A DNA stretch of 64,000 nucleotides from Saprospira sp. CCB-QB6 (lineage in GTDB: Bacteria; Bacteroidota; Bacteroidia; Chitinophagales; Saprospiraceae). The notes below the pieces were generated by a model. It was not told the DNA's origin. It saw only the letters and a list, made by a program, of their open reading frames with translations, and made no database searches. The stretch lies in contig NZ_CP116808.1 of assembly GCF_028464065.1 (NCBI RefSeq), forward strand, positions 1,135,886 through 1,199,885, in the 5' to 3' direction. Positions 1 through 64,000 of this stretch are shown piece after piece; position 1 is the stretch's first letter, and the number at the start of each line of letters is the position of its first letter. The position numbers and the translations under genes are program-made.

Positions 1-3000
1 AGCAGTCCCCAGCAACAAGATGTTTATCAAGGTAAGCTCTTTCGCTTAGCCAACTTTAGCCAACTCCCCAATGCCAAAGAACGGGCTGCCATGAATGAAC
101 AAGGCATTGTATTTTTGGAATACCTGCCTAAAAATACCTACCTACTGGCTATTCCTGCTCGCCTGAATATTCAGGACCTACAAAACTTTGGAATTCGTGG
201 GCTCAAACCCTTAGCTCCCAAACATAAAATGGATGCCCGTTTAGACGAGCGTCCATTTCCTATTTGGGCCATGCAGGGACAGAAACTCAAGCTCTTTGTC
301 CAAATTCATCAAAATATTAACTGGGAACAGTCTTTGGCCCAACTCCAAGCAGAAGGCTACCCCCTACTCTTTGTCAACCCAATGAGTAGAACGCTAGTCA
401 CTAGCTTAGCCCCTAGCCAAATTGAAAACTTGGCCAAAAAACCCTTTGTTCGCTACCTAGACCTTCCTTCAGATCCAGGGCAACCCGAATCAGATGATGG
501 ACGTAACCTTCACCGCGCCAACCTTATCGATGGCGATTATTATGGTGCCTACGCCTATAATGGAGAAGGCGTAGCTGTCGCTATTAACGATGATGGATTT
601 GTCGGCCCCCATATCGACTTTAAAGGTCGAGCCAACCAACAAGATGTAGCTGGCGATATGACCGGAACACATGGCGATATGACCGTGGGTATTGTTGGTG
701 GAGCAGGAAACCTCAATCCAATCATGCGAGGAATGGCGCCCAATGCCTACCTACACGTGCGCCAATATAATAGCAGCCTCCCTGCTACGGTTGCCCTTCA
801 CCAAGATAGCTCCGTTATGGTTTTCTCTAGCTCTTACTCCAACGGATGTAATGCTGGTTATACCACACTTACCCGTACCGTAGACCAAGAAATTTATAAT
901 AACCCCAACCTCATCCAAGTTTTCTCTGGCGGAAACAGCAATGGTAGCGACTGTGGCTACGGCGCTGGCAGTCAATGGGGAAACATTACAGGAGGACATA
1001 AAATGGGGAAAAATGTTCTAGCAACAGCTAATCTCCATAATGATGATGACCTAGCGACTAGTAGTAGCCGTGGCCCCGCTTCAGACGGTCGGATCAAACC
1101 AGATATCGCAGCACATGGTCAAGGCCATGTCTCTACCGACCCAGATAATAGCTATGCCGTTGGTGGTGGAACCTCTGCGGCAGCCCCTGGCATCGCAGGA
1201 GTGCTTACTCAACTACATCAAGCTTATCGCAGCATGAATGCAGGCACTGACGCCCCCTCTGCCCTACTCAAAGCAGCTTTGCTCAACTCTGCCAATGATT
1301 TGGGTAATGATGGTCCTGACTTTTCTTTTGGTTGGGGTAAGGTTAATGCTTATCGCGCCCTCAAAACCCTAGAAGATAATCGTTATATCAATGGAGCAGT
1401 TGGACAAGCAGCTAGCGCAACACATACCATCAACATTCCAGCAAATGTGCGCCGTGCTAAAATTATGATCTACTGGCATGATAAAGAAGCCTCTACTTCT
1501 TCTACCTTAGCACTTGTCAATAACCTAGACCTTAGTGTTAATGACCCTAGCAACACGACACACTTCCCTTGGATCCTAGATCCAGCCCCCCTTGCCTCTA
1601 CCCTAGCTCTCCCTGCAACTAAAGGTGTAGATACCCTTAACAATGTGGAACAAGTGGCTATCGACAACCCTAGCGCAGGAACTTACACGATTAACGTAGC
1701 AGGCACAAGCGTTCCTTTTGGTCCTCAAAACTACTATATCGTCTATGAATTCCTAACCGATGAGATTATGCTTACCTATCCCGTTGGTGGCGAAGGCCTT
1801 ATTCCTGGAACTCAAGACCGAATCCATTGGGATGCCTATGGAACAACAAACAGCTTCAATATTGAGTACAGTGCCGACAATGGCAACGCTTGGAGTACTG
1901 TACAAACTAATGTAGCTGGTAGCGCTCGATTTATTGATTGGACCGTTCCCGCTACAGTAACTGGGCAAGGACTTATCCGCATTACAAGAGGAACAAATAC
2001 AGACCTTAGCGATGCCAATTTTTCTATCCTTGAAACACCTCAAAATATTCGCATCGTAGCCGTTTGTACTTCTGCCAATACCGTCCGCATCAATTGGGAT
2101 GCCGTAGCTGGCGCCACCGAATACGATGTCTTTGTTCTTGGTGCAACTCATATGGATTCTATTGGCTCTACAGCAACCCTAAGCTTTGATGTTCCCGTAA
2201 ACAATATCAATGATGATCAGTGGTTCTCTGTTCGGGCTAAAGGTCCCAACGGGCTTAGAGGCCGACGAGCTATTGCCGTGCAAATGCAAGGAGGCAATAG
2301 CGGTAATTCAGCCTGTATGATGGATTGTAGCTTGACAGATGACGCTGGAATCAATCAAGTTTTTAGCCCTCAAGCCCTTCAACAAAGTTGTAATGGAGAT
2401 ACACTAGCCGTAGACGTAGAACTAACCAACATCAGTAACCAAGCACAAAGCAATTTTGAAGTCTACTACCAACTAGACAACCAAACTGTTGTTACTGATA
2501 CCTTTACAGGTACACTAGCCGCCGGTAGCCTCACTAATTTTAGCTTTAGTCAACCTGTAGTCTTAGCCGGCCCCGGCCAATATCAATTTAAGGTATGGAC
2601 CAATATCCCTGGAGATGGCGCCCGCTGTAATGATACCATTAGTATGACCATTGACTTTAATACAACGATTAGCAGCTTCCCTTATATCGAAGACTTTGAA
2701 TCAGGCGTCTTCCCTCCAGCAAATTCTTACCTAGAAAATAATGACGCAAGCCTTAGCTGGCGAGAGGATAATGTGACGGGCAGCAATGGCAGCCCTACTA
2801 CCGCTATTAGAGTCAATAACTTTTCCTATAATGCCGCTGGCGAAGAAGATGTCCTTGGCTTTTTTAGCATGGACCTCACCAATGCCCCCGCTGCCCAACT
2901 GAGCTTTGACGTAGCCTATGCCGCATACAGCAGCTCTCTATACGATGGCCTACGCGTAGAAGTCTCTACCGATTGCGGACAAACTTACAGCCAACTCTAC

Positions 3001-4572
3001 TTTAAGGAAAATCTCAACCTAGCTACAGCAGGTACGCAAACTGGGCAATTTAGCCCCTCTGATGCTAGTGACTGGCGCACAGAAATTATTGATCTTGCCC
3101 CTTATGTTGGCAATAATGTAGCTTTCCGCTTTGTCAATATTTGTGGCTTTGGCAACGACCTTTTTCTAGATAATATCAACATTAACACAGTCAACAACGT
3201 CCCTACAACAGCCTTTAATGTAAATAGCACAACTAGCTGTAGCGGCGCTATCTCTTTTACAGACCAATCTACTAATAGCCCCACTTCTTGGAGCTGGGAT
3301 TTTGGCGATGGCAATACCTCTAACCAACAAAACCCCAACCACCAATACGCTAGCAATGGTAGCTATACCGTGCAGCTAATTACTAGCAATCAATTGGGAA
3401 GCGATACACTTACCCAAACCAACTACATAACCGTTAACTTCCCTAGCGCCCCCTCTGCACCAACTACAGCTAATGGCTGTGTTGGACAAGCTATCGCCCT
3501 TAGCGCCTCTAGCACTAACGATATCTGGTGGTCCGACGCAAATGGCAACCTCCTCTTTGAAGGCCAAAATTATAATGCGATCCCCTCAACTACAAGTAGT
3601 AGCTATTTGGTCCAAAGTGTAATTACTTCTCCTTCTCAACAAGTTGGCCCTGCTACCCCCACAACTGTAGGCCCTGGTGGATATTTCACGGGTACTCAAT
3701 ACCTCAATTTCGACGCTTCTGGCCCCATTCGCATCGTCTCTGTTTTGGTCGATGCCAATACTGCTGGAAATAGAACAATCGAGCTCTATGATGCCATCAA
3801 TGGCGGAGGCACCCTCATCCAATCAACTACCGTAAATGTTCCCAGCGGCCAAAGTCGAGTTACACTTAATTTTGTACTACCCGCTGCAGGCACTTACAGC
3901 ATCGGAGGAACGGCCTTTGATTTCTACAGAAATAGTAGTGGAGCCAACTACCCCTATAGTGTCGCCGGCCTAATTAGCATTACTGGCTCTTCTTTTAACT
4001 CCGATTATTACTATTTCTTCTATGATTGGGAGATCCAAGATGCCCCCTGCCGCTCTGCTGCCGTTACGGTAAATGTTTCCGCCGATCAAGCTAACTTTAA
4101 CCATGACGCAAATGCTAGTACCCTTGCCGTTAACTTCACGGACCAATCCGCTGGAGCCAATAACTGGAACTGGGACTTTGGCGATGGCAATAGCGCTAGC
4201 CAACAAAATCCTAGCTATACCTATGCTGCCGCTGGCGTTTATGTCGTTCAACTGACGATTAACGGCAATTGTAGCTTTACCGATACAGTCACTGTCGGAC
4301 CTACCGCTACCCAAAGCTGGAGCAATGGCACAGATGTTCGCCTCCTCCCCAACCCTAGCCTTGGCCAAAGCCAACTGCAACTCTCTAGCGCACTTAGCCA
4401 AAACTTGAGCATCCAACTACTCTCCCTAGATGGCCGCCTCTTGAAAAGCTATGAACTGCCCGCCGGCCAAAACAAACTAGATCTTAATGAAAATCTAGCC
4501 CCCGGCTTCTACTTCTTGCGCCTCCAAAAGGCAGAAGAACAACTTACCCTCAAATGGATTATCCAAGACTAA
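1..4572 (+). CDS. Subtilisin-like serine peptidase (S8) with PKD domains and T9SS C-terminal sorting domain; 5' end probably outside window (frame open to position 1)
   Basis: S8 Asp/His/Ser motifs (AINDDGF, GTHGDMTVG, GTSAAAPGIAGV); two PKD-like WSWDFGDGNTS / WNWDFGDGNSAS modules; C-terminal LLPNPSLGQ...YFLRLQ T9SS tail. No stop between position 1 and the ATG at 91. Confidence 0.85.
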   Translation, partial: SSPQQQDVYQGKLFRLANFSQLPNAKERAAMNEQGIVFLEYLPKNTYLLAIPARLNIQDLQNFGIRGLKPLAPKHKMDARLDERPFPIWAMQGQKLKLFVQIHQNINWEQSLAQLQAEGYPLLFVNPMSRTLVTSLAPSQIENLAKKPFVRYLDLPSDPGQPESDDGRNLHRANLIDGDYYGAYAYNGEGVAVAINDDGFVGPHIDFKGRANQQDVAGDMTGTHGDMTVGIVGGAGNLNPIMRGMAPNAYLHVRQYNSSLPATVALHQDSSVMVFSSSYSNGCNAGYTTLTRTVDQEIYNNPNLIQVFSGGNSNGSDCGYGAGSQWGNITGGHKMGKNVLATANLHNDDDLATSSSRGPASDGRIKPDIAAHGQGHVSTDPDNSYAVGGGTSAAAPGIAGVLTQLHQAYRSMNAGTDAPSALLKAALLNSANDLGNDGPDFSFGWGKVNAYRALKTLEDNRYINGAVGQAASATHTINIPANVRRAKIMIYWHDKEASTSSTLALVNNLDLSVNDPSNTTHFPWILDPAPLASTLALPATKGVDTLNNVEQVAIDNPSAGTYTINVAGTSVPFGPQNYYIVYEFLTDEIMLTYPVGGEGLIPGTQDRIHWDAYGTTNSFNIEYSADNGNAWSTVQTNVAGSARFIDWTVPATVTGQGLIRITRGTNTDLSDANFSILETPQNIRIVAVCTSANTVRINWDAVAGATEYDVFVLGATHMDSIGSTATLSFDVPVNNINDDQWFSVRAKGPNGLRGRRAIAVQMQGGNSGNSACMMDCSLTDDAGINQVFSPQALQQSCNGDTLAVDVELTNISNQAQSNFEVYYQLDNQTVVTDTFTGTLAAGSLTNFSFSQPVVLAGPGQYQFKVWTNIPGDGARCNDTISMTIDFNTTISSFPYIEDFESGVFPPANSYLENNDASLSWREDNVTGSNGSPTTAIRVNNFSYNAAGEEDVLGFFSMDLTNAPAAQLSFDVAYAAYSSSLYDGLRVEVSTDCGQTYSQLYFKENLNLATAGTQTGQFSPSDASDWRTEIIDLAPYVGNNVAFRFVNICGFGNDLFLDNININTVNNVPTTAFNVNSTTSCSGAISFTDQSTNSPTSWSWDFGDGNTSNQQNPNHQYASNGSYTVQLITSNQLGSDTLTQTNYITVNFPSAPSAPTTANGCVGQAIALSASSTNDIWWSDANGNLLFEGQNYNAIPSTTSSSYLVQSVITSPSQQVGPATPTTVGPGGYFTGTQYLNFDASGPIRIVSVLVDANTAGNRTIELYDAINGGGTLIQSTTVNVPSGQSRVTLNFVLPAAGTYSIGGTAFDFYRNSSGANYPYSVAGLISITGSSFNSDYYYFFYDWEIQDAPCRSAAVTVNVSADQANFNHDANASTLAVNFTDQSAGANNWNWDFGDGNSASQQNPSYTYAAAGVYVVQLTINGNCSFTDTVTVGPTATQSWSNGTDVRLLPNPSLGQSQLQLSSALSQNLSIQLLSLDGRLLKSYELPAGQNKLDLNENLAPGFYFLRLQKAEEQLTLKWIIQD

Positions 4573-4603
4573 TCCCTCCCGATTTTTCTTGATATTCAAA
4601 CTT

Positions 4604-4637
4604 AGAGACCTTCTTTTCAGGAGGTCTCTTTTTTTTG
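4604..4637 (+). terminator. Rho-independent terminator of S8 peptidase gene
   Basis: Hairpin agagacc-ttcttttcagg-aggtctct followed by a T8 run that merges into the TTTTGGGG start of element copy 1. Confidence 0.7.
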
Positions 4638-4754
4638 GGGCCTGCCGCCTTTGGCGGCCGGGCCCTTGCAGGGCTCGCAGGTCTGCTCGGCCCTTCAGCC
4701 CTTCGGGCTTCGGTCTGGCCTGCGGCCACCCTTTCAGGCCCCTAGGCCAAATGG
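4633..4754 (+). repeat. GC-rich structured interspersed element, copy 1 (subfamily II, core variant GCTCGCAGGTCTGCTCGGCC)
   Basis: TTTTGGGGCC...gccgcctttggcggc hairpin...GCTCGCAGGTCTGCTCGGCC...GGTCTGGCC...CCTAGGCCAAATGG; shares modules with about 22 other copies in the window. Confidence 0.9.
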
Positions 4755-4811
4755 GAACCCTTCGCTTCTGCCCCCCTTTGATAAAAAAAGGCTACTTTAA
4801 GCTATTCTCTC

Positions 4812-5070
4812 TATAGATATATGCCATCCCTATCTTAGGATAACTAGTTTTTGCGCAGATATATACCTTCCCTGCCTTTTGATGACTAGTTTTTGCGCAG
4901 ATATATGCCTTCCCTGCCTTTTGATCGCTAGTTTTTACGCAGATATATGCCTTCCCTGCCTTTTGATGACTAGTTTTTACGCAGATATATGCCTTCCCTG
5001 CCTTTTGATCGCTAGTTTTTGCACAGATATATGCCTTCCCTGCCTTTTGATCGCTAGTTTTTGCAGAGCA
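4812..5070. repeat. 42-bp tandem repeat array (about 5.5 units; unit ctagtttttgcgcagatatatgccttccctgccttttgatga) plus one degenerate leading unit
   Basis: ctag recurs at 4844, 4886, 4928, 4970, 5012, 5054 (period 42); units differ only at 2-3 positions (ga/cg, g/a). Not a multiple of 3; ORF 4879..5079 is its translation. Confidence 0.9.
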
Positions 5071-5106
5071 AATAGCTAAAAGAAACTTTTCTCTTTAGGC
5101 TAGGAC

Positions 5107-5136
5107 CTAAAAAGGGCCAGCTAAATAGCTGGCCCT
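5107..5136 (-). terminator. Rho-independent terminator (minus strand) downstream of DoxX gene and element copy 2
   Basis: Perfect hairpin agggccagct-aaat-agctggccct, followed on the minus strand by TTTTT. Confidence 0.65.
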
Positions 5137-5152
5137 AAATCTTATGGATCTA

Positions 5153-5297
5153 GCAGGGCGCAAAGCGCCCGCAGGCTGAGGGATGAGAGCAGGGCCGCCC
5201 TAGGCGGCAGCCCCAGGCGCTTTAGCGCCGCAGGGCCGAGCGAACAGCGAGCTGCGGACAGCCCGACCCGCCCGCAGGGCGGGGCAGCCCCAAAAAA
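5153..5297 (-). repeat. GC-rich structured interspersed element, copy 2 (subfamily I)
   Basis: Reverse orientation: ...gctgagggatg...GGCCGAGCGAACAGCGAGC...cccgacccgcccgcagggcggggcagccccAAAA; lies between the DoxX stop and its terminator. Confidence 0.9.
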
Positions 5298-5310
5298 TAA
5301 TCCTCCAATC

Positions 5311-6333
5311 CTAAAGCGATAACTCCCAACTCAAACCCGAAATATCGACTAATCTTAGGGCTTTGGCCTTAGCCGCCAGCCTTTTGCTAAGGGGCAGACT
5401 CAGGCGAGCCTTGGCCCCCAAGGGAACCACTAGGCTATGTGCCCCCGCCTTGATTTTAGCGGGATAAGCATTCTGAATTTGTTGGTCGGGCAGGCTAGAA
5501 AGCACCTTTTGGTCCCAGGTCTTTAGAACTTGCCCTCTCTCATCTAACAATTCAATCTGGATGATAAAGGAGCCATAGACATCTACGCCCTCTATGCGAT
5601 AGAGCTCAAAGCTCAGACTATCGGCCTGAAGAAGCGGGGCTGATAGGGCCAATTTGGGCTTAACAGATTTGTTGTGTAGTTGCCCCCATAGGCCCGAATG
5701 AAAATATTGATTGGTATAAAGGGCGAGGGCCAAGATGAGCAAACTGCTCCATAAAACGGGCTTTTGGAAGCGTTCCCAGCGGATAGGGCCAGAGCTCCAG
5801 AACGACAGGTAACTGCTCCAGCCCCAATGCTCCAAAGCATAATGATCTAGGCTATAGCGGCCTCCGCCCGTCATAAATATACTGGCCCCAGCAGATACCC
5901 CCAAAATGCCAATTTGCCATTCATCTAGGCAGGTCGTGCCCAACCAGCCCGAACCCAGCAAAATGCCTAGGGCAAGGCCCAAAACGGCCAGACTCATCAG
6001 GCGACTTAAAAAGCCAAGCATAAAAAAGAGGCCCACAACACCCTCTACCAAAGTAAAAAAGAGCATGGCCCACCAGAGATAGGCGGGATGTTCGAGCAAA
6101 AACTCGATGATTGGGCCAATGCCTAGGGCCTGCGGCAAAAAATGGTTAAACTTGATGCCGATATAATTAGCCGCATCGGGGTCTAGCTTATTAGAGAGAA
6201 TCAGGCGGCGCCAAAAAGCCGAGAAATAGGTCCACCCCACCACTAGGCGGAGGCCCAAATTAAAGACGCCCAATAATTTATAAGAAAGGAACTGCTGCCC
6301 ATCTTGGGGCAAGGCTGTTGTTTGATTTGACAT
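5311..6333 (-). CDS. DoxX family membrane protein with about 190-aa C-terminal extension
   Basis: N-terminal DoxX-like TM region (LRLVVGWTYFSAFWRRL; several hydrophobic helices); C-terminal part unassigned. Confidence 0.65.
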   Translation of the reverse strand: MSNQTTALPQDGQQFLSYKLLGVFNLGLRLVVGWTYFSAFWRRLILSNKLDPDAANYIGIKFNHFLPQALGIGPIIEFLLEHPAYLWWAMLFFTLVEGVVGLFFMLGFLSRLMSLAVLGLALGILLGSGWLGTTCLDEWQIGILGVSAGASIFMTGGGRYSLDHYALEHWGWSSYLSFWSSGPIRWERFQKPVLWSSLLILALALYTNQYFHSGLWGQLHNKSVKPKLALSAPLLQADSLSFELYRIEGVDVYGSFIIQIELLDERGQVLKTWDQKVLSSLPDQQIQNAYPAKIKAGAHSLVVPLGAKARLSLPLSKRLAAKAKALRLVDISGLSWELSL

Positions 6334-6751
6334 ATAAATGAGTTTTTTTAATGAATGAATTGCTTAATTGCCAAGCATTCATCAACTCATTTTTCCATTG
6401 TTGGTAGAGCAGAAAGTAGGGTCGAGGAGGGCCTCGAGGGCCTTCGGCATCGAGCATAGCTCTATTTTTCCGCTTCATTTGGCTCAAAAAAAATAGCGAA
6501 GCCGAAGAAAGAGGCTTTGGACCTATTTTCTTTAGCTTCACTATCGTTTGGCTCCATTGCAGAAGCCTGTTTTCGCTTTTTTGTTCTGTTTTCGCACAGC
6601 TTAGGCCTTTGGCTTTTGCGGCCACAGCCGTGGGCAATTGGCCCAAACTGCTTTGCAGGGCCCAGCGCATTTTGCAAGGAGCCAGCAAGAGCAAGCTGCC
6701 CAAAAAGAGCAGGCCAATATATCTGCGAAGCCTTTTCATAGGCACAAACAT
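6278..6751 (-). CDS. Doubtful small ORF (signal-peptide-like N-terminus MKRLRRYIGLLFLGSLLLLAPC) overlapping hairpin structures and the DoxX start
   Basis: ORF only; spans a long imperfect hairpin (6336-6392) and a GC hairpin (6420-6456); overlaps the downstream gene by about 55 bp. Confidence 0.2.
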   Translation of the reverse strand: MFVPMKRLRRYIGLLFLGSLLLLAPCKMRWALQSSLGQLPTAVAAKAKGLSCAKTEQKSENRLLQWSQTIVKLKKIGPKPLSSASLFFLSQMKRKNRAMLDAEGPRGPPRPYFLLYQQWKNELMNAWQLSNSFIKKTHLYVKSNNSLAPRWAAVPFL

Positions 6752-6779
6752 AAGGCTTTATTCCTTGCGCTTTTCTTAG

Positions 6780-7463
6780 CTATTTGCTAAAGCTTTCCAA
6801 AAGTCCTTTAGCCCCTTCAAACAAGCTGTCTAGGGCTTTTTCCATTTGCCAGCCGGCTCGATTGCGGGGCTCTACATAATTGGAGATAGACCGCAGGGCC
6901 ACAAAAGGCTGTTTGGCTTGCAGGCAGGCAAAGAAAAAGGCAGCGCCCTCCATACTCTCCAAATCGGCCTCGGGATATTTGGCCCGAATCTGCTCGATAG
7001 AATGGGCAGAACCATGGGCTTTATTGACCGTTAGGCCCGTAGCCAGGGGCAAAAACTCGCTTTCATCGGCCTGGGGATTATAAAGCCGCTTATTGATATA
7101 AGGCGGATTACTTGGTTCTAAGAGGCCCAAATCAAAGAGATCTAATAGGCGACCGTCTTTTTCCTCGGCCCCTAGGTCTCCTAAGATTTCGGCCCGAACG
7201 TGATAGAGCTGGCCCAAAACCAAATCGGGATTCAAGGCTCCAGCTACCCCTAGGTTAATCGCCAAATCGGGGGGATTTAAGAGGAGCTCTTGGCCCAAAG
7301 CATGGGCGGTATGCATACTGCCCACCCCAGTGATTAGGCAATGTAGTTCTAGTTGGCCTTGCTTAAAGCTACCCGCTCTGCGCTGGGGCTCCCAGTTTTT
7401 GTACAGCCATTGCAAAAGGGGCGAAATTTCTAGTTCGGTAGCGGCGACAATCAGGAGTTTCAT
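6780..7463 (-). CDS. MTA/SAH nucleosidase family protein (PNP_UDP_1 fold; futalosine hydrolase MqnB-like)
   Basis: MKLLIVAATELE N-terminus, GVGSMHTAHALGQ, NLGVAGALNPD motifs typical of MtnN/MqnB-type nucleosidases; 4-bp overlap with the upstream NRDE gene. Confidence 0.55.
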   Translation of the reverse strand: MKLLIVAATELEISPLLQWLYKNWEPQRRAGSFKQGQLELHCLITGVGSMHTAHALGQELLLNPPDLAINLGVAGALNPDLVLGQLYHVRAEILGDLGAEEKDGRLLDLFDLGLLEPSNPPYINKRLYNPQADESEFLPLATGLTVNKAHGSAHSIEQIRAKYPEADLESMEGAAFFFACLQAKQPFVALRSISNYVEPRNRAGWQMEKALDSLFEGAKGLLESFSK

Positions 7464-8170
7464 AGTTGAGTGGCTTGTTCGGCGAGATATTCTTCTTGGC
7501 TGAGGCGGTCATAATAGCGCATCTTAAAGCGCTCATTTTCGAGGACCACTTGAGTGTGGCTAACCGTCTGCACAATGCCATTATTGCGGTACATCACTAG
7601 GCCATTTTCGATATCGCCTTGGCCACCTTCCTGATGAAACTGCCAAGCGGATTCTGGGCGGTAGATGCCTTGTTGGCCCTTCCAATCGCTAAACCAGCCC
7701 GCTCTTTGGGCCTGAATCGGAGCGGGATAAAGAGTGGCAGAAGACCAGATATAGGCTTCGGTGGGCATCAATTCTTCTACATGAGCCCTTTCCTCATCCC
7801 AGCGCAATTGGTACAAACTGCCTCGGTCATAAATGACCAAAGTAAAGGGTTCGATCCCTTCAAAATCATAGTGTTCAAAAAAGCTGGGCGCATCTTCATA
7901 ATCAAAGAAATCGAGGACCAGCAGGCCACGGCTGCGCTTATAAGGCGGTTGGTGTTTATGTTTCACAAAGGCGCCATTGAGCAAACAAAGCAGGCGGCCA
8001 TTATCCGAGGCGGCAATCCAAGTTCCCCCTTGGCTCGGCTCTTTGGGGTAAATCAACCCCTTTTCCTCATTCTTAAAAATCCCCTCGGGTTGGCGGCGGG
8101 GGCTCTCATCTCGGTTAGACGTCAGTACAAATTGGTCCTTGCCTAGGGGCAAGTAAGTTACGGTACACAT
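7460..8170 (-). CDS. NRDE family protein (DUF833-like)
   Basis: MCTVTY...TSNRDE motif at N-terminus. The ORF-track start at 8326 is an artefact of read-through into element copy 4; start reassigned to the ATG at 8168-8170. Confidence 0.7.
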   Translation of the reverse strand: MCTVTYLPLGKDQFVLTSNRDESPRRQPEGIFKNEEKGLIYPKEPSQGGTWIAASDNGRLLCLLNGAFVKHKHQPPYKRSRGLLVLDFFDYEDAPSFFEHYDFEGIEPFTLVIYDRGSLYQLRWDEERAHVEELMPTEAYIWSSATLYPAPIQAQRAGWFSDWKGQQGIYRPESAWQFHQEGGQGDIENGLVMYRNNGIVQTVSHTQVVLENERFKMRYYDRLSQEEYLAEQATQL

Positions 8171-8212
8171 AATATTATAAAGTTCTTGTTTTTCGGTTGG
8201 GGGTTGGGGATA

Positions 8213-8360
8213 TTTTGGGGCTGCCCCGGCCAAGGGCCGGGTCGGGCTGTATCGGGGCTCGCTGTTCGCTCGGCCCTGCGCGGGCTTTGCCCGCTGGGTC
8301 TGCGGCTTCGCCGCCCCCCTTTCCATCCCTCAGCCGAGGCGCTTTGCGCCTGCTCGCTGC
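8213..8360 (+). repeat. GC-rich structured interspersed element, copy 4 (subfamily I)
   Basis: TTTTGGGGCTGCCCCggccaagggccgggTCGGGCTGTatcggGGCTCGCTGTTCGCTCGGCCCTGCGcgggctttgcccgc...CCATCCCTCAGCC; preceded by a partial duplicate ggttgggggttgggga. Confidence 0.9.
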
Positions 8361-8363
8361 AAA

Positions 8364-8996
8364 TTATTGGCCCAATAAAATTTGTTGGGGAAAGAGTTTT
8401 TTGAGGCGGGCATCATGGGTTACAATCAGCAGGCTAGCGTTTAGGGCTTCTGATTGTTCGCGGAGGAGTTGGGCCACTTCCTTGGCATTTTTATCGTCTA
8501 GGCTGGCCGTGGGTTCATCGGCGAGGATGAGTTGGGGGCGGCGCAGTAGCACTCTAGCAATAGCGATGCGTTGTTGTTCGCCTTGGCTTAATTGATGGGG
8601 TTTGGCCTTGCCTTTATCGGCTAGGCCTAGGCGGTCTAGCAACTGGGAAATGGCGTTTTTATCTTGTTTGATTTTGGCAAAATACTGAGCGGCTAGAAGG
8701 TTCTCTTCTACATTTAGGGAGCGGACCAGGTGGGCCTGTTGAAAGACGACGCCTACCTTTTGGCCTCTAAACTCATCTAATTGGCCCTTCATATTTTCTA
8801 GGGCTAGCTCTCCTAGGCGGATACTTCCGCTTTGTAATTTTCGGAGGCCAGCGATCAGGTGGAGCAGGGTGGTTTTGCCGCAGCCGGATTGGCCTAAGAG
8901 CAGGCGTTGTTCGCCGGCGGGGCAAGTAAAATTGGGAAAATCGATCTGTTTTCCATCGGGATATTGGTAACTAACATCTTGAACGTGTAGGTCCAT
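8364..8996 (-). CDS. ABC transporter ATP-binding protein (lone ATPase, about 211 aa)
   Basis: Walker A GQSGCGKTT, ABC signature LSQGEQQRIAIARVL, Walker B LILADEPTASLD. Start reassigned to MDLHVQDV (8996) because the longer ORF runs into element copy 5. Confidence 0.85.
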   Translation of the reverse strand: MDLHVQDVSYQYPDGKQIDFPNFTCPAGEQRLLLGQSGCGKTTLLHLIAGLRKLQSGSIRLGELALENMKGQLDEFRGQKVGVVFQQAHLVRSLNVEENLLAAQYFAKIKQDKNAISQLLDRLGLADKGKAKPHQLSQGEQQRIAIARVLLRRPQLILADEPTASLDDKNAKEVAQLLREQSEALNASLLIVTHDARLKKLFPQQILLGQ

Positions 8997-9010
8997 AGGA
9001 AAGAAGTTTC

Positions 9011-9171
9011 TGGTCCAAAAAATGGCGGCTTTGCCGCCTTGGCCGCAGGCCAAACGGCCTAGGGGCGTGAAGGGGTGGCCGAAGGCCAGACCGAAGCGCG
9101 CAGCGCTGAAGGGCCGAGCGAATAGCGAGCCCCGGAACGTAGCGCCGCAGCTTGCTGCGGAGGCCCCAAAA
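9011..9171 (-). repeat. GC-rich structured interspersed element, copy 5 (subfamily II)
   Basis: ...GGCCGAGCGAATAGCGAGCcccggaacgtagcgccgcagcttgctgcggaggccccAAAA; left end tggtccaaaaaa matches the AATTGGACCAAAA tail seen on other copies. Confidence 0.9.
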
Positions 9172-9174
9172 GGG

Positions 9175-9210
9175 CATAAAAAAGGGGAGAACAGCGAACT
9201 GTCCTCCCCT
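9175..9210 (-). terminator. Rho-independent terminator of the 1885-aa adhesin gene (minus strand)
   Basis: Hairpin aggggag-aacagcgaactgtc-ctcccct followed on the minus strand by T6. Confidence 0.6.
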
Positions 9211-9230
9211 CAAAAGTACAATATTTTGGC

Positions 9231-12200
9231 TTATTTCTGCAAAATAATGCGTTCGGTCAATACTTGCTCACCCACGATAATGCGAGCGAGATAAACGCCA
9301 GCGCTATAATTGGCTAGGTTAATTTGGTAGTTATGGTTACGGCCCAATTGGCTGGGGAAGCGTTGTACTTCTTGGCCATTGAGGTTAAAGATCGTCAATT
9401 GTACTTCTTCTTCCTTGGCTAGTTCAAGTTGAAGCTGAGCAACAGCTTGCGTAGGATTGGGGAAGAGGTTCAATTGGTTAAGGCCTTCAACTCCATTGAT
9501 GTTAGTGGGTTGAGTATAAGCCACAGTGATAATTTGGCTAGTAGAGCAACCTACTCGATCGTAGACAGTAACTTCATACTGGCCAGAAACGAGGTTATTG
9601 ATGCTAGCGGTAGTGTCTCCAGTATTCCAAACGATATAGTAAGGACCAACACCGCCAGAGACAGAAATATCGATAGAGCCAGCGAAGTCGCTGCTTTCGT
9701 TTACGATATTATCTACATTGATTGTCAAAGCGGGGTTAGCGCTAATTGTGTAGCTTTCGTCATAAGTACAGCCGATAGCGTCGGTAACGGTTACGCTATA
9801 AGTTTCGCCATCGAGGACGTTGCTTAGAGCGGCAGTAGTTGCGCCATTGCTCCAGTTGTAAGTATAGGGAGCTGTACCACCTTGTACGCCTGCTTGGAGG
9901 GTACCAGCATTGCCACAGTCTACACCATTAGCCACAAAGTTAAAGTTGATCGGGGCTGGGCCATTAACGGGATAAGTTTCGGTAAACTCACAGCCGTTAT
10001 CGTCGGTAATTGTTACGGTATAAGTTCCAACATCTAGTCCAGAGATATCTTCAGTAGTAGCGCCAGTGGTCCAATCAAAAGAGAAAGGAGCGGTACCGCC
10101 AGTTAGGCTGATATCAACAGCACCGTTACCGTCCCGTCCGCAGCTAAGTGTGCTCAATTGAGCGCTAACTGTGGGGGCGGGAAAGAAAGAAATTTGGATA
10201 GAGTCGGTCAAAACACAACCATTTCCATCAGTCATGGTCACGGCGTATTGGCCTTCCACGCTAGTAATAATTCCGGGCACAGTTTCGCCAGTACTCCAGA
10301 GATAGCTTTGAGCGCCAGGTGCTGCGGCCAATCCAATAGGACTGCTTTCACAGATAGTTGCATCGGGGCCAAGGTCTAGGTTAGCGGTAGCGACAACTGT
10401 AGCCGTAACGGGGGTACGTGTTGTACCACCAGCACAAGAAGTGATCTCTGCATAATAAGTAGTAGATACTTGAAGAGCAGGAGTAGTAAATACGGGATCG
10501 GTAGACAAGAGTGTACCGCCAGTAGCTTGATCGTACCAGCTAATTCCGCCAGCGGGCATAGAGGTCAAGCTAGCGCTATTTCCTACACAAGTAGTGTCTC
10601 CCATGAAAGTGGGGTTAGGATTAGCGATGCTCACACAAACGTTTGCGGTATCGTTGCTTGCGTTAGCGTCGGCAGCTAGCTGTGTAATAATTTCGAAGCA
10701 ATAGTTTCCGCCACCAGTAGTGTTAAAGGTACCTACAGTGAGAGTATCTTGAGCGGCAGAGGCTAGTGGACCTGCGTAAGTAGCGTTAAAGGTTTGCGTA
10801 CCGTTGGGGCCGTTCAAATTTACGGTTACGGGTACATTGCTGATGCTGTTGCTCCCATTATTAGATAGCGTAATCACTAAAACTTCATTGGCGTTTTCGC
10901 AGGTTCCTACGCTAGGTGCGTCAACACCAACGGCTACGGCATCATCCGTAAAGATAGTAATCTCATCGGCTCCGATATCGGGCAAGCTTGTCCCTGCAGA
11001 GGGGCGAGTTTCTCCATCGATATCAGTGGCAACACCTACAAGGGCTCCAGCGGCGTTGAGTTGGATGTTTTGAACGTGTAGGTCAGTGTAGTTAGCGACA
11101 AACTGAGGGTCGATATCCAAAGAGTTGGCATCATAGCCATAGGGGCCAGAGGCCTGCCAAGTAGCCAAGTCATAAGTAGTTGTACCATAATCGATATGGT
11201 TAGTTCCGCTAGCCTTATAGAATACGTTATTATCCATAGCGGCCAAGGGCAGGGCATCTGCAGATTCGAAAGCGTAGGCAGAAGCATTATCGGCCACAAA
11301 GATATTATTACGAATATCTAGGTCGGTGGGGTCATTCATATAAAGACCAGAAGCGGAAGAGCTTCCAGAACCTACTAGTGTATTGTGCCAGATATCTACA
11401 TATTGGATATCATCCATATAGAGTGCATCATCACTCTTAGAGAAGACAGTATTGTTGATAATCTGTCCACGGCGAGTGATAGCGCCATCGAAGTTACCAT
11501 CAGAGATATAGATACCGTAATCTTCTGTCACTACACGGTTGTAGTTAATCGTAAAGTCCATAATATCGAAGCAATAGATTGCATCACTGAAAGTAGAGCC
11601 CACAGTTGTTTCAATCGTATTGTAGTTAATCTCGATAGAATCTTGGTCGTCGAGATAGATACCATAGTCATCAAAATCTACAATTGTATTGTTGATGATA
11701 CGGTTGTATTTGTTGCGAGCGGCGCTAGCGCCTTCGATGTGAATTCCCATTTCACCACCAGTGATATAGTTATTCTCAATAAGAGTATAATTAGCATTAT
11801 TACCCTCTGTATAGTCATTGGTATATTCTCCTGAAATAACCACAGGAATCACATCAAAGACAGAAGTTTGGAAAGTCGCTGAGATGTAGTTATTTCGGAT
11901 GCTATTATGATCTGCACCATTGGTAAAATGTACAGCCCAACCATCATCTCCAGAAGCGGCAGTAGTCGCAATATTGAAGTTTTGTACCGTTACATAATCG
12001 ACTTCATCAAACAACACAGTAGCATATTGGCTATTAGAAGCGTCATGTGTAAGGAAAGTAGTTGCGGTATCGCCACCATCAAAAGTAATAGTATTCGTCA
12101 TACTTGCGCCAGTGATTTCTCCGACTAGGGCTAGTTGTTGCCCAGCATAGACGCCTGGAGCGACTTGGAAAGTGACGGCACCAGCCACACCACATTGGTA

Positions 12201-14888
12201 AAGGCGAGCAACGGCATCAGTAATAGCGGGAAAGTCAGAAGTGGGTGTACCCACAGTATAAGTACCAACTAGACCTTGGCAAAGCTCGGCATAGAGCGTA
12301 TCATTGCTCATACGGTCATCGATTTGGCCGTTGGGCATGCTGGTCCAGAAAACAAAATCTACATTTTGTCCAGCGGGGAAGTTGATATTACTTAGGGTAA
12401 CGTCTACTTCTTGCTGAGGTCCAACAGGAGCTCCAGTGTAGCCAATTGTTCCTTGAGTGGCACCGTTATAGGTCCAATCAATATTAAAAGTCGTTAAATC
12501 TTGTACACCAAAATTGCGTACACGTACAGTGACGGCTTGAAAGCCTGAAGTTAAAGGAGAGGTAGGGTTCACTAAAGCGACAACACCTGCGTCATTATCT
12601 TTAGGACGATATTCATCTGCTCCAATGTCTACAGTTGTTGCGCCTGTAAATGGACGAGATTCTCCGTCAATATCCACAGTAACGCCTAAGGTATTATCTC
12701 CTGCATCATTGGCAAAGGCTCCATCTACGTGTAGATCAGTTGGACCAAAAAATACAGGATCAGCTTCCACAGAGTTAGTACCATGGCCGAAAGTGTTACT
12801 ATTTTGCCAAGTCACTACATCTACATAGTTAGATGTGCCGAACTGAATAAAGTTTGTTCCAGCGTTAAAGCGGAAGAACAAGTTGTGATCCATATCGGTT
12901 AGGGCCAAAGCATCAGCATGGCGGAAAACATAACCGAAGTCTGCAGTAAAGATATTGTTCACTACATTTACATCTAGCAAGTCATTACCATAGAATGAAG
13001 CACTAGTAGTACTCGTGCTTTTGTTCCAGGTACTATTATGGAAAACATCAGTCTCATTCACATCATCTAGATAAATGGCATAAGTACCTTCAGCGATAGA
13101 CATGTTATTGATAATTTCTCCACGACGAGTAGGCGTAGCATCAAAGTTTCCGTCAGAAACATAGATACCATAATCTGGGGCATACACATTATTGCTATTG
13201 ATACGGAAGTTCATCAAGTCAAAGCAATAAATTGCATCAGCATAGGTATAGCGAAGGTCATTCACGCTGTTTCCAATAATGTCTACAGAATCTTGGTCAT
13301 CCATATAAATACCATAGTCATCTACACCTGAGATCGTATTATTCACAAAGCGGTTACCTATGTTGGGGGTTGCGCTAGCCCCCTCAAAGCGGATTCCATA
13401 GTCTCCTCCAGAAATAGCGTTACCTTGAATAAGGTTATAGTTTGCATTATCGCCTTCTGTATAGTTATTGATATAGCTTCCTGAAGCTAAAATCCCAATT
13501 ACATCAAAAATACCTGATGTATAAGGCATTGTAATTTGGTTATTGAGGATTTGGTTATTATTGGCCGAATTAGTCAAGAATACCCCCCAAATATCTGTAG
13601 ATCCAGTACTTTGAATACCTAAGTTTTGGATGCGTATCCACTCTACTCCATCAAGAGCAACGGTAGCATTACCATCTGTGCCAGAACCATCATGAGTTAC
13701 AATAGTAGTGGCAGGGTTTCCACCATCAAAGGTTACCGTATTAGTTGCAGAAGCTCCTACAATAGGGCCAACCAAAGCAATGTTTTCTGTATAAGTACCA
13801 GGCTGAATATTAAACGTAACTGGACCACTAATTCCGCAGCTATACATCACAGCTACAGCATCTCCAATTGTGGCAAAATCGGCAGCAGCACCTCCTATAG
13901 TGTAGCTACCATTTAGGCTAGTACAAAATGTCAGCGTCAAAGTATCATTGCCAGGAAAGTTATCTGTATTGCCGTTGGGCAAAGAAGTCCAAGCTCTAAT
14001 TGTCGTTGAACCAGTAGCAAAGTTGTAGTTACCTAAGTTCACATTTACGCTAGCCTGAGGTGCTACTAAAGTGCTATAATTTACCTGCGTTTGCATCACC
14101 CCATTCATTTCCCAGTCAATATTTACTGAGTTTAGGGCATTAGTTCCAAAGTTAGTCAACGTCACATCTACTGCTTGGTTACCAGCGATACCCGGTACTG
14201 TTGGTGCGACCAAAGCTGTAATTCCAGCATTATCTGGAACTGGAGCTGTTCCTGTAATACTGAAATCATCTAGGGTGAATCCGTCAGAACCTGTAGTACT
14301 AGTTGCTTCAAAGTTGTCGGACCAACCAAAACGCACTTGAAAAGTACTACTGACCAATTGACTATTGGCGGCTAAAATCGCATCAATATCAAATCCTGTT
14401 TCATTGAAGTAAGTCCCTAAAGTAGTATTTGCAGTCCAATCATAGATCTCAATCCAAGCATCAGTATTGCTACCACGGATCCAAACGCGATCTTCAGGGT
14501 GCACCTCATCACCATGATCCATCCACCAGAAGCTAAGTTCTAGATCATTAGATCCAAGGTAGGGGGATAAATCCCCTGTAAAGGTTAAATAAGAAATTCC
14601 TAAGGTACCACTTACTTCTGCATCTAATGTCATTGCTCGGCTACCTCCATGATAAAAGGCAGAGCCAGCATCTGTCCGAAGACGACAGTTCGTGGTATTT
14701 TCCTCAAATTCCCATTGGTATCCTGTACCTGTAAGGCCAGGAACAGGGTTGGTCGTGGCTACATAAGTACCCGCTGTGGCGCCCTCAAAATCCTCATTAT
14801 AAGGGAGGCTTAGCTGAGCCTGCGAAGAGGTCCAACTAGCCAAAAACAGCGCTACACAGTAACCTAATTGTGTTAACGTTTTTCGCAT
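9231..14888 (-). CDS. Giant T9SS-secreted surface protein: signal peptide, two about 540-aa internally duplicated parallel beta-helix modules, SprB-type repeats, T9SS C-terminal sorting domain
   Basis: N-terminal MRKTLTQLGYCVALFLASWTSSQAQ; duplicated blocks (IRAWTSLPNGNTDNF...TVTFDGG vs FVFWTSMPNGQIDDR...TITFDGG); PbH1-like NNxI repeats; SprB-like CGxxGxG...GGTAPYxYxWSNG repeats; C-terminal LFPNPTQAV...VYLARI tail. Confidence 0.85.
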   Translation of the reverse strand: MRKTLTQLGYCVALFLASWTSSQAQLSLPYNEDFEGATAGTYVATTNPVPGLTGTGYQWEFEENTTNCRLRTDAGSAFYHGGSRAMTLDAEVSGTLGISYLTFTGDLSPYLGSNDLELSFWWMDHGDEVHPEDRVWIRGSNTDAWIEIYDWTANTTLGTYFNETGFDIDAILAANSQLVSSTFQVRFGWSDNFEATSTTGSDGFTLDDFSITGTAPVPDNAGITALVAPTVPGIAGNQAVDVTLTNFGTNALNSVNIDWEMNGVMQTQVNYSTLVAPQASVNVNLGNYNFATGSTTIRAWTSLPNGNTDNFPGNDTLTLTFCTSLNGSYTIGGAAADFATIGDAVAVMYSCGISGPVTFNIQPGTYTENIALVGPIVGASATNTVTFDGGNPATTIVTHDGSGTDGNATVALDGVEWIRIQNLGIQSTGSTDIWGVFLTNSANNNQILNNQITMPYTSGIFDVIGILASGSYINNYTEGDNANYNLIQGNAISGGDYGIRFEGASATPNIGNRFVNNTISGVDDYGIYMDDQDSVDIIGNSVNDLRYTYADAIYCFDLMNFRINSNNVYAPDYGIYVSDGNFDATPTRRGEIINNMSIAEGTYAIYLDDVNETDVFHNSTWNKSTSTTSASFYGNDLLDVNVVNNIFTADFGYVFRHADALALTDMDHNLFFRFNAGTNFIQFGTSNYVDVVTWQNSNTFGHGTNSVEADPVFFGPTDLHVDGAFANDAGDNTLGVTVDIDGESRPFTGATTVDIGADEYRPKDNDAGVVALVNPTSPLTSGFQAVTVRVRNFGVQDLTTFNIDWTYNGATQGTIGYTGAPVGPQQEVDVTLSNINFPAGQNVDFVFWTSMPNGQIDDRMSNDTLYAELCQGLVGTYTVGTPTSDFPAITDAVARLYQCGVAGAVTFQVAPGVYAGQQLALVGEITGASMTNTITFDGGDTATTFLTHDASNSQYATVLFDEVDYVTVQNFNIATTAASGDDGWAVHFTNGADHNSIRNNYISATFQTSVFDVIPVVISGEYTNDYTEGNNANYTLIENNYITGGEMGIHIEGASAARNKYNRIINNTIVDFDDYGIYLDDQDSIEINYNTIETTVGSTFSDAIYCFDIMDFTINYNRVVTEDYGIYISDGNFDGAITRRGQIINNTVFSKSDDALYMDDIQYVDIWHNTLVGSGSSSASGLYMNDPTDLDIRNNIFVADNASAYAFESADALPLAAMDNNVFYKASGTNHIDYGTTTYDLATWQASGPYGYDANSLDIDPQFVANYTDLHVQNIQLNAAGALVGVATDIDGETRPSAGTSLPDIGADEITIFTDDAVAVGVDAPSVGTCENANEVLVITLSNNGSNSISNVPVTVNLNGPNGTQTFNATYAGPLASAAQDTLTVGTFNTTGGGNYCFEIITQLAADANASNDTANVCVSIANPNPTFMGDTTCVGNSASLTSMPAGGISWYDQATGGTLLSTDPVFTTPALQVSTTYYAEITSCAGGTTRTPVTATVVATANLDLGPDATICESSPIGLAAAPGAQSYLWSTGETVPGIITSVEGQYAVTMTDGNGCVLTDSIQISFFPAPTVSAQLSTLSCGRDGNGAVDISLTGGTAPFSFDWTTGATTEDISGLDVGTYTVTITDDNGCEFTETYPVNGPAPINFNFVANGVDCGNAGTLQAGVQGGTAPYTYNWSNGATTAALSNVLDGETYSVTVTDAIGCTYDESYTISANPALTINVDNIVNESSDFAGSIDISVSGGVGPYYIVWNTGDTTASINNLVSGQYEVTVYDRVGCSTSQIITVAYTQPTNINGVEGLNQLNLFPNPTQAVAQLQLELAKEEEVQLTIFNLNGQEVQRFPSQLGRNHNYQINLANYSAGVYLARIIVGEQVLTERIILQK

Positions 14889-15039
14889 CGTTTAAATTTA
14901 AGTTTGATGAAGAGTTATAAATTAGTGAAATCTTCCTAGGTAAAGTTAAGGATTTTTCAATTGAAAACAAACCCTCTTTAACGCCTATCCCTGTTACATA
15001 ACATATCTTCATATTTTGTTTTTATTCTCTCCGCTAACT

Positions 15040-15282
15040 AGACCAATAAAGCCCTACTTTAGGAGCGAAGCGACTAGCTGAGGGATGGATAAAGGGGGGC
15101 GTAGGCCAGACCGAGCCGCTGTAAGCGGCGACAAAAAGGCTGAAGGCCGCAGTTCGATGACCGAAGGGAATAACGGCCGAGCGAGCAGCGATCCCTGACA
15201 ACCAGCCCCTAAAGGGGCGCCAGTTCGACGACCAACGGGAGTACCCCGCCCGACCCGCCCTTCGGGCGGGGCAGCCCCAAAA
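15040..15282 (-). repeat. GC-rich structured interspersed element, copy 6 (subfamily I, long variant about 230 bp)
   Basis: Reverse orientation, ends ...cccgacccgcccttcgggcggggcagccccAAAA; carries an extra about 90-bp internal module. About 93% identical to the inverted copy at 16841-17066. Confidence 0.9.
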
Positions 15283-15341
15283 CAAACCCATATTCAAACA
15301 ATAATATATTTCACTACACATCCTCAAAGACAAAAAAGCAG

Positions 15342-15354
15342 AAAAAAAAAAAAA
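15342..15354. repeat. A13 homopolymer tract about 55 bp upstream of the cry-DASH start
   Basis: cagaAAAAAAAAAAAAAgaaaag seen directly. Confidence 0.9.
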
Positions 15355-15409
15355 GAAAAGCCTAGATATTGTTAGCTTAACAGCTAGAATTTAAAATAAG
15401 TCTTAATAT

Positions 15410-16804
15410 ATGTCTGCTCCGCCCAAAAAAGCGAAAAGAGTTATCGCTTGGTTTCGCCTAGATTTGCGACTACATGATAATGAAATGCTCACCGAAGCCC
15501 TGAAGGCTGGCGAGGAGGTGTACCCCGTCTATGTCTTTGATGAACGGACATTTAAGGGCAAAACGGAAGCAGGCTTTGCCAAAACGGGCCCCAGACGCTG
15601 CCAATTTATTATTGAGGCTGTGGCCGACCTGCGCCAACAACTGCAAGCCCTTGGCATTGATCTCATTATCCGTACAGGAAAGGCCGAAGAAGAGATTTTT
15701 CAGCTGGCCCAAGAACTCAAAACAGGCTGGGTGTTTTGCAACCGAGAAAAGACTTATGAGGAAGAAGTTCAACAAAATCGCTTAGAAGAAAAACTTTGGA
15801 CGATTGGGCAAGAAATTCGGTTTTTTAGAGGCAAAATGCTCTACTACACCCAAGATCTCCCCTTCCCTATTGCCCATACACCCGATGTTTTTACTCAGTT
15901 TCGCAAGGAAGTTGAAAAGCTAACGCCTGTTCGAGAACCGCTCCCCAAACCCCAAAGTTTTGTTGCCTGGAGCCACCGATTAGCCCTGGGAGAACTTCCA
16001 CAATTAAGCGATTTTGGCTGGGAAACGCCCCCCAAGGACGAACGTAGCGTGTTGCATTTTAAAGGCGGAGAAACTCAAGGTCTCAAACGCCTACATTATT
16101 ACCTCTGGGAATCCGATGCGATCGCTAAATATAAAGAGACCCGCAACGGCCTGCTGGGCCCCGATTACTCTAGCAAATTCTCCCCCTGGCTCGCCCAAGG
16201 CTGCCTCTCCCCCAAACAAATTTATGCCGAGCTGAAACGCTACGAAAACGAACGGAAAAAGAATAAATCAACCTATTGGCTCTATTTTGAACTGCTCTGG
16301 CGCGATTTCTTCCGCCTTATGGGCAAAAAATATGGCCACCAAATTTTCTTATACACCGGACTCCGTGGCAAGAAGAAAAAATCACTCTCCAATAATATGC
16401 AGGCTTTTGAAAATTGGATGCTTGGCCAAACTGGGCAACCTTTTATCGATGCAAACATGAGAGAATTAGCCAAAACTGGCTTTATGTCCAACCGCGGCCG
16501 CCAAAATGTCGCTAGCTACCTGATCAACGACCTCAAAGTCAATTGGCAACTAGGTGCCGAATATTTCGAATCGACCCTAATTGACTATGATGTGACCAGC
16601 AACTGGGTCAATTGGCTCTACATCGCTGGCGTTGGCAACGACCCCAGAGAAGATCGCTATTTCAACCCCATCAGCCAAAGTAAACGCTACGATCCCGAAG
16701 GCGAATATATCAAATATTGGCTGCCCGAACTCCAAGAGGTGGATAGCCGCGATATCCACGAGCTGGATAGCCGCCAATTTATAACCAAAGAACCAAAGCA
16801 ATAA
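15410..16804 (+). CDS. Cryptochrome DASH / photolyase family protein
   Basis: VIAWFRLDLRLHDNEML N-terminal photolyase motif, FAD-binding C-terminal region (WREFF-like, NWxWxAG motifs); 464 aa. Confidence 0.9.
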   Translation: MSAPPKKAKRVIAWFRLDLRLHDNEMLTEALKAGEEVYPVYVFDERTFKGKTEAGFAKTGPRRCQFIIEAVADLRQQLQALGIDLIIRTGKAEEEIFQLAQELKTGWVFCNREKTYEEEVQQNRLEEKLWTIGQEIRFFRGKMLYYTQDLPFPIAHTPDVFTQFRKEVEKLTPVREPLPKPQSFVAWSHRLALGELPQLSDFGWETPPKDERSVLHFKGGETQGLKRLHYYLWESDAIAKYKETRNGLLGPDYSSKFSPWLAQGCLSPKQIYAELKRYENERKKNKSTYWLYFELLWRDFFRLMGKKYGHQIFLYTGLRGKKKKSLSNNMQAFENWMLGQTGQPFIDANMRELAKTGFMSNRGRQNVASYLINDLKVNWQLGAEYFESTLIDYDVTSNWVNWLYIAGVGNDPREDRYFNPISQSKRYDPEGEYIKYWLPELQEVDSRDIHELDSRQFITKEPKQ

Positions 16805-16812
16805 TATTCAAG

Positions 16813-16840
16813 GTCCAGCGCTTCTGCTGGACTTTTTTTA
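16813..16840 (+). terminator. Rho-independent terminator of cry-DASH
   Basis: gtccagc-gcttct-gctggac hairpin plus T7, running into the TTTTCTGGGG start of the next element. Confidence 0.7.
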
Positions 16841-17066
16841 TTTTCTGGGGCTGCCCCGCCCTGCAGGCGGGTCGGGCGGGGTACTCCCGTTGGTCGTCGA
16901 ACTGGCGCCCCTTTAGGGGCTGGTTGTCAGGGCTCGCTATTCGCTCGGCCGTTACTCCCTTCGGTCATCGAACTGCGGCCTTCAGCCTTGTTGCCACCGC
17001 TTACAGCGGCTCGGTCTGGCCTACGCCCCCCCTTTTCCATCCCTCAGCCAAGGCGCTGCGCGCCTT
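16841..17066 (+). repeat. GC-rich structured interspersed element, copy 7 (subfamily I, long variant)
   Basis: TTTTCTGGGGCTGCCCCgccctgcaggcgggTCGGGCggggtactcccgttggtcgtcgaactggcgcccctttaggggc...GCTCGCTATTCGCTCGGCC...CCATCCCTCAGCC; inverted partner of copy 6 across the cry gene. Confidence 0.9.
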
Positions 17067-17296
17067 TCTATACGCAACATTAAGCAAGCACAACAATGCC
17101 CTAAAACATTAAGAGAGATTTAAAAGTAAAAAAAGAGGCCTAAAGCCTTTCTAAAATGATTTAATTTTGGCCCAAGTTAGTAGAGCCTAAAAAAATGCCT
17201 ATTTTAGGGCCCTTAAACACTAAAAAATAAAGGGAAAGCCCAACTCCCTTATATAATTAACATCCAAGCCCTTAAAAGGCTAAAAAAATAATACAG

Positions 17297-18292
17297 ATGC
17301 AATCTTCGGCAGATATTCAAGCCCTGAACGAACGCATTTATGCAGAAAGCCATGTGATCGAACGCCTTTTGGCCGAAACCTCTAAGGTGATTATTGGCCA
17401 AGAATACATGATTGAGCGCCTCCTTATGGGCCTACTCACCAAAGGACACGTTCTTTTGGAAGGACTCCCCGGCTTGGCTAAAACCCTAGCGATCAACACC
17501 CTATCTAAGGCCATTGATGCAGAGTTTAAACGGATTCAATTTACCCCCGATTTGCTGCCTGCAGATATTTTGGGGACCATGATTTACAATCCCGCCAACA
17601 ACAGCTTTTCTGTCCGTAAAGGCCCCATTTTCGCCAATTTCATCCTCGCCGATGAGATTAACCGTGCCCCCGCTAAGGTCCAATCCGCCCTGCTAGAAGC
17701 CATGCAAGAGCGACAAGTCACAATTGGCGAAAAAACCTATAAACTGCAAGAGCCCTTTTTGGTCCTCGCTACCCAAAACCCCATCGAGCAAGAAGGAACT
17801 TATCCCTTGCCCGAAGCCCAAACCGACCGCTTTATGCTCAAGGCCAAAATTGGCTATCCCAAAAAGAGCGAGGAACGCCAAATTATCCGCCTGAATATGA
17901 GCGGAGAATTTAGCCAGGTCCAAAAAGTAGCCAGCATTGAAGATATTTTGCGCGCCCGCAAAACCGTCCGAGAAGTCTATATGGACGAACGCATCGAGCA
18001 ATATATTCTGGACCTCGTTTTTGCTAGCCGATTCCCCAAAGAACACGGCCTCGCCCATCTAGAAGATCTCATTACTTATGGCGGTTCGCCTCGAGCAAGT
18101 ATCAACCTGGCCCTAGCGGCCAAAGCACAAGCCTATATGCGCCGCAGAGGCTATGTGATTCCAGAAGATGTACAAGCCATCGCACCCGATGTGCTCCGCC
18201 ACCGTATCGGTCTAAGCTATGAAGCCCAAGCCGAAAATATTAGCCAAGAAGATATTATTGAACAACTCCTCAACACGGTAAAGGTCCCTTAA
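17297..18292 (+). CDS. MoxR-like AAA+ ATPase
   Basis: Walker A LLEGLPGLAKT, ILADEINRAPAKVQSALLEAMQERQVTI sensor region; first gene of the Bat-type operon. Confidence 0.9.
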   Translation: MQSSADIQALNERIYAESHVIERLLAETSKVIIGQEYMIERLLMGLLTKGHVLLEGLPGLAKTLAINTLSKAIDAEFKRIQFTPDLLPADILGTMIYNPANNSFSVRKGPIFANFILADEINRAPAKVQSALLEAMQERQVTIGEKTYKLQEPFLVLATQNPIEQEGTYPLPEAQTDRFMLKAKIGYPKKSEERQIIRLNMSGEFSQVQKVASIEDILRARKTVREVYMDERIEQYILDLVFASRFPKEHGLAHLEDLITYGGSPRASINLALAAKAQAYMRRRGYVIPEDVQAIAPDVLRHRIGLSYEAQAENISQEDIIEQLLNTVKVP

Positions 18293-18294
18293 AC

Positions 18295-19173
18295 ATGAGC
18301 CAGCAAGTTCGAGATTTAATCAAGAAAGTGCGCAAAATTGAGTTAAGGACCAGAGGCCTTTCTGCTATGGCCTTTTCGGGCAGCTACAAAACCCATTTCA
18401 AGGGTCGAGGGATGTCCTTTAGCGAGCTGCGCAGCTACCAATATGGAGATGATATCCGAAACATTGATTGGAATGTGACGGCCCGCACGGGCACGCCCTA
18501 TATCAAGGTTTTTGAGGAAGAGAGAGAGCAAAATTTTATGCTTTTGGTCGATGTCAGTGCCTCGACCAATTTTGGTAGCCACGATATCAATAAACGGGAG
18601 TTTATGGCTGAGCTGGGCGCCACTTTGGCCCTAGCCGCTATCCGAAATAACGATAAGGTGGGCGTCATCTTTTTTTCCGATAAGATTGAGCAATATTTGC
18701 CCCCCAAAAAAGGGCAAAATCACGGCCTGCGCATTATCCGCGAGCTGTTGCAATGCCAATCAGAAAGTCCACATACCGATATTGACCAAGCCCTCCGCTA
18801 CCTGACGGGCCTAGTGCGCAAGCGCTGCACGGCCTTCCTCTTGTCCGATTTTTTGGACCCCAATTATGGGCGCTACCTCAAGGTGGCCGCTAGCCGACAC
18901 GATTTGGTGGGCCTGCAGGTCTATGATCCCCGAGAAGTAGAACTTCCCAATTTGGGCCTTTTGCCCATTCGAGATGCCGAAACAGGCAATTGGCGCTGGA
19001 TAGATAGCGCCTCACCCAACGTTCGCCAAGCTTATAAAGAGCGCTTTGAGCAACAAACGCAAACTTTTAAAGAGCAGTTTGGCAAATTGGGCATCGATTC
19101 GCTCAGTTTGTGCACCGACCAACCCTTTGTGGGGGCGCTACGGCAGTTTTTCCAAGAACGCCCCGCCTTATAA
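18295..19173 (+). CDS. DUF58 domain protein (vWA-like, MoxR partner)
   Basis: 3 bp after moxR; RGMSFSELRSYQYGDDIRNIDWNVTAR and LLVDVSASTNFGS are typical DUF58. Confidence 0.85.
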   Translation: MSQQVRDLIKKVRKIELRTRGLSAMAFSGSYKTHFKGRGMSFSELRSYQYGDDIRNIDWNVTARTGTPYIKVFEEEREQNFMLLVDVSASTNFGSHDINKREFMAELGATLALAAIRNNDKVGVIFFSDKIEQYLPPKKGQNHGLRIIRELLQCQSESPHTDIDQALRYLTGLVRKRCTAFLLSDFLDPNYGRYLKVAASRHDLVGLQVYDPREVELPNLGLLPIRDAETGNWRWIDSASPNVRQAYKERFEQQTQTFKEQFGKLGIDSLSLCTDQPFVGALRQFFQERPAL

Positions 19174-19253
19174 ATGACCAGAAAATACCATGATGCACCG
19201 CCCTTTGTGGATACGCTATATATATTATTGTTTTTATCCTATGATGAGTAGGA

Positions 19254-19369
19254 TTTGGGGCCTCCTGCCTGCGGCAGGCGCTACCTTCGGCAGCTCGCAG
19301 GTCTGCTCGGCCCTGCGGCCCAAGGGCCTTGGTCTGCGGCTGCGCCGCACTGCCTACGATCGCTAGGCC
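19254..19369 (+). repeat. GC-rich structured interspersed element, copy 8 (subfamily II, core variant)
   Basis: TTTGGGGCCTCCtgcctgcggcagg...GCTCGCAGGTCTGCTCGGCCCTGCGgcccaagggcc...GGTCTGCGG...CGATCGCTAGGCC. Confidence 0.85.
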
Positions 19370-19437
19370 AGGCCAGCCCTTGGCCTATTAGCGAGCTACA
19401 AACCGCAAAAACCAAGGATAGCCAAAGCGAAGAACTT

Positions 19438-19568
19438 CATTGGCTGAGGGATGGAAAGCAGTGGCCGCAGGCCAGACCGAGGCGCTTTGCGCCGAAGGGC
19501 CGAGCGAATAGCGAGCTGCGACAACCAGCCCGCCGCAAGGGCCAAAGGCCCGCAGCGGAGGCCCCAAA
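19438..19568 (-). repeat. GC-rich structured interspersed element, copy 9 (hybrid: subfamily-II 5' part, subfamily-I 3' part)
   Basis: cattGGCTGAGGGATGGaaagcagtggccgcaggccagacc...GGCCGAGCGAATAGCGAGC...gcagcggaggccccAAA; head-to-head with copy 8. Confidence 0.85.
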
Positions 19569-20512
19569 TTATCGCCTTTATTATTGCCTTATTGCTGCCT
19601 GTATTGGGCTATGCCCAGCCCGTCGTCACCTTTTCTGCCGATAGCACCGAGCTTTTGATTGGAGACCAATTGACGGCCAAAATGCGCTTGGAGAGTCGAG
19701 AAGAATTGCTGGTGCGCTTGCCCAATCCCACGGAATATTGGGATAATAAATCGGTGGAAATCATTCGGCTTTCGGAGCAATTGGAGGAAACTAGCCCTGA
19801 GGGCCTCAATAGTTTTGAGAAAAAAATTACGCTGACTTTTTGGGATACGGGCCATTATCAGTTGCCTGATTTACCTTTTGTCTATCAAAAAGATGGAAAA
19901 GTAGACAGCATTTGGGTACAGGTTCCGATGATTCTGGTGAAATTTCCGGCAGGTATTCGGGGCGATTCTACTTATATGGCCCCCATTAAGGATATTATGG
20001 AGGAACCTCAGAGTTTTATGGAAAAACTGCTCGAATGGTTCTTTACTTATTTGCCCATTATTGCGGTGATTCTGCTGATCTTCTTTTTGGGTGGTTTGGG
20101 CTTTTTGGCTTATCTGCTGTACAAAAAGGCGCAGGAGCGCAAGGGACGAAAATCCCCAGAGCAACTGGCTCGTATGGAATTAGAGCGGCTTTTGGCCAAG
20201 GAGCATTTGGAGCGAAACGAGTGGGCGGACTATCACACGGGCATAAGTTGGATTATTCGCACTTATTTGCATCGTCGATTTAAAATTAAGGCATTAGAGG
20301 CGACGACCAATCAGCTTTTGGCTCAGGTGAGTTACGATCAGTTGGAGCAAACCTTAATTTTGGACCTTCGAGAAGTTTTGGAGACGGCGGATTTGGTCAA
20401 ATATGCCAAAGCCTCTCCCTTGGCCGCAGCTAATGATTTTGCCTTAAAATTTATTCATAAAATGTTGGAATATGTAGAGCAGCAGGAAGCGCTCCGCAAT
20501 AGTTCAAATTAA
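19451..20512 (+). CDS. Bat-operon membrane protein (signal peptide, central TM helix; BatX/DUF4381-like); true start uncertain
   Basis: Mature-like signal IIAFIIALLLPVLGYAQP begins at about 19569 immediately after element copy 9 with no in-frame ATG/GTG; the only upstream ATG (19451) lies inside the element. Confidence 0.55.
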   Translation: MESSGRRPDRGALRRRAERIASCDNQPAARAKGPQRRPQIIAFIIALLLPVLGYAQPVVTFSADSTELLIGDQLTAKMRLESREELLVRLPNPTEYWDNKSVEIIRLSEQLEETSPEGLNSFEKKITLTFWDTGHYQLPDLPFVYQKDGKVDSIWVQVPMILVKFPAGIRGDSTYMAPIKDIMEEPQSFMEKLLEWFFTYLPIIAVILLIFFLGGLGFLAYLLYKKAQERKGRKSPEQLARMELERLLAKEHLERNEWADYHTGISWIIRTYLHRRFKIKALEATTNQLLAQVSYDQLEQTLILDLREVLETADLVKYAKASPLAAANDFALKFIHKMLEYVEQQEALRNSSN

Positions 20513-20520
20513 GCTAGAGC

Positions 20521-21522
20521 ATGTCCGATCTTTCATCTATTATTTTTGCACAAGCTTGGGTCTTGCTTCTTTTGCCCTTATTGCCTTTCCTTTGGTATTG
20601 GCGAAAACGGACCCATTATTATGCAGATCTAGAGTTATCTTCTACGGCAGGTTTGGGCCAAACCCAGAGCTGGCGCAGTCGTTTGCGTCCGTTATTGCCT
20701 TGGTTACAAATTTTGGTCTTAGCCCTGTTAGTTTTGGCCCTAGCTCGTCCCCAAAAAGTATTGGTCAAAGAGAGCATCAAGGCTGATGGGATAGATATTG
20801 TTGTCGCCTTAGATGTATCGAGTAGTATGTTGGCTCGTGACTTCAAGGAAGATCGTTTGGATGCTTCAAAGCGGGTTGTTCAAAGTTTTGTTGATCAGCG
20901 GCCTTATGATCGTTTGGGGCTTGTTCTTTTTGCGGGTCGCAGTTATACACAATGTCCATTAACCACAGATCATGGCATGCTCAAGCAGTTGATTAGTCGG
21001 GTAGAATGCGGCTTAATTGAAGAGGGCACGGCCATTGGGATGGGCTTGGCCAATGCGGTGCGTCGTTTACAAAAAAGCCAAGTTAAAAGTAAAGTCATTA
21101 TCTTATTGACAGATGGCGTTAATAATGCGGGACGGATTCCGCCTTTACAAGCGGTAGAAGCCGCCAAAAAGCTGGGCATTAAAGTCTATACGATTGGCGT
21201 AGGGACCAGAGGGCGGGCCTTGGCGCCCATTTACCGCAAAGCCAATGGCAGCTTTGTCTTTAGTCCAACAGAAGTAGAAATTGACGAACAGCTCTTGCAG
21301 CAGATTGCGCAGAGCACCAACGGCCTTTACTTTCGGGCCACAGATGAAAAAAGCTTAGAGAAAATTTACGCTCAGATTGACAAATTGGAGCGTTCAAAAA
21401 TTGAGAAAGAGACCTTTACTCGTCATAAAGAGCTTTATCATTATTTTCTATTTTTAGCGGTTCTTATGCTGCTGCTTCATCTTATTCTTCAACAAACCGT
21501 ATTGCGTAGCATCGTCCAATAG
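20521..21522 (+). CDS. batA: BatA aerotolerance protein (vWA domain, N-terminal TM)
   Basis: vWA MIDAS VALDVSSSM; TDGVNNAG; C-terminal TM; operon position after the MoxR/DUF58 genes. Confidence 0.85.
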   Translation: MSDLSSIIFAQAWVLLLLPLLPFLWYWRKRTHYYADLELSSTAGLGQTQSWRSRLRPLLPWLQILVLALLVLALARPQKVLVKESIKADGIDIVVALDVSSSMLARDFKEDRLDASKRVVQSFVDQRPYDRLGLVLFAGRSYTQCPLTTDHGMLKQLISRVECGLIEEGTAIGMGLANAVRRLQKSQVKSKVIILLTDGVNNAGRIPPLQAVEAAKKLGIKVYTIGVGTRGRALAPIYRKANGSFVFSPTEVEIDEQLLQQIAQSTNGLYFRATDEKSLEKIYAQIDKLERSKIEKETFTRHKELYHYFLFLAVLMLLLHLILQQTVLRSIVQ

Positions 21523-21529
21523 TTTTATT

Positions 21530-22540
21530 ATGCAGTTTGAATCTCCCAGTTTGCTGGCCCTACTAGTCTGCATTCCCCTAATTATCATTCTTTTTATTAG
21601 GGCGCAGCGGGTCAATGCCCAAATTCGGGCGCGTTTTGGCAGTTGGGCTGCTTTTCAGCGGATGATCCCTGCTTTTGCTCCTGGGCGAAACAGGCTCAAG
21701 TTTGCTTTGGCTAGCTTGGCCCTCAGTCTTATGATTTTGGCTTGGGCCAACCCAAGAATGGGAAGTCGGAGCCGTAAAGTAGAGCGGGCTGGCGTAGATG
21801 TTTATTTGGCGCTGGACCTTTCTCGGAGTATGTGGGCCAAGGATGTACAACCTAAGGGATTGGACCGTTTAGAAAAGGCTCGTTTGTTTAGCTTAGAGCT
21901 CTTGCAAGGGTTAGCCAATAATCGAGTGGGACTCATCTTCTTTGCAGGAGAAGCCTTTTTGCAAATGCCTTTGACCTTAGATCATAGTTCGGCTCAGGTT
22001 TTCCTTTATAATGGTTTGGAAGAGGTTGAATTGGTACAGGGAAGTACGCCTGAAAAAGTATTAGAATTGGTCCAGAAATCGGAAATTCAACCAGATGGCA
22101 AACAGCATCAGAAAGCAGTTGTTTTTGTTACTGATGGAGAAGAGCATAACCCCAAAGCCTTGGAAGCGGCCAAACAGGCCCGCCAAAATGGCATTTTTAC
22201 TTATACGATTAGTGTAGGCTCTAGTCAAGGGGCCAAAATTCCTTTGCAAAGAGAAAATGAGTTAGGTTTTCACCAAGATAAGCGAGGAGAGGAAGTGGTA
22301 ACCGCCACCAATAAAAAGATGTTGGCCGAATTGGCCCAAGTGGGCGGCGGCAGAGCCTTTGATATTGACCAAGGGAAAAATATTTTGCCCGCCTTGCTCC
22401 AAGATTTTAAAAAGCTGGAGCAGCAGGAATTTGATGAACTACAATATGATGATTTTGATAGCTATTATCAATATTTGTTGGCTCCTGCCCTACTCTTCCT
22501 CTTCTTTGAGTTTTTTCTGGCCTACCGTAAAAAATCATAA
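21530..22540 (+). CDS. batB: BatB aerotolerance protein (vWA domain)
   Basis: LALDLSRSMWAKD MIDAS; VFVTDGEEHN; terminal TM helix. Confidence 0.85.
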   Translation: MQFESPSLLALLVCIPLIIILFIRAQRVNAQIRARFGSWAAFQRMIPAFAPGRNRLKFALASLALSLMILAWANPRMGSRSRKVERAGVDVYLALDLSRSMWAKDVQPKGLDRLEKARLFSLELLQGLANNRVGLIFFAGEAFLQMPLTLDHSSAQVFLYNGLEEVELVQGSTPEKVLELVQKSEIQPDGKQHQKAVVFVTDGEEHNPKALEAAKQARQNGIFTYTISVGSSQGAKIPLQRENELGFHQDKRGEEVVTATNKKMLAELAQVGGGRAFDIDQGKNILPALLQDFKKLEQQEFDELQYDDFDSYYQYLLAPALLFLFFEFFLAYRKKS

Positions 22541-22543
22541 GCG

Positions 22544-23161
22544 ATGAGAATAATTATTTTTTTTCTGCTAGCGCTGCCCTTTGGGCTATTGGCCCAAGAA
22601 TCTTCTCGTAAGAATCTAATTGAGGGGAATAAATACTATCGCTCTGGAGAGCAAGAAAAGGCGGGACAAAGTTATCAGAAGGCGCTGCAAACGGACCAAA
22701 ACAATAGTAAGGCTTGGTATAATCTGGGCAATGTATTATATAATGCTCAAAATTATGAAGAAGCCGTAGAGCATTATAAACAAGCCATTCAGCAGGCAGA
22801 AAACCCTGAGATTGAAGCTAGGGCCTACCACAATTTAGGCAATGTTTACGCTAAAGAACAAAAGCTAAAAGAAGCGGTAGAATCCTATAAAAATGCGCTG
22901 CGCATTCGGCCCAAAGATGTAGAGACCAAACACAACTTGGCCCAGGTACTGCGGACCATCAAGCAGCAGCAGCCCCCTCCCCCCAAGCCCAAAGATGACG
23001 AAAAGAAAGAACAAGAAGAACAAGAATCTCCCCCTCCAGATGAAATGTCGAAAGATGAGGTGGAACGCATGATGGAGATGATTGAGAAAGAAGATAAAGA
23101 CACCCAAAAGGAAAAGAAAAAGCAACCTAAAAATCGCCAAAATCCAGAAAAAGACTGGTAA
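22544..23161 (+). CDS. batC: BatC aerotolerance protein (TPR repeats plus acidic/lysine-rich tail)
   Basis: TPR-like AWYNLGNVLYNAQNYEEAVEHYKQAIQ repeats; low-complexity KE-rich C-terminus. Confidence 0.8.
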   Translation: MRIIIFFLLALPFGLLAQESSRKNLIEGNKYYRSGEQEKAGQSYQKALQTDQNNSKAWYNLGNVLYNAQNYEEAVEHYKQAIQQAENPEIEARAYHNLGNVYAKEQKLKEAVESYKNALRIRPKDVETKHNLAQVLRTIKQQQPPPPKPKDDEKKEQEEQESPPPDEMSKDEVERMMEMIEKEDKDTQKEKKKQPKNRQNPEKDW

Positions 23162-23243
23162 GCAAATTGTATTTATAATGAGCTGGAGGCCTAGACAGGC
23201 GGCTCCAAGATGTTATTCTTCATTTTTAAATTCAACTGCATAA

Positions 23244-24007
23244 TGAAAACGCTTTTTAGTACTTTGATGGGGCTATTTTTGGCCCTTGGGCTGCAGGCCC
23301 AAATGCCCAGCATTTCTTTGGAAATTCCTTATGATACGGTAGGAACCGAAGATGTTTTTCAATTGCACTACCATATTCAAAATGGGGGGCAAGTAGATTT
23401 CCAACAACCCAACTTTATTGATTTTGAGGTAATTGGCACATCTAGTAGTAGCCAAACTTCTATTATCAATGGGCAGAAAAGCAGCAAAACGACCTATAGT
23501 TTTAGCCTAAAGGCCCGTTATGCGGGTTATTTGGCCCTACCTGCGGCTACGGCCCTTATTGATGGACAGAGCTATAGCAGTCCCAATGGTTCTGTATTCG
23601 TGGTAGAGGGTCCATTGAGAGGAAATGGCCAAAAAGGCAATTTCTTTGGCTTCTCGCCTTTCTCTGAAGAGTCTCCTTTTGGTCAGGGGTTTAATATGCA
23701 GCCCGATGATTTCAATTTGGACAACTTCAACCTAGATCAATTTAATTTTGACAATTTTGATATGCAGGGTTTTGGCAACTTGAGTGATGCCAAAATGCAA
23801 GAATTGATGCAGCGGCAGCAAGAGCTCATGCAGCGTTATCTGCAAAATCCCGACTCCTTGCTCAAGCAACTCGATCCGCAACTTAGAAATATGGACCAAG
23901 AATTTGAGCAGCTTTTCCGCCAAATGGAGGATCAGTTTCCAGGTTTGTTGGGGCCCGACAGCCAACCCCAAAAACAACCCAAAGAGCAGAAAACTTATCG
24001 GCTTTAG
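23244..24007 (+). CDS. BatD N-terminal-domain paralog (secreted; low-complexity FNLDNF/QELMQ tail)
   Basis: Signal MKTLFSTLMGLFLALGLQAQ; the first about 130 aa resemble the N-terminal beta-rich region of the downstream BatD; no TM or C-terminal BatD part. Confidence 0.55.
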
Positions 24008-24020
24008 GGAAAAGGGCTTG

Positions 24021-24154
24021 GCCAAGCGCAGGCTGGCCTAGCGATGTGGAAGGGTGGCCCGAAGGGCCAGACCCAGCCGCCGAAGGCGGCGCAGGGCCGA
24101 GCAGAACTGCGAGCCCTGAAACGTAGCGCCGCAGCTTGCTGCGGAGGCCCCAAA
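24021..24154 (-). repeat. GC-rich structured interspersed element, copy 10 (subfamily II)
   Basis: ggcctagcgatgtgg...ggccagacc...GGCCGAGCAGAACTGCGAGCcctgaaacgtagcgccgcagcttgctgcggaggccccAAA. Confidence 0.9.
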
Positions 24155-24195
24155 TCAATATCTAAGTCAACAACTACCAGATTAAATCAGACGTT

Positions 24196-25947
24196 TTGAA
24201 AAGCTACCAACTCAGTTTACTCCTCCTTAGTTTTTGGGCCATGAGCAGCAGCTTATTGGCCCAAAAAATCGCTTTTGTAGCCGACTGCAATGCTTCTAAG
24301 GTCGTGCTGGGCAATGCCTTTAGAGTCTCTTTTCGGCTAGAAAATGCAGAAATTAAAAAGATTCGATTTCCCGATTTTGAAGGCTTGGGATTTCAGATTG
24401 TGGAAGGGCCTGTGAATGAAAGCCGCTACACGAATATCAACGGCAACCGCTATACTTTTGAGGCTTATACCTTTAGTTTGGCCCCCAATGCGGAGGGAAA
24501 TTATACGATTGGGCCAGCGGAAGTGACCACTTACAATGGGAAAGTGTTGAAAACCATGCCTGTTAAGATTAAATGTGTGGCTCCAAGTAGTAGCAATGTC
24601 CAAAGCCTCAATGACCACAATTTGCCTAAAGAATTAGCGGGCAAGGTGCTTTTTCGGCTAGAATGTGAACATGATTCGGCTGTTGTAGGCGAGCAAATTC
24701 GCCTCAACTACAAGGTGTATACTCAAATTGACATCTCCAATATTGAGTTGGTCAAGGAGCCAGAATTTCCCTCTATGTACACCAAAGAATATCGGTTCTT
24801 TGATAAAGAAGCAAGAGTGGAGGTCATCAATGGGCAGCAATATGCCACAAAAATCATCTACTCGATGGGGGTTTTTCCCTCCAAAAATGGCGAGCTAAGC
24901 ATTCCTCCTGCAGAAATTCTAATCAGTGTGGGCCGCCAAGATCCTCGCAACCCTTTTGCCAGCCGAAAGCTCAAGCAATACCCCTTACTCAGTCTGCCCA
25001 AAACGATCCCCGTTCGCTCACTTTCGGGCCAAGATAAAGATTATACGGGAGCTGTGGGCGAGTATGATTTAGAGCTTTATCTGGAAAAGGATAAAATTAC
25101 GACCGATGAAGCCCTAGAGCTCGTCATGCGCATTCGGGGTTTAGGCGATATTAAACCCATCACGGCTCCGCCCGTCCATTTTGAAGATGGACAATTTAAT
25201 ATTTTAGAGGTCACTCAAAAAGAAGATATTCGGGAAGGTGGCCGTGGCCTTGGTGGAGAAAAAACCTTCACCTATAAAATTGATCCGCAGGAAGTGGGCA
25301 ATTTGAGCTTGCGCCCCAGTTTTGTTTACTTTGATGTGCGCGACCGAAAACTGATTCACATAGATACCAACATAAATATTCAGGTGAGTCAAGGGAAACG
25401 CATTCTCAACAAGGAAGTGGCCGAAAAAGCCATAGATAGCAGTCAGGTCTTAAGTATGCAAGCCCCTTTGAAAACGGCTAGTTGGCGAGCTTATCCCCGT
25501 CCGTTTTTTGGTAGTTATAGCTTTTATTTACTCAGTTTACTGCCCCTTTTGGCCTTTGCAGGAGCCTATGTTTTCATTTTGGGCCGTCAAAAAAGTCAAG
25601 AAATTAAAGAAAAACAAGCCCTCAAACGCGCCCCTTACCAACATGCTCAAGAGCAGCTAGATTTGGCCAAAACTGCGTTGAAAACAGATACCGTAGGCGA
25701 TTTCTACCGCGCCATTGAAGAAGCCCTCAAAGGCTATTTGGGGATGCAACTAGAAGTTCCCTTAGGCGAACGCAGTAAAGAACGCTTGCAATCATTATTG
25801 CCCGAAAAAGAAGCCCGTGAACTAGGCGAAATCCTTGAACATTGCGAGCAAGCTCTTTTTGCGGGACAATCCCCCCATAAAACAATGGAAGAGCAGCTCA
25901 AGCATAGCCAAAAACTCATTAAACAACTCGAAAAACGCCTTGCCTAA
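24196..25947 (+). CDS. batD: BatD aerotolerance protein
   Basis: 583 aa, signal peptide, beta-rich N-terminal half, TM helix (FYLLSLLPLLAFAGAYVFIL), C-terminal helical domain; operon context. Confidence 0.8.
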   Translation: MKSYQLSLLLLSFWAMSSSLLAQKIAFVADCNASKVVLGNAFRVSFRLENAEIKKIRFPDFEGLGFQIVEGPVNESRYTNINGNRYTFEAYTFSLAPNAEGNYTIGPAEVTTYNGKVLKTMPVKIKCVAPSSSNVQSLNDHNLPKELAGKVLFRLECEHDSAVVGEQIRLNYKVYTQIDISNIELVKEPEFPSMYTKEYRFFDKEARVEVINGQQYATKIIYSMGVFPSKNGELSIPPAEILISVGRQDPRNPFASRKLKQYPLLSLPKTIPVRSLSGQDKDYTGAVGEYDLELYLEKDKITTDEALELVMRIRGLGDIKPITAPPVHFEDGQFNILEVTQKEDIREGGRGLGGEKTFTYKIDPQEVGNLSLRPSFVYFDVRDRKLIHIDTNINIQVSQGKRILNKEVAEKAIDSSQVLSMQAPLKTASWRAYPRPFFGSYSFYLLSLLPLLAFAGAYVFILGRQKSQEIKEKQALKRAPYQHAQEQLDLAKTALKTDTVGDFYRAIEEALKGYLGMQLEVPLGERSKERLQSLLPEKEARELGEILEHCEQALFAGQSPHKTMEEQLKHSQKLIKQLEKRLA

Positions 25948-26711
25948 TGCTACGCCTTTTTAGCCTCATTTTGCTCCTTGCCGTAGCCAGCCCAAGCTGG
26001 GCCCAACTGCCCGATAGCTTGGCCAAACAGTTTGCCATTGGCTATGCCCATTACGAAAAAGGAGAGTATGAAAAAGCCCTTTCAGCCTATCAAAAGGCCG
26101 TTTTACCTGGCTATTGCTCGGCCGAATTGCAAAATAACTTGGGCCTAACCTACGAGAAATTAGGCCAATATGGCCCAGCCGTGCTCGCCTTTGAACGCGC
26201 CCTTTTTTGCCAACCCCAATTTGCCGCCGCTCAAGCTAATTTGACCGCTATTTCAGGCAAATTAAGCCGCCCCAAACAAGCCGAAAAAGCAGCTTTTGTC
26301 TTTCGGACCTGGGATAATCTAGCCGCTGGACTCGGCAGTCATTTTTGGGCCTATAGCTTTCTATTTTTTCTCTTTTTGGCCGCAGGCAGCCTCGCTTATT
26401 TCCTTTTTGGTCAAAAAAAACAAGGCAAAAGCTGGTTGATCGTTCTCTTCAGCCTGCTGCTCGCCTTTTTCAGCTTTCTCCTTAGCCGCCGCGCCAATTA
26501 TCTACAATTTGGCCGCCAATGGGCCGTCGTCCTAAGCGAAGAAGCCGCTATTTTAGACAGCCCTTCCATAAAAGGCCAAGAAGTAGAACTGCTCGGCAGC
26601 GGAAATAAAGCCCTCATCTTAGAAGAAAAAGAAGATTGGTATTATGTTCGCTTGCCCAATGCCGTACAAGGCTGGATTTCGGCCAAATTACTAGAAAAAG
26701 TAGCTTCCTAA
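25947..26711 (+). CDS. batE: BatE-like protein (TPR repeat plus TM plus C-terminal SH3b domain)
   Basis: TPR (YEKGEYEKALSAYQKAV, NLGLTYEKLGQYGPAVLAFERAL), TM helices, SH3b-like EDWYYVRLPNAVQGWISAKLLE. Confidence 0.75.
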   Translation: MLRLFSLILLLAVASPSWAQLPDSLAKQFAIGYAHYEKGEYEKALSAYQKAVLPGYCSAELQNNLGLTYEKLGQYGPAVLAFERALFCQPQFAAAQANLTAISGKLSRPKQAEKAAFVFRTWDNLAAGLGSHFWAYSFLFFLFLAAGSLAYFLFGQKKQGKSWLIVLFSLLLAFFSFLLSRRANYLQFGRQWAVVLSEEAAILDSPSIKGQEVELLGSGNKALILEEKEDWYYVRLPNAVQGWISAKLLEKVAS

Positions 26712-26716
26712 TTTTA

Positions 26717-26850
26717 TTTTGGGGCCTCCGCAGCAAAGCTGCGGCGCTACGTTCCGGGGCTCGCTATTCGCTCGGCCCTTCGCAAAAAACAAGTTTTTGC
26801 TCGGTCTGGCCTACGGCCACCCCTACACATCGCTAGGCCAATTGGACCAA
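26717..26850 (+). repeat. GC-rich structured interspersed element, copy 11 (subfamily II)
   Basis: TTTTGGGGCCTCCGCagcaaagctgcgGCGCTACGTTCCGGGGCTCGCTATTCGCTCGGCC...GGTCTGGCCtacggccaCCCCTACACATCGCTAGGCCAATTGGACCAA. Confidence 0.9.
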
Positions 26851-26898
26851 CTGCGCTTTCACCAAAAAGAAACAAGACCTCTTAAAATACTTATCATC

Positions 26899-27627
26899 AT
26901 GAAAAATATCTTCTCTTTGAGCCTCCTGGCTCTAGTCATGCTTTTTAGCTTTAGCAGCTGCGACAGCCTACAATCGGCCCTAGACGAGGCCTCAAAACTA
27001 AATGGCGGAACAGCGGCACTCACGCAGGCCCAAATTGGCGAAGGCCTCAAACAAGCCCTAAAACAGGGCGCTAGCAAAGGCGCTAGCCAACTGGCCGCCA
27101 AAGACGGCTTTTTCAAAAATCCTTCGGTTAAAATTCTATTTCCAGATGAGGCCAAACAAGTAGAAAGCCGCCTCCGTGCCCTAGGCGCTGGCAGCCTAGT
27201 CGATGACGCCATCGAAAAGCTCAACCGCTCAGCCGAAGATGCTTCTAAATCAGCCAAAGACATTTTTGTTAAAGCCATTACACAAATGACTATTCAAGAT
27301 GCCACTAATATCTTGATGGGCGACAAAGATGCTTGTACCAGCTACCTCAAAAAAACAACCTCTACCCAATTGTATCAAAGCTTCCAACCTGTAATTAAAA
27401 ACTCATTGAATAAAACAGGTGCATTGAATGCTTGGACCAATGTAATGACTCGCTACAATAAAATTCCCTTGGTCCAGAAAGTAAACCCTGATTTAGATGA
27501 CCATGTGACCAATAAAGCCATGGAAGGCCTATTCAAAATGGTAGAAAAAGAAGAAGCAAACATCCGCGCCAATCCAGTAGCTCGCGCTACAGACCTTATG
27601 AAAAAGGTTTTTGCCAAACAAGATTAG
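26899..27627 (+). CDS. DUF4197-like lipoprotein
   Basis: MKNIFSLSLLALVMLFSFSSC lipobox; the ORF-track start (26719) is an extension through element copy 11. Confidence 0.65.
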   Translation: MKNIFSLSLLALVMLFSFSSCDSLQSALDEASKLNGGTAALTQAQIGEGLKQALKQGASKGASQLAAKDGFFKNPSVKILFPDEAKQVESRLRALGAGSLVDDAIEKLNRSAEDASKSAKDIFVKAITQMTIQDATNILMGDKDACTSYLKKTTSTQLYQSFQPVIKNSLNKTGALNAWTNVMTRYNKIPLVQKVNPDLDDHVTNKAMEGLFKMVEKEEANIRANPVARATDLMKKVFAKQD

Positions 27628-27663
27628 TAGCCTTTTTAGCGGCTCCTTACGTTAGTAAAAAGA

Positions 27664-27696
27664 GAAGTCAGTTGATCCTCAGCTGACTTCTTTTTT
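27664..27696 (+). terminator. Rho-independent terminator
   Basis: gaagtcag-ttgatcctc-agctgacttc plus T6. Confidence 0.7.
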
Positions 27697-27751
27697 GTTA
27701 CTTTTGAGCCTGTTGGACCAAAATGGTCGACCCTAGCCTAAAAATATAATT

Positions 27752-29653
27752 ATGTTCCATCGCACAATTTTATGCTTTTTAATTAGCTGTCTAGGCAGCC
27801 ACTTCCTTATCGCCCAAGGCGTACAATTACTCCCCTTAGAACAAAATCCCGCACTACAAGAACGGGCCCAACTAAAAAATAATCAGGTTTGCCCCAACCT
27901 TCAACTTAACCTCCCTTTCTTTGAAGATTTTGCCAATAATCCCAATGGCATTTATCCCGATTGTAGCCGCTGGCAAGACAATCAAGCCTATATCAATGAT
28001 CAATTTGGCTATTTGCCCCCTAGTTTGGGCGTTGCCACGCTAGACGGTTTGGACCAAAATGGCCTCCCTTATAATGCTAGCGCTAGTGTCTCTGTCCCTG
28101 AAGCAGCAGATACCCTTACGTCTCAAGCTATAGATTTAAGCAACCGCAACCTAGCCGACCAAATTGTATTTAGCTATTTCTACCAGCCCCAAGGTTGGGG
28201 CGATCGGCCCGAAGAGGGGGATTCTCTCCTTTTAGAGTTTTTGGACCAAAATGGCGACTGGCAGGCAGTACGTGCGCATGCTGGAGTTCCTAGTTCTGTT
28301 TCTACGACTTCCCTCATTGAGTTTGAAGAAGAACTTGTAGTTGTTGATACGGCCTTTTTTCACGCCAATTTTCAATTTAGATTTAGAAACTTGGCCACTA
28401 TTACAGGCAGTAACGATCATTGGAATATTGACTACATTTATTTGGATGAAAACCGAGATACCAGCCAAGCTAGCAATTATGCTGACGTAAGCTTTCGCAT
28501 GCGACCTAAATCTCCTTTGGCCCCTTATACCGCTGTTCCTTGGCGCCATTTTGACAATACGCTTTGGTCCGACTCTGTAGTTATGCAATGCTTTAACCAT
28601 AATGCTAACTCTGGAACCTTAGACCGCCGATATCAAGTATATGATAGCGCACAAGCGAGCTTTTTCTTACTCAATAGCCAAGTGCCCGCTACTACTTATG
28701 CAGCAAGTCCCAATATTGACGATGATTATCGAGACCTAAGCATAAATGCCTTTTCTCCCTTTTTAGCTAGCCAAACAACACAACTCATCAGCCGCTATAT
28801 TATTGAAAATCCCAGCGATTTTCAATCTGCCCCCCGCTATCAAGCCAATGATACGGCCTACCTAAAAACAGAGCTCTCCAATTATTTTGCTTATGATGAT
28901 GCCTCTGCAGAAATGCGTATTATTGTACAGGGAATTGGAACTCAACTCGCCGTAGAATTTCAGGCCCAAATAGATGATACCCTTAGAGGTATTTATTTTC
29001 ATCTGCCTTATTTTAGTAATCGCGATGCAGAACTTGACTTCATCAACGTCAAAGTTTGGGAAGATTCTGCAGGAGTGCCCGGCCAAGAGCTTTTCTCTAA
29101 AGATATTTATAAACTGCGCTATGTAGCTGGCTTTAATGGCTTTCATTATATGCCACTTAGCGATTTCACAGACAGTCTGACGCCGATTGCCCTAGCTGCG
29201 GGCAGCCGCTTTCACATTGGTTGGCAACAAGCCTCTAGCACAGCCGTTCCTGTAGGTTTTGACCGTAATAACACCGATGCAGAAGCCTTTACCCGTGTAA
29301 AAATTGGGGGAAATGCCTGGCAGGATTTAGCCTTGGGCGGTGCTGTAATGATTCGGCCAGTGCTTAGTCCATCGGCTAATCCCGTAATTGTTTCTAGTAC
29401 AAAGCCCTTGGTCCAAAAAACAGGAATTGATTGGACCGTTTACCCCAACCCAATCCAAAGTACTTTAACTATTCAGGGCTTGGAGGAGCATCCCAAAGCC
29501 CAACTTCAACTCTATAACAGTTTGGGCCAATTGATGGCCCATAGCCCCGCCCAAACTACTTGGAACTTGCCCGAATTACCCAGCGGAATCTATTATCTAT
29601 CGGTTTGGGAAAATGGCCAATGCCTAGGCAGCAAAAAATTGTTAAAACCCTAA
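27752..29653 (+). CDS. Hypothetical secreted protein with T9SS C-terminal sorting domain
   Basis: Signal MFHRTILCFLISCLGSHFLIAQG; C-terminal VYPNPIQSTLTI...GIYYLSV tail typical of Por secretion CTD. Confidence 0.75.
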   Translation: MFHRTILCFLISCLGSHFLIAQGVQLLPLEQNPALQERAQLKNNQVCPNLQLNLPFFEDFANNPNGIYPDCSRWQDNQAYINDQFGYLPPSLGVATLDGLDQNGLPYNASASVSVPEAADTLTSQAIDLSNRNLADQIVFSYFYQPQGWGDRPEEGDSLLLEFLDQNGDWQAVRAHAGVPSSVSTTSLIEFEEELVVVDTAFFHANFQFRFRNLATITGSNDHWNIDYIYLDENRDTSQASNYADVSFRMRPKSPLAPYTAVPWRHFDNTLWSDSVVMQCFNHNANSGTLDRRYQVYDSAQASFFLLNSQVPATTYAASPNIDDDYRDLSINAFSPFLASQTTQLISRYIIENPSDFQSAPRYQANDTAYLKTELSNYFAYDDASAEMRIIVQGIGTQLAVEFQAQIDDTLRGIYFHLPYFSNRDAELDFINVKVWEDSAGVPGQELFSKDIYKLRYVAGFNGFHYMPLSDFTDSLTPIALAAGSRFHIGWQQASSTAVPVGFDRNNTDAEAFTRVKIGGNAWQDLALGGAVMIRPVLSPSANPVIVSSTKPLVQKTGIDWTVYPNPIQSTLTIQGLEEHPKAQLQLYNSLGQLMAHSPAQTTWNLPELPSGIYYLSVWENGQCLGSKKLLKP

Positions 29654-29680
29654 GCCTGCTCTTTTGTTTTAGCAAAGAAC

Positions 29681-29822
29681 GGCCATTTGGCCTAGCGATG
29701 TGTAGGGGTGGCCGAAGGCCAGACCAAAGCCGCCAAAGGCGGCTGCAGGGCCGAGCGAATAGCGAGCCCCGCAGCATAGCGGCGGCCGCCCGCCCTTTAA
29801 GGGGCGGCCGCGGGCCCCAAAA
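29681..29822 (-). repeat. GC-rich structured interspersed element, copy 12 (subfamily II)
   Basis: ggccatttGGCCTAGCGATGTGtaggggtggccgaaggccagacc...GGCCGAGCGAATAGCGAGCcccgcagcatagc...gggccccAAAA. Confidence 0.9.
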
Positions 29823-29855
29823 TATCCCAAAAAGAGCTAAATAAAACATCTAAAA

Positions 29856-30572
29856 ATGAAAGTTGATATTCTTGCCATTGGCGCACATCCCGACGATATT
29901 GAAATTTCCTGTTCTGGTACGCTGTTGCACCATATTTCATTGGGGCATAAAGTCGGCCTTTTGGACCTAACCGCTGGAGAATTGGGTAGCCGAGGTAGCG
30001 CCGAAATTCGCTTGCAAGAAGCACATGCAGCCTCTCAACTGATGGGCGCGAGTTTTAGAGCTAACCTAGGCTTGGCCGATGGCTTTTTTGAGCACAATCA
30101 AGCTAGTATCTTGGAAATTGTGCAGATGATTCGACTGGTACAACCCCGAATCGTTTTGGCCAACTCTATCAGTGATCGGCATCCCGATCATGGGCGCGCA
30201 GGTAAACTCATTGCCGATGCCTGTTTTTATGCGGGTTTGCGCCGAATTGAAACCCAATGGGAGGGCCAAGCCCAAGAAGCTTGGCGACCAGAAGTGGTCT
30301 ATCACTATATTCAAGATCATAATCTGGTCCCTGATTTTGTTTTTGATATTAGCCTCTATATGGACAAAAAAATGGAGCTCATTCAAGCCTTTAAGTCGCA
30401 GTTCTACGATCCCAATTCTACCGAGCCTAAAACGCCCATTTCTTCCGCAGAGTTTTTGGAGTTCGTTCGGGCAAAAAATGCTACTTATGGCCGGCCCGCT
30501 GGCTTCCATTATGCAGAAGCCTTTAATGTGAACCGCAGCATTGGAGTAGATAATCTATTTTCGATTAAATAA
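29856..30572 (+). CDS. bshB1: PIG-L/LmbE family deacetylase, bacillithiol biosynthesis BshB1-like
   Basis: ILAIGAHPDDIEISCSGTL N-terminal motif; HPDH motif; about 238 aa. Confidence 0.75.
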   Translation: MKVDILAIGAHPDDIEISCSGTLLHHISLGHKVGLLDLTAGELGSRGSAEIRLQEAHAASQLMGASFRANLGLADGFFEHNQASILEIVQMIRLVQPRIVLANSISDRHPDHGRAGKLIADACFYAGLRRIETQWEGQAQEAWRPEVVYHYIQDHNLVPDFVFDISLYMDKKMELIQAFKSQFYDPNSTEPKTPISSAEFLEFVRAKNATYGRPAGFHYAEAFNVNRSIGVDNLFSIK

Positions 30573-30586
30573 ATTTTAATCTAGCA

Positions 30587-30622
30587 AAAGCCGCCAGCCT
30601 AATCCGCTTGCGGCTTTTTTTT
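30587..30622 (+). terminator. Rho-independent terminator
   Basis: aagccgc-cagcctaatccgctt-gcggctt plus T8. Confidence 0.65.
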
Positions 30623-30682
30623 GCCCTTTTTTATCTGCTTTGGAACTTATCCAGAGGAGGCAGAGTTCTGCTTGCGCTCACA

Positions 30683-30705
30683 CTTAGTTTAAAATCTAAA
30701 CTAAG
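30683..30705. promoter_or_regulatory. Perfect 9-bp inverted repeat (cttagttta-aaatc-taaactaag) 30 bp upstream of MVP start; candidate operator
   Basis: Seen directly; lies in the promoter/5'UTR region of the MVP-like gene. Confidence 0.4.
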
Positions 30706-30734
30706 TCCATATTTAACCTCAAAATCATCCTATT

Positions 30735-33266
30735 ATGGGAGACAGCCGCGAACGTGATTTAGTCCTCGCCCCCAACGAGTACGCCTTTATTTCTGACCAA
30801 ACCAAGGGAAATGTCATTACTTATGTAGGGCCTTATAAAACCAGTATGGCTAATACGGACAAGCCCGTTTTTTTCAATAAAAAGACGAAAGCCTTTGACA
30901 TTTGCGATTTGGATGGCTCTATTCAGACCTTTTGCACGGCCCCAGAAGGCTGGTATATTATCCTGAAAAATCCTGCGATTGATAATAAACCGCCCCAAAT
31001 TGGGACCTCCAACCAGCTTTCTTCTTTGCAGATTGGGCGCAAGGTCAATTTACCTGGTCCCAACTTTTTTGCGCTTTGGCCGGGCCAGATGGCAGAAGTT
31101 TTAGAGGGCCATCATTTGCGCTCCAATGAGTATTTATTGGTCCGTGTGTATGAAGAGGAACAAGCACGAGCCAATTGGGATAATGCCGTAATTACGCCCC
31201 AACATACTCAACCCGAAGGGCTAGAAGACGAGCAGCAACCCAAAGATAGCATTGATGCCAACCGCCTAAGTATGGGCCAATTGCATGTGATAAAAGGAAC
31301 CAATGTTTCCTTTTATATTCCGCCCACAGGGGTTGAAGTGGTTCGAGACAAAAAAGGGAATTATGTCCGCTCTGCAGTGACTTTAGAGCGCCTAGAGTAT
31401 TGCATTTTGCTCGATGAAGATGGCAATAAACGCTATATACAAGGACCCGATGTGGTCTTTCCTCGCCCCACCGAACGCTTTATTGAGAAAAGTGGCAGCC
31501 GAAAATTTAAGGCGATTGAACTAGATGAAAATAGCGGGATTTATGTCAAAATCATTGCCCCCTATACCGAAAATGGCCAAAGCTATAAGGTAGGCGATGA
31601 GCTCTTTATTACGGGCCGAGAACAAATGATTTATTTTCCCCGCCCAGAGCAAGCCCTAATCAAATATGGCGAACAAGAGATCTATCAAGCGGTCGCTATT
31701 CCCCCCGGCGAGGGCCGCTATGTCTTGAATAGAAAGAGCGGAAAAATCAGCCTGCAAAAAGGGCCTGCCATGTTTTTGGCCGACCCCAGAGAGGAAATGA
31801 TTTTGCGCCGCATCCTTAGCCCCAAACAGGTAGAGCTTTGGTTCCCAGGCAATCAAGAAGCCTTGCAATACAACCTCCAACTCCAAGAACTCTCTAAACA
31901 ACAGCAGGTCCGCCTGCGAAAAGCCTCAAAGAAGCGGAATAAACTCAATTTGCCGCCTATGGCCCAACAACAACAGGCCCTTATTGATATGGATTTCTCG
32001 GAGGAGAATGAAGAAGAAGGCGAAAGCGTCTATGAAGGCATCGTCAGCAATTCCTTTTCTCGAAGCCGACAACCCCAAAACAATAATAGTCTGGTCCTCG
32101 ATAGCAAATATGAAGGTGCAGTTACCATCGATGCCTGGACCGGCTATGCTGTTTTGGTCACTAGCAAATTAGGCGACCGCAAAGTGGTGGTGGGCCCAAG
32201 CACTTACCTGCTCGATTATGACGAGGTTCTACAAGGCATTGAGCTCTCTACAGGCACCCCAAAATCTGATAATCAACTGATGCGCACCGTCTATCTCCGC
32301 ATCCTCAATAATAAGGTTTCTGATTTGGTGAGAGTGGAAACTGCCGACTTCTGCGAGCTGGATATCCACCTTTCTTATCGGGTCAATTTTACTGGCGATC
32401 CCGAAAAATGGTTTAATGTAGAGAATTATGTCAAGTTCCTGACCGACCACCTCCGCTCAGTCCTCCGCAATGCCATTAAGCAATATAAATTGGCCGATTT
32501 TTATGCCGAGGGAATTGCCGAATTGCGCAATATCGTCCTCGGTCCCCGAGCCGAAGGCGAGGAACATGACAGCCGCCGCCCTGGCCGACTATTTACCGAA
32601 AATGGTATGCATATCTATGAATTGGAGGTCCTTGATATAGAGATTCTAGACGAGGAAATCCAAGAGTTGCTCTTTGCCAGTAAACACCAAGATATTCGCA
32701 GCCAACTAGAGCTAGACAATAAGCGAAAAGAACTACTCTATAGCCAAGAGACGGAAGAAATGGCCCAGAAAATCGCCGCTAGCCGCTCCAAAACCAAACA
32801 GTTCGCCCTAGAACTCCAAGAAGCCGAAGAAAAACAGGCCCAAATGCTCAAACTGGCTAGCCAAGCCGCCCGCATTGACCTAGAACGCCTAGAACTCACG
32901 GCCCAAATGGAAATGCAAGAAAAAGCCCTAGCCGTTGCTCGCCTACAACGCCAAGATGAGGAAGAAGCTGGCCTACTCCAACTCGAGCTCAAAAAAGGTG
33001 CCCTCGAACAACGCCTCAAAGAATTGGAGGGAGAAGTACTGGCTGTGGTCCAAAAAGCAGAAGCTGTCAGCCCCGATCTGATTGCTGCCCTACAAGCTTT
33101 TGGCGACAAAGCCCTGGCCGAAAAAATGGCCGAAAGCATGGCTCCACTCTCTATTATCGGCGGCAAAAGTATTGTCGAGGTCTTTGGCAATCTGCTGGCC
33201 GGCAGTCCCCTCTCCTATCTACTAGATAAAAAAGGAGAAACTAAAGATCCTGGTTTAGAAGAGTAA
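30735..33266 (+). CDS. Major vault protein (MVP) homolog
   Basis: N-terminal MVP-type repeats (LVLAPNEYAFISDQTKGNVITYVGP); LDENSGIYVKI matches the MVP LDENEGIYVQD segment; ETAD shoulder motif; long C-terminal coiled-coil cap-helix region; 843 aa. Confidence 0.85.
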   Translation: MGDSRERDLVLAPNEYAFISDQTKGNVITYVGPYKTSMANTDKPVFFNKKTKAFDICDLDGSIQTFCTAPEGWYIILKNPAIDNKPPQIGTSNQLSSLQIGRKVNLPGPNFFALWPGQMAEVLEGHHLRSNEYLLVRVYEEEQARANWDNAVITPQHTQPEGLEDEQQPKDSIDANRLSMGQLHVIKGTNVSFYIPPTGVEVVRDKKGNYVRSAVTLERLEYCILLDEDGNKRYIQGPDVVFPRPTERFIEKSGSRKFKAIELDENSGIYVKIIAPYTENGQSYKVGDELFITGREQMIYFPRPEQALIKYGEQEIYQAVAIPPGEGRYVLNRKSGKISLQKGPAMFLADPREEMILRRILSPKQVELWFPGNQEALQYNLQLQELSKQQQVRLRKASKKRNKLNLPPMAQQQQALIDMDFSEENEEEGESVYEGIVSNSFSRSRQPQNNNSLVLDSKYEGAVTIDAWTGYAVLVTSKLGDRKVVVGPSTYLLDYDEVLQGIELSTGTPKSDNQLMRTVYLRILNNKVSDLVRVETADFCELDIHLSYRVNFTGDPEKWFNVENYVKFLTDHLRSVLRNAIKQYKLADFYAEGIAELRNIVLGPRAEGEEHDSRRPGRLFTENGMHIYELEVLDIEILDEEIQELLFASKHQDIRSQLELDNKRKELLYSQETEEMAQKIAASRSKTKQFALELQEAEEKQAQMLKLASQAARIDLERLELTAQMEMQEKALAVARLQRQDEEEAGLLQLELKKGALEQRLKELEGEVLAVVQKAEAVSPDLIAALQAFGDKALAEKMAESMAPLSIIGGKSIVEVFGNLLAGSPLSYLLDKKGETKDPGLEE

Positions 33267-33415
33267 TTTTTGGGGCCTCCCGCCTTCGGGGCGCTATGCT
33301 GCGGGGCTCGCTATTCGCTCGGCCCTGCAGCCGCCTTTGGCGGCTTTGGTCTGGCCTTCGGCCACCCCTTCACATCGCTAGGCCAGTTCTGCGGCCCAAA
33401 GCCGCAGTTGGGCCG
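33267..33415 (+). repeat. GC-rich structured interspersed element, copy 13 (subfamily II, extra 3' hairpin)
   Basis: TTTTTGGGGCCTCCcgccttcggggcgCTATGCTGCGGGGCTCGCTATTCGCTCGGCC...CCCCTTCACATCGCTAGGCCagttctgcggcccaaagccgcag. Confidence 0.9.
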
Positions 33416-33457
33416 ATCCCCCTAAGCAAAACCCTTTTATTGGCCCTATAATAAGCA

Positions 33458-33496
33458 AAGCGCCCCGCTGCCAATGGCAGCGGGGCGCTCTTTTTG
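33458..33496. terminator. Bidirectional Rho-independent terminator between MVP gene (+) and S9 peptidase (-)
   Basis: Perfect 13-bp stem gcgccccgctgcc-aat-ggcagcggggcgc with a T-run on the + side and a T-rich stretch on the - side. Confidence 0.7.
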
Positions 33497-33512
33497 GCCC
33501 AAATGAAAGGGC

Positions 33513-35450
33513 TTAGTCTTTGGCTTGTAGGTGCTTGGCCAAAAAGCTCTGCATTCGGCCATAAAACTCAAAGCGGTTTTCTTCATTTCTGAAGCCATGC
33601 CCCTCATTTTCTTTAAGAATGTACTCTACTTCTACCGAACGAGCCTGCAAAGCCGCTACCATCTGGTCCGATTCGGCCTGATTGACCCGTGGATCTTTGG
33701 CTCCCTGCGCAATCAATAAAGGTACCTTAATTTTATCGACATGGAAAACGGGAGAGGTCGCCCGCATCCGAATACTATCCACCTCATTGCTAGGGTCGCC
33801 CACCATTTCATGTAGCATTTTGCGGTAGGGCTCCCAATAAGGGGGAATGGTTTCCATAAAAGTAAAGAGATTGGATACCCCCACATAATCAATGGCGCAA
33901 GCATATTTGTCTGGACTAAAAGTGACTCCAGCCAAACTACAATAGCCCCCATAGCTTCCACCATAAATGGCCACTCGTTCAGGGTCAGCTATGCCTTCCC
34001 GAATCAACCAATCTACTCCATCACTTACATCGTCTTGCATTTTGAGGCCCCACTCCTTAAAGGAGGCTTCCCAAAATTTGCGGCCATAGCCCGTACTTCC
34101 TCTAAAGTTGACTTGCAAAACCGCATAACCTCTATTGGCCAAAAACTGTACTTCTGGGTTAAAGGTCCAGACATCTCTGGCCCAAGGGCCTCCATGTGGA
34201 TTAACCACCACAGGTAAGTTTTTGGCCTCCTTGCCCTTAGGTAAAGTAAGATAACCATGAATTTGCCAGCCATCTCGGCTACGGTAACTGATCGGCTGCA
34301 TTTCTGCCAATTGCTCGGCGGGGAGCCAGGGACTAACCTCTGCTATTTTGCGCAGCTCTTTTTGGTCCAAATCATAGAAGTAATAAGCCCCCAAAGAACG
34401 ATCACTATAAGTGCGAACGATAAACTTGTTTTCTTCTTCATTGGTACTGCTCAAGACAATCTCCAAATTGGGCAAAAGACTTTCTAAATGCTTATAAATG
34501 GCTGCAACCTGAGGGTCTAGAAAATGATATTCCCTTTTCCAACTAATGTAAGAAATGGTACTAAGCGCCTTGCGCTTACGGGAGTAGGACATATAAGAGA
34601 CATTGACCTCTGGATGCTCAAAAATGAGTTGAGTTTCCTTAGCCGTATTGAGGTCAAACTTAACCACAGCCATTTTGTCTCGGCCCAAATCAGAAAGGGC
34701 GTAAATCTCTTCCTTATCATCAAAGTCAAAGTAGAGCGGGTAAAGCGTCTCCTTAAAAGAAGTATTGAGGACCAAACGGAAGCTATCTTTTTCCTCTTTA
34801 CGATACAAGAGGCTACTATTTACGCCATCGGTAGCAATGGCTAGGCGGAGCCGCCCTTGATGGTCCGTTTTCCAACTCGTAATATTTCCTGGGTTTTCGG
34901 CCAAGAGTTCTAGTGCAGCAGTTTGGATATTGAGGCGATAGGGATCAAATACTTGGGGGTTGCGCTTATTCATCCCAATAATGAGATGTTGTTCATCGCT
35001 GCGGAGGTCGTCAATAATTTCTACCCGAACATTTTCGTAGGGAGTGAGGTCAACTTCCTTTTGGCCCGCTCGATCTATAGAAAAGAGATGAAAGTTTTCA
35101 TCTCCGCCTTGATCGCGCACATAAACCAAACGTTCATCATTGGCCCAAAAGAAACCAGAGAGATCCCGATCAGTAACATTGGTTAGGCGTCTAGGGGCTT
35201 GCTTTTGTTCAACATCTTGAACAAAGATATTTTTGCGCTTTTGGTAAGGCGCCAAATAGGCCATCCATTTTCCGTTAGGCGATAATTTATAGGCATTACT
35301 AGCCGGGTTGCGGAAAAAGTCTTCTAGGGGAATGAGGTTCTCTTTTGTTTGCATATCAACTTCCGTTTCGGGTGCTGGATTTTTAAATAGACAACTACTA
35401 CTAATGAGCAACATTAGCAGGCTAAGTATTTTTAGGAAATAGCTATTCAT
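33513..35450 (-). CDS. S9 family serine peptidase (prolyl oligopeptidase/dipeptidyl aminopeptidase-like), secreted
   Basis: Signal peptide; beta-propeller N-terminal region; catalytic GGSYGGY, AQGAKDPRV (Asp), GHGF (His). Confidence 0.85.
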   Translation of the reverse strand: MNSYFLKILSLLMLLISSSCLFKNPAPETEVDMQTKENLIPLEDFFRNPASNAYKLSPNGKWMAYLAPYQKRKNIFVQDVEQKQAPRRLTNVTDRDLSGFFWANDERLVYVRDQGGDENFHLFSIDRAGQKEVDLTPYENVRVEIIDDLRSDEQHLIIGMNKRNPQVFDPYRLNIQTAALELLAENPGNITSWKTDHQGRLRLAIATDGVNSSLLYRKEEKDSFRLVLNTSFKETLYPLYFDFDDKEEIYALSDLGRDKMAVVKFDLNTAKETQLIFEHPEVNVSYMSYSRKRKALSTISYISWKREYHFLDPQVAAIYKHLESLLPNLEIVLSSTNEEENKFIVRTYSDRSLGAYYFYDLDQKELRKIAEVSPWLPAEQLAEMQPISYRSRDGWQIHGYLTLPKGKEAKNLPVVVNPHGGPWARDVWTFNPEVQFLANRGYAVLQVNFRGSTGYGRKFWEASFKEWGLKMQDDVSDGVDWLIREGIADPERVAIYGGSYGGYCSLAGVTFSPDKYACAIDYVGVSNLFTFMETIPPYWEPYRKMLHEMVGDPSNEVDSIRMRATSPVFHVDKIKVPLLIAQGAKDPRVNQAESDQMVAALQARSVEVEYILKENEGHGFRNEENRFEFYGRMQSFLAKHLQAKD

Positions 35451-35574
35451 TAATCTTCATTGAGTGAACCAGTTAGTTTTGCTAGGCTTAGCTATTCTAA
35501 TGTAGACTTTAGTATTGGTATATTGCAGTTCTTTAGACTAAAAAAAGATTTCTCTAGACTTAGGCCGCTCCTTT

Positions 35575-35726
35575 TCTGCAGTGTACAGGCCCCGAAGGGG
35601 CCGCAGGCTGACTGGCTTGTAGGGGTGGCCCGAAGGGCCAGACCAAGGGGCGGGACGCCCCGCAGGGCCGAGCAGACTTGCGAGCCCCGAAAAGGCAGGA
35701 CCCGAAGCGCAGCGGAGGGGCAGCCC
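35575..35726 (-). repeat. GC-rich structured interspersed element, copy 14 (degenerate; in divergent promoter region)
   Basis: ...ggccagacc...GGCCGAGCAGACTTGCGAGCcccgaaaaggc...gaggggcagcccc; lacks the terminal AAAA. Confidence 0.75.
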
Positions 35727-35765
35727 CTACATATTAGAGCGGACCTTTTCATAACAACAACTATC

Positions 35766-38700
35766 ATGATGCGCTATTTACTATTGTTGCTTTTACTTTG
35801 GAGTAGTAGGGGGCTTTGGGCCCAGGAAGAAATTGAATTGGTGGTCAGTCAAGGCCACCACAGTCTGGTCCGCTGCCTTGCCTTTTCGCCTGATGGGCGT
35901 TTTTTGGCTACAGCTGGAGATGATCGTAGTCTACGAATTTGGTCCATGCGACTACAACAAGAGTACAAGGTCCTTTGGGGGCATAAAACGGCCATTATGG
36001 ATGTTGGTTTTTCTATAGATGGGCAATTTTTGGTTTCTGTGGGCAGTCGTTTCCTCTGCATTTGGTCTGTCCCTGAAGGGAAATTGTTGCATCAAATTGG
36101 TGTAGATGCAGCTGCTAAACGCTTGCAATTTTCGGCGGCCAAGACAGGATCTGTCATGGTAGAATTACCTGATGGCCCAGCCTGGATCGAACTCGAAAGC
36201 GGGCAGATTGATCTCGCTTCCCTAAAGTTTATGCACAACTGGAGCAACTGGATATTGGGACAAAAAAGCGCCCGTATTATTTTACCTGAACAGCTAGATA
36301 GCATTTGGTCCTATGATTGGACGGGCCAAAGAAAGCAGGCCTTTGTGGGAAAAGGAAGCTATTATAAGATGGTCCTCTCGCCCAATGAACACTATATTGC
36401 TGCCTATTCTGCCAGTAATTCATCGCTTGATTTATGGGACTACCCAACTGGTAAATTGCTGGGCAGTGTAAAGAATCAGCCCATGATTCAAAGCCTCTGC
36501 TTTGATGTTAATGGAAAACAACTTTGGGTCATGGATATGCATGCCGAATGCAAGGTTTATAGCTGCCCCAGCTTAGAAGAAGAAATGACGGTCAATAAAA
36601 AGAGTTGGGACCCTCAAACGATGAGCAAGGCCAACTTTATCCAAATTAACATAGGCCATCAGATTCGCCCTAGCCCTAATGGCCAATTTATGGGCCTAGC
36701 CCTTACCCGAACAGAGGTCAATCGAAAGACCAATAAGATGAATGATCTTCGTGGAGTACAGCTGATTGATGCCCAAACAGGCCAAGAACGTGGCCTGTTT
36801 AAAGGACATTTTAAGTGGATTACACAACTGGGACTTTCTCCTAAGGGCAAAAAATTGCTTTCTATCAATCTGGGCAAAACTAGAGGGCTACGCTCTTGGG
36901 CCCTCAACAAAGGAGAAATCGAGCGCTATATCCATAGCTCCCAAAGCTTTAGTCAAAGTCAAGATAAAGAGCATTTGGCCCTGCTAGAATATCCCGAAAA
37001 AGCCAATCCTGAACTCACAGTTTACCAACTGCCCAACTTTAGAAAAGTGGCCCAAAAGGAGCTGGATAATTGCAGTGCCTTTGCCCTTAGTGGCGATGGC
37101 AAAAAAATCGCCGCTCTTAGGGTAGACCCCAACCTCAAAAATCCGCTCAACAACCGCTTTTATTACTCGATTTGGAGCCTACCTAAGTATAAATTGGAGC
37201 AAGAAATCGAGATCAGTAGTAAGGAGTCCGCTATCCCCATGTTTGAAAGTATGCTACTCGATTCTGCAGGCGATTACCTCATTGCTGCCGCCCAAAATCA
37301 AGCCTATAGCATCGAGCTGAAAAGCCAAAAACGCATTCCCTTTGTTCTCCCTGAAGAGACAACTTATTGGGAAATGCTTTGCCTACACCCCCATTTACCT
37401 CAAGTCCTTTTTGCCATTTCTGATGTCAAATATAATAGCCAAACAAAACAGCCTGAGGTCCTCTGCCACATACTTGTCTATAATTACAAAACAGGAGAAC
37501 TCTTGGCCGATATCCCCACCAAAGAGGAAGGCATCTTTAAAACGGCCGACTTTAGCCCCGATGGTAAATATCTACTCACTGGACAAACCGCCTATCAATC
37601 TGTAATCAATTTTGATGTGCTGCTCTGGGATTGGTCCAGCAAACAACTCCTCTGCCGATTCCCTGGCCACAATGGCGGTATTCATGATGTAGCCTTTGAC
37701 CCTCTAGGCAAAAAGGCCTATAGCTGCTCCGAAGATGGACTTATTAAGGCTTGGGATATTGAAAAATGCGCTCTAGCCGCCTCTTTTATTGGCTACAATG
37801 AGCTCGATTATCTAATCATCTCTCCCGAAAATTATTATAAAACTAGCCAAAGTAATACCGCTGGTCTCGGCTTTAGATATGATGGAGACCTCTACACCTA
37901 TGACCAATTTGATCTGCGCTTTAACCGCCCAGATAAGGTCCTTGCCGCCTTTACCGATGCCCAACGCAAACTCAATATCTATAATAAGGCCTGGAAGAAA
38001 CGAGTCCGCCGCCTTGGCTTTACAGAAGAACAACTGGAACAAGAGCTAGACCTCCCCCAACTCCAAATTGTCGATCAACTAAAGCTGCCTATTTATATTG
38101 AAGATAGCCTCATCCAACTACAAATTACAGCCTTCGATGCCCAACACCCCCTAAAAAAACTCCGCATCTTTGTCAATGGCGTGCCCTACCCCAATGCCGA
38201 AGGCCTAAAACTGAAGACGGCCGCAGGCGATAGCCTCCAACAACAGCTAAGCATTCCACTAGGTCAAGGCCCCAATAAAATCCAGATTTCGGTCCTCAAT
38301 GCCGCGGGGCTAGAAAGTGCCCGACAAAGCTTCCAACTCGCCTATCAACCCAAGGTCAAACAAACTAGCCAACTCTATTTTCTAGGCCTAGGGGTTAGCC
38401 AGTTTAAAGATAGTAGCCGCAATCTTCAATATCCCCAAAAGGATGCACAGGACCTAGCCCAAGCCTTGGCCAAATCGCGTACCCCAAACAACTTCCACCA
38501 ACTTTTACTCGACCCCAATACGGATATGGCCGACCTCCTAAAAACCGCCAAGACCTTTCTGCAAAAGGCCAAGATCAATGACCAAATTGTCTTTTATATC
38601 TCCTCTCATGGCCTGCTAGACGATAGCCTAAACTATTACCTAGCCCTGCCCCAAAGCCAATTTGACCAACCCCAAAACGGTAGCTGGGCCTATGAAGATG

Positions 38701-39194
38701 TGGAGCAACTACTGGATGGTCTCCCCTGCCGCAATCGCCTGTTGCTACTCGATGCCTGCCACTCTGGAGAAGTCGATAAGGAGGTGGAAACCGAAAAGAA
38801 ATCGGTCAGTAGCTTTGCCCAAAATATCCTCAAACGAAGCAAGTCAGGTAGCACACAAATACGCCCCAAAACGGGACTCAACAATTCTTTTGCCTATATG
38901 AAGGCCCTCTTTTCGGACCTAGAACAGCAGACGGGCGTAACTGTCATCTCGGCCGCAGGCGGCTTTGAGCTGGCCTACGAGTCCGATGAATGGGGCAATG
39001 GCCTCTTTACCTACGCCCTCTTAGAAGGCCTCAAGAGCAAGCAGGCCGACCTCAATGGCAATGGCGAAATCCCCATCCTCGAGCTGCGAGATTTCCTCAG
39101 CCAAAGGGTTTTAGAACTCAGCCAAGGCCAACAACAACCTACCGCCCGCCAATCCAATGTCTTTAATAACTTTATCCTTTACCGTTATGATTAG
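35766..39194 (+). CDS. Secreted WD40-repeat protein fused to a C-terminal caspase-like (peptidase C14) domain
   Basis: Signal [20 protein letters not shown]; WD40 repeats ([31 protein letters not shown] etc.); caspase catalytic dyad YISSHG (His) and [10 protein letters not shown] (Cys). The ORF-track start 35460 is an extension through element copy 14. Confidence 0.8.
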   Translation: [1142 protein letters not shown]

Positions 39195-39203
39195 TTTTTT
39201 TTC

Positions 39204-39331
39204 TTTTGGGGCCTCCGCTGCGGCCAAAGGCCTTGCGGCGCTACGTTTCGGGGCTCGCAAGTCTGCTCGGCCCTGCGCCGCTAAAGCGGCTGGGTCTGGC
39301 CCTACGGGCCACCCCTACACATCGCTAGGCC
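39204..39331 (+). repeat. GC-rich structured interspersed element, copy 15 (subfamily II, core variant)
   Basis: TTTTGGGGCCTCCGCtgcggccaaaggccttgcgGCGCTACGTTTCGGGGCTCGCAAGTCTGCTCGGCC...GGTCTGGCC...CCCCTACACATCGCTAGGCC. Confidence 0.9.
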
Positions 39332-39342
39332 GCCCCCAAGGC

Positions 39343-40284
39343 TTGGCCAAATTATCCTCCTTTGGCTGCAGTTTTCTGTTGCTCTCTTCCTTTGTAGGGA
39401 GCTTAACGGCCTGCCAGCCTGCCCAATCTGCAGAAGACAACCAAAGCAATGCTCCCGCAATTATTGTTGTAGATAGTGTTCCCGCTAAAGCCCCCACAGA
39501 AATGCCACCCAGCCCGCTTCTCCCCAAGCTCCATAAACTAAAGGATAGCCTAAGCACAATTAAAGTAGCGGGCCATGAAGTAGATATTCGACTCCCCCAA
39601 GCCCCTTTTAAAGGCAGCCTATTTATTTTGCCTGGCTACAATTTCCCTAAAGAGGATGCCTGCCAAAAGGCGCCCCAACTCTGCCAAACGTTTTTAGCAG
39701 CAGGCTATCTACTCATCATGCCCGAAATGGGCCGCTCCTTATACAGTAGTCAGTATTTTCCCCAAACGCAGGCACGCTACAAACAATATCCCGATCAAAA
39801 CTGGTTTATTGATAGCCTAATTCCTCATCTGCAATTGGAGTATGACCTCGCCCTTGAAGAACAGCGCAATTTTATTGTAGGGATTTCTACTGGGGGTAGA
39901 GGAGCAGCCCTTTTGGCCTTGGCTCAGCCTCAGCTTTGGACCGCAGTGGCCAGCCTTTCGGGTGATTTTGACCAAAGCCAGATGCCTAATGATGGACTGA
40001 TGCGCAATTTTTATGGCCCTTATGCTCAGTTCAGTCAGCGCTGGAAAACCGTAGATAATGTAATCGTCCGCATAGACGATTGGCAAACCCCTATTTTTAT
40101 TGGGCATGGCGGAGCCGATAAGGTGGTCCCTCCCGCCCAGTCTCAACAACTTTTTGACAGCTTGCAAAGCCGTTTAAATCAGGAGCTACTCTATTACTCT
40201 GCTCCCCCAAAGGCCGAGCACAACTATGCTTATTGGGGTGCTGAGGCCAAAAACATACTGGCCTTTTTTCAGTCATTGCCTTAG
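39343..40284 (+). CDS. Alpha/beta-hydrolase esterase lipoprotein (start uncertain: TTG 39343 proposed)
   Basis: Lipoprotein signal (M/L)AKLSSFGCSFLLLSSFVGSLTAC; GISTGG nucleophile motif; IGHGGADKVVPP. The ORF-track ATG at 39157 lies before and reads through element copy 15. Confidence 0.6.
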   Translation: MAKLSSFGCSFLLLSSFVGSLTACQPAQSAEDNQSNAPAIIVVDSVPAKAPTEMPPSPLLPKLHKLKDSLSTIKVAGHEVDIRLPQAPFKGSLFILPGYNFPKEDACQKAPQLCQTFLAAGYLLIMPEMGRSLYSSQYFPQTQARYKQYPDQNWFIDSLIPHLQLEYDLALEEQRNFIVGISTGGRGAALLALAQPQLWTAVASLSGDFDQSQMPNDGLMRNFYGPYAQFSQRWKTVDNVIVRIDDWQTPIFIGHGGADKVVPPAQSQQLFDSLQSRLNQELLYYSAPPKAEHNYAYWGAEAKNILAFFQSLP

Positions 40285-40315
40285 CGGGCTGTTTTTTGTC
40301 CTGCTTTGCGCTTTG

Positions 40316-40355
40316 CCCCCTAGTTGCTTGTAGCAGCTAGGGGGCTTTGTTGTTT
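40316..40355 (+). terminator. Rho-independent terminator of esterase gene
   Basis: ccccctag-ttgcttgtagcag-ctaggggg followed by a T-rich ctttgttgttt. Confidence 0.55.
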
Positions 40356-40440
40356 GGGCTAATCCCCAGCAGTTTACGCTAACTCATTCAGCCGCTATTT
40401 AGCGAGAGTACTCTTAGCCTATTGGCCAGCTCTCTGCTCC

Positions 40441-40545
40441 AATTATTATAGCAAATAAAGAGGGGGCATGCTAGTCCTCTAGAGGGGGTCCCCGACCCCT
40501 CTGCAGGGGGTACTCTACCCCTCAGGGGGATTCTTTTACCTCCAA
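40441..40545. other. Cluster of four G5/C4-5 tract mini-hairpins (cctcTAGAgggggtcccc, cccctCTGCAggggg, cccctcaggggg)
   Basis: Seen directly; four GGGGG runs each paired with a nearby CCCC(T) run around palindromic cores (TCTAGA, CTGCAG). Confidence 0.7.
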
Positions 40546-40559
40546 GCGAGGACCTATAG

Positions 40560-40775
40560 AAATCATCAGGAGGACCTCATGAAATCCTCGGGAGGATGTC
40601 AATAAATCCTCTTGACCATTTTACAAGATCCTCGGGAGGACGTTAATAGATCCTCTTGAGCATCTTGCAAGCTCCTCGGGAGGACGTCAATAAATCCTCT
40701 TGACCATTTTACAAGCTCCTCAGGAGGACCTCCTTAAATCATCTTGATGAGGTATAGAGGTCCTCTTGAGGAGGT
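40560..40775. repeat. Tandem array of four about 44-bp units centred on the palindrome TCCTC-G/A-GGAGGA, plus flanking degenerate copies
   Basis: tcctcgggagga at 40585, 40629, 40674; tcctcaggagga at 40717 (period 43-45); unit = tcctcgggaggaCGTcaataaatcctcttgaccattttacaag; flanking degenerate tcatcaggaggacctc (40565) and ggtcctcttgaggagg (40757). Confidence 0.85.
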
Positions 40776-40947
40776 AGTGCCCCCCTAAAGGGAAATTAGC
40801 CTTTACCCAAGGTTCAACAGCTAGCAAAATGGCTAAATTTTATCGTCTAATGCGAACAATTTAGCCTAAAAACCTGAAAAATACTAAAAAATAGTAGCTA
40901 AAACGTATTTTTTATTGGTTATAACTTGCATTATTAAATTGTTTACC

Positions 40948-40964
40948 CTACGTTTATAACGTAG
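40948..40964. promoter_or_regulatory. Palindrome ctacgtt-TAT-aacgtag about 85 bp upstream of the orphan gene start
   Basis: Perfect 7-bp inverted repeat in the AT-rich promoter-like region. Confidence 0.35.
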
Positions 40965-41045
40965 ACAACGAAAAGGACTATAACTTTGTAGTTGTCGAAC
41001 AAGTTCTTGACTAATAAATTTTCAATCAATTAAACATTTTGACCT

Positions 41046-41555
41046 ATGTCTAGAAGAAATGTAATTAGCATTGATTTGCTTGCTAGTGATTTGCAGCAAA
41101 TTATGTCTGCCTTTGAGAGCATTGAGCAATTACTGCAGGGCAAATTGACCAACATCAGCCCGGAGGACCGTCAGCGTTATGGGAGTGTAAATGAGCAGGC
41201 CAAACTATTTGTGTTTAAGGCGCATGATTTTTATCGGGCCAAGGGGCAGTTGCTTCCGAGCTACTTTGATGCTGTGGAGTATGAAAAAGACTTTGAGGGG
41301 CGTAAAGCCTTTGAGCAGATGGAAAGCAGAATTAGCGAGCTATATGAAAAGGTTCGCGACACTCGGACGCTTTTGGATTATGATACCCTTCAGTATTCTT
41401 ACAGTCTATATCGGCATCTGAAGAACATGAGCCAGGAAGACATTCCAGGCATTGATTTTTGGCTAGAGGAGATGTCTCAGTTTTTCAAGCGTAGCACTAA
41501 CAATGGTTTGGAGGAGCAGAGCAATGATGAGGCGGAGCCTCCTATTGTTGAGTAA
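41046..41555 (+). CDS. Hypothetical protein (169 aa, acidic C-terminus), no recognisable domain
   Basis: ORF only; preceded by the 760-bp repeat-rich gene-free region. Confidence 0.5.
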   Translation: MSRRNVISIDLLASDLQQIMSAFESIEQLLQGKLTNISPEDRQRYGSVNEQAKLFVFKAHDFYRAKGQLLPSYFDAVEYEKDFEGRKAFEQMESRISELYEKVRDTRTLLDYDTLQYSYSLYRHLKNMSQEDIPGIDFWLEEMSQFFKRSTNNGLEEQSNDEAEPPIVE

Positions 41556-41647
41556 TTACTTTTAGGTGTTTAACTTGGGGGGTTACTAAAGTGTAATTAC
41601 AGCCAAGCTCTACTTTTGTGGGGCTTGTTTTTTTTGTGGGCGTGGAT

Positions 41648-41765
41648 GGCCTAGCGATGCGACGGGGTGGCCGTCAGGCCAGACCAAGGCGGCTTCGCCG
41701 CCGCAGGGCCGAGCAGACCTGCGAGCCCCAAAGCGTAGCGCCTGCCGCAGGCAGGAGGCCCCAAA
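41648..41765 (-). repeat. GC-rich structured interspersed element, copy 16 (subfamily II, core variant)
   Basis: GGCCTAGCGATGcgacggggtggccgtcaggccagacc...GGCCGAGCAGACCTGCGAGCcccaaagcgtagcgcctgccgcaggcaggaggccccAAA. Confidence 0.9.
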
Positions 41766-41882
41766 TAAAAAGGCTGAAGTAAATTCTTGTTATCTTGCTG
41801 AAGCTTTGTTAAATTTGGGGCTTGTTTTTGGGGCTTAGGGTCCTGAGCAGATATTAACAAACCGTATTACGAATAATATATC

Positions 41883-42596
41883 ATGGGAAGAGCATTTGAA
41901 TATCGCAAAGAGCGCAAGATGAAGCGCTGGGGCCAGATGGCCAAGGTATTTACAAAAATTGGTAGAGAGATCGCATTGGCGGTAAAAGAGGGGGGCCCTG
42001 ATCCGGAGAACAACCCTAAGTTGCGGATGGCGATACAGAATGCCAAGGTGGCCAATATGCCCAAAAAGAACGTAGAGGCGGCTATTCAGCGAGCGACCTC
42101 TAAGGATGCCGAAGATTTGCAGGAGGTGATCTATGAGGGGTATGGTCCCCATGGTATAGCCTTTATTATTGAGACCTTGACGGATAATCCCACGCGTACG
42201 GTGGCCAATATTCGTTTTTATTTTAGTCGTTCTAATGGCTCATTGGGTACCTCAGGTTCTGTCTCTTTTATGTTTGACCGTCAGGGCGAGTTCATTGTGG
42301 ATGCTGAAGGTTTGGATATGGAAGAGTTGGAGTTGGAATTGATTGATGGAGGAGCGGAAGAAATTGAGGTGAATGAGGATCAGATTTATATCTACACGGC
42401 CTTTGAGGACTTTGGGAATATGCAAGCCAAGTTGGAAGAGTTGGGGATAGAGGTAAAAGAGGCTAGTTTGCAGCGTTTTGCCAATGCGAGCAAGCAATTG
42501 GATGATCCCGATCAAATTGCTGAGATAGAGAACCTTATTGATAAGTTTGAGGATGATGACGATGTGCAGAAGGTTTTCCACTCTATGGAAATATAA
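41883..42596 (+). CDS. YebC/PmpR family DNA-binding transcriptional regulator
   Basis: MGRAFEYRKERKMKRWGQMAKVFTKIGREIALAVKEGGPDPENNPKLRMAIQNAKVANMPKKNVEAAIQRA is highly characteristic. Confidence 0.9.
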   Translation: MGRAFEYRKERKMKRWGQMAKVFTKIGREIALAVKEGGPDPENNPKLRMAIQNAKVANMPKKNVEAAIQRATSKDAEDLQEVIYEGYGPHGIAFIIETLTDNPTRTVANIRFYFSRSNGSLGTSGSVSFMFDRQGEFIVDAEGLDMEELELELIDGGAEEIEVNEDQIYIYTAFEDFGNMQAKLEELGIEVKEASLQRFANASKQLDDPDQIAEIENLIDKFEDDDDVQKVFHSMEI

Positions 42597-42693
42597 AAAA
42601 TAAGCAAAAAAATAGGCGCTTTATTTGGACAAATCAATTGGAGCGCCTATATTTGCATCGCACTTGAGGAAACGATAGTGCATTACTACTCTT

Positions 42694-42779
42694 GCCCAGG
42701 TGGTGGAATTGGTAGACACGCTACTTTGAGGGGGTAGTGCCTAATTACAGGCGTGCAAGTTCGACTCTTGTCCTGGGCA
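42694..42779 (+). tRNA. tRNA-Leu (anticodon GAG), long variable arm
   Basis: Manual fold: acceptor GCCCAGG/CCTGGGC, D-arm GTGG-AATTGGTAGA-CACG, anticodon stem CTACT/GGTAG with loop TTGAGGG (GAG), 17-nt variable arm, T-arm GCAAG-TTCGACT-CTTGT, discriminator A. Confidence 0.85.
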
Positions 42780-42786
42780 CACAAAA

Positions 42787-42826
42787 ATCTCGATATCGGA
42801 AGATGTCGGGATTTTTTTTTGACCTA
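42787..42826 (+). terminator. Rho-independent terminator after tRNA-Leu
   Basis: atctcgata-tcggaaga-tgtcgggat (9-bp stem with 2 G-U pairs) plus T9. Confidence 0.6.
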
Positions 42827-42835
42827 AGACTAGGA

Positions 42836-42870
42836 AATAAAAAAGCCACAAGTCATACAACTTGCGGCTT
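42836..42870 (-). terminator. Rho-independent terminator of ADH gene (minus strand)
   Basis: aagccacaagt-cataca-acttgcggctt hairpin preceded on the + strand by an A-run (T-run on minus). Confidence 0.6.
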
Positions 42871-42892
42871 TAGTTTTCTCTAGTGCTACAAT

Positions 42893-43945
42893 CTAAGCCT
42901 CCAAAGAAGCCATATCAATAACGAAGCGGTATCTCACATCGCCTTTTTCGAGTCGGTCAAAGGCTTCATTGACCTCTTGGATATTGATCCGTTCTACGTC
43001 GGCAACAATTTGGTGCTCGGCACAGAAGTCTAGCATTTCTTGGGTTTCTGCAATACCACCGATATTAGAGCCTGAAAAGCTTTTGCGTCCTTTTACCAAT
43101 TGGAAGGCGCCTACTTCTAGAGGTTGAGCAGGTAGGCCCACAATAACGAGGCTACCATCTACGGCTAAGGCATTCAAATAACTGTTCACATCATGTTTGG
43201 CAGAAACTGTATCAATGATGAGATCAAAGCCTTTGGCTTGAGCCATGGCTTTGGGATCAGTAGATAAGATCGCTTGATCAGCCCCTAAGCGTTTAGCATC
43301 TTCGGCCTTAGCTACCGAGCGAGTGAATACGGCTACTTCTGCCCCCATGGCGTTAGCGATACGAACGGCCAAATGGCCCAGTCCACCAATACCAATAACA
43401 CCTACTTTTTTACCTGGCCCAGCCTTCCAATGTTTAAGGGGAGAATAAACCGTGATGCCTGCACAAAGTAAGGGAGCCGCAGCGGCTAGGTCCTCAAAGT
43501 TGGGCATTTTCAAGACATAGGCCTCATCACAGACATAGAATTTGGAGAAGCCACCATAGGTTCGTCCACCAGAAACCTTATCAAGAGAGTTGAAGGAGAA
43601 GGTCACCCCTTCTTCGCAAAACTGTTCTTCCCCAGACTCACAATGTTGGCAATGCTGACAAGAATCGACAATACAGCCAACAGCAGCTAGATCGCCTACT
43701 TTAAAGTTTTTTACTTCGGGCCCAACTTGGGTCACTCGGCCTAAGATTTCGTGGCCGGGGACAATAGGGAAAGTTGTTCCGCCCCAGTCGTTGCGAACCG
43801 AGTGTAGATCTGAATGGCAAATACCACAAAACAGAACTTCCATCTCTATATCTGTGGCCAAAAGAGTTCTTCTTTTGATTTGCATACTTTCTAAAGGCTG
43901 AGTAGCGGCCTCTGTGCCATAAGCTTTTACGCTAGTCGTGTTCAT
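42893..43945 (-). CDS. Zn-dependent NAD(P)-alcohol dehydrogenase (cinnamyl-ADH/YahK-like, MDR family)
   Basis: CGICHSDLH zinc motif, GHEILGRVTQVG, GIGGLGHLAV Rossmann motif. Confidence 0.9.
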   Translation of the reverse strand: MNTTSVKAYGTEAATQPLESMQIKRRTLLATDIEMEVLFCGICHSDLHSVRNDWGGTTFPIVPGHEILGRVTQVGPEVKNFKVGDLAAVGCIVDSCQHCQHCESGEEQFCEEGVTFSFNSLDKVSGGRTYGGFSKFYVCDEAYVLKMPNFEDLAAAAPLLCAGITVYSPLKHWKAGPGKKVGVIGIGGLGHLAVRIANAMGAEVAVFTRSVAKAEDAKRLGADQAILSTDPKAMAQAKGFDLIIDTVSAKHDVNSYLNALAVDGSLVIVGLPAQPLEVGAFQLVKGRKSFSGSNIGGIAETQEMLDFCAEHQIVADVERINIQEVNEAFDRLEKGDVRYRFVIDMASLEA

Positions 43946-44064
43946 TTACTAATTTTTTTAATGGTTCTGATTGTTTGTGGAGAAACAGACAGAGACTTGT
44001 TTTGTTTGTGGAGGGAATAAAGCAAAGCCGCCAACTTATGGAGATAAGTTGGCGGCTACATCCT

Positions 44065-44604
44065 CTATCCTTCTGTTCTCAATAAGGCGTAATGATATTC
44101 ATCCCAAAATTGGCCTGACTTATAGACGGCTTCCAAGGCCTTGCCCTCTAAACGAAAGCCTGTAGCCTCCAATACCTTGGCCGAACCCATATTAAAGCTG
44201 AATACTTTGCCCTCTACCCGATGCAAATCGGGATAAAGACCCCAAGCTCGCTCCAAAAATAAGGGCAAGATCTTTTTCATTAGCCCCCGCCCCCAAAAGG
44301 CTGGCGTTAACCAATAGCCTATTTCCATATTGTAGCGCCAAACATCCTGATGCCCATGCAAACCAATCCCCCCTATCAATTGCTCTTGGGCAAAGATGGC
44401 TAAAATCCCCCCTTGGGATGGAATGGCCACATTATTTACAAATCCTTCCGCATCCGCAAAAGTGTAAGGCGAAGCAAAACGATCACTCATGCCTTTGGCT
44501 ACTTCTGGATAATCCGCCGCCTGCTGTAAGGCCTCCGCATCCGCTGGCTGAAAAAGGCGCAGGGAATAGGCCTCGCCATTTAGTTCAAATTCTATCTCTT
44601 TCAT
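44065..44604 (-). CDS. GNAT family N-acetyltransferase (RimJ/RimL-like)
   Basis: WRYNMEIGYWLTPAFWGRGLMKKILPLF acetyl-CoA binding region. Confidence 0.8.
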   Translation of the reverse strand: MKEIEFELNGEAYSLRLFQPADAEALQQAADYPEVAKGMSDRFASPYTFADAEGFVNNVAIPSQGGILAIFAQEQLIGGIGLHGHQDVWRYNMEIGYWLTPAFWGRGLMKKILPLFLERAWGLYPDLHRVEGKVFSFNMGSAKVLEATGFRLEGKALEAVYKSGQFWDEYHYALLRTEG

Positions 44605-44637
44605 TTTTTATCTTTGAGTTCACTCAGAATAATTAAC

Positions 44638-45834
44638 ATGATCAAGATAGATAAAATAAAACAACTGGCCCAAGAACAACTGGACCAATGGATCAGCATT
44701 CGCCGACATCTCCACCAATATCCCGAACTCTCTTTTGAAGAATGGGAAACCGCTAATTATATCGCCTCTTGCCTAGATCGCTGGGGCATTAGCTACCAAA
44801 GAGGAATGGTCAAAACAGGGATTTTTGCCCAAATTGAAGGCAAAAATCCCGATGCGGCCTGCATTACGCTCCGTGCCGATATAGACGCGCTCCCTATCCA
44901 AGAACAAACAGGCCTGCCCTTTAGCTCTAAAAATGAGGGCTGTATGCACGCCTGCGGTCATGATGTGCATACGACTTCCCTACTCGCTACCGCCTTTATC
45001 CTTAATGAACTTAAGGAGGAGTTTGAGGGCCGCGTTCAACTGATTTTCCAACCCGGCGAAGAACTGCTACCCGGCGGCGCTAGCCAAGTTCTGGCCGAAG
45101 GCTGGCTGGACCAAAGCCTAGCTTTCCCGATTCTGGGCCAACATGTAGAACCTAGCCTACCCGCTGGACAGGTTGGCTTTCATCCCGGCCCTTTCATGGC
45201 CTCCGCCGATGAGCTCTATCTCTCTGTTTATGGTAAGGGCGGACATGCCGCCCGCCCCCAAGACTGTAATGATGTGGTCCTGATTGCCTCTCATCTAGTG
45301 GTCGCCCTCCAACAGTTGATTAGCCGATTTAGAGACCCCCTCCAACCCTCGGTCCTTAGTTTTGGCAAGATGAATACCGCAGGCGGCGCCACTAATGTCC
45401 TGCCCGAACGCATTGACCTTGAAGGCACATTCAGAGCCTTCAATGAGGAATGGCGAGCCGAAGCCCACCAAAAAATGCAACAACTCTGTCAGCAAATGGC
45501 CAAAAGTATGGGCGGCCGTGCCGAGCTGGAAATCAGAAAGGGCTACCCCTATTTGCACAATGATGAAGCCCTCACGCATAGCCTCATACAAGCCGCCCGC
45601 GACTATGTCGGAACCGATAATTTGGTCCTCTTGCCCCAACGCATGGGGGCCGAAGATTTTGGCTTTTATGCCCAACAACTGCCCGCCTGCTTCTATCGCT
45701 TGGGCACGGGCATTGGCCCAGGGCTGCACCACCCCAAATTTTCTCCCGATGAAGCAACCGCCCTCCCCTTAGGGGCTGGACTCATGGCCCATCTGGCCCT
45801 TTTTCAGCTAAATCAACAGATCAAAAAGGCCTAG
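44638..45834 (+). CDS. M20D family amidohydrolase (N-acyl-L-amino acid amidohydrolase-like)
   Basis: MHACGHDVHTT metal-binding motif, GGHAARPQD. The ATG at 44638 is preferred over the TTG at 44614, which is only 10 bp from the divergent GNAT start. Confidence 0.8.
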   Translation: MIKIDKIKQLAQEQLDQWISIRRHLHQYPELSFEEWETANYIASCLDRWGISYQRGMVKTGIFAQIEGKNPDAACITLRADIDALPIQEQTGLPFSSKNEGCMHACGHDVHTTSLLATAFILNELKEEFEGRVQLIFQPGEELLPGGASQVLAEGWLDQSLAFPILGQHVEPSLPAGQVGFHPGPFMASADELYLSVYGKGGHAARPQDCNDVVLIASHLVVALQQLISRFRDPLQPSVLSFGKMNTAGGATNVLPERIDLEGTFRAFNEEWRAEAHQKMQQLCQQMAKSMGGRAELEIRKGYPYLHNDEALTHSLIQAARDYVGTDNLVLLPQRMGAEDFGFYAQQLPACFYRLGTGIGPGLHHPKFSPDEATALPLGAGLMAHLALFQLNQQIKKA

Positions 45835-45929
45835 TTGTTTGCCTCCTAGCTTTTGCTTAACTTGCAGCCAATTCGCGTTGAACTCATTTGAAAACATAGA
45901 GGCTCGACCTCTTCAAAGCTTTTTTTTCT

Positions 45930-46586
45930 ATGAAATTTTTTGTGGATACGGCCAATCTGGCCCAAATTCAAGAAGCCGCCGACCTTGGCGTTTTGGATGG
46001 TGTAACGACCAACCCCTCTCTAATGGCCAAAGAAGGCATCAAAGGCGAGGAAGCCGTGCGCCAACACTACCTAGACATCTGCAATATTGTGGACGGTCCC
46101 GTAAGTGCCGAAGTGATTGCCACTGACTTTGAGGGCATGATCAAAGAAGGCGAAGCCCTAGCCGCCCTACATCCCAATATCGTCGTGAAGGTCCCTATGA
46201 TTGAGGATGGCGTGAAAGCCCTTCGCTACTTTAGCGATAAAGGCATCAAAACTAACTGTACGCTCGTCTTTTCGGCTGGACAAGCAATTTTGGCCGCCAA
46301 AGCAGGCGCTACCTACGTTTCTCCCTTTATTGGCCGCATTGATGACATTAACTGGAATGGCGTGGAATTGATCGAACAGATTGTCCATATCTACCAAAAC
46401 TTTGCTTTCCGCACTCAGGTTTTGGCCGCTTCTATCCGCAACCCCTTGCATATTGTACAATGTGCAGAGCTCGGCGCAGATGTGGTCACTTGCCCCCTTT
46501 CTGCCATGAAAGGTATGCTCAAGCACCCCCTTACAGATATCGGTTTGCAAAAGTTTTTGGCCGATCACGCTAAAAATAATGGCTAG
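45930..46586 (+). CDS. Fructose-6-phosphate aldolase / transaldolase family (TalC/MipB type 3B)
   Basis: [31 protein letters not shown], catalytic-Lys region VVKVP; 218 aa. Confidence 0.85.
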
Positions 46587-46604
46587 TTAAAGTCCATGAA
46601 GATA

Positions 46605-46633
46605 AAGGCTACTTTTCAGTAGCCTTTTTTTTT
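46605..46633 (+). terminator. Rho-independent terminator of tal/fsa gene
   Basis: aaggctact-tttc-agtagcctt plus T9 that merges into the TTTTGGGG of element copy 17. Confidence 0.75.
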
Positions 46634-46794
46634 GGGGCCTCCGCTGCGGCTTCGCCTTGCGGCGCTACGTTCCGCAGCTCGCTATTACTTGCTTCGCTGC
46701 GTCGGCTCCCGTTGGTCGGGTCGCTCGGCCCTGCGCCGCCTAAGGCGGCTTGGTCTGGCCTAACGGCCACTGCTGCACATCGCTAGGCCAATTG
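46629..46794 (+). repeat. GC-rich structured interspersed element, copy 17 (subfamily II, with about 30-bp insertion)
   Basis: TTTTGGGGCCTCCGCtgcggcttcgccttgcgGCGCTACGTTCCGCAGCTCGCTATTActtgcttcgctgcgtcggctcccgttggtcgggtCGCTCGGCC...CTGCTGCACATCGCTAGGCCAATTG. Confidence 0.9.
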
Positions 46795-46835
46795 CTTCTC
46801 CTCCGCTCTAATACTCTGGGGGAATTTCCCCCAGC

Positions 46836-47065
46836 TAATCTGCAGATTACAATTGACGTGGGCGCGGCGCCCAACCTAATCTGCAAATTACAATTGGCGT
46901 GGGCGTGACGCCCAGCCTAATCTGCAGATTACAATTGACGTGGGCGTGGCGCCCAGCCTAATCTGCAAATTACAATTGACGTGGGCGTGGCGCCCAGCCT
47001 AATCTGCAAATTACAATTGACGTGGGCGTGGCGCCCAGCCTAATCTGCAAATTACAATTAGCTTG
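46836..47065. repeat. 41-bp tandem repeat array (5.6 units; unit taatctgcaaattacaattgacgtgggcgtggcgcccagcc)
   Basis: taat recurs at 46836, 46877, 46918, 46959, 47000, 47041 (period 41); units differ at a few positions (cag/caa, gac/ggc, cgcgg/cgtgg/cgtga); each unit has CAATTG and a gggcg-tgg-cgccc hairpin. Confidence 0.9.
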
Positions 47066-47228
47066 GGGAGGGTCTCTAAGGCCCTATCTTTTTTTTCTGG
47101 ACCGACCCTACTACAAATTAGCTAGGCTTGCTTAGCTCAGCGATTTTAAAATTAGTTGTATTTTGCCTGAAGAGGCTTGAGGGGGGGAGCTCCTGTTCAT
47201 TATATTAAATATGGATTGCATCTAGAAG

Positions 47229-47362
47229 GAGCGAAGCGACTGGCCTAGCGATGCGAAAGGGGGCGGCGAAGCCGCAGACCAAGGCCGTCAGGCCGCAGGG
47301 CCGAGCAGACCTGCGAGCCCTGAAGCGTAGCGCCTGCAGCTTTGCTGCAGGAGGCCCCAAAA
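47229..47362 (-). repeat. GC-rich structured interspersed element, copy 18 (subfamily II, core variant)
   Basis: gagcgaagcgactGGCCTAGCGATGcgaaagggggcggcgaagccgcagacc...GGCCGAGCAGACCTGCGAGCcctgaagcgtagcgcctgcagctttgctgcaggaggccccAAAA. Confidence 0.9.
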
Positions 47363-47398
47363 CAACAGCAGCAAGAGCATAAAAAACAGCAAACTAAA

Positions 47399-48574
47399 AT
47401 GGGAAGAACAGAAGATTGGGCATTTATTGCGGAGCATCAGGCGGGGGATTTGGTGCAATTGGCTTTGCAATTGGCCAAGCGGCCGGACTTAGATCGTTCC
47501 TTTATTTTGGAGCAGATCAATGGGCGGCAAAAGGCCAAAGAAAAGCTGCCAGATTGGGTAGCGCGGGAAGGTTTAGTTTTTCCTTCTCGTTTGTCGATGC
47601 AGCAGTCTTCTAGCCAGATGACCGCCCAAAAAAAGGCCGAGTATTTAGCGGGGGGCACTCTAGTTGATTTGACGGGAGGTTTTGGGGTAGATAGTTATTA
47701 TTTGGGGCAGCAATTTGAGCGGGTTTATCATGTGGAGCCGCAAAAAGAGTTGCAAGAGATTGTGCGGGCCAACTTTGCGCTTTTGGGATTTGATCGGGCG
47801 GAGTTTTTTTTGGGCAAGGCAGAGGAATTTTTGGCGCAGGCTGATTTGCCAGCGATAGATTGCTTTTACATAGATCCTAGTCGAAGATCGGAAGGGCAAA
47901 AAGTCTTTCGTTTAGATGATTGTCAGCCGCAGTTATTGGAAATATTGCCTCGTTTATTGGAGCTTGCGCCTCGGGTTTGGCTCAAGGCGGCCAGTATGTT
48001 GGATATACAGCAGGCTTTGCAGCAATTGGGGGGGCGAGTTCGGCAAGTTTATATTTTGGCTTGGCGCAATGAGTGCAAAGAGTTGCTGTTTGAAATTGGG
48101 CGGGAGTTGCAAGCTTCTCCTCAGCTACAGATTGAAGAAATTTATCCTCAGCGGGCTTTTTCCTTTCATTTTGAGTTGATAGAAGAAGAGCGGGCTCAAG
48201 TGAATTATGGGCCATTGGGCAGCTATGTATATTTGCCGCATACGGCCTTGCTCAAGGCGGGGGCCTTCAAGCTTTTGGCGGAGCGTTATGGTTTGCAAAA
48301 ATTGGCGCCCAACAGTCATGTTTATAGTAGTGAGGAGGAGGTCAAGGACTTTCCGGGTCGGAGTTTTCGGCTTTTGCGCAGCATCCCCTACCCCAGCAAG
48401 GCGAGTAAAAAGTTGGGCTTGGCCAAGGCGCAGATCATTAGTAAAAACTTTGGTTTAACGGTAGAGCAATTGCGAAAAAAGCTCAAGATCAAGCAGAGTG
48501 GCGGGCCGTATTTATTGGCTAGTCGAGATCAGGAGGGCAAGACCTGCTTGTATGAATTGGCGCCTTTGTTTTAA
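47399..48574 (+). CDS. Class I SAM-dependent methyltransferase, THUMP-like domain family (tentative)
   Basis: LVDLTGGFGVDSYYLG SAM-binding-like motif. Start reassigned to MGRTEDWAF because the ORF-track start (47342) lies in element copy 18. Confidence 0.5.
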   Translation: MGRTEDWAFIAEHQAGDLVQLALQLAKRPDLDRSFILEQINGRQKAKEKLPDWVAREGLVFPSRLSMQQSSSQMTAQKKAEYLAGGTLVDLTGGFGVDSYYLGQQFERVYHVEPQKELQEIVRANFALLGFDRAEFFLGKAEEFLAQADLPAIDCFYIDPSRRSEGQKVFRLDDCQPQLLEILPRLLELAPRVWLKAASMLDIQQALQQLGGRVRQVYILAWRNECKELLFEIGRELQASPQLQIEEIYPQRAFSFHFELIEEERAQVNYGPLGSYVYLPHTALLKAGAFKLLAERYGLQKLAPNSHVYSSEEEVKDFPGRSFRLLRSIPYPSKASKKLGLAKAQIISKNFGLTVEQLRKKLKIKQSGGPYLLASRDQEGKTCLYELAPLF

Positions 48575-48723
48575 ATAGAATTCTTCCTCCCTAAAATTTT
48601 TATTAAATTGTAGATACTTTAAACCCAAGCAGAAGGATTTTTGGGGAGGATGCTCCCTTAATATCCTTTTTTTGTCCCCCAATCCCTACTACAGCCTTCG
48701 GGCAACAGACCTAGAACTTAATT

Positions 48724-50772
48724 ATGCGTGCTCCCCGTTTTCTGTTTTTTTTTCCAGAGGCCAAACGTCAAGCGAAATTAGAAGAAACGCTTTTGTGTTT
48801 GGGTAGCTTTTGGAGTATGATCGTTTGTTTTACGTTCTGGCTGCTTAGTTTTTTCTATGATTATCAGTCGGCTACCCCTTTAGGGGCATTTTTAGGGGGG
48901 CTAGGTTTTTTGGGTTTATTTTCTTGGGTCAAGTTCAAGGCATTTTCGCCTTGGTTATCCTTTCTCTACATTTTACTTGCGCTTTGTCTTTTGGATGGCT
49001 TGTGGGTCATGGTGGGGGGCATTTATAGTGATTTGCCTATTTTGCTCTTATTGGCCTTTTTCATCTCCTTGATGATATCGAACAAAGGCTGGTTGTGGGT
49101 GGCCATGTTATTAAATTTCTCCAATTTTGCATTTTTGCTCTTGCTGCATTTTTATTATCCAGAGAGCATCAACCATCATCCTTCTGCGGCGGAGGTGGCC
49201 TTCACTAGTTTTACAAGTTTAGGGATTTCCTTAATCTCTATTTGGGTTTTGATGGGCATCTTAAAAGAGCGTTATCAGTTGAGTCAGGAGCAATTGGAGA
49301 ATAGGAATCTGGCCCTATTGGATGCGAGTGAGGCCAAATCGCAGTTTTTGGCGCAGATGAGTCATGAAATTCGCACGCCCATGAATGGAATGTTGGGCAT
49401 GGCCGAGCTCCTAGTGAATAGTCCATTGAGTGAGGAGCAACAAGAGTATGCACAGACCTTAAAGCAGAGTGGCGAGCAACTCTTACAGATCGTCAATGAG
49501 ATTTTGGATTATTCTAAGCTAGAGGCTGGGGGCTGGCATTTGCAGGAGCAAGAATTTGAGTTGGAGCGTTGTTTAGAAGAGGCCATCAACATTGCCGTTT
49601 CTAGGGCGGTGGCCAAAGGGCTAAGTCTTCGTTATTTTCCAGATGCGCATTTACCTGAACAACTGATCGGGGATGCCACTAAGATTCGGCAGATGCTATT
49701 AAATCTCTTGGATAATGCCATTAAGTATAGCAATCAGGGCTGTATCTCCATATATATGTCCAAATTACGGGAAGAAGAAGATCGAGTTTGGGTAGAGTTT
49801 CGCTTAACAGATCAGGGTATAGGAATCCCCAAGGCCAAACAGGCCGATTTATTTAAGGAATTTTCGCAGCTCTCTAATCAGCAATCCGATAGTAATTTGG
49901 GAACAGGTTTGGGCTTGGCTATTGTGCGGCAATTGGCCGAACAAATGGGGGGAAATGTAGGCGTAGAAAGTGAAGAGGGACAAGGAGCCAGCTTTTACTT
50001 CCGCCTCCCCTTACTCTTAGCCGCACAAAAATCGGCCAGTTTATTTAAGGGCAAACGGCTCTTTTTATTGAGCAAGAATAAAGATGTTGCTTGCTTTTTC
50101 GAAGCTATTTGTCAGCGCTGGGAGATGGAATACTTCCAGTTTTGGGAACCCGACGCAAGTTACGAAGCTGTGGAGCTTGGCGTCATTCCCTCACCTGATT
50201 TTGTCTTTTTTGATAGTCAATTGCAAGACCCTGAGGAAGTATTGAGTTGGCCTTGTCCACAGTTTTTGATTTTAGCATTAGGGGAAGAACGCAAGCTCAG
50301 TCGCAACTTTCAGGCTGAAGTTGCAGCCCCTTTGCGCCCCTTGCGAATTAAAAAGCTGTTGATCAATCAGATGTCGGTAATTCAAAATAACAAAGAAGAG
50401 CTTACAGCCATGCCGTGGAGCAATAAAAAAGTACTTTTAGCAGAAGATAATCGAATCAATCAGCGGCTCATGCAGCAGGTTTTAGTGCGTTTAGGACTAG
50501 AGGTACAGCTGGTCCAAAATGGTCAAGAGGCCCTAGATTTTTTAGCCCAAGAAGAAGTGGATCTCATTTTTATGGACCTACAAATGCCTGTTTTAGATGG
50601 TCGGGCGGCCAGCAAACAAATACGGGCGGCACAAATTAATACGCCTATTATTGCGCTTAGTGGAGAAGAGGAAGCAGAGATAGAAGGAATAAATGGCTTT
50701 CTACAAAAGCCCATTGCATTAGAAAAACTGCAAGCTTGCTTAAGCTTGTTTTTTTCTCCCCAAGATGTATAA
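48724..50772 (+). CDS. Hybrid sensor histidine kinase/response regulator with multi-TM N-terminal sensor
   Basis: HisKA H-box LAQMSHEIRTPMNGMLG, HATPase GTGLGLAIVRQLAEQMGG, receiver LLAEDNRINQ...DLIFMDLQMPVLDG; 5-6 N-terminal TM helices. Confidence 0.85.
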   Translation: MRAPRFLFFFPEAKRQAKLEETLLCLGSFWSMIVCFTFWLLSFFYDYQSATPLGAFLGGLGFLGLFSWVKFKAFSPWLSFLYILLALCLLDGLWVMVGGIYSDLPILLLLAFFISLMISNKGWLWVAMLLNFSNFAFLLLLHFYYPESINHHPSAAEVAFTSFTSLGISLISIWVLMGILKERYQLSQEQLENRNLALLDASEAKSQFLAQMSHEIRTPMNGMLGMAELLVNSPLSEEQQEYAQTLKQSGEQLLQIVNEILDYSKLEAGGWHLQEQEFELERCLEEAINIAVSRAVAKGLSLRYFPDAHLPEQLIGDATKIRQMLLNLLDNAIKYSNQGCISIYMSKLREEEDRVWVEFRLTDQGIGIPKAKQADLFKEFSQLSNQQSDSNLGTGLGLAIVRQLAEQMGGNVGVESEEGQGASFYFRLPLLLAAQKSASLFKGKRLFLLSKNKDVACFFEAICQRWEMEYFQFWEPDASYEAVELGVIPSPDFVFFDSQLQDPEEVLSWPCPQFLILALGEERKLSRNFQAEVAAPLRPLRIKKLLINQMSVIQNNKEELTAMPWSNKKVLLAEDNRINQRLMQQVLVRLGLEVQLVQNGQEALDFLAQEEVDLIFMDLQMPVLDGRAASKQIRAAQINTPIIALSGEEEAEIEGINGFLQKPIALEKLQACLSLFFSPQDV

Positions 50773-50794
50773 ATAGTAACTAGTTAATAAGCTT

Positions 50795-50956
50795 TTTTGG
50801 GGCTGCCCCGCCCTACGGGCGGGTCGGGCTGTCTCGCAGCTCGCTATTCGCTCGGCCCTGCGCGCGCAAAGCGCCTTGGTCTGGCCTGACGGCCACTGCT
50901 GCCCATCCCTCAGCCTGCGGCCCTTCGGGCCTGCTCTACGCAATTGGACCAGAAAA
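50795..50956 (+). repeat. GC-rich structured interspersed element, copy 19 (subfamily I with AATTGGACCA tail)
   Basis: TTTTGGGGCTGCCCCgccctacgggcgggTCGGGCTGTctcgcaGCTCGCTATTCGCTCGGCCCTGCGcgcgcaaagcgcc...CCCATCCCTCAGCCtgcggcccttcgggcctgctctacgCAATTGGACCAGAAAA. Confidence 0.9.
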
Positions 50957-50958
50957 TC

Positions 50959-52737
50959 CTAGCGCTTTTTGGGCGGAAAAAGCTCAAAACGCTTCTGAAA
51001 ATCCTTCAACAAAGCATTCTGCTTCAAAAAGTGAACATATTTCTCCCGATCTGTCGTCGGACGAAACTTAGGTTTGGGAATATCCTCTTCTTTGGGCTCT
51101 TCTATCTCAAAACGATATTGCAATTGAGGCAACCCAAATTCTTCCCGCAACTGATTGAGCAAAGCTTGCTCATCACCTATCGCATCTTTTACTCTTTGGC
51201 TACTCACCACTAAGCCCAAAGCCTGCTCCTCCTTCGGAAAAACCGTCAATTTTGCCGAGCGCAAAAGCGCCTGCATAGAAGGCGATTCCATTTGTTGTGC
51301 ATAAGCCTCCCAAAGGGCCAAAACCGCCTTTTCTTCCCATGTTTTATGGACCAATTGCTTTTTGCGCTCTTCTTCTGCCTGAATTTCCGCTTTGAGTTCA
51401 TCTATTGCCGTAGCCTTCTTTTTCAAACGCTCTTTTAAACTCTTTTTAGGCGTTTTTTCGCCCTTGGGCATTTCTTCTTTGGGAACTTCAGCCTGCTCTA
51501 CAACTTTAGGGGCCTGCTTTTCTTGGGGCACTTCCTTTTTGGCTATGGGGTGCTCAAGCTCTTGACGTTCTTCGGTTTTTGTTTCTGTTGGCACTTGTAC
51601 ATATTGGACCAACTGCTGAGGGGCCAAAGTTTGTGGTTGTATTGCTCTGCGAATATGGGCCATTTTAATCAGGGCCATTTCTACATGTAGGCGTTTGTTT
51701 CTCGCCATCTTATAATTTACATCGCAGGCAGCACTTAAACTCAAAGCCGAAACCAAAATATCTTTAGGCGCCAATTGGGCCTGCTGCTGATAACGCTGGC
51801 GCAACTTTTCACTTAGGTCCAATAAACCTAAAGTACTGGCTTCTTGGGCCATCAATAAATTGCGCAAATGCAGAGAAAGGCCATCTAAGAAAATGTCTCC
51901 ATCAAATCCCTTTCGCTGAATTTGGTCAAAGATGAGCAGCAATTGCTGCATATCTTCGCTCAAAATGGCATCTATAATCTTAAAGTAGTAATCATAATCT
52001 AAGATATTCAGGTTTTCAATCACATCCTCATAGCGGATATGACTACCTGAAAAACTGACCATGCGGTCAAAAATAGAAAGGGCATCCCGCAAAGCACCAT
52101 CTGCTTTTTGGGCAATCATGTTGAGTGCCTCTTCTTCGGCCTCAATCCCCTCCTCTTGGCAAATCTTGGCCAAATGAGCACGCATATCCGCCACCTGAAT
52201 CCGATTAAAATCAAAGATTTGACAGCGAGACAAAATAGTAGGAATAATTTTATGCTTCTCGGTAGTTGCCAAAATGAAAATGGCATAAGAAGGCGGCTCC
52301 TCTAAGGTTTTCAGAAAAGCATTAAAGGCCGCTTGAGAAAGCATGTGCACCTCATCAATAATATAGATTTTATAGCGTCCTTTTTGAGGAGCAAAGCGCA
52401 CCTGCTCAATCAAAGAGCGAATATGTTCTACGGAGTTATTGGAGGCCGCATCCAACTCATGAATATTGAGCGAGGCATTTTCTCTAAAAGCTGCACAAGA
52501 GGGGCATTCATCGCAAGGCTCGGTATCCGAAGTTGGATTTTCACAATTGAGTAATTTGGCCAAAATACGAGCACAGGTCGTTTTGCCCACCCCTCTTGGT
52601 CCACAAAACAAAAACGCTTGGGCCAAATGGTCCGAGCGGATGGCATTTTTGAGGGTATTAGAAACATGCTGTTGGCCCACAACCGAATCAAAGCGGATGG
52701 GACGATATTTGCGGGCGGAAACGACGAAATTACTCAT
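50959..52737 (-). CDS. dnaX: DNA polymerase III subunits gamma/tau
   Basis: Walker A FLFCGPRGVGKTTCARILAK, zinc Cys cluster CDECPSC, box VII region; 592 aa. Confidence 0.9.
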   Translation of the reverse strand: MSNFVVSARKYRPIRFDSVVGQQHVSNTLKNAIRSDHLAQAFLFCGPRGVGKTTCARILAKLLNCENPTSDTEPCDECPSCAAFRENASLNIHELDAASNNSVEHIRSLIEQVRFAPQKGRYKIYIIDEVHMLSQAAFNAFLKTLEEPPSYAIFILATTEKHKIIPTILSRCQIFDFNRIQVADMRAHLAKICQEEGIEAEEEALNMIAQKADGALRDALSIFDRMVSFSGSHIRYEDVIENLNILDYDYYFKIIDAILSEDMQQLLLIFDQIQRKGFDGDIFLDGLSLHLRNLLMAQEASTLGLLDLSEKLRQRYQQQAQLAPKDILVSALSLSAACDVNYKMARNKRLHVEMALIKMAHIRRAIQPQTLAPQQLVQYVQVPTETKTEERQELEHPIAKKEVPQEKQAPKVVEQAEVPKEEMPKGEKTPKKSLKERLKKKATAIDELKAEIQAEEERKKQLVHKTWEEKAVLALWEAYAQQMESPSMQALLRSAKLTVFPKEEQALGLVVSSQRVKDAIGDEQALLNQLREEFGLPQLQYRFEIEEPKEEDIPKPKFRPTTDREKYVHFLKQNALLKDFQKRFELFPPKKR

Positions 52738-52825
52738 AATAATTTAACTTGTAGGGCAAAGATAGGCTTTCTAAATGAACTTAGAAGCCGTTCTGAATAG
52801 AAGACTGCAAAAACTTCTGCGGTCC

Positions 52826-52955
52826 CTTGGCCTAGCGATGTGCAGCAGTGGCCGTCAGGCCAGACCAAGGCGCTGCAAGCGCCGCAGGGCCGAGCGAATA
52901 GCGAGCTGCGAAACGTAGCGCCGCAAGGCAAAGCCGCAGCGGAGGCCCCAAAAAA
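52826..52955 (-). repeat. GC-rich structured interspersed element, copy 20 (subfamily II; in divergent promoter region dnaX / DUF1573)
   Basis: cttGGCCTAGCGATGTGcagcagtggccgtcaggccagacc...GGCCGAGCGAATAGCGAGCtgcgaaacgtagcgccgcaaggcaaagccgcagcggaggccccAAAAAA. Confidence 0.9.
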
Positions 52956-52975
52956 TAAAACAAATCCCCTTAAAT

Positions 52976-53494
52976 ATGCGTATACTTACAGTTATTATTT
53001 TATTCTTTTTTTTAGTGCGTTGTTCAGCTCCTCCAGAAGCAGTAGAAGAGCAGCCAGCCCCTGTAGTTGTAGAAAAAGTGGTGCCTGCGGCTCCTATTCC
53101 GCCGCCGCCATCGCCTGTAGTAGAAGTAGATAGCAGTGCGCCCAAGCGGGGCAAAAAGCCCAATTTGCAGCCCGCTTTTCCTCAATTTGATAGTTTGGCT
53201 CATGATTTTGGGGCTATTTTGCAAGATTCGGTGGTCCAGTACCGCTTTCATTTTGAGAATACGGGTGGTCGCCCTTTAGAGATAGAGTCGGTGCAGGGCA
53301 GTTGTGGTTGTATACAGGGCAGCCAGCCGTTTTTGCCTATTGGGCCGGGAGAAAAAAGTTATATAGATGTTCGTTTTGACAGCCGTGGGCGGCAGGGGGC
53401 CGAGTACAAATATCTGCTTGTAAATTGGAAGGGAAATGAGGAGCCATTGAAGCTAGAGGTCCGCGCAAAAGTCTTGTTAAAAGATAAAAAATAG
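52976..53494 (+). CDS. DUF1573 domain lipoprotein
   Basis: Signal/lipobox MRILTVIILFFFLVRC; DUF1573-type segment DFGAILQDSVVQYRFHFENTGGRPLEIESVQGSCGC. Confidence 0.7.
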   Translation: MRILTVIILFFFLVRCSAPPEAVEEQPAPVVVEKVVPAAPIPPPPSPVVEVDSSAPKRGKKPNLQPAFPQFDSLAHDFGAILQDSVVQYRFHFENTGGRPLEIESVQGSCGCIQGSQPFLPIGPGEKSYIDVRFDSRGRQGAEYKYLLVNWKGNEEPLKLEVRAKVLLKDKK

Positions 53495-53531
53495 TGGTAT
53501 ATTCGAGAGTATAACCAAAAAACTATTTGCA

Positions 53532-54245
53532 ATGAAAAACTTTATCTTTTTGGCCTTTTTAGGGGCCTTACTTTTGGGCCAAACGGCCTGTAAGCGCAGT
53601 GTAGAAGGCGAGACACAGAGTTGGGAGGCCAACAAAGGCAACATTCAAAAACTATCGGCCAAGTACAGCAATTTCAAGCCAGCTTTTGAAGAAATCCTCA
53701 AAAAGGCCGAGGCCAAAATGAGTGAAGCCCAAGGCTTGAGCGATGAGAAGGCCAAGATTTCGGCCATGTCAGAAGCCAACAGCATCATTCGCCCCAAGTT
53801 TGTGCGTGGATTAGAAGGCATGGATCGTAAAATCTCCACTTTAGAGGATCTGATGGCCAAGGCTGCACAACAGTCTAAAGACCATAGCGATCGCGATGCA
53901 GCTTGGGCGGCCAAAAGTAGTGGCGATCGGGCAATCCGAGAAGCTCGCGAGCTTATTCGCAGCGCAAAAGTTAGCTCGGCTGCAGTAGCAGATGGCATTG
54001 TTAGCGATGCAGAGCGTCAGCTTGCTTCGGCCCAAAAACGTCTGCAAGAGGTGGTTAAAGTCGCTAAAGAAAAAGCGGAAGCCGACAAGCAGGCCCAAGC
54101 CGATGAAAAAGCAGCAGAAACGGCCAAGGAAGAAGCAGAAGAGAAAAAGGCTTCTCCCATCAAATGTGCGCATTGTGGAAACATGAACAAGCCAGGCAGC
54201 TTAAAATGTAGCTCTTGTACCGCTCCCTTAGAGCAAAATAAATAA
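53532..54245 (+). CDS. Hypothetical lipoprotein, alpha-helical/charged, C-terminal zinc-ribbon (CAHCGN...CSSC)
   Basis: Signal plus lipobox LLGQTAC; C-terminal CxxC...CxxC. Antisense ORFs on the minus strand were judged spurious. Confidence 0.55.
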   Translation: MKNFIFLAFLGALLLGQTACKRSVEGETQSWEANKGNIQKLSAKYSNFKPAFEEILKKAEAKMSEAQGLSDEKAKISAMSEANSIIRPKFVRGLEGMDRKISTLEDLMAKAAQQSKDHSDRDAAWAAKSSGDRAIREARELIRSAKVSSAAVADGIVSDAERQLASAQKRLQEVVKVAKEKAEADKQAQADEKAAETAKEEAEEKKASPIKCAHCGNMNKPGSLKCSSCTAPLEQNK

Positions 54246-54261
54246 GCCCTATAAATAGGGA

Positions 54262-54303
54262 TAAAAAAAGCCGCAAAGGAAAATTCCTTTGCGGCTTTGT
54301 CAT
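54262..54303. terminator. Bidirectional Rho-independent terminator
   Basis: Perfect hairpin agccgcaaagg-aaaatt-cctttgcggct flanked by A-run and T-run, between convergent genes. Confidence 0.75.
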
Positions 54304-54834
54304 TTATTGGCCAAAAATCTGTGCCCAATAATAGCCCCATTCGCTATCTTCTTCGGCGACTAGGCCGGCGCCCATAAAGCGGGCATCGGGATCTAGCATA
54401 TTTTGGAGATGCCCCGGACTATTATACCAGAGGTCAAAAACGGCTGTTGCAGTGGCCGTTCCAACGGCAATATTTTCGGCTAGCGGGAACAGCTCCTCTT
54501 GACAAAAGGGTTTAATCTTCTCAAAGGTATCGGCCACTTTTTTTAGTTTTCGGCCTTTGCGGTCATAGAGCCCATGTTCAAAATATCCGTCTATTATCAT
54601 ATCTTTGGCATGATATCTTGCTGCCCAACTGAGTTCTTTGGACCAACTAAGGGCTGCTAATCCCCTACTTTGTCGAAGTTCATTAACGAGTTCTAGCAAC
54701 TTTTGCTCCTCAAGCTCATTAGAAGAAGCGATGCGTTCATTGCCTTGCGGCAGGCCCTTAAAACTTTGCGCCTCTAGGCGAAGGGCGGCCACAGAAAGCA
54801 AAGTCAAAATGATAAAGAAAATCTGAAATTGCAT
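54304..54834 (-). CDS. CAP/SCP/PR-1 domain secreted protein
   Basis: Signal peptide; CAP motifs HYAKDMI...GYFEHG, GENIAVG, WYNSPGHLQNML. Confidence 0.75.
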   Translation of the reverse strand: MQFQIFFIILTLLSVAALRLEAQSFKGLPQGNERIASSNELEEQKLLELVNELRQSRGLAALSWSKELSWAARYHAKDMIIDGYFEHGLYDRKGRKLKKVADTFEKIKPFCQEELFPLAENIAVGTATATAVFDLWYNSPGHLQNMLDPDARFMGAGLVAEEDSEWGYYWAQIFGQ

Positions 54835-54859
54835 TGCGCTAAAAGTTAAAATTGAAATA

Positions 54860-56326
54860 ATGAAACAGCTATTTTGTCTGCTCGTTTTTTTTGGAGCCAG
54901 CCTTTTTGCTGAAAGTTGGGCCCAATCGAACCCTTGTCAAACCGTAGAACTCTATCTTTATGCCAAAGATAACAGCGGCTTTATTGCAGATGCAAATATT
55001 CGCTTTTGGCGAGCAGCCGACAGCCTGAGCTATCGGCTGAAAACAGATTCTTTGGGCCGCTGCAGAGCCTGTTTACCCTTGGCCCAAAAGAAGTATCAGG
55101 TCCAAATCCAACACAAAATTTTCTCTACTCAAAATTTTTCGCTCCAACTCGATGGTAGCGATAGTACAATCTATAAAAAAGTAGGCCTAGACCGCCTTCC
55201 AGGCTATTTACTGGAATTGAGTATTACCGAGTTTTTGAATAGCAAAGATAGCCTAAGCTCTGGAGAGTATAGCCTGGCAGGAGTGACCATCGAGATTTAT
55301 AACAAAACCCAATATAAACAAGAACTTCGCTTGGTTGAACACCCTCATCACGAGATTTCCTTTTTGATGGAGCAGGGCAATGAGTATATTTTCATGCTCC
55401 GCAAACAAGGCTATTATAGCAAGCGAATGCGGGCCAATGTGAATGTCAATGACTGCATTTTGTGCATGGAAGGTTTTGGAGAACTAACCCCCGGCGTCGC
55501 CGAATCCCTTACGCAGGATAATAGCATGGGAACCTTGGTCAGCAATGTGAATTTGCGCCCCTTGGCAGTAGGCGAAAAAATGAAATTGGACAATATTTAC
55601 TATGATTACGGCAGCTCTCAAATTCGGCCCGAAAGCTATGCTACCCTAGACCAATTGGCCGAAATGATGCGCGACAACCCCAATGTTTATATGGAGCTTT
55701 CGGCCCATACCGATGCTCGAGGGAGTAAGGCCTTTAATTTAGAACTTTCGCAAACTCGGGCCAATAATGTGGTCCAATACATCAAACAACGCCTACCCAA
55801 TGGAGCCGATCGGGTCAAGGCTCAAGGTTATGGAGAATCCAAGCCCCTCAATTCTTGCATAGATGGCATCAATTGTAGCGAGGAACTCCACCAGCAAAAC
55901 CGCCGAACCGAACTCTTGGTCCTTGATGTTCTAGATGATGAGGATTATATCAACCGCCCGCTGGCCTCTATTATGCAAGAAGAACTGGAATCCGAGATTT
56001 TAGCGGCCAACAATAGCTCCTACTTTAAAGAGAAGGACCCTAGCCAACAAAAAGCACAACAAACGCCCACGATTCCAGAACCAATTCCAGCCAATTATAG
56101 CGGCTACAAAATTGAATTGAGCCGCAGCCAAGAGAGTCCCGCCCTCGACCACCCTATTTTCATGGCCTTTTCAGAGGTTTTCCTTGACATTGACGATCAA
56201 GGAGTTATTAGCTTCATGGTCGGCGATTATCCCTCTCAAGCAGAGGTAAATAAGGCCTTAGACAAATTTCGTTCACGCTTTTCTAAAGCAAGGGCAGTTT
56301 ATTATAAAATGGGCGTTCGTCAATAG
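54860..56326 (+). CDS. OmpA family protein (N-terminal beta-rich domain plus OmpA-like peptidoglycan-binding domain)
   Basis: OmpA-C motif NIYYDYGSSQIRPESYATLDQLAEMM...ELSAHTDARGS...LSQTRANNVVQYI...GYGESKP. Confidence 0.85.
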   Translation: MKQLFCLLVFFGASLFAESWAQSNPCQTVELYLYAKDNSGFIADANIRFWRAADSLSYRLKTDSLGRCRACLPLAQKKYQVQIQHKIFSTQNFSLQLDGSDSTIYKKVGLDRLPGYLLELSITEFLNSKDSLSSGEYSLAGVTIEIYNKTQYKQELRLVEHPHHEISFLMEQGNEYIFMLRKQGYYSKRMRANVNVNDCILCMEGFGELTPGVAESLTQDNSMGTLVSNVNLRPLAVGEKMKLDNIYYDYGSSQIRPESYATLDQLAEMMRDNPNVYMELSAHTDARGSKAFNLELSQTRANNVVQYIKQRLPNGADRVKAQGYGESKPLNSCIDGINCSEELHQQNRRTELLVLDVLDDEDYINRPLASIMQEELESEILAANNSSYFKEKDPSQQKAQQTPTIPEPIPANYSGYKIELSRSQESPALDHPIFMAFSEVFLDIDDQGVISFMVGDYPSQAEVNKALDKFRSRFSKARAVYYKMGVRQ

Positions 56327-56489
56327 TTTTGGGGCTGCCCCTCGCTTCGCTCAGGTCGGGCTGTGTCAGGGCTCGCTATTCGCTCGGCCCTGCGGCGGCT
56401 TTGCCGCCTTGGTCTGGCCTGCGGCCCCCCTTTTCCATCCCTCAGCCTGCGGCCCTTTGGGCCTGCTAGACCCAATTGGACCAAAAAAA
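56327..56489 (+). repeat. GC-rich structured interspersed element, copy 21 (subfamily I with AATTGGACCAAAAAAA tail)
   Basis: TTTTGGGGCTGCCCCtcgcttcgctcaggTCGGGCTGTgtcagGGCTCGCTATTCGCTCGGCCCTGCGgcggctttgccgcc...CCATCCCTCAGCCtgcggccctttgggcctgctagaccCAATTGGACCAAAAAAA. Confidence 0.9.
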
Positions 56490-56496
56490 GCCGAGC

Positions 56497-56530
56497 CTGC
56501 TCAAAGCAGACTCGACTTCACTTAATAACC
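56497..56530 (-). terminator. Probable terminator of hsp20 (minus strand); its T-run is the complement of the element's terminal A-run
   Basis: gagcctgct-caa-agcagactc hairpin; on the minus strand it is followed by GGCTTTTTTTGG. Confidence 0.4.
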
Positions 56531-56586
56531 CTAAAACCTTAACCTTTGGCTTAATTCACTTAAGCCTCTGGAAAACCAAAAAACGC

Positions 56587-57033
56587 TTACTTAACTCGAA
56601 TGCTGATCTTCTCCTTTTTGGGCTCCACTTTTTTAGGAACCTCTAATTGGAGAATACCATTTTCATAGCTAGCAGTGATATTTTCTAAGTCGTATTTATT
56701 GGATAAACGGAGCTTGCGCTCAAAGGTTGTGAAAGCGAACTCTCTTTGTCTAACTTTAACATTTTCAGGCAGTTCCTTAACATTTTTTTGCGCAGAGATA
56801 TGGAGGAGGTCCTTATCTAGCTCCAATTTAAAATCTTCTTTTTGGAAGCCAGGTGCGGCCAATTCTAGCAAAAGGCCAGTTTCCGTTTCAAAGACATTGA
56901 GCATAGGTTGTTGATGCGCTTGGTCTTGACCAAAAAATTGTTGTAGAGGTTCTTGCTTGAGCAGCTGTTCTAGCTCTTTGCCTAATTCATTAAAGGGAAA
57001 ACCGAAGAAGTGATTTGCTTTTGCGTTTTTCAT
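56587..57033 (-). CDS. Hsp20/alpha-crystallin family small heat-shock protein
   Basis: ACD motifs LLELAAPGFQKEDFKLELDKDLLHISAQK ... YENGILQLEVPKK. Confidence 0.9.
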   Translation of the reverse strand: MKNAKANHFFGFPFNELGKELEQLLKQEPLQQFFGQDQAHQQPMLNVFETETGLLLELAAPGFQKEDFKLELDKDLLHISAQKNVKELPENVKVRQREFAFTTFERKLRLSNKYDLENITASYENGILQLEVPKKVEPKKEKISIRVK

Positions 57034-57218
57034 AGCTGTATTATTTTCTTACTCTTTTAATATTTAAGCTGGCCTTGGGCCAGTATGTCTATCGAAGCTT
57101 CAACCTCTATTAGACAAGTTTGAGACCAAGGGCCAAAAAGAAGAAAATAAGTGCCATTTTGGCAGCTCACTTTAAAAAACACTGCCAAAATGGCAAAAAC
57201 GGTTTTAAATGGCTGTCA

Positions 57219-57404
57219 TTTTGGTCCAATTGCGGTTTTGCAGGGCGCGAAGCCGCCGCAAAGGAGCGCAGCGACGCGGCTGAGGGATGGAAAGTGGGGC
57301 GGCGCAGCCGCAGACCGAGCGGGCTTTGCCCGCGAAGGGCCGAGCGAATAGCGAGCCACGACACAGCCCGACCCGAGCGAAGCGAGGGGCAGCCCCAAAA
57401 AAAA
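57219..57404 (-). repeat. GC-rich structured interspersed element, copy 22 (subfamily I, long variant)
   Basis: TTTTGGTCCAATTGcgg...gagcgcagcgacgcGGCTGAGGGATGGaaagtggggcggcgcagccgcagaccgagcgggctttgcccgcgaaGGGCCGAGCGAATAGCGAGCcacgACACAGCCCGAcccgagcgaagcgaGGGGCAGCCCCAAAAAAAA. Confidence 0.9.
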
Positions 57405-57435
57405 TCCCCTCTCAAAATGAAAGGGGATCTTGATT

Positions 57436-59568
57436 TTATTTATTCAGCTTGATATAATCCTTTAGGATAAAGGCGACTTCTTCTAGATAGGCATCTTTTG
57501 CTAAGTTTTCGTGCCATTTCTTAAAGCTATTGGCCTTTGTGCTATCGCTAGCAATTTGGTCCTTATCGGCATTGAGGTTATAAATATTAAAGTCCTCAAT
57601 TTTGGGCATCATATCTTTGTAATGTTCGGCCTCTTTATCCGTTTGGGCCTGATGTGCCTCATAATCTTCAAGTTGAAGAGGATAAACAGTTTCTTCTTGT
57701 TGTTTTTCCAGCCATTTTCCGTGTTCTTCTAGCAGCTGAAAAGTTTTGCTTTTTTCTTGGCGTTTCTCGCTTTTGCTCAAGATTTTGGGCAAAGTCTTTA
57801 TCTTCTTTTTGTGATAGTTGGCGGGGTCAATTTCGGACCAAGCCATAGGATAATCCTCATCTTTTTCGCCCACTTTGAGGTAGCTATAGCTACCAGGCAA
57901 CACGATATCGGGTTCAACGCCTTTGAGCTGTGTAGAGCCGCCATTGATGCGATAAAACTTTTGAATAGTAATTTTGAGGCTACCTAGTGCGCCCAAATCT
58001 TTGTAGCGGGGCGGAACCACGGCATCGAGGTCCATAAAGCGTTGCACCGTTCCCTTACCAAAAGTAGAGGGGCTTGTGCCTACGATAATGGCGCGGCCAT
58101 AATCTTGCAAAGCGGCGGCCATAATTTCGGAAGCAGAAGCCGAGTACGCATTAACGAGGATAATCAATGGCCCTGTGTAGAGCGCTCCAGCATTCTGATC
58201 TTCTAATACGTACGGTCGATTATCTCGGCTTTTAACTTGAACCACAGGCCCTCGATCAATAAAAAGCCCCGTCATTTTAACTACATCGGAGAGTGATCCT
58301 CCACCATTAAAACGAAGGTCGATTACAATCCCATCAATATCTTCTTTAAGTAATTTTCGGACCTCTTCCTCTACATCAACAGCGCAGCGGCGACCTTTTG
58401 GATCTTGGAAATCGGCATAAAAGCTACGCAAATCGATCAAACCCATTTTTACATCGGCTGCTTTATGTTCGATAATTGCAGACTTAGCATAACTCTCTTC
58501 AAGGACGACTACATCTCGGATGATAGGAATAATTTTGGTTTCGCCGCTTGTTTTCTTCACCGTCAGGCGCACCTCGGTTCCTTTTTTTCCGCGAATCATA
58601 GGAAGTACATCATCAATGCGCATATCAACTACATTGACCGCCTCTTCGTTGCCCTGGGCTACCTTAATAATTTTGTCATTGACTTCTAGTTCACCTTGTT
58701 TCCAAGAAGCAGAACCTGGAACAATATTCACTACCTTAATATAGCCATCTTCTTGGCGCAGTTGGGCCCCTATTCCCTCCAATTTACCCGACATACGGAT
58801 ATTAAAATTCTCCTTTTCGAGTGGGGGAAAATAGCCAGAATGGGGTTCATGTGCATTCGCAAAAGCATTTACATAATTGGCAATGCGGTCATCTCGGCCA
58901 TCTTTTTTGATATTTTCGGACCATTCCCGATAGCTTTTGAGCAACTTTTCCCGCTCTTCTTTTTCAATCACTTCAAAGCTTTTAATACTATCTAGCTCTT
59001 CCCCCTTTTCTTGAGCCTTTTCTTGGCGCTCTAAGCGATCGTGTACCCGACCAAGCACTTGCAATTTAAGGTAATCGTGCCAACGAGCTTTAAGGGCTTC
59101 AGGACTATCTAAAAACTCTAATTTTTCGCCATCCATCTGAAACTCTCCTTTTTCAGCAAAGCTAAAAGGCTTCGCCAGAATTTCTTCATAATAGCCTTCT
59201 ACTTGCTTAATTCGTTGATCAAAGGTATTATTGACCAGATTAAAAAAGCTAAAATCGCCAGCTTGAGCTGCATCATCTAATTTGAATTTAAAATCTTCAA
59301 ACTTTTTGACATCATCGGCCAAGAAAAAACGCTTATTCAGGTCCATTCGCTTCAAATAAAGCGCATAAACTTTTTCCGAAAACTCATCATTGATGGCTTC
59401 AGGCGCATAATGATTGTAGCGCATGCTTTGCAGCACCACTTCAAGCAGCAGTTCTTCTCTATTCGAGAGATCCCCACTAATTTGGGGTTGGTTATTTTGC
59501 CCTTGCTGCCAACGGAAGGCAATCAGCAGGCTGCAAGCGGCAGTAATTAAGAGGAGTTTACGGATCAT
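57436..59568 (-). CDS. C-terminal processing peptidase (S41 family, tail-specific protease)
   Basis: PDZ region plus S41 catalytic LVNAYSASASEIMAAALQDYGRAIIVGTSPSTFGKGTVQ; DLRFNGGGS; 710 aa. Confidence 0.9.
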   Translation of the reverse strand: MIRKLLLITAACSLLIAFRWQQGQNNQPQISGDLSNREELLLEVVLQSMRYNHYAPEAINDEFSEKVYALYLKRMDLNKRFFLADDVKKFEDFKFKLDDAAQAGDFSFFNLVNNTFDQRIKQVEGYYEEILAKPFSFAEKGEFQMDGEKLEFLDSPEALKARWHDYLKLQVLGRVHDRLERQEKAQEKGEELDSIKSFEVIEKEEREKLLKSYREWSENIKKDGRDDRIANYVNAFANAHEPHSGYFPPLEKENFNIRMSGKLEGIGAQLRQEDGYIKVVNIVPGSASWKQGELEVNDKIIKVAQGNEEAVNVVDMRIDDVLPMIRGKKGTEVRLTVKKTSGETKIIPIIRDVVVLEESYAKSAIIEHKAADVKMGLIDLRSFYADFQDPKGRRCAVDVEEEVRKLLKEDIDGIVIDLRFNGGGSLSDVVKMTGLFIDRGPVVQVKSRDNRPYVLEDQNAGALYTGPLIILVNAYSASASEIMAAALQDYGRAIIVGTSPSTFGKGTVQRFMDLDAVVPPRYKDLGALGSLKITIQKFYRINGGSTQLKGVEPDIVLPGSYSYLKVGEKDEDYPMAWSEIDPANYHKKKIKTLPKILSKSEKRQEKSKTFQLLEEHGKWLEKQQEETVYPLQLEDYEAHQAQTDKEAEHYKDMMPKIEDFNIYNLNADKDQIASDSTKANSFKKWHENLAKDAYLEEVAFILKDYIKLNK

Positions 59569-59799
59569 AACTTATAGTTCGGTATAATTTATTAAGCCAG
59601 GGGCAAAAAAGAAGATAGCGTATTTTTGTTAAAATTTGCAGGCTACTTCTTCTATTGGGCTATAAAATAGGGCCATTCATTTTGCTTTAACAAATTTTAA
59701 TACGTTAGAACGATATTTTTAGTTGATTTTTTAGAAAAATTTGGGCCAAATCTATGCTGAAGTAGATAAAGCGCAACAATTTTGAGGAAAGGGCGCCTA

Positions 59800-59936
59800 T
59801 TTTGGGGCTGCCCCTCGCTTCGCTCGGGTCGGGCTGTATCGCAGCTCGCTATTCGCTCGGCCCTGCGCGGGCTTCGCCCGCTGGGTCTGGCCTACGGCCA
59901 CTGCTGTCCATCCCTCAGCCTGCGGCCCTTTGGGCC
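59800..59936 (+). repeat. GC-rich structured interspersed element, copy 23 (subfamily I)
   Basis: TTTTGGGGCTGCCCCtcgcttcgctcgggTCGGGCTGTatcgcaGCTCGCTATTCGCTCGGCCCTGCGcgggcttcgcccgc...GTCCATCCCTCAGCCtgcggccctttgggcc. Confidence 0.9.
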
Positions 59937-59998
59937 TATAAAACGCAAAAAGCCCCAATTTGCTTAAGCAAATTGGGGCAAATCAGATCAAACAAGAC

Positions 59999-60613
59999 CT
60001 ATTGTACCGTTTCGTTTAGTACTTGTAGGCGCTGAGAAACTTCTTGGCCAGCCTCATTATAAAGACGGAAAATATAATATCCATCTTCAAAGGTTTTAAG
60101 GTTAACAGCCTTATAATTATTACCTGGGGTTAGGCTCATCTTATTTTGAGCCACCAATTCGAGGCTTTGCGCCTCATAGATTTCAAATTCTAGTTCTTGA
60201 GCATCTTTAGCATTCACTCCAAAAAGAAAATAACCTTCTTGAACAGGTTCTGGAGACATACTCAAAGTTACTGGCAACTCCTTTTGTTTATTATCGGCTC
60301 CCATCAAGCTAGCCAATAAACGTTGGCTAAAAGCGGCATCACCTGCTTTTCGGTCAGCTTCTGCCAAAGCCTCTACTGGTTCTTTAAATACCTCTGCGGG
60401 AATTTGTCCTTCTGCTTGGGCCAAAGGCAAACGATCAAATTTTTCTACCACCAAAGTCTTTACATCTAGTTTGCCTCGTTGAGCAGACTCTGTAATGATT
60501 TTTTCGGTTTTAACTGCTGTAGTTGCACTGCCAGCAGCATTATCACAGTCACATTGACAGCCATAGGCTAGAAAAGCGATGGCAATAGGTAGGTAAATTG
60601 CTTTTTTAAACAT
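59999..60613 (-). CDS. Small lipoprotein-signal protein with T9SS-CTD-like C-terminal beta domain (paralog 1 of 4)
   Basis: Signal MFKKAIYLPIAIAFLAYGC; C-terminal FEIYEAQSLELVAQNKMSLTPGNNYKAVNLKTFEDGYYIFRLYNEAGQEVSQRLQV resembles Por-secretion tail. Confidence 0.6.
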   Translation of the reverse strand: MFKKAIYLPIAIAFLAYGCQCDCDNAAGSATTAVKTEKIITESAQRGKLDVKTLVVEKFDRLPLAQAEGQIPAEVFKEPVEALAEADRKAGDAAFSQRLLASLMGADNKQKELPVTLSMSPEPVQEGYFLFGVNAKDAQELEFEIYEAQSLELVAQNKMSLTPGNNYKAVNLKTFEDGYYIFRLYNEAGQEVSQRLQVLNETVQ

Positions 60614-60733
60614 CCTTCTTAATTTTAGGGCTAACGAACTATTTAAAATAAATTCATTTTAAGGAAAAAAAGAGCGTACTGTTCCACAGCCGCTCTTTTT
60701 AAAAATTGTTCAGACAAAAACAGCGTCTGAATA

Positions 60734-61276
60734 TTAGTCACGCTTGATAACGACTGTATTAGTCATTTCTTTACCAGCTTCATCTTTAAGCTTGAAGAAA
60801 TATTTACCTTCTTCTAGGCTAGATACTTTTAGTGCTTTGTAGTTATGACCTTGGTTGAGGCTAAATTTGTTGTTAGCGGCTAGCTCGAAACCTTCTTCAT
60901 CGTACATTTCGAACATAACATCTTTAGCTTCTTCTGCTTTAAGGCCAAAAACGAACATATCATCTACAGCTTTATCTTCCATAGTAAGTTCGATACCTGC
61001 AAGCTGATCTTCTTTTTCAGCAGACATCAAAGAGCTGTGAATATCATTTACAGCATCCTCGTTTTGTTTTGCACTAGCTTTTTTAGCTTCTACAACAAAA
61101 ACGTCTTCAGCAGTAATAGCAACATCTGCACCTTGAAACTGGACAGTTTGCACACCACGTGTACTGTTTACATTTTGGATATTTACAGCAGTAGCGGCCT
61201 GCTGGCTGTCAGAGCCACAAGAGCCCATAGTAAATAAAACAGCGGCAGCAAGGAGGAAGCTTGACAACTTTTTCAT
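60734..61276 (-). CDS. Small lipoprotein-signal protein with T9SS-CTD-like C-terminal domain (paralog 2)
   Basis: MKKLSSFLLAAAVLFTMGSC; C-terminal FEMYDEEGFELAANNKFSLNQGHNYKALKVSSLEEGKYFFKLKDEAGKEMTNTVVIKRD. Confidence 0.65.
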   Translation of the reverse strand: MKKLSSFLLAAAVLFTMGSCGSDSQQAATAVNIQNVNSTRGVQTVQFQGADVAITAEDVFVVEAKKASAKQNEDAVNDIHSSLMSAEKEDQLAGIELTMEDKAVDDMFVFGLKAEEAKDVMFEMYDEEGFELAANNKFSLNQGHNYKALKVSSLEEGKYFFKLKDEAGKEMTNTVVIKRD

Positions 61277-61442
61277 AAGAAGTGGTTTTAATGTGATAGT
61301 AAATAATAGGCATTGGCTGTTGAAGCCAATTGTTTTGGGGTATAATTGCTATTGAAACAAGGGGTTCAATTAGCGCTATATACCTTTATGACAATAATAC
61401 TGACTTTGTTACCTTTAAAGCCATTTTTTTTCAAAAAAAAGC

Positions 61443-61985
61443 TCAGACCTTCACTAAACCTAAATAGATTATTTCCAAAGAATTAGCCACAGTTAGAATA
61501 TAAGGTCCTTCTTCTAGGCTAGAGGTAGAAATAACTAGGTTTGTTTTTCCATTTTTAATGGGAATAGTTTCTTTGGCTAAGCGGTTAAAGCCATCTTGAT
61601 CAAAGAACTGTAGCTCTATATCGATTTCTTCTTCTGTTTCTAATTGCAAATAAAGACGATCTTGCCCTTCTTTCTTGTACGCCAATTGGATAGGGTTTTC
61701 AGCTAGTTCATTGGCTTTAGTCAATAATTCTCTTAGTTGTGCTTGACTTTTACTGGATAAGCTTCCCTTCCCTCTTAAAAAGAGTTTTACCTCTTTTAAT
61801 TTGGTATCTACCTCATCTAGTTGAGCTAATTGGGGAAAGTCTGAAAAATGGAGTTGATGTCCTCGTACACTACTATCTGCCTGCAAGCCTTCAATATTAA
61901 CTTCTGGGTTAGGCGTGCCCCCTGGTCCACAAGCAGTGACCAAAAAGAGCAGGACAAAATAAATAATACGATACTTTAGAAACAT
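61443..61985 (-). CDS. Small lipoprotein-signal protein, divergent paralog 3 (CTD-like end LEEGPYILTV)
   Basis: Start chosen at MFLKYRIIYFVLLFLVTAC; C-terminal IELQFFDQDGFNRLAKETIPIKNGKTNLVISTSSLEEGPYILTV. Confidence 0.55.
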   Translation of the reverse strand: MFLKYRIIYFVLLFLVTACGPGGTPNPEVNIEGLQADSSVRGHQLHFSDFPQLAQLDEVDTKLKEVKLFLRGKGSLSSKSQAQLRELLTKANELAENPIQLAYKKEGQDRLYLQLETEEEIDIELQFFDQDGFNRLAKETIPIKNGKTNLVISTSSLEEGPYILTVANSLEIIYLGLVKV

Positions 61986-62195
61986 TGGGAGTGGTTTTGT
62001 AGACCAGTTGTCTATGTTAGAAGTGTAGTTTAACAAGCTAGAGATCCCTCTCTTTTTAGACTGTCACTTAATAGCACTTCTAGGAGACTTAAATATAAGC
62101 ATATTTAACGAGCCTTTAAGGTATTTTAGCACAAAAAGGACAGCTTTTTAGTAGGCTGTCCTTTAGGCTCATCATTGGCTTATCTGGATAATAAA

Positions 62196-62738
62196 CTACT
62201 CTCTTTCAATAGAGAACATTTCATTCAATTCGGCTCCAGCTTGATTTTTAAGCTTAAAGTAGTACGTTCCTTCTTTTAGGCTACTGACTTTGATCGCTTT
62301 GTAGTTTTTGCCTTCTGTTACTTCGATGCTATTGTTGGCCGCTAGTTCAAAGCCCTCTTCATCATACATCTCAAAAGTGAGGTTTTCATCAGCATTTGAT
62401 TCTAGAGAAAAGGCAAAAATGTCATTGATAGGACCTTCGGCCATAGTCATTTTAACATCTAGTTTTTGGGCCTCATTTTCAGCTTTAGCTAAGGAACGCA
62501 TGATTCCCGTTACTGCCTCTTCATTTTGCTTATCTTTAGCTTTAAGGATAATCATATCCTCAGCTGCAATACTTACCGCATCGCCAGCAATGCTAAATTT
62601 TTGAGCACCACGAGTTTCTTCTAGATTGATGCTTGCGGCCATACTGCTCCCAGCCTTCTTGGCCAAGTCATCGCCACAACTACTCATTGTAAAAAGAACA
62701 ATTGCGCTGAAGAGGAATAGTAAATTGAGTTTCTTCAT
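62196..62738 (-). CDS. Small lipoprotein-signal protein with T9SS-CTD-like C-terminal domain (paralog 4)
   Basis: MKKLNLLFLFSAIVLFTMSSC; about 50% identical to paralog 2 (FEMYDEEGFELAANNSIEVTEGKNYKAIKVSSLKEGTYYFKLKNQAGAEL). Confidence 0.65.
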   Translation of the reverse strand: MKKLNLLFLFSAIVLFTMSSCGDDLAKKAGSSMAASINLEETRGAQKFSIAGDAVSIAAEDMIILKAKDKQNEEAVTGIMRSLAKAENEAQKLDVKMTMAEGPINDIFAFSLESNADENLTFEMYDEEGFELAANNSIEVTEGKNYKAIKVSSLKEGTYYFKLKNQAGAELNEMFSIERE

Positions 62739-62860
62739 GGTTGGTGTGATTTAAGAGTTGCTTTTTTAAAATTTTCTATTGATTTTACTATATTATATCG
62801 GTTGGGCTACTGCCAAACCGTCTAATATTCTAACATTTTCTCGTCCTAATATCAAAAATA

Positions 62861-63175
62861 ATGCAAAACCAAGATAAACAAGAACTTAATATTCAAATTT
62901 CTGAAGAAGTAGCTGATGGCATCTATTCTAACCTAGCTATTATCAGCCACTCTCCTGATGAGGTAGTTTTAGACTTCATTCGTTTGGTACCGAATATTGA
63001 TCATGCACGAGTGAAATCTCGTATATTAATGAGCCCTCATCATGCCAAGCGTTTGTTGGCCGCTTTGTCTGATAATCTACAGCGTTATGAGCAAGAATTT
63101 GGTCCCATTCAGGATCCAAGAAATCCTAGTCGAAATAGTAGTTTATCTTTTTCTGGCCCTAAAGGCCAAGCTTAA
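62861..63175 (+). CDS. DUF3467 family protein
   Basis: GIYSNLAIISHSPDEVVLDF motif typical of DUF3467; 104 aa. Confidence 0.65.
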   Translation: MQNQDKQELNIQISEEVADGIYSNLAIISHSPDEVVLDFIRLVPNIDHARVKSRILMSPHHAKRLLAALSDNLQRYEQEFGPIQDPRNPSRNSSLSFSGPKGQA

Positions 63176-63198
63176 ATTAATGCGCCCAAAATCAAGCC

Positions 63199-63226
63199 AA
63201 AAGCCCTTTTTAAGGGCTTTTTTTTA
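63199..63226 (+). terminator. Rho-independent terminator
   Basis: aaagccc-ttttta-agggcttt plus T8. Confidence 0.7.
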
Positions 63227-63240
63227 TGAGCTAAATTAGC

Positions 63241-63410
63241 CTTGGCAGGCGGCTTGGCCGCCGCAGAGGAGCGCAGCGACTCGACTGGCTGAGGGATGGA
63301 AAGTGGGGCGGCGAAGCCGCAGACCGAGCCAGCTTGCTGGCGAAGGGCCGAGCGATCAGCGAGCCACGACACAGCCCGACCCGCCCAAAGGGCGGGGCAG
63401 CCCCAAAAAA
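63241..63410 (-). repeat. GC-rich structured interspersed element, copy 24 (subfamily I, long variant; sister of copy 22)
   Basis: ...gagcgcagcgactcgactGGCTGAGGGATGGaaagtggggcggcgaagccgcagaccgagccagcttgctggcgaaGGGCCGAGCGATCAGCGAGCcacgACACAGCCCGAcccgcccaaagggcgGGGCAGCCCCAAAAAA. Confidence 0.9.
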
Positions 63411-63416
63411 TGATTA

Positions 63417-64000
63417 TTAATTGAATAAGCGCCAAGCAATAGAAAGGCGCAGCCAATTATTAGCTTCGGCATAGCGATAAGTGCTAAAGTAATTTTGGTT
63501 CTCCCAGAAATAGCTCAAATTCTGATAGTTGAGGCCAATTCGGAAGCGATAGACCTTGAGGACAAAAAAGGCATCTAACTGAGGATAAAAGCTGAGTTGC
63601 TGCTGATCTTGTAAGTAAAATTGGTTCCAAGTAGGGGCATAAGCTTGTGCATAGAAGGCTGTTTGATAGCGGAGGCGGAAGCCAAATTCCCAGCTTGCAT
63701 TTCGGAAATATTTGCCTTTGAAGTAGAGCTTTTGTTGAATTTGGCCTTGGGGTAAGGGCCAATATTTTTCGTTTCCATTGACCAATTGGCCCACTAAACG
63801 AGTTTCCGCATAAAAGCCTCGATAGTGTAGACTTTGTTTGAGTTCTAATTGAAGTAGTCCTAGGCCCACTTGCAACTGTTCAGGCTGGCCCGAAAGATTG
63901 TAGATAATGGGATTTTGGCGGAGAAAATATTGTGCTTTGAGGCTTCCCTCCTGCCCTTTCCAACTTAGGCCTAGGCCTAAATTTATTTCTTGACTTTGGC
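63417..64000 (-). CDS. Probable outer-membrane beta-barrel protein (N-terminus beyond window end)
   Basis: Frame open to position 64000; alternating aromatic/hydrophilic beta-strand pattern; C-terminal ...AWRLFN aromatic terminus. Confidence 0.45.
   Translation of the reverse strand, partial: QSQEINLGLGLSWKGQEGSLKAQYFLRQNPIIYNLSGQPEQLQVGLGLLQLELKQSLHYRGFYAETRLVGQLVNGNEKYWPLPQGQIQQKLYFKGKYFRNASWEFGFRLRYQTAFYAQAYAPTWNQFYLQDQQQLSFYPQLDAFFVLKVYRFRIGLNYQNLSYFWENQNYFSTYRYAEANNWLRLSIAWRLFN

Follow-up and report, generated by a model that had tools for sequence, protein, structure and literature searches.

REP and BIME elements, which the family reported here most likely resembles, are structured interspersed repeats. 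We have analysed a window of 64,000 nucleotides of Saprospira chromosomal DNA, whose Ctp protein is 93% identical to Ctp of S. grandis DSM 2844, and it carries a repeat that is most likely REP/BIME-like and would act at the level of DNA, not as a classical RNA gene. The original prediction of a dense, GC-rich family of about 23 copies was borne out, as 23 copies were detected with a covariance model, R1, and also with an nhmmer profile, at positions that agree with those first proposed. R1 covers all 23 copies at full length, with scores of 25–120 bits. The repeat is ~120 nt in size, up to 207 nt, and its copies have a GC content of 0.61–0.75 vs ~0.46 for the background (per-kb range in the window, 0.37–0.53). 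Chance is excluded by the counts of TTTTGGGGC (20 observed vs 2.1 expected in the window) and of the 19-mer core with up to 3 mismatches (15 observed vs 0.02 expected). Three of the 20 TTTTGGGGC matches, at 38871, 41826 and 53206, are not part of an element.

The description of the family as non-coding, hairpin-modular and interspersed, and as neither an IS nor a CRISPR array, was also supported, and several details required revision. An exact TTTTGGGGC start, thought to be common to all copies, is found in only 17 of the 23, the others beginning with ATTTGGGGC (4 copies), TTCTGGGGC (1) or GTAGGGGC (1). The common core does occur as variant A (15 copies) or variant B (GCTCGCAGGTCTGCTCGGCC-like, 7 copies), except that in the copy at 46630 variant A is split by a 37-nt insertion. 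Subfamilies I and II are indeed the main forms, to which an additional long form of 207 nt must be added. By manual count, about 20 of about 31 gaps longer than 100 nt hold a copy, which is fewer than the "nearly every" intergenic gap first claimed; among gaps longer than ~190 nt, all but two do so. The TTGGNCCA(AAA) motif at the terminus proved optional: it was present within 130 nt downstream of 25 of 83 Saprospira copies, about twice the background rate.

The family is spread across the Saprospiraceae/Lewinellaceae and is neither local nor genus-specific. Scanning with the 19-nt core showed that copies are not confined to the window: at least 120 loci were found, and among the matches listed almost all were in genomes of these two groups, with 131 plus 35 covariance-model matches in the listed core loci. 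An unselected 22-kb region of S. grandis contained 9 copies. The repeat had no match in Rfam, at either the gathering or the E-value threshold, and no catalogued family that matches it was found in literature searches.

Each copy can form a closed, branched multi-helix fold on one strand, in which the 5' and 3' ends pair with each other and enclose two variable hairpins and an invariant unpaired loop of 14 nt, CTCGCTATTCGCTC. Along the TTTT strand, the order is TTTTGG, P1 (GGCCU, or GGCUG in subfamily I), the variable hairpin Pa, P1b/P1c, P2 (GGGG, GCAG, GUGG or AGGG), the unpaired CTCGCTATTCGCTC, the variable hairpin Pb, P4 (GGCC-loop-GGCC or CGGC-loop-GCCG), and then the 3' strands of P2, P1c, P1b and P1 (AGGCC or CAGCC). 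These may be succeeded by optional further hairpins and a terminal CAATTGGACCAAAA, and the TCGCT..TCGCTC motif of the loop is found again in the Pa hairpin of subfamily I and in 3' modules. The 5' and 3' signatures change together between the two subfamilies because the element is closed over its entire length by long-range pairing. Covariation in a set of 130 distinct sequences supports this closed multi-helix fold. Double-sided changes numbered 648 vs 198 in shuffles, and the covariation score was 0.387 vs 0.113 in shuffles and 0.02–0.06 in slid controls; paired cells amounted to 92.2% vs 72.7% in shuffles, a percentage inflated by the fitting of the alignment to the model. All four Watson-Crick pair types occur at P1 position 16-318 (UA 57, CG 23, GC 20, AU 19). 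Folding z-scores were weak, from -2.4 to +0.8, since GC-rich shuffles fold well too.

Multi-helix junctions whose joining region is single-stranded and invariant, as here, are usually a sign of a functional RNA. However, pairing in the repeat is almost purely Watson-Crick, the variable pairs comprising 2869 Watson-Crick cells vs 17 G.T and 44 A.C; between tandem genes, 26 copies are co-oriented with the genes and 24 opposed; and for 5 of 83 copies the start coincides precisely with the T-tail of an intrinsic terminator, placing them possibly beyond the end of the transcript. These observations speak for action at the DNA level, as do the triloops and the folding of single strands. The triloops on the TTTT strand are TGC, TTC or TAC in ~90 cases vs ~3 GNA, which means that the other strand carries C-GNA-G triloops, and such triloops are unusually stable in DNA. 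In ssDNA folding, the minimum-energy structure of the complementary strand was the consensus fold in 6 of 6 copies, averaging -28.0 kcal/mol, vs -25.4 kcal/mol for the TTTT strand. The triloop bias and folding energies thus favour the complementary strand, whereas two invariant G.T (G.U) positions (121/130 and 117/130) favour the TTTT strand.

The placement of copies is polar with respect to genes. In 59 of 73 copies (p = 1e-7) it is the 5' (TTTT) end, and not the 3' end, that is nearer to its gene, the median distances being 37 nt for the 5' end and 213 nt for the 3' end; copies that face a stop codon are a median of 19 nt away from it, and some lie only 23–41 nt upstream of start codons. Neighbouring copies alternate in strand (51 of 59 pairs in Saprospira and 20 of 21 in other genera), and no replichore bias of copy orientation was found. 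The original prediction did not include this gene-polar placement or alternating orientation, nor the long-range closing pairing and the concerted evolution of the copies.

These arrangements can be followed along the window. The plus-strand copy at 4633..4748 (subfamily II, core variant B; R1 87.1 bits, full length) starts at the T8 tail of a terminator hairpin (4596-4632) downstream of an S8 peptidase gene (91-4572), and forms a tail-to-tail pair, across a 42-nt x6 tandem array, with the minus-strand subfamily I copy at 5174..5295 (47.5 bits), whose 5' end is 16 nt beyond the stop of a minus-strand DoxD/DoxA gene (5311-6333). The subfamily I copy at 8213..8335 (plus, 60.9 bits) faces with its 5' end the start of a minus-strand TANGO2-like gene (Pfam), and the copy at 9056..9171 (subfamily II with the variant 3' strand CACGCCCCTAGGCC; minus, 105.8 bits) is 60 nt beyond the stop of an SprB-like giant gene. 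The sole long-form copies in the window are partners across a photolyase gene: 15076..15282 (207 nt; minus; 25.4 bits over 15076-15231; nhmmer 15282-15073) contains two inserted modules of ~50 nt and faces with its 5' end the gene start at 15410, and 16843..17049 (plus; 28.3 bits over 16894-17049; also detected by nhmmer) lies 39 nt beyond the stop and is 80% identical to 15076-15231 in the model alignment. Inside the moxR/bat cluster, a copy at 19253..19369 (subfamily II, core variant B; plus, 104.3 bits) forms a tail-to-tail doublet with the chimera at 19442..19569 (minus, 69.3 bits), which proved to be real: in the alignment its 5' end is of type II and its 3' end of type I (CCATCCCTCAGCC), and an internal GGCTG is able to pair with the 3' CAGCC. 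The copy at 24035..24155 (subfamily II, core variant B; minus, 118.7 bits) lies between two co-oriented bat genes, antisense to both, with its 5' end 41 nt from the BatD start (Pfam).

Further along, subfamily II is represented at 26717..26839 (plus, 112.7 bits), 6 nt beyond a stop codon and followed by AATTGGACCAA; at 29689..29822 (minus, 95 bits), with its 5' end 34 nt upstream of the gene 29856 start; and at 33268..33384 (plus, 113.8 bits), 2 nt beyond the stop of a major-vault-protein homolog. The last two are 79% identical and flank opposite ends of one gene block. A divergent copy at 35606..35731 (minus, 71.9 bits) starts with GTAGGGGC and has core variant B and the 3' strand GCCAGTCAGCC. 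Subfamily II copies with core variant B are located at 39204..39331 (plus, 118.4 bits), 10 nt beyond a WD40-caspase stop (Pfam), and at 41648..41766 (minus, 119.9 bits), upstream of a yebC-like gene; the latter copy recurs (119.9 bits) in L121, a metagenome contig of 98.4% identity. The copy with the 37-nt insertion in its core loop (46630..46789; subfamily II, plus, 64 bits) starts at the T9 tail of a transaldolase terminator and is the tail-to-tail partner, across a 41-nt x5.6 tandem array, of 47242..47362 (subfamily II, core variant B; minus, 107.5 bits).

In the 13 kb of true synteny available for comparison with S. grandis DSM 2844, the aligned DNA is 82% identical and there are 6 sites, all 6 of which are occupied in S. 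grandis (locus L123). These are 50795..50915 (subfamily I; plus, 74.1 bits; 23 nt beyond a histidine-kinase stop, with a 3' extension of one hairpin plus CAATTGGACCAGAAAA to ~50951; L123 18671-18804); 52829..52953 (subfamily II; minus, 113.3 bits; 5' end 23 nt upstream of a DUF1573 gene start; L123 16615-16735); 56327..56447 (subfamily I; plus, 70.3 bits; 1 nt beyond an OmpA-family stop, with a 3' extension to ~56484 that ends in CAATTGGACCAAAAAAA and abuts the terminator, 56519-56487, of a convergent HSP20 gene; L123 13101-13235); 57278..57400 (subfamily I; minus, 63.7 bits; starting at the T8 tail that belongs to the hairpin of the ctp terminator); 59800..59920 (subfamily I; plus, 71.9 bits; 5' end facing the ctp start, 232 nt away; L123 9649-9778); and 63287..63408 (subfamily I; minus, 63.9 bits; 9 nt beyond a stop codon; L123 6093-6217, where P2, Pb and P4 show compensatory changes).

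Among the positional orthologs, 129 pairs were unchanged, 26 were changed on both sides and none on one side. Five of the 6 copies are closer to paralogs than to their positional ortholog, and at 57278..57400 the S. grandis copy belongs to subfamily II, with near-identical flanks. Repeated re-insertion at hot spots is an alternative account of such patterns; the best reading of them is that the copies are old at their sites and have probably been homogenised by gene conversion. With regard to the "MITE/REP-like" appearance first proposed, the REP part agrees with our best reading and the MITE part was not supported. The terminal inverted repeat consists only of TTTTGG/CCAAAA, and is optional; no target-site duplication was seen in four full-length copies inspected by eye; no empty site or other insertion polymorphism was seen among the 6 comparable S. 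grandis sites; no pair of copies in the window is more than 85% identical; and no transposase is encoded within the window.

Taken as a whole, the reading of a DNA-level, REP/BIME-like repeat, old at its sites and gene-converted, has in our estimation an even chance of being correct. The fold would be read on single-stranded or extruded DNA, and the displayed TCGCT..TCGCTC loop would be the putative binding site of a conserved protein, either of the host or element-encoded. To judge from their placement, copies would be laid down beside gene ends, immediately 3' of an oligo-T run, which would account for the gene-proximal position of the TTTT end, and would have been kept there since before the split of the two Saprospira lineages. 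Short-patch gene conversion would continually overwrite them, module by module, from other copies, so that both halves of each helix stay matched and chimeras arise. Some copies lie in a transcribed context, as within the moxR/bat gene cluster (Pfam). A copy that is transcribed, inside an operon or after a stop codon, must fold into a very stable structure as RNA too, and by analogy with REP an effect on mRNA 3' ends is likely, as a side effect or a co-opted role. No RAYT partner or other trans-acting protein was identified for the repeat; like REP and BIME elements, it is a structured repeat, interspersed among the genes.

The dense family of GC-rich interspersed repeats that had been proposed from the sequence proved to be real. 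A profile made from 15 seed copies detected 23 copies in the window, and the identical 23 were detected by R1, a covariance model trained on 11 subfamily-II copies, which matched every one of them end to end (25–120 bits). The GC content of the copies is 0.61–0.75, as compared with 0.37–0.53 for the window per kb. TTTTGGGGC occurs 20 times in the window, where 2.1 occurrences are expected, and the 19-mer GCTCGCTATTCGCTCGGCC, with up to 3 mismatches, occurs 15 times, where 0.02 are expected. The original prediction held that all copies share one start motif; we observed an exact TTTTGGGGC start in 17 of the 23, the other 6 beginning with ATTTGGGGC (4 copies), TTCTGGGGC (1) or GTAGGGGC (1). The conserved core is of variant A in 15 copies and of variant B in 7, and in 1 copy variant A is split by an insertion. 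Both of the proposed subfamilies, I and II, were recovered, together with an additional long form of 207 nt (15076-15282 and 16843-17049), and the suspected chimera, at about 19438-19568, is a true subfamily hybrid with boundaries at 19442-19569. Unit size among the copies is 116–207 nt, with five to seven helices, the long-range helices P1 and P2 included.

All 23 copies are intergenic, as was claimed, and they fill ~20 of the roughly 31 gaps longer than 100 nt, which is fewer than the "nearly every" gap first reported. ORFs that overlap the elements are extensions of real genes, and coding potential was thereby ruled out, in agreement with the original description. A CRISPR array, also doubted from the start, was rejected because the copies lie 0.2–6 kb apart with genes between them and use both strands. 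By Pfam, the 20 proteins flanking copies are products of ordinary chromosomal genes, including a T9SS-sorted protease, an SprB-like giant protein, photolyase, the moxR/bat cluster, DnaX, Ctp, an OmpA-family protein and HSP20. Direct repeats of 71% identity were also seen within the SprB-like giant gene (11627-11835 and 13277-13485) and within the PKD-domain protease gene (3289-3377 and 4165-4253); they represent domain repeats of the ordinary sort and have no relation to the elements. Two tandem arrays, unrelated to each other, lie between tail-to-tail pairs of elements, one at 4815-5064 (42 nt x 6.0, 91% matches; pair 4633+/5295-) and the other at 46830-47059 (41 nt x 5.6, 94% matches; pair 46630+/47362-). 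They are without spacers, and thus are not CRISPR arrays. A third tandem array, at 40584-40747 (44 nt x 3.7, with a 22-nt sub-period and the unit TCCTCGGGAGGACGTCAATAAATCCTCTTGACCATTTTACAAG), is located upstream of the gene at 41046-41555, for which Pfam gave no match.

The copies are not confined to the window as a local duplication. An exact scan with the 19-mer, using one genome per species, detected at least 120 loci, nearly all of them from Saprospiraceae or Lewinellaceae among the matches listed; the listed sources were Saprospira grandis, Phaeodactylibacter luteus, Lewinella, an Aureispira MAG and many other MAGs. R1 found 131 copies in the first 100 of these loci, and another 35 came from 23 additional sources (L101-L120, L123, L126 and L121). 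S. grandis DSM 2844, whose Ctp is 93% identical to that of the window, aligns with window positions 50793-64000 at 82.4% nucleotide identity, from which the window can be assigned to the chromosome of a Saprospira; an unselected 22-kb S. grandis region contains 9 copies, all of them intergenic, at a density equal to that of the window (one per ~2.8 kb). A more distant relative (L126; Ctp 70% identical) yielded a single weak R1 match in 22 kb. Carriage by phage was rejected, as the core was present in a single viral contig and R1 found no match in that contig. Two bona fide copies, at 1890-2001 and 4179-4295 (28.7 and 36.8 bits), were observed in OZ245742.1, a complete chromosome labelled Leptonemataceae (Spirochaetota); their variant of the closing helix P1, GGCGCC/GGCGC, is common to locus L016 from a "Flavobacteriales" MAG. 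These copies reflect either a wider distribution, horizontal transfer or mislabelling. Also, two independent short-read assemblies each yielded a Logan contig of 2449 nt (L124 and L125) in which ctp is the sole gene, flanked by 248 nt on its upstream and 68 nt on its downstream side. In L123, the syntenic S. grandis region, the elements flanking ctp begin 223 nt upstream and 34 nt downstream, so that the contigs appear to break inside repeats.

Identity with a catalogued family, which the original prediction had allowed for, was not found. No Rfam model matched an element at the gathering threshold across all 64 kb, and relaxing the threshold to E up to 10 brought no match to an element in 56300-57420 or 46600-47400. 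In a literature search on Saprospira and Saprospiraceae repeats, on the core sequence and on surveys of REP elements (PMC3733652, PMC6006769, PMC12306157), the family was not described.

We derived the architecture of the element by RNAalifold for each subfamily and by manual inspection. P1 closes the element by pairing 5' GGCCU (II) or GGCUG (I) with 3' AGGCC (II) or CAGCC (I); the subfamilies differ by matched changes on both strands of this helix, so that the 5' and 3' signatures travel together. Further 5' segments, P1b and P1c, located to the 3' side of a variable hairpin, Pa, are paired to the 3' strand, and P2, where covariation is clean (GGGG/CCCC, GCAG/CUGC, GUGG/CCAC, AGGG/CCCU), opens to a junction made up of the unpaired and near-invariant CTCGCTATTCGCTC, a second variable hairpin, Pb, and P4, which takes the form GGCC-loop-GGCC or CGGC-loop-GCCG. 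Many copies have 0–3 more GC hairpins to the 3' side of this core fold, with an optional CAATTGGACCAAAA end. The loop motif TCGCT..TCGCTC is repeated in Pa of subfamily I (CCCCTCGCTTCGCTCGGG) and is present also in 3' modules such as GTCGCTTCGCTCC (4 occurrences, where 0.03 are expected). Several of the S. grandis copies carry, at the 3' end, a second repeated module of ~125 nt (AGATTTAATCGCGCTGCTTTGG...GGCATAGCCTTCGCTATGGCC...GAAATTGCTGCAA), seen in L088 from ~3162, in L054 below ~7163, in L067 below ~6247 and, in part, in L123 at ~9595-9648; it has 0 matches in the window.

Statistics of covariation were obtained from A6, an alignment of 130 distinct sequences. Standard pairs make up 92.2% of A6 cells and 72.7% of those in shuffles, although it should be noted that the paired percentage is inflated by the fitting of the alignment to the model. 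Cells changed on both sides number 648 in A6 and 198 in shuffles, and the covariation score of 0.387 compares with 0.113 for shuffles and 0.02–0.06 when partners are slid. Double changes were seen at 24 of the 29 pairs, and at the fifth pair of P1 the counts for UA, CG, GC and AU are 57, 23, 20 and 19. Even so, pairs of such diverse types in P1, P2, Pb and P4 would be difficult to account for if no real constraint existed. For P3 (GGCC/GGUC), which is invariant, there is accordingly no support. We regard it as highly probable that the repeat is genuine and non-coding, that it extends across the family and that its structure is under constraint; the observation is real, and it is richer than first described.

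The core is identical across genera and recurs about once per 2.8 kb, and it might accordingly be thought a DNA uptake or other recognition signal (DUS/USS-like) that a conserved receptor holds constant across the family, the hairpins being incidental, terminator-like surroundings. DUS and USS have similar densities and family-level "dialects". However, uptake sequences also occur within genes, whereas every match to the core in the window, with up to 3 mismatches, falls within one of the 23 intergenic copies. The covariation constrains the surrounding fold and not the core alone, and a second core variant, GCAGGTCTGC, occurs alongside the first within one genome. Also, the group is not known to be competent. 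We consider this explanation highly improbable.

Functional RNAs usually have a branched fold that is conserved, with an unpaired and invariant segment, here a 14-mer, and with outer hairpins that vary. The element could thus be a cis-acting structured RNA, transcribed into 3' UTRs and intercistronic regions and kept by selection on RNA; its fold could block 3'-5' exonucleases or terminate or attenuate transcription, or its invariant loop could bind an RNA-binding protein. By analogy, the junction with its invariant single-stranded segment looks like a functional RNA, which would count against a DNA reading. Two invariant G.T positions, which are G.U pairs on the TTTT strand (the strand with oligo-T at the 5' boundary of the element), favor the same explanation, as does the placement of 35 of 73 copies downstream of a co-oriented gene, at a median of 19 nt past the stop codon. 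Copies within the operon-like moxR/bat cluster, and those start-facing copies that are only 23–41 nt from the ATG, must be transcribed; by our own reasoning, the latter distance leaves no room for a promoter downstream of the copy.

Yet, several observations are at odds with selection on RNA. Between tandem genes, copies among the 83 from Saprospira are oriented at random relative to transcription, 26 in the same and 24 in the opposite direction. The variable pairs comprise 2869 Watson-Crick cells, 17 G.T and 44 A.C, and positional orthologs showed 26 double changes and 0 single-sided ones; this is unlike real RNA families, in which G.U intermediates are normally plentiful. Of the features generally looked for in a functional RNA, G.U intermediates are thus all but lacking and the strand is not fixed relative to transcription, although the covariation itself is strong. 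When the TTTT strand was folded as RNA, the minimum-energy fold was often not the consensus, with z-scores of -1.9 to +0.5; folding z-scores were weak in all cases and are uninformative for sequences this rich in GC. With DNA parameters, the consensus fold is the minimum-energy structure of the complementary strand in 6 of 6 copies (mean -28.0 kcal/mol), and of the TTTT strand (-25.4 kcal/mol) in some copies only. The triloops on the TTTT strand are TGC, TTC or TAC in ~90 cases and the complements GCA, GAA or GTA in ~3, a bias that gives C-GNA-G triloops on the complementary strand; triloops of this kind form exceptionally stable DNA mini-hairpins. Also, 5 of 83 copies, those at window positions 4633, 46630 and 57400 among them, start precisely where an intrinsic terminator hairpin has its T-tail and may lie beyond the transcript end, and no element is matched in Rfam. 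A terminator role for the core fold was separately rejected, as there is no 3' U-run and a terminator hairpin adjoins only those 5 of 83 copies. We judge the structured-RNA explanation, and likewise the particular functions it would entail, to be rather unlikely. The constraint is most likely read on DNA, consequences at the level of RNA being probable though secondary, and it is with moderate confidence that we propose a mainly DNA-level action, similar to that of REP/BIME sequences, together with homogenisation by gene conversion.

The history of individual sites bears on the second part of this proposal. In the syntenic stretch, 6 of 6 window copies have a copy at the orthologous S. grandis site, and the sites are thus older than the split of lineages that are now 82% identical there. 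The sample for presence and absence is 6 sites in this one stretch; no close S. grandis DSM 2844 ortholog of the vault protein was present among the homolog matches, so that a second syntenic region was not obtained and the sample stayed at 6. The vault gene, at 30735-33266 (+), encodes an 843-aa protein that has hundreds of homologs named "major vault protein" (PF11978, PF17795), and 2 kb downstream, at 35460-39194 (+), is a gene whose product combines WD40 repeats with a C-terminal caspase (Peptidase_C14) domain. Between positional orthologs, Pa and Pb are replaced wholesale; the Pb variant GCTTTTTCGCTACGCTCAAAAAGC is found in at least 2 S. grandis copies. The copy after ctp belongs to subfamily I in the window and to subfamily II in S. 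grandis, with both P1 strands and the core variant switched and the flanks nearly identical. Five of the 6 window copies are closer to same-genome paralogs, the positional ortholog ranking 4th to 22nd of 30, and the highest identity between any two window copies is 0.85. As judged from these alignments, the pattern is the signature to be expected where copies evolve in concert through short-patch gene conversion, or are repeatedly replaced, and not where transposition has been recent.

The same observations apply to the possibility that this is an active non-autonomous element, similar to REPINs or MITEs, the fold of which is recognized by an HUH/Y1 RAYT or other transposase encoded elsewhere. 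The high copy number, the existence of subfamilies, the tail-to-tail arrangement of 10 of the 11 same-gap pairs (which is REPIN-like), the constancy of oligo-T at the 5' boundary, and, in the complementary strand of subfamily II, a GTAG at a distance of 4 nt from the Pa foot are all consistent with mobility. However, the 6 sites are common to both species and no pair of window copies exceeds 85% identity; the element varies most in Pa, the hairpin closest to the GTAG; and replication-oriented insertion was ruled out, as both orientations were present within every locus along a 4.4-Mb S. grandis scaffold. No flanking direct repeat indicative of a target-site duplication was evident by eye in four full-length copies (26717, 50795, 56327 and 57400). 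The only terminal repeats are TTTTGG(N)CC and GG(N)CCAAAA, with the 3' motif present in 25 of 83 copies. The MITE-like appearance that had been ascribed to the family was in these several respects not borne out.

Our search for a cognate enzyme centered on RAYT proteins, subclasses of which with "atypical" flanking secondary structures have been reported in Bacteroidetes (PMC6006769). A scan for HUH/Y1 motifs in six-frame ORFs from ~1 Mb of collected loci detected a single ORF, in L016, that encodes a RayT homolog ~60 nt downstream of a minimal, 84-nt copy of the element. The same arrangement is present in L127, but this locus is syntenic with L016, and the RayT-adjacent copy thus represents one observation and not two. 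Moreover, the REP that goes with the L016 RayT, GTAGAGACGG...CCGTCTCTAC, is a different one; it is present twice, in frame and past the stop codon. The gene is located at ~5912-6420 (-) in L016 and at 1039-1557 (+) in L127, with the in-frame REP insertion GTAGAGACAGAATATATTCCGTCTCTAC and the second REP just past the stop; the two homologs are 67% identical in amino acid sequence, as compared with ~90% for neighboring genes, and hence are faster evolving. At four other RayT loci (L128 and L130-L132), no element was found. The RayT-like genes at 6001-6603 in L130 and L131 and at 4902-5582 in L132 lie beside hsdS in type I restriction-modification loci, those in L130 and L131 being downstream of hsdR; these contigs are unrelated. 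No transposase was identified by Pfam among the 20 window proteins, and neither a transposase nor an IS with matching ends was found in the window or the collected loci. All-against-all clustering of ORFs from 122 loci showed no gene family that is enriched beside, or accompanies, the element, the largest cluster spanning 10 loci. A RAYT–element link would be possible in principle, although the loci examined lend it no support, and we think it unlikely that the element is actively mobile in this manner.

Copies are placed with a definite polarity. The TTTT end, that is the 5' end, is closer than the 3' end to the neighboring gene in 59 of 73 copies (p = 1e-7), with median distances to the gene of 37 nt from the 5' end and 213 nt from the 3' end, and in gaps with a single copy it is gene-proximal in 41 of 54. 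Where the 5' end faces a stop codon the median distance is 19 nt, and many copies are 1–12 nt away; the oligo-T itself is 3–9 nt long, with a mode of 4. Orientation also alternates along the DNA. In the window, the strand order +-+--++--+-+-+-+-+-+-+- contains 19 alternating pairs among 22 neighboring pairs (p = 4e-4), and that of L123, +-+-+-+-, contains 7 of 7. The other S. grandis loci showed 25 of 30, for a Saprospira total of 51 of 59; when only neighbors more than 700 nt apart are considered, the count is 41 of 49 (p = 1e-6). A hand count for loci from other genera with at least 2 matches gave 20 of 21.

Polarity and alternation together divide the chromosome into blocks of two alternating kinds. 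Hugged by two 5' ends are photolyase, BatD and its neighbor, the vault-protein block, the WD40-caspase gene, yebC to transaldolase, THUMP and a histidine kinase, DUF1573 to OmpA, and Ctp. Blocks faced by 3' ends are those of an ABC ATPase, a peptidase, DnaX, HSP20 and a run of small genes, and where two hugged blocks are neighbors a tail-to-tail doublet is the outcome. One might suppose from this that the unit is the pair and not the single copy, inverted pairs forming the boundaries of gene blocks as insulators or topological barriers, as anchors for a putative bridging protein, or as a panhandle between an element and its own reverse complement in a transcript or in ssDNA. In the window, the two copies that enclose a hugged block resemble each other more closely than randomly drawn pairs do (0.677 and 0.562, respectively, with 15 of 10000 samples reaching 0.677), and the sole two long-form copies of the window flank the photolyase gene. 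This partner similarity was absent from L123, however (0.447, as compared with 0.537), and insertion targeted to oligo-T, followed by loss of neighbors in direct orientation, could also give alternation. Boundary pairs, in any of these forms, seem to us decidedly unlikely.

On its broadest interpretation, the family would be an undescribed chromosomal element with a ~120-nt branched fold, as ssDNA or RNA, an invariant 14-nt loop and, across a bacterial family, ~1,500 copies per genome (by extrapolation), the inverted pairs of which partition the chromosome as a polar boundary/insulator or a recombination/conversion system; or else it would serve a hitherto unrecognized, structure-specific enzyme of mobilisation as substrate, or be a novel RNA with catalytic or ligand-binding activity. 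We hold this, too, to be unlikely. Whatever its function, one structured repeat makes up ~5% of the window DNA, and if this density holds genome-wide, Saprospira has ~1,500 copies, by which almost all of its larger intergenic regions are shaped. The copies are expected to break up short-read assemblies. Being open to direct tests in a cultivable organism, the family is a tractable case for two questions, namely what lets bacterial repeats persist (selfish spread, gene conversion or a function for the host) and whether oriented repeat pairs organise bacterial chromosomes or transcripts. In addition, R1 and the family provide an annotation marker for Saprospiraceae genomes and MAGs.

The elements resemble several known systems to differing degrees. 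Conserved cores with variable outer stems are found also in Rfam RNAs such as riboswitches and ribozymes; the present element differs from these in matching no family at E up to 10 and in lacking G.U in its variable helices. BOX of Streptococcus pneumoniae, ERIC/IRU, and the Correia/NEMIS elements of Neisseria are likewise intergenic. These have lengths of 100–200 nt, stable predicted folds, boxA-boxB(n)-boxC modules and co-transcription with neighbors. They are not related to our element in sequence, and the latter has a fold backed by covariation across genera and is greater both in density (~5% of DNA) and in taxonomic breadth. The 26-bp terminal inverted repeats of Correia elements were not seen here, and nor was their TA duplication. 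The ssDNA (HUH) elements of the PATE/IS200/IS605 type are alike in needing no terminal repeats or target duplication. IS608 has a target tetranucleotide, to which the constant oligo-T 5' of the element may be likened, and uses folded single strands as substrate. In contrast to PATEs, our element shows no orientation bias relative to replication, and has a hypervariable 5' hairpin, and no TnpA or TnpB gene was found nearby. Details of IS608 are partly from PMC6006769. On sequence criteria, the element would fail the definition of a MITE with regard to terminal repeats, target duplication and polymorphism, and the expectation for an IS200/IS605-type element failed on replication bias.

The closest parallels are with the REP/BIME sequences of Enterobacteria and Pseudomonas. 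Both are high-copy, GC-rich, extragenic hairpin repeats that are located past stop codons and between cistrons in both orientations; both have a mosaic, modular build with optional extra motifs and inverted doublets, and positions that are partly conserved in related species. Yet, the element is a ~120-nt unit with a long-range closing helix and a three-way junction, whereas a REP is a single palindrome of 20–40 nt, and its most conserved part is an unpaired 14-mer and not a GT[AG]G foot; on the complementary strand, subfamily II (CGTAGCGCC-hairpin) has GTAG 4 nt from the foot of Pa, and subfamily I (GGGTCGGGCTGT) does not. REPs are usually species-specific, whereas one core has been kept here across a whole bacterial family. 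A cognate RAYT was not found in the loci examined, the only adjacent one being that of the L016/L127 locus with its different REP. By unit size, architecture and cognate RAYT, then, the element would appear to fall outside the definition of a REP. Successive units of BIMEs are described as alternating in orientation (PMC2817692); here, the alternation extends over kilobases and across genes, and not within clusters alone. For a structured intergenic repeat, the branched fold closed at long range, the loop that is invariant across the family, the fixed sites that are overwritten and the alternation on a kilobase scale are unusual. A core identical between genera, a fold that covaries and yet is strictly Watson-Crick, fixed sites with overwritten content and long-range alternation make up a combination that REP/BIME, BOX or Correia elements do not show. 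In summary, the behavior of the element is most like that of E. coli REP/BIME, and its class is a familiar one; what is unfamiliar is how the features are combined, and the alternating polar arrangement most of all.

Follow-up and report, generated by a model that had tools for sequence, protein, structure and literature searches.

The window analysed here is a 64,000-nt stretch of Saprospira sp. CCB-QB6 DNA (contig NZ_CP116808.1); in line with this source, two proteins encoded in it, DoxDA and a methyltransferase, match those of CCB-QB6 with 100% identity. Near its start, the region between an S8 peptidase gene and a gene for a DoxD-DoxA fusion (DoxDA) contains a tandem array, array 1, flanked by two inverted copies of a GC-rich repeat, which we refer to as the arms. 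The parts of this region (locus 1) are, in order:

91-4572, plus strand: S8 peptidase gene with PKD domains and a T9SS tail, the left flank of array 1
4604-4637, plus strand: intrinsic terminator of the S8 gene, a hairpin (4604-4629) followed by T8 running into the start of the element
4631-4757, plus strand: left arm, one copy of the ~130-nt GC-rich repeat (nhmmer score 70)
4758-4814, no strand: AT-rich leader of a lineage-specific centre, without counterpart in S. grandis Lewin and DSM 2844, in CP110854 or in the metagenome scaffold L136
4815-5066, no strand: array 1, six 42-bp units (a variable-number tandem repeat, VNTR), from TRF and a repeat search
5067-5112, no strand: tail of the centre, where AGAGCAAATAGCTAAAAG resembles an imperfect inverted copy of CTTTAAGCTATTCTCTCT in the leader
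5113-5136, minus strand: intrinsic terminator, a hairpin (5136-5113) followed by T5
5137-5297, minus strand: right arm, a repeat copy of the other subfamily (nhmmer match 5168-5297) plus an inner hairpin
5311-6333, minus strand: DoxDA gene, the right flank of array 1

Array 1 is enclosed by two terminators that both point inward, and the one on the minus strand is likely the end of the DoxDA transcript. The initial annotation had placed inverted elements around the array between two terminators, and both the hairpins and the nhmmer copies are indeed found at locus 1. It had also named the right-hand gene DoxX; the gene lies on the minus strand, and the product is a DoxD-DoxA fusion instead of a plain DoxX. 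The left arm has its TTTTGGGGCC end towards the S8 gene, and the right arm has its TTTTGGGGCT end towards the DoxDA stop codon. Between them, the centre is an AT-rich segment of ~357 bp (about 4752-5108) that contains array 1. The two arms belong to different subfamilies and are complementary by just 79-83% over stretches of 18-29 nt, so they are probably not matched terminal inverted repeats. Instability of a cruciform or palindrome centre is a weak explanation for the locus, given such poorly complementary arms. The inverted repeat formed by leader and tail around the array is 18 nt long and weak, and direct reading of the sequence finds no exact 9-nt seed in it. No target-site duplication was seen at locus 1. 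The layout of S8 terminator and element is likewise present in orthologs.

By TRF, array 1 has a period of 42, 6.0 copies, 91% matches and a score of 395 (4815-5064), and the same 42-nt register is obtained in a second repeat search. The array had been annotated as 5.5 copies of 42 bp at 4812-5070; its period and place stand, and the measured extent is 6.0 units at 4815-5066. Unit 1 is degenerate and units 3-6 are nearly identical, and comparison of the units confirms the variation at a few positions that was first described. The units abut directly, without the unique spacers that define a CRISPR array. The only open reading frame in array 1 encodes 66 residues from a TTG start, and every inter-unit variant compared alters the amino acid; we therefore rejected a coding role for the array. 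This is further supported by the periods of its sister arrays, 41 and 44 bp, which are unable to hold a reading frame. Array 1 thus consists of non-coding 42-bp units arranged head to tail with a copy number that varies between strains (see below), as in a VNTR.

Searches for a function encoded in array 1 were negative. No folding signal is present on either strand (z = +0.5 and -0.8), and the unit has no dyad symmetry. A promoter scan found no sigma-70-like promoter in locus 1, and the Bacteroidetes TAnnTTTG (-7) box is absent from both locus 1 and a second locus described below (locus 2). We note that a TAnnTTTG box lies upstream of ORF 41046, so that the box is plausibly used in CCB-QB6. 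Rfam gave no matches in the window at gathering scores, and its E-value mode returned only far sub-threshold ones. The array units had been suggested to be protein-binding iterons. This is not borne out for array 1, which shows no dyad or folding signal; its neighbours encode a protease and a quinol oxidase subunit rather than the partners expected of an iteron or centromere array, and the window ORFs that were scanned against Pfam include no genes for replication or partition. A phage origin was considered and rejected, as both the core of the element and the array 1 unit are absent from viral contigs. No further copies of the array 1 unit or its flanks were found in the window and ~1 Mb of Saprospira loci. 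Taken together, array 1 probably has no sequence-specific function and lies in a dead zone between the S8 and DoxDA terminators.

The arms are members of an abundant repeat. Twenty-three copies were found by nhmmer in the 64-kb window, each a GC-rich island of ~130-160 nt (~66% GC vs 46% window-wide) that falls mainly between called genes. The repeat starts with TTTTGGGGCY and ends with CATCGCTAGGCC in one subfamily and CCATCCCTCAGCC in the other; subfamily 1 has a CTAC after the first hairpin, which is only suggestive of a REP tag. The density is similar in S. grandis DSM 2844, with 173 copies in 528 kb (0.33 per kb, against 0.36 per kb in the window). A 21-nt core of the repeat matched more than 120 genome chunks, mostly of S. 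grandis DSM 2844, and the remaining matches are to Phaeodactylibacter, Lewinella and MAGs of Saprospiraceae and Lewinellaceae. Literature searches found no published account of these Saprospira repeats. Nineteen window copies of the repeat were analysed with RNAalifold and compared with shuffled alignments and slid controls. The predicted fold is closed and multi-helical, with eight helices. On this fold, 97% of cells are paired, compared with 82% in shuffles and 32-66% in slid controls, and 66 cells carry double changes, compared with 23.5 in shuffles; none of 500 shuffles reaches 66. One long-range helix (columns 57-60/125-128) is formed across subfamilies by GGGG/CCCC, GCAG/CUGC, GUGG/CCAC and CAGG/CCCU. 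The fold is thus supported by covariation, and each arm is a self-contained structured module, either as single-stranded DNA or as RNA.

The copies are arranged in a regular manner. Orientation alternates in 19 of 22 neighbouring pairs in the window, and neighbouring copies in DSM 2844 are oriented plus-minus 60 times, minus-plus 31 times, plus-plus 10 times and minus-minus 6 times. Where the gap between copies in DSM 2844 is shorter than 300 nt, 17 of 20 pairs are convergent (plus-minus), three are tandem (minus-minus) and none is divergent (minus-plus). The typical unit is thus a convergent doublet with its TTTTGGGGC ends facing outward. Repeat orientation does not follow the strand of the genes (12 agree and 10 disagree by our own count in the window). 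Housekeeping genes, among them photolyase, dnaX, hsp20 and tsp, lie between the copies; the intervening stretches are not mobile cassettes. Copy positions and orientations are kept between the window and the corresponding DSM 2844 locus (L077), at ~82% identical DNA. The left arm of locus 1 is found at the equivalent site in six genomes or contigs, and the positions of the locus 1 arms are kept in all six.

Orthologous loci separate the array from its arms. Four orthologs of locus 1, in S. grandis Lewin (L128), S. grandis DSM 2844 (L130), CP110854 (L132) and L136, all contain both arms and lack the 42-bp array. The stretch between their arms is only ~26 nt long and contains a small hairpin, compared with ~357 nt in the window; the hairpin of the minus-strand terminator is retained in three of the four, DSM 2844 being the exception. 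Presence or absence of the array therefore affects the centre only. A close relative, L134 (96.9% DNA identity to the window), has the centre segment with 7.0 units instead of 6. The two edge units are common to L134 and the window, while the interior and 3' units differ, and private variants are common to neighbouring units, a pattern that marks ongoing gain and loss of units together with their homogenisation. The difference at array 1 between lineages may reflect either gain or loss. These observations contradict the implication of the initial annotation that the element pair and the array form one unit, as both arms occur at orthologous loci without the array and the pair follows the common layout of a repeat that occurs 23 times in 64 kb.

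A second locus with the same general layout is found between a transaldolase gene and a methyltransferase gene, and a third array lies elsewhere in the window. Their parts are:

40453-40800, no strand: array 3, palindromic 22-bp units followed by 3.7 copies of 44 bp (44-bp part 40584-40747), from TRF
45930-46586, plus strand: transaldolase gene, the left flank of locus 2
46604-46627, plus strand: transaldolase terminator at locus 2
46629-46796, plus strand: left arm of locus 2, with an extra internal module, from nhmmer
46816-46834, no strand: leader hairpin of array 2, CTGGGGGAATTTCCCCCAG
46835-47059, no strand: array 2, about 5.5 units of 41 bp, each with a GC hairpin (TGGGCGTGGCGCCCA) and the palindrome TAATCTGCAGATTA
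47083-47115, plus strand: 33-nt tail of array 2, CCTATCTTTTTTTTCTGGACCGACCCTACTACA, identical at the non-syntenic DSM 2844 locus L121
47236-47363, minus strand: right arm of locus 2, from nhmmer, 93% identical to L138
47399-48574, plus strand: THUMP-like methyltransferase gene, the right flank of locus 2

TRF gives array 2 a period of 41, 5.6 copies and 94% matches (46830-47059), and the second repeat search agrees with the TRF registers. The architecture of locus 1 had been reported to recur at 46.6-47.4 kb. The 41-bp array between a plus and a minus element holds, and the convergent terminators do not: the methyltransferase gene is on the plus strand, so that this layout is limited to locus 1. 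Array 3, which is missing from the first description of the window arrays, is not within a tight doublet and is related to the L088 array of DSM 2844. The idea that each array 3 unit contains a TTGACG-N17-TAAAAT promoter was dropped, as the scan gave only one weak site.

The centre of locus 2 is also variable. L138 has both arms around an unrelated 115-nt centre with no array. L003 and L140, which were assembled independently, each carry 2.9 units in a different order, compared with 5.6 in the window. The metagenome contigs are short-read assemblies; the higher count in L134 and the concordance of L003 and L140 argue against collapse of the repeats. Copy number thus varies as the initial annotation anticipated, at 6 or 7 units for array 1 and at 5.6, 2.9 or none for array 2. 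Identity to L138 is 93% for the right arm of locus 2, compared with 82% and 92% for the methyltransferase and transaldolase genes, and certain arms are no less conserved than the genes beside them. The arms change by short patches: the second hairpin of locus 1 is AGCCCTTCGGGCT in the window, GCCAGCTTCGCTGGC in L134 and GTTTTTCGCTGCGCTCAAAAC in Lewin. From the comparisons at both loci we conclude that the arms are old and that the centres are replaced wholesale.

Centres elsewhere are also mosaic. One centre module recurs at seven DSM 2844 loci, and at one of these (L012) it adjoins an array of 41/82 bp. Other doublet centres are likewise assembled from dispersed modules, and some centres recur together with their arms. 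As the initial annotation anticipated, further loci combine elements with arrays: in DSM 2844, the L012 and L121 arrays lie between plus and minus elements, and the L041 array lies beside a minus element. The L121 array (41 bp, 6.4 copies) is a homolog of array 2, with 70% identity over 223 nt and the identical 33-nt tail. It was rejected as an ortholog because its flanking genes differ from those of the window, which indicates that the array 2 family occupies different loci in different genomes. The gene adjoining the L121 array has no close homolog that we could find. A 41-bp homolog with diverged units in a genome of ~82% identity suggests that this family is older and that its units evolve in concert. 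The recent expansion proposed from the near-identity of units therefore fits array 1, which is lineage-specific, and does not extend to the 41-bp family.

One alternative is that arm, array and arm are a single non-autonomous mobile element inserted whole, similar to the BrickBuilt MITE of Porphyromonas gingivalis (PMC4596501), which provides a precedent. The defined outer ends of the inverted arms (TTTTGGGGCY), the prevalence of short convergent doublets, the recurrence of certain centres at several loci along with their arms, and the presence of a family B array (array 2/L121) at a different locus in another genome are consistent with such an element. It is at odds with the arms that stand without an array in Lewin, DSM 2844, CP110854, L136 and L138, with arm positions kept across ~82% identical genomes, with the different subfamilies of the locus 1 arms, with the fact that no target-site duplication was seen and with the lack of a second array 1 unit or flank in the window and ~1 Mb of Saprospira sequence. 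For array 1 this explanation is largely refuted, and we regard it as very unlikely overall.

Another alternative is that the arrays are transcribed modules, either tandem small RNAs or promoter or terminator repeats acting on the neighbouring genes. On the plus strand, array 2 is followed 3' by a hairpin and T8, and this tail is kept in L121. In addition, the methyltransferase gene, where a search for a canonical promoter was negative, has array 2 on its upstream side, and promoter activity is reported for BrickBuilt (PMC4596501). Against these points, neither locus has a Bacteroidetes-type -7 box, locus 1 has no sigma-70-like site, array 1 has no RNA structure signal, there are no credible Rfam matches, and the terminators on both sides point into array 1. 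Transcribed modules are thus also an improbable explanation.

The arrays are heterogeneous, in that the units of arrays 2 and 3 are palindromic and those of array 1 are not. Array 2 has a folding z of -6.8, the units of arrays 2, 3, L121 and L088 are strongly palindromic (z -6.8 to -10.8), and units of the array 2/3 type show compensatory stem changes between genomes. In pairwise unit alignments the only links are between array 2 and L121, array 3 and L088, and L012 and L041, and a motif or ancestry common to all arrays is not upheld. There are at least five array families unrelated in sequence, with periods of 41, 41, 42, 44, 44 and 45 bp, plus 83-88 bp. By our own arithmetic, which assumes a crude uniform distribution over 25-100 bp, the chance that four further families fall in one 5-bp band is ~2e-5. 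A period of 41-45 bp (or its double) shared by unrelated families counts against plain slippage, which does not predict it. The shared period may possibly reflect common descent with rapid concerted evolution, a binding constraint of four helical turns, or a generating ruler. Families B and C persist across two ~82% identical genomes, and this persistence, together with the identical 33-nt tail of family B, hints at constraint or recent transfer.

These features raise the possibility that the arrays are protein-binding platforms, iteron-like or phased at about four helical turns, for a nucleoid, boundary or regulatory protein whose occupancy would be tuned by copy number. Periods cluster at 41-45 and 83-88 bp across no fewer than five unrelated families, which points in this direction, as do the strong dyads in the units of arrays 2, 3, L121 and L088 and the retention in family B of AATCTGCA and a hairpin with compensatory stem changes between genomes. 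However, array 1 and L013 have neither dyad symmetry nor a fold, no motif is common to the array families, and none of the periods 41, 44 and 45 bp is an exact multiple of 10.5. In addition, arrays 1 and 2 are absent at the same loci of sister lineages with the flanking genes intact, and array 1 lies between convergent terminators with no promoter to regulate. Binding platforms are therefore a doubtful explanation, although we consider them less improbable than a single mobile element or transcribed modules.

Several known systems resemble parts of this arrangement. MIRU of Mycobacterium tuberculosis are intergenic minisatellites of ~40-100 bp with strain-variable copy number; they form one related family, often lie in operons and contain small ORFs. 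The Saprospira arrays are likewise intergenic minisatellites whose copy number varies by strain, but they comprise several unrelated families in the centres of repeat doublets. The sopC centromere of the F plasmid consists of 12 units of 43 bp, each with an inverted repeat, at a single locus beside partition genes. Array 2 resembles it in having tandem units of about 43 bp with an inverted repeat, whereas the Saprospira arrays occupy several chromosomal loci, differ in sequence and lack neighbouring par genes, and the array 1 unit is without a dyad.

The arms are closest in organisation to the REP/BIME/REPIN sequences of Enterobacteria and Pseudomonas. Both are high-copy intergenic palindromic repeats with long-lasting positions whose typical unit is an inverted dimer with a short spacer, and clusters of the former may hold tandemly reiterated pieces and flanking DNA (PMC3733652; PMC3337134). 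The Saprospira arms differ in being ~130 nt long with a covariation-supported multi-helix fold, rather than a single imperfect palindrome of 20-40 bp with a GTAG or CGTC tag. Furthermore, the arrays are not made of arm sequence, and the repeat family spans Saprospiraceae and Lewinellaceae. For a minisatellite between inverted ends in Bacteroidota, the closest published precedent is BrickBuilt, which has a 23-nt unit, 19 copies per genome and promoter activity (PMC4596501). It is also an intergenic, spacer-less array with a leader and a tail, small inverted-repeat ends and variable copy number. The Saprospira units are longer (41-45 bp), each array sequence is essentially locus-specific, and the large flanking arms exist independently of arrays.

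We favour, with somewhat more confidence than doubt, the explanation that locus 1 is a REP/BIME-like doublet whose mosaic centre holds a lineage-specific, copy-variable minisatellite, which expands by slippage or unequal exchange and probably has no sequence-specific function. The doublet arms are an abundant, old, GC-rich structured intergenic repeat, and array and arms do not form a single unit. In this minisatellite, units would be gained and lost through slipped-strand mispairing or through unequal exchange among them. Recombination or gene conversion via the homologous arms may shift centre segments, including arrays, from one doublet to another or replace them, and the same processes among the many copies could also swap arm hairpins. 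A more far-reaching proposal is that ~1,500 structured GC-rich repeats partition Saprospira chromosomes, with convergent doublets serving as boundary elements and the ~42-bp arrays in their centres as phased platforms for a DNA-binding protein or as products of a ruler-like enzyme that adds repeats. It would explain both the single period in unrelated sequences and the cassette-like turnover of the centres, and we consider it a long shot.

Array 1 alone is an ordinary bacterial VNTR, of use mainly as a strain-typing marker in Saprospira. The arrays flag doublet centres as hot spots of sequence turnover, in which the arms stay in place across species while hairpins and centres are swapped, and most of the larger gaps between genes in a 4-Mb genome are filled by the covariation-supported repeat that forms the arms. 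Should the shared ~42-bp period come from a protein or from an enzymatic ruler, this would indicate that Bacteroidota have a system for organising chromosomes or generating repeats that is yet to be described.

The ~130-nt GC-rich repeat is found at 23 sites in the window (for example, 8211-8341, 26715-26848, and 52821-52955), with a density of ~1 per 2.8 kb. Its multi-helix fold is backed by covariation, with 97% of cells paired and 66 double-change cells observed versus 23.5 in shuffles. A search of Rfam gave no match for the repeat, and its 21-nt core is also found in other Saprospiraceae and Lewinellaceae genomes. Adjacent copies alternate in orientation in 19 of 22 cases in the window and in 91 of 107 cases in S. 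grandis DSM 2844 (loci L008-L126). This alternation holds even across intervening genes and is independent of gene strand.

When two neighbouring copies (arms) converge into a doublet, a short motif may lie just inside the inner arm ends, and a larger module may occupy the centre between them:

Window 26847-26855, 50925-50935, 56458-56468, and 57215-57225: motif AATTGGACCA(A/G)AAA, just inside inner arm ends
DSM 2844 L054 (2181-2339), L096, L039, L122, L012, L090, and L079: centre module with GGGATTCCTTAGGGAATCCC and GGGGTGGGTGGGCGGGG

The module is ~130 nt in length and is 80-92% identical among these seven loci. In the doublet centre of DSM 2844 locus L102 (3589-3706), two copies of the motif join as the palindrome TGGACCAATTGGTCCA.

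Repeated sequence is also found, both within the element itself and elsewhere:

DSM 2844 L034 3854-4066 and L042 729-926: tandem duplications of the partial GC-rich element
Window 40453-40800: third tandem array, TCCTCnnGAGGA-type palindromes, periods of 22, 44, and 88 bp
Window 11627-11835 and 13277-13485: 209-nt direct repeat, 71% identity, within the 1885-aa ORF at 9231-14888

The partial-element duplications are near-perfect (91-93 bp, 2.2-2.3 copies, 99-100% identity) and resemble a BIME cluster. In the third array, CCCCTC..GAGGGG palindromes precede the TCCTCnnGAGGA-type palindromes, and a relative of this array is present in DSM 2844 (L088 6931-7223). The S. grandis Lewin ortholog of the 1885-aa protein has beta-helix, SprB, and T9SS-tail domains, and the direct repeat probably reflects repeated domains within the protein.

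Several genes in the window are bracketed by element copies:

15077-15282 and 16843-17048: 206-nt inverted repeat, 93% complementary, built of long-form element copies
29688-29781 and 33292-33385: element-copy pair, 99% complementary over 94 nt
59999-62738, minus strand: four tandem genes of 204, 180, 180, and 180 aa

The 206-nt inverted repeat tightly flanks a photolyase gene (15410-16804). The tandem genes sit inside a convergent element pair, and three of the four are connected by DNA repeats; the gene at 59999-60613, the only member scanned against Pfam, has a weak T9SS sorting-tail match. Between the 99% complementary copies are a PIG-L deacetylase gene and the gene for an 843-aa protein (30735-33266) containing major-vault-protein shoulder and repeat domains, which are unusual for a bacterial protein.

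Follow-up and report, generated by a model that had tools for sequence, protein, structure and literature searches.

What vaults do in the cell has been an open question since 1986, and no function is established for prokaryotic homologues of MVP, the major vault protein (10.1101/2023.11.10.566534; PMC12962969). In eukaryotic MVP (rat and human; PDB 4V60, 9BW5 and 3GNG), repeats are followed by an SPFH shoulder and a cap-helix, and the vault particle is a closed shell made of 39-mer half vaults. It was reported in 2025–2026 that the shoulder of human MVP binds NAD+ and ADP-ribose, and that TEP1 is an NADase (PMC12280208; 10.64898/2026.05.01.722283); the residues of the human NAD+ pocket are given in the first of these, where a keyhole loop contacts the NAD+ diphosphate. 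Closed domes are also built by the SPFH cages (HflK/C, flotillin, stomatin, prohibitin and erlin), in which an SPFH domain is followed by a long wall helix; these are membrane-anchored and possess no N-terminal repeat array.

A protein from Saprospira grandis (H6L4P8 / WP_015691617.1) was named a putative MVP in 2013 (Daly et al., PMC3762200) and again in 2019 (Sokolskyi, 10.1101/872010). Its MVP shoulder, Band 7 similarity and coiled coil were already noted in these two papers, but a promoter, an operator or a link to NAD or NrtR is absent from both. A full-text literature search retrieved no paper joining NrtR and vaults, and no experimental report of a bacterial vault was found in the literature.

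NrtR is a Nudix-related repressor of NAD metabolism that senses ADP-ribose. The operator of M. smegmatis NrtR is a 23-bp GTTTTCGA-N7-TCGAAAAC palindrome, and the sites of the Bacteroides family member BtAraR have a 7-N5-7 geometry with the half-site AGT(G/T)TA, in tandem copies. According to PMC2330246, ADP-ribose releases the S. oneidensis and Synechocystis NrtR from DNA in vitro. Some family members respond to sugars or NAD (PMC4666351), and the ADP-ribose effector is therefore an assumption in what follows.

The DNA analysed here (hereafter the window) is a stretch of 64,000 nucleotides from Saprospira sp. CCB-QB6. It encodes the same ortholog as H6L4P8, since the two proteins fall in one 90%-identity cluster; their domain architecture is identical. 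The protein itself was described in 2013 and is no discovery; the novelty is confined to a palindrome upstream of its gene, whose reading as an NrtR operator gives a testable lead on vault-protein function. Taken as a whole, I consider it likely that this is an MVP homologue, probably forming a cage, encoded by a stand-alone gene under an NrtR-type operator that it shares with NAD genes.

An MVP homologue in Saprospira

The features of the gene and protein are as follows (window positions, all on the + strand):
30735..33266, +, coding sequence of the 843-residue MVP-family protein WP_272620610.1, with an ATG start
30735..32306, +, N-terminal MVP-type beta-repeat region, residues 1–524, from fold matches, weak internal repeats and Vault_3
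31887..32114, +, variable low-complexity insert between repeats, residues 385–460 (∼75 residues), predicted as helix then disorder
32241..32264, +, loop E503–K510 (ELSTGTPK), aligned with the keyhole loop of human MVP
32307..32651, +, SPFH-type shoulder domain, residues 525–639, with ETAD at residues 535–538 (PF11978; pLDDT 71–89)
32652..33059, +, cap-helix, a single helix of ∼135 residues, residues 640–775 (DSSP on the predicted model; pLDDT 77–90)
33060..33263, +, strongly conserved C-terminal segment, residues 776–843 (AVSPDLIAALQAFGDKALAEKMAESMAPLS...), from the family alignment (pLDDT <50)

The initial annotation had proposed that this protein is a homologue of MVP, and the searches show it to be a genuine one. 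MVP_shoulder (PF11978) matches residues 525–639 at 108 bits (cutoff 25; E=2.9e-31; model positions 2–118 of 118), and the ETAD motif singled out in that annotation indeed lies within this match, in the string VETADF (residues 534–539). A profile of the bacterial family matches human and rat MVP collinearly (E=8e-24), with the same order of repeats, shoulder and cap-helix, the last two at near-equal residue numbers (profile positions 466–776 against human residues 467–810). The long coiled-coil cap-helix is likewise borne out, as the HMM alignment of the predicted helix covers human residues 647–810, while the shoulder region aligns with rat MVP 478–676. A further weak match links profile positions 218–351 to human residues 275–409 (domain E-value 0.24), presumably about repeats R6–R8. 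A full-length phmmer search against the PDB missed MVP, although it was recovered with the family profile as well as with a query limited to the shoulder region; I suspect that the long coiled coil interfered with the full-length search.

The structural models agree with this assignment. The full-length AF2 model is poor, especially in its N-terminal half (mean pLDDT 55.9, pTM 0.27), and its top 12 Foldseek matches are exclusively MVP. I remodelled the N-terminal half with AF2 on residues 1–384 (119 sequences, pLDDT 66.7), and the best 16 PDB matches of this model are again all MVP, with nothing else below E=0.01. The first is murine MVP R1–R7 (3gng; E=1.3e-9, 403 columns); low TM-scores (0.25) are no surprise here, since the model is elongated and flexible. 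Over the structural alignments, identity to eukaryotic MVP is just 14–19%.

The N-terminal repeats described in the initial annotation thus have the MVP repeat fold, but their sequence signature is faint. Vault_3 (PF17795) matches a single repeat (residues 481–521, E=4.3e-7, 30.4 bits against a cutoff of 28.8) and Vault_4 scores E=0.11; PF01505 (Vault), proposed for the same search as MVP_shoulder, has no match in the window protein, and three of 43 relatives reach E values of 0.043 or above. Both PF11978 and PF17795 are matched by all 43 family members. From these profiles and models, the vault repeats appear to be recognisable only by fold and weak profile matches, not by PF01505. The N-terminal region shows weak internal repeats, and a G-x(n)-GP motif recurs at residues 32, 108, 237, 343 and 487. 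The segment LDENSGIYVKI, which had been paired with LDENEGIYVQD of eukaryotic MVP, is present (ELDENSGIYVKI, residues 262–273), but it is a recurring repeat motif and, in the profile alignment, lies one repeat away from the human segment with which it was paired.

The bacterial and eukaryotic proteins share the GP motif of the repeats, ETAD and an S-x-G-x-P-K loop, and differ, besides PF01505, in two regions. The ∼75-residue insert has no conserved family consensus, shows pLDDT <50 at residues 399–461, and lies outside both human-aligned stretches (profile 218–351 and 466–776). Beyond the cap-helix, the C-terminus (residues 776–843) is different: the human alignment stops at profile position 776 and no eukaryotic MVP counterpart is aligned, yet the invariant columns of the bacterial family alignment are concentrated at residues 777–812. 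This family is not sporadic in bacteria, contrary to the earlier description: 1257 cluster representatives (50% identity) fall at E<=1e-3, and relatives are encoded in at least 265 GTDB species genomes.

By analogy with MVP and the SPFH cages, the protein would most likely self-assemble into a closed, cup- or barrel-shaped homo-oligomer, through lateral contacts between repeats and shoulders and through bundled cap helices. It could also be an ordinary SPFH scaffold, peripheral on a membrane like flotillin or HflK/C, with a likeness to vaults that is architectural. Band_7, which is sub-threshold in the window protein, is matched by 34 of the 43 family members, SPFH cages form the second tier of Foldseek matches (E about 1e-5 to 1e-3), and NCBI labels the orthologs 'SPFH domain-containing protein'. 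However, no transmembrane segment or hydrophobic anchor is predicted (maximum 19-residue Kyte-Doolittle score 1.31), and the 524-residue repeat array is MVP-specific by fold. I return to this possibility below, with the evidence from regulation.

The surroundings of the gene add little on function. Of 20 ORFs scanned from 9231 to 43945, none has a TEP1, PARP, TROVE or NACHT domain, and no Rfam family, vault RNA included, reaches the gathering threshold anywhere in the window, so the earlier remark that TEP1, vPARP and vault RNA are not visible nearby holds. A WD40-caspase protein at 35460–39194 gives generic WD40 matches only, and PADLOC assigns the MVP-like protein to no defence family. Across 80 loci from many phyla no gene family recurrently adjoins the MVP-like gene (the commonest neighbour occurs in 10 of the 80), and there is therefore no operon partner to inform function.

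The upstream palindrome and its promoter context

The intergenic features on either side of the gene are:
30591..30622, +, terminator-like hairpin and T-run at the end of the PIG-L deacetylase gene (GCCGCCAGC-CTAATCC-GCTTGCGGC then T8)
30639..30646, +, TTTG/GGAAC element, 14 nt 5' of the decayed half-site, conserved across MVP promoters
30660..30682, +, apparent decayed first operator copy (GCAGAGTTCT...), adjoining the perfect copy
30682..30706, no strand, perfect palindrome ACTTAGTTTA-AAATC-TAAACTAAGT (10+5+10 bp), read as an NrtR-type operator from sequence and conservation
30708..30715, +, candidate Bacteroidota -7 box CATATTTA (consensus TAnnTTTG), 2 nt 3' of the palindrome, proposed from position and similarity
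33292..33385, no strand, G+C-rich intergenic repeat of ∼100 nt directly 3' of the MVP stop codon (blastn)
33459..33489, no strand, bidirectional intrinsic terminator in common with the convergent S9 peptidase gene (14–16 paired bases, 12 G-C, both strands)

The MVP-like gene forms its own transcription unit, because terminators lie on both sides. The hairpin on the PIG-L side is also perfectly paired in S. grandis DSM 2844 (locus L001); it was read directly from the sequence and was not listed by the consensus terminator scanner. The repeat after the stop codon is 98.9% identical to positions 29688–29781, and more than 15 related copies are present in the window.

A perfect 9-bp inverted repeat had been described 30 bp upstream of the start. 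It is indeed perfect, but it extends to 10-N5-10 rather than 9-N5-9 and ends 28 nt 5' of the ATG. Perfect 9-bp hairpins as such are common in the window (36 overlapping matches, ∼19 distinct, against 2.35 per window in first-order Markov simulations), and most of them appear G+C-rich and terminator-like. A search with the 9-N5-9 pattern itself, allowing up to 3 mismatches, finds this single site, against 0.07 expected. All 12 Saprospiraceae loci examined have the palindrome before their MVP-like gene, and it is the sequence that is preserved, rather than pairing through compensatory change: among 28 departures from the consensus over 18 MVP-linked sites, just one is compensated. The loop varies.

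This pattern bears on a role as an RNA hairpin, specific to the MVP gene, acting in the 5' leader on stability, attenuation or translation. The predicted fold is stable (-12.4 kcal/mol, z-score -3.1) and close to the start codon. Against this, covariation is absent, the left arm is nearly invariant, several orthologs retain only 5–7 of 9 pairs, the same sequence stands before unrelated genes, and no T-run follows the palindrome. In NAD-gene promoters with the same sequence a -7 box lies 3' of the site, which would itself stay untranscribed. I therefore rejected the hairpin role, which is very improbable.

The palindrome is read instead as a DNA operator. Two abutting 23-bp sites are seen in the Saprospira MAGs L002–L005 and in L111; the apparent decayed copy in the window lies where the first of these stands and keeps only 5 of the 9 bases of the left half-site. 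BtAraR sites typically come in tandem (PMC4666351). The sequence [G/T]GAAC is found in the MVP promoters of L001–L009 and L111, at 14 nt upstream of the first CTTAG half-site, in the window and L001 the decayed one; L010 lacks it. An ECF-sigma promoter specific to the MVP gene was considered for this element but is not supported, as GGAAC-N14 also precedes nadA in Aureispira anguillae (L205), and TGAAC-N14 precedes nadA in S. grandis Lewin (L203). The element is possibly a Bacteroidota-type -33 region, and GGAAC is more likely to be part of this TTTG -33 region than an ECF-sigma element. On the other side of the palindrome, NAD-gene promoters with the same operator have TATATTTG or CATATTTG about 2–10 nt 3' of the site, and the S. 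grandis nadA promoter has the -7-type box TTATATTTG; in the NAD promoters, the operator directly abuts the TAnnTTTG box. The boxes in the window are weak consensus matches. A sigma-70 consensus scan returned nothing relevant upstream of the MVP-like gene, as expected because these are Bacteroidota promoters. The SOS/LexA-like box of Bacteroidetes, CTAA-N5-TTAG (PMC8565304), was also compared and rejected, as the window has the order TTAG...CTAA with N13 instead.

A probable shared operator before NAD-metabolism genes

The same 23-bp motif precedes pncB-nrtR operons and nadA, nadE, prs and ADP-ribosylglycohydrolase genes within the same order. In a motif scan of metagenomes, 93 of 121 sites fall in intergenic DNA, with flanking genes that include pncB (4 loci, 3 of them followed by nrtR), nadA (5), nadE, prs, pntA, ADP_ribosyl_GH (3) and Nuc_deoxyri_tr2 (2). 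Of the 120 metagenome matches, many lie beside genes with no such connection (PTS components, GH28 and a phage portal among them), which means that background sites, or sites of other regulators, are also caught by the exact pattern. Over all loci, the order site, pncB, nrtR is found four times independently (L085, L187, L178 and L201), and the site precedes nadA in L103, L125, L135, L171, L199, L203, L205 and L207–L209, nadE in L131 and prs in L136.

A Saprospiraceae MAG with pncB-nrtR (L201) and the nadA loci of S. grandis and Aureispira were fetched by protein homology, not by the motif, and the site is still present in the MAG pncB-nrtR locus and before Aureispira nadA. For nadA, S. grandis strains were used in place of Saprospira sp. 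CCB-QB6, and three of them (Lewin, DSM 2844 and CP110854) have tandem sites. In S. grandis DSM 2844, the nadA sites and a perfect MVP site are on one scaffold, so that the identity of the operator and its sharing with NAD genes are observed in the lineage and, in this species, within one genome. The suggestion of dedicated regulation made in the initial annotation must therefore be dropped: since the motif is common to NAD-metabolism genes, the palindrome is the operator of a regulon, and not dedicated to MVP.

The palindrome has the features of an NrtR-type operator, and this regulon is most probably that of NrtR. The regulators encoded in the pncB-nrtR loci combine NUDIX and NrtR_WHD domains (E about 1e-26). 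Their best PDB matches are BtAraR (5bs6, 1e-50) and what I believe is S. oneidensis NrtR (3gz5, 8e-37). With respect to Saprospira, the best 120 homologues come from sister families; the named sources among them are Flavilitoribacter, Phaeodactylibacter and Lewinella (Lewinellaceae-type), together with unclassified Saprospiraceae. NrtR-family sites (S. oneidensis, Synechocystis, M. smegmatis and BtAraR) are 21–23-bp palindromes in the promoters of NAD genes and nrtR, as they are here, and the AGTnTA-N5-TAnACT geometry of the site is that of the validated BtAraR sites AAAGTGTAAAAAAGACACTT and AAAGTGTTACTTTTACAC (PMC4666351). It differs in its half-site, TTTA against TGTA in known NrtR-family operators, and it only approximates the published core GT-N7-AC, having TT-N7-AA with GT-N11-AC.

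This imperfect core could also mean that another regulator of NAD genes, such as an unrecognised HTH protein, binds the palindrome, with the nrtR genes as passengers. No nrtR gene was found in the window or in the Saprospira and Aureispira loci examined, and AGTTTA-N5-TAAACT resembles the enterobacterial NadR box TGTTTA-N6-TAAACA given in PMC2330246. According to the same paper, however, the HTH-bearing NadR is restricted to enterobacteria; moreover, the four independent site-pncB-nrtR loci show the classical autoregulatory arrangement by which NrtR motifs are defined, and spacing, length and half-site fit the crystallised BtAraR operator. I consider another regulator unlikely.

Under NrtR, the MVP-like gene would be repressed together with nadA, pncB-nrtR, nadE, prs and the ADP-ribosylglycohydrolase genes, with induction once ADP-ribose builds up, in other words during NAD consumption. 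An NrtR operator thus implies that the gene is probably de-repressed by ADP-ribose along with the NAD biosynthesis genes; both NrtR binding and this response are predictions from the operator. The regulon seen here also includes the MVP homologue, a Band_7 protein, a J-domain/kinase-like protein and NDT-like genes, which are absent from the parts consulted of the NrtR regulon tables in PMC2330246.

NAD+, ADP-ribose and the bacterial MVP

The predicted NrtR control of the bacterial MVP gene would parallel the binding of NAD+ and ADP-ribose and the NADase activity of human vaults. In the alignment, S501, G503, P505 and K506 of human MVP correspond to bacterial S505, G507, P509 and K510. All 43 family members have S505, P509 and K510, and nearly all have G507. 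These four residues are, however, all that the keyhole loops have in common: the human arginines are without match, and R504, R507, R511, D521, F522 and W545 of the human NAD+ pocket are unconserved.

This lack of conservation would suit the SPFH scaffold raised above, for which NrtR control would reflect coupling to general stress or growth with no biochemical link to NAD or ADP-ribose. A plain Band_7 protein also lies behind two such operators (L083 and L088); the L083 protein and the MVP shoulder are no close paralogs, the hhalign probability being 3%. The conservation of the four loop residues in the bacterial family argues against a plain scaffold, as does the finding that palindromes of NrtR geometry are enriched about 50-fold before MVP-like genes from other phyla too. 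Together with the repeat array and the missing anchor, this makes the scaffold rather unlikely, though a serious competitor.

It is tempting to go further, and to propose that bacterial MVP cages belong to an ADP-ribose-responsive programme of NAD homeostasis, in which the cages would be induced during NAD breakdown and NAD+ or ADP-ribose would be bound or sequestered at the shoulder loop S505-G507-P509-K510, and that this link is ancestral. I put this forward as a tentative proposal, with the odds somewhat against it. If it is true, the connection of human vaults to NAD and ADP-ribose (PARP4, the TEP1 NADase and the MVP shoulder ligands) would predate eukaryotes, and the NrtR-geometry palindromes before MVP-like genes in Cytophagales, Anaerolineae and Sericytochromatia would reflect the same coupling to NAD. 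Should a bacterial MVP gene indeed lie behind the operator of the ADP-ribose-sensing regulator, in company with nadA, pncB and ADP-ribosylglycohydrolase genes, gene regulation would be independent evidence that MVP and NAD/ADP-ribose have long been connected, and would also offer a tractable bacterial test system, with one gene, one repressor and one small-molecule signal.

The MVP homolog and its bacterial relatives

The window encodes a protein identical to WP_272620610.1 of Saprospira sp. CCB-QB6, which is annotated as a hypothetical protein and clusters at 90% identity with S. grandis Lewin H6L4P8, itself named "Major vault protein" (MVP) in UniProt and "SPFH domain-containing protein" at NCBI.

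The MVP-like gene and its Pfam matches
Window 30735–33266 (+): MVP-like gene, ATG start, 843-aa product
aa 481–521: Vault_3, just over the cutoff
aa 525–639: MVP_shoulder, E=2.9e-31

The initial annotation had proposed Pfam searches as a check; that for MVP_shoulder succeeds, and that for PF01505 (Vault) gives no match in the 843-aa protein. Band_7 and Vault_4 also score under their cutoffs. The shoulder and Vault_3 models are matched by 43 of the 43 aligned relatives, and a family profile recovers human and rat MVP (E=8e-24), with MVP residues 467–810 collinear with profile positions 466–776, a span that runs from the last repeat through the shoulder to the cap-helix. A second, weaker aligned stretch covers MVP residues 275–409, which I take to be about R6–R8. 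The motif G-x(n)-GP recurs at aa 32, 108, 237, 343 and 487, as in MVP repeats, and no hydrophobic anchor is predicted in the protein.

The full-length AlphaFold model is confident in two parts only, the shoulder and a roughly 135-residue helix (aa 640–775). Its best 12 Foldseek matches in the PDB are all MVP (E about 1e-15, 810–890 aligned columns), with SPFH cages ranking next. For a second model of aa 1–384, built on 119 sequences (pLDDT 66.7), the best 16 matches are likewise all MVP, the top one being the murine R1–R7 crystal structure (E=1.3e-9). Shoulder match, profile and fold confirm the earlier identification of an MVP homolog at this locus. This homology was already known, as H6L4P8 has been listed as a putative bacterial MVP homolog (Daly et al., 2013; PMC3762200) and analysed further (Sokolskyi, 2019; 10.1101/872010), and MVP homologs were later reported from phage and Asgard. 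A literature search returned no experimental report of a bacterial vault; by homology, the 843-aa protein would be expected to assemble into a cage.

Compared to eukaryotic MVP, the bacterial protein possesses a variable insert (aa 385–460), and its last 65 or so residues are without aligned eukaryotic counterpart. This C-terminus (aa 776–843, window 33060–33263; AVSPDLIAALQAFGDKALAEKMAESMAPLSI.GGKS...) has no Pfam match and is among the best-conserved parts of the bacterial family; it might contribute to cap closure, or form a docking site.

Bacterial homologs had been described as sporadic, which is wrong. A 50%-identity representative library contains 1257 relatives at E≤1e-3, of which 624 reach E≤1e-30; no fewer than 150 are full-length or nearly so (39–64% identity). 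Two exact peptide patterns alone identify relatives in 265 GTDB species genomes (53–68% identity), spanning Bacteroidota, Myxococcota, Chloroflexota, Riflebacteria, Sericytochromatia, Desulfobacterota and others.

A conserved palindrome in the promoter

Window 30682–30706: palindrome ACTTAGTTTA-AAATC-TAAACTAAGT, ending 28 nt 5' of the ATG

A perfect 9-bp inverted repeat had been noted upstream of the gene. It is present and perfect, but each arm is one base longer. The palindrome is unique in the 64 kb at up to three mismatches (0.07 expected); a putative decayed copy lies before it, at the place of the first tandem site. In every gene-bearing Saprospiraceae locus examined (L001–L010, from S. 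grandis DSM 2844 and from MAGs of Saprospira and Aureispira, and a metagenome locus, L111), CTTAGTTTA-N5-TAAACTAAG is found 47–144 nt 5' of the start, often doubled as two abutting copies; no further site occurs at ≤2 mismatches in the 1.22 Mb of 80 homologous loci. An RNA helix was considered, since the sequence folds at −12.4 kcal/mol. However, only one of 28 positions deviating from the consensus is compensated and, together with a freely variable loop and a nearly invariant left arm, this marks a site bound by protein rather than an RNA helix.

An operator shared with NAD-metabolism genes

The new result of this analysis is that the palindrome ahead of a bacterial vault-protein homolog matches an operator found at the NAD-metabolism genes of its lineage, most probably that of NrtR (Nudix-related repressor of NAD metabolism). 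An exact-pattern scan of metagenome contigs gave at least 120 loci; among the matches listed, 93 of 121 sites are intergenic, and one locus only adjoins an MVP-like gene. The site is flanked by pncB in at least four loci, followed in three by a NUDIX and NrtR_WHD protein of 232–239 aa (PF21906, E about 1e-26), whose best PDB matches are the Bacteroides NrtR-family repressor BtAraR and 3gz5 (by my assignment, S. oneidensis NrtR). Named homologs of this pncB-linked NrtR, among the matches listed, belong to Flavilitoribacter, Phaeodactylibacter, Lewinella and Saprospiraceae, taxa related to the window organism. Other repeated flanks among the matches listed are nadA (at least five loci), nadE, prs and pntA, as well as genes for ADP-ribosylglycohydrolase (at least three), nucleoside-deoxyribosyltransferase-like (at least two), Band_7 (at least two) and J-domain/kinase-like proteins (at least four). 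The remaining matches, beside unrelated genes, were treated as background.

Loci chosen by protein homology, independently of the motif, served as a confirmation set. The site lies directly 5' of pncB-nrtR in a Saprospiraceae MAG, with a degenerate copy at the same place in Flavilitoribacter nigricans. It is borne by nadA of Aureispira anguillae, and nadA of S. grandis Lewin, DSM 2844 and CP110854 has two abutting upstream sites, then the Bacteroidota −7 box TTATATTTG. One scaffold of DSM 2844 carries the perfect MVP site as well as those of nadA, and operator sharing with NAD genes is thus present in the S. grandis genome itself. An nrtR gene of Saprospira was not found in the window or in the Saprospira loci retrieved.

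NrtR represses NAD genes, and is released from DNA in vitro by ADP-ribose (PMC2330246). BtAraR operators, for which tandem sites are typical, have been experimentally validated and crystallised (PMC4666351); the Saprospiraceae site equals them in its 7-N5-7 geometry and AGT(T/G)TA half-site. In mycobacteria, 23-bp NrtR palindromes are known (PMC6800001). The −7 box of NAD promoters directly adjoins the site, often with a second site after it, the layout expected for a repressor. From the sharing with NAD genes and nrtR, and the BtAraR-like geometry, I read the palindrome as most probably an NrtR operator matching that of the lineage's NAD-metabolism genes, and the MVP-like gene as a predicted member of a NAD/ADP-ribose regulon. 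The dedicated regulation that the initial annotation proposed does not hold, the operator being common to NAD-metabolism genes. NrtR would bind the site in Saprospira, with ADP-ribose as the presumed effector at the MVP-like gene; on the operator match, expression of this bacterial homolog of the vault protein is predicted to respond to ADP-ribose. No paper pairing NrtR with vaults was found in the literature search.

Similar palindromes were sought in non-Saprospiraceae MVP loci, using AGTKTA-N5-TAMACT with ≤1 mismatch. Eight matches occur in the 19.9 kb directly 5' of MVP-like genes, one in 126 kb of other intergenic DNA and five in 917 kb of coding DNA, an enrichment of about 50-fold over other intergenic DNA of the same loci. 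The upstream matches are from Cytophagales (including Thermoflexibacter and Bernardetiaceae), one Anaerolineae MAG and two Sericytochromatia MAGs. The AGTGTA-N5-TACACT palindromes equal validated BtAraR/NrtR-family sites in geometry and half-site.

AGTGTA-N5-TACACT relative to the MVP-like start
L013: −134
L017: −193
L026: −233
L036: −150
L038: −60
L039: −58
L068: −50

In human MVP, NAD+ and ADP-ribose are bound in a pocket between shoulder domains, where R504, K506 and R511 of a "keyhole loop" hold the diphosphate (PMC12280208), and TEP1 is an NADase within the vault (10.64898/2026.05.01.722283). The profile alignment places bacterial S505-T-G507-T-P509-K510 opposite human S501-A-G503-R-P505-K506; S505, P509 and K510 are invariant, and G507 nearly so, in the 43 aligned family members. 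In contrast, the arginines, D521, F522 and W545 of the human pocket are not kept. As judged by alignment, the loop has thus kept its position and part of its chemistry. The bacterial homolog may have some NAD- or ADP-ribose-related function.

Both MVP and nadA promoters in Saprospira and Aureispira have a (TTT)G-GAAC element, exactly 14 nt before the first half-site of the operator. Candidate roles are the promoter −33 region, an extra regulator contact and an ECF-type −35 box; in S. grandis, the gene divergent from nadA encodes an ECF sigma factor (L203 7035–7613).

Occurrences of (TTT)G-GAAC
Window 30639–30646: MVP promoter
L001–L009, L111: MVP loci (L001–L010, Saprospiraceae)
L205 7900–7905: A. 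anguillae nadA
L203 7716–7720: S. grandis Lewin nadA

Several other genes carry the operator. It occurs at PF15891 nucleoside 2-deoxyribosyltransferase-like and PF03747 ADP-ribosylglycohydrolase genes (L169 1812–1834, L198 3580–3602; L143, L168, L182), and the predicted regulon therefore spans ADP-ribose/nucleotide turnover besides NAD synthesis; the A. anguillae PF15891 gene (L205 5256–5780), 2.7 kb 5' of nadA, has no preceding site at ≤3 mismatches. An unannotated J-domain-like protein of 263–300 aa, with a weak "Kinase-like" match, is preceded by two NrtR-type operators flanking a TATATTTG −7 box (L084, L130, L170, L183), and a separate 305-aa protein without Pfam match has an equal layout (L129). 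Both look like uncharacterised members of a Saprospirales NAD/ADP-ribose regulon. A plain SPFH/Band_7 protein (336–348 aa, PF01145 E=2.5e-13) follows two exact operators at L083 (1398–1468), and one exact with a degenerate second copy at L088 (4215–4237), and would therefore be a second SPFH-superfamily protein in the predicted regulon of the MVP homolog. Its relation to the MVP shoulder is not that of a close paralog (hhalign probability 3%). At L121 (9037–9200), at least five tandem related half-palindromes, TTAGTTTG-N5-CAAAGTAAG, precede a GH28 glycoside hydrolase gene; these may be sites of a sugar-responsive NrtR/AraR-type paralog rather than NAD-type.

Gene context

Window 17297–26711 (+): Bat/MoxR aerotolerance-type operon
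Window 33459–33489: bidirectional terminator
Window 35460–39194 (+): WD40-caspase gene, 1244-aa product

The MVP-like gene stands alone. The PIG-L deacetylase gene upstream terminates with a hairpin and T-run, and the bidirectional terminator divides the MVP-like gene from a convergent S9 peptidase gene. In 80 homologous loci the gaps on both sides are usually >100 bp, and the most widespread neighbour family is present in at most 10. The earlier remark that TEP1, vPARP and vault-RNA partners are not visible nearby is borne out: a scan of 20 ORFs from 9231 to 43945 detects no TROVE, NACHT or PARP domain, and nothing in the window passes an Rfam threshold.

The Bat/MoxR-type operon encodes a MoxR AAA_3 ATPase, DUF58, an unannotated ORF, BatA (vWA), a second vWA protein, a TPR protein, two BatD-domain proteins and a TPR-SH3 protein, and is followed by DUF4197 and a T9SS-sorted protein; T9SS-secreted proteins are encoded on this side, upstream of the MVP-like gene. 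The operon is unrelated to the MVP and operator finding. Two genes downstream of the MVP-like gene, the WD40-caspase protein combines WD40 beta-propellers with a C-terminal caspase (Peptidase_C14; weak PADLOC "caspase" match, E=2.8e-7); it has neither TROVE nor NACHT, and is therefore no TEP1 homolog. Translation of this protein probably begins near the MMRYLLLLLLLW signal-like segment; a G+C-rich intergenic repeat inflates the spurious N-terminus of the 35460 ORF.

This repeat, roughly 100 nt long, is found more than 15 times in the window (9048–9147, 24034–24131, 26742–26845, 29688–29781, 33292–33385, 39204–39331, 41647–41748, 46721–46794, 52827–52923 and others) and looks like a REP- or MITE-like element. 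The copy directly 3' of the MVP stop codon (33292–33385) is 98.9% identical to that at 29688–29781, and similar G+C-rich sequence is seen, by eye, in the long nadA 5' leader of S. grandis (L203 7790–7950).
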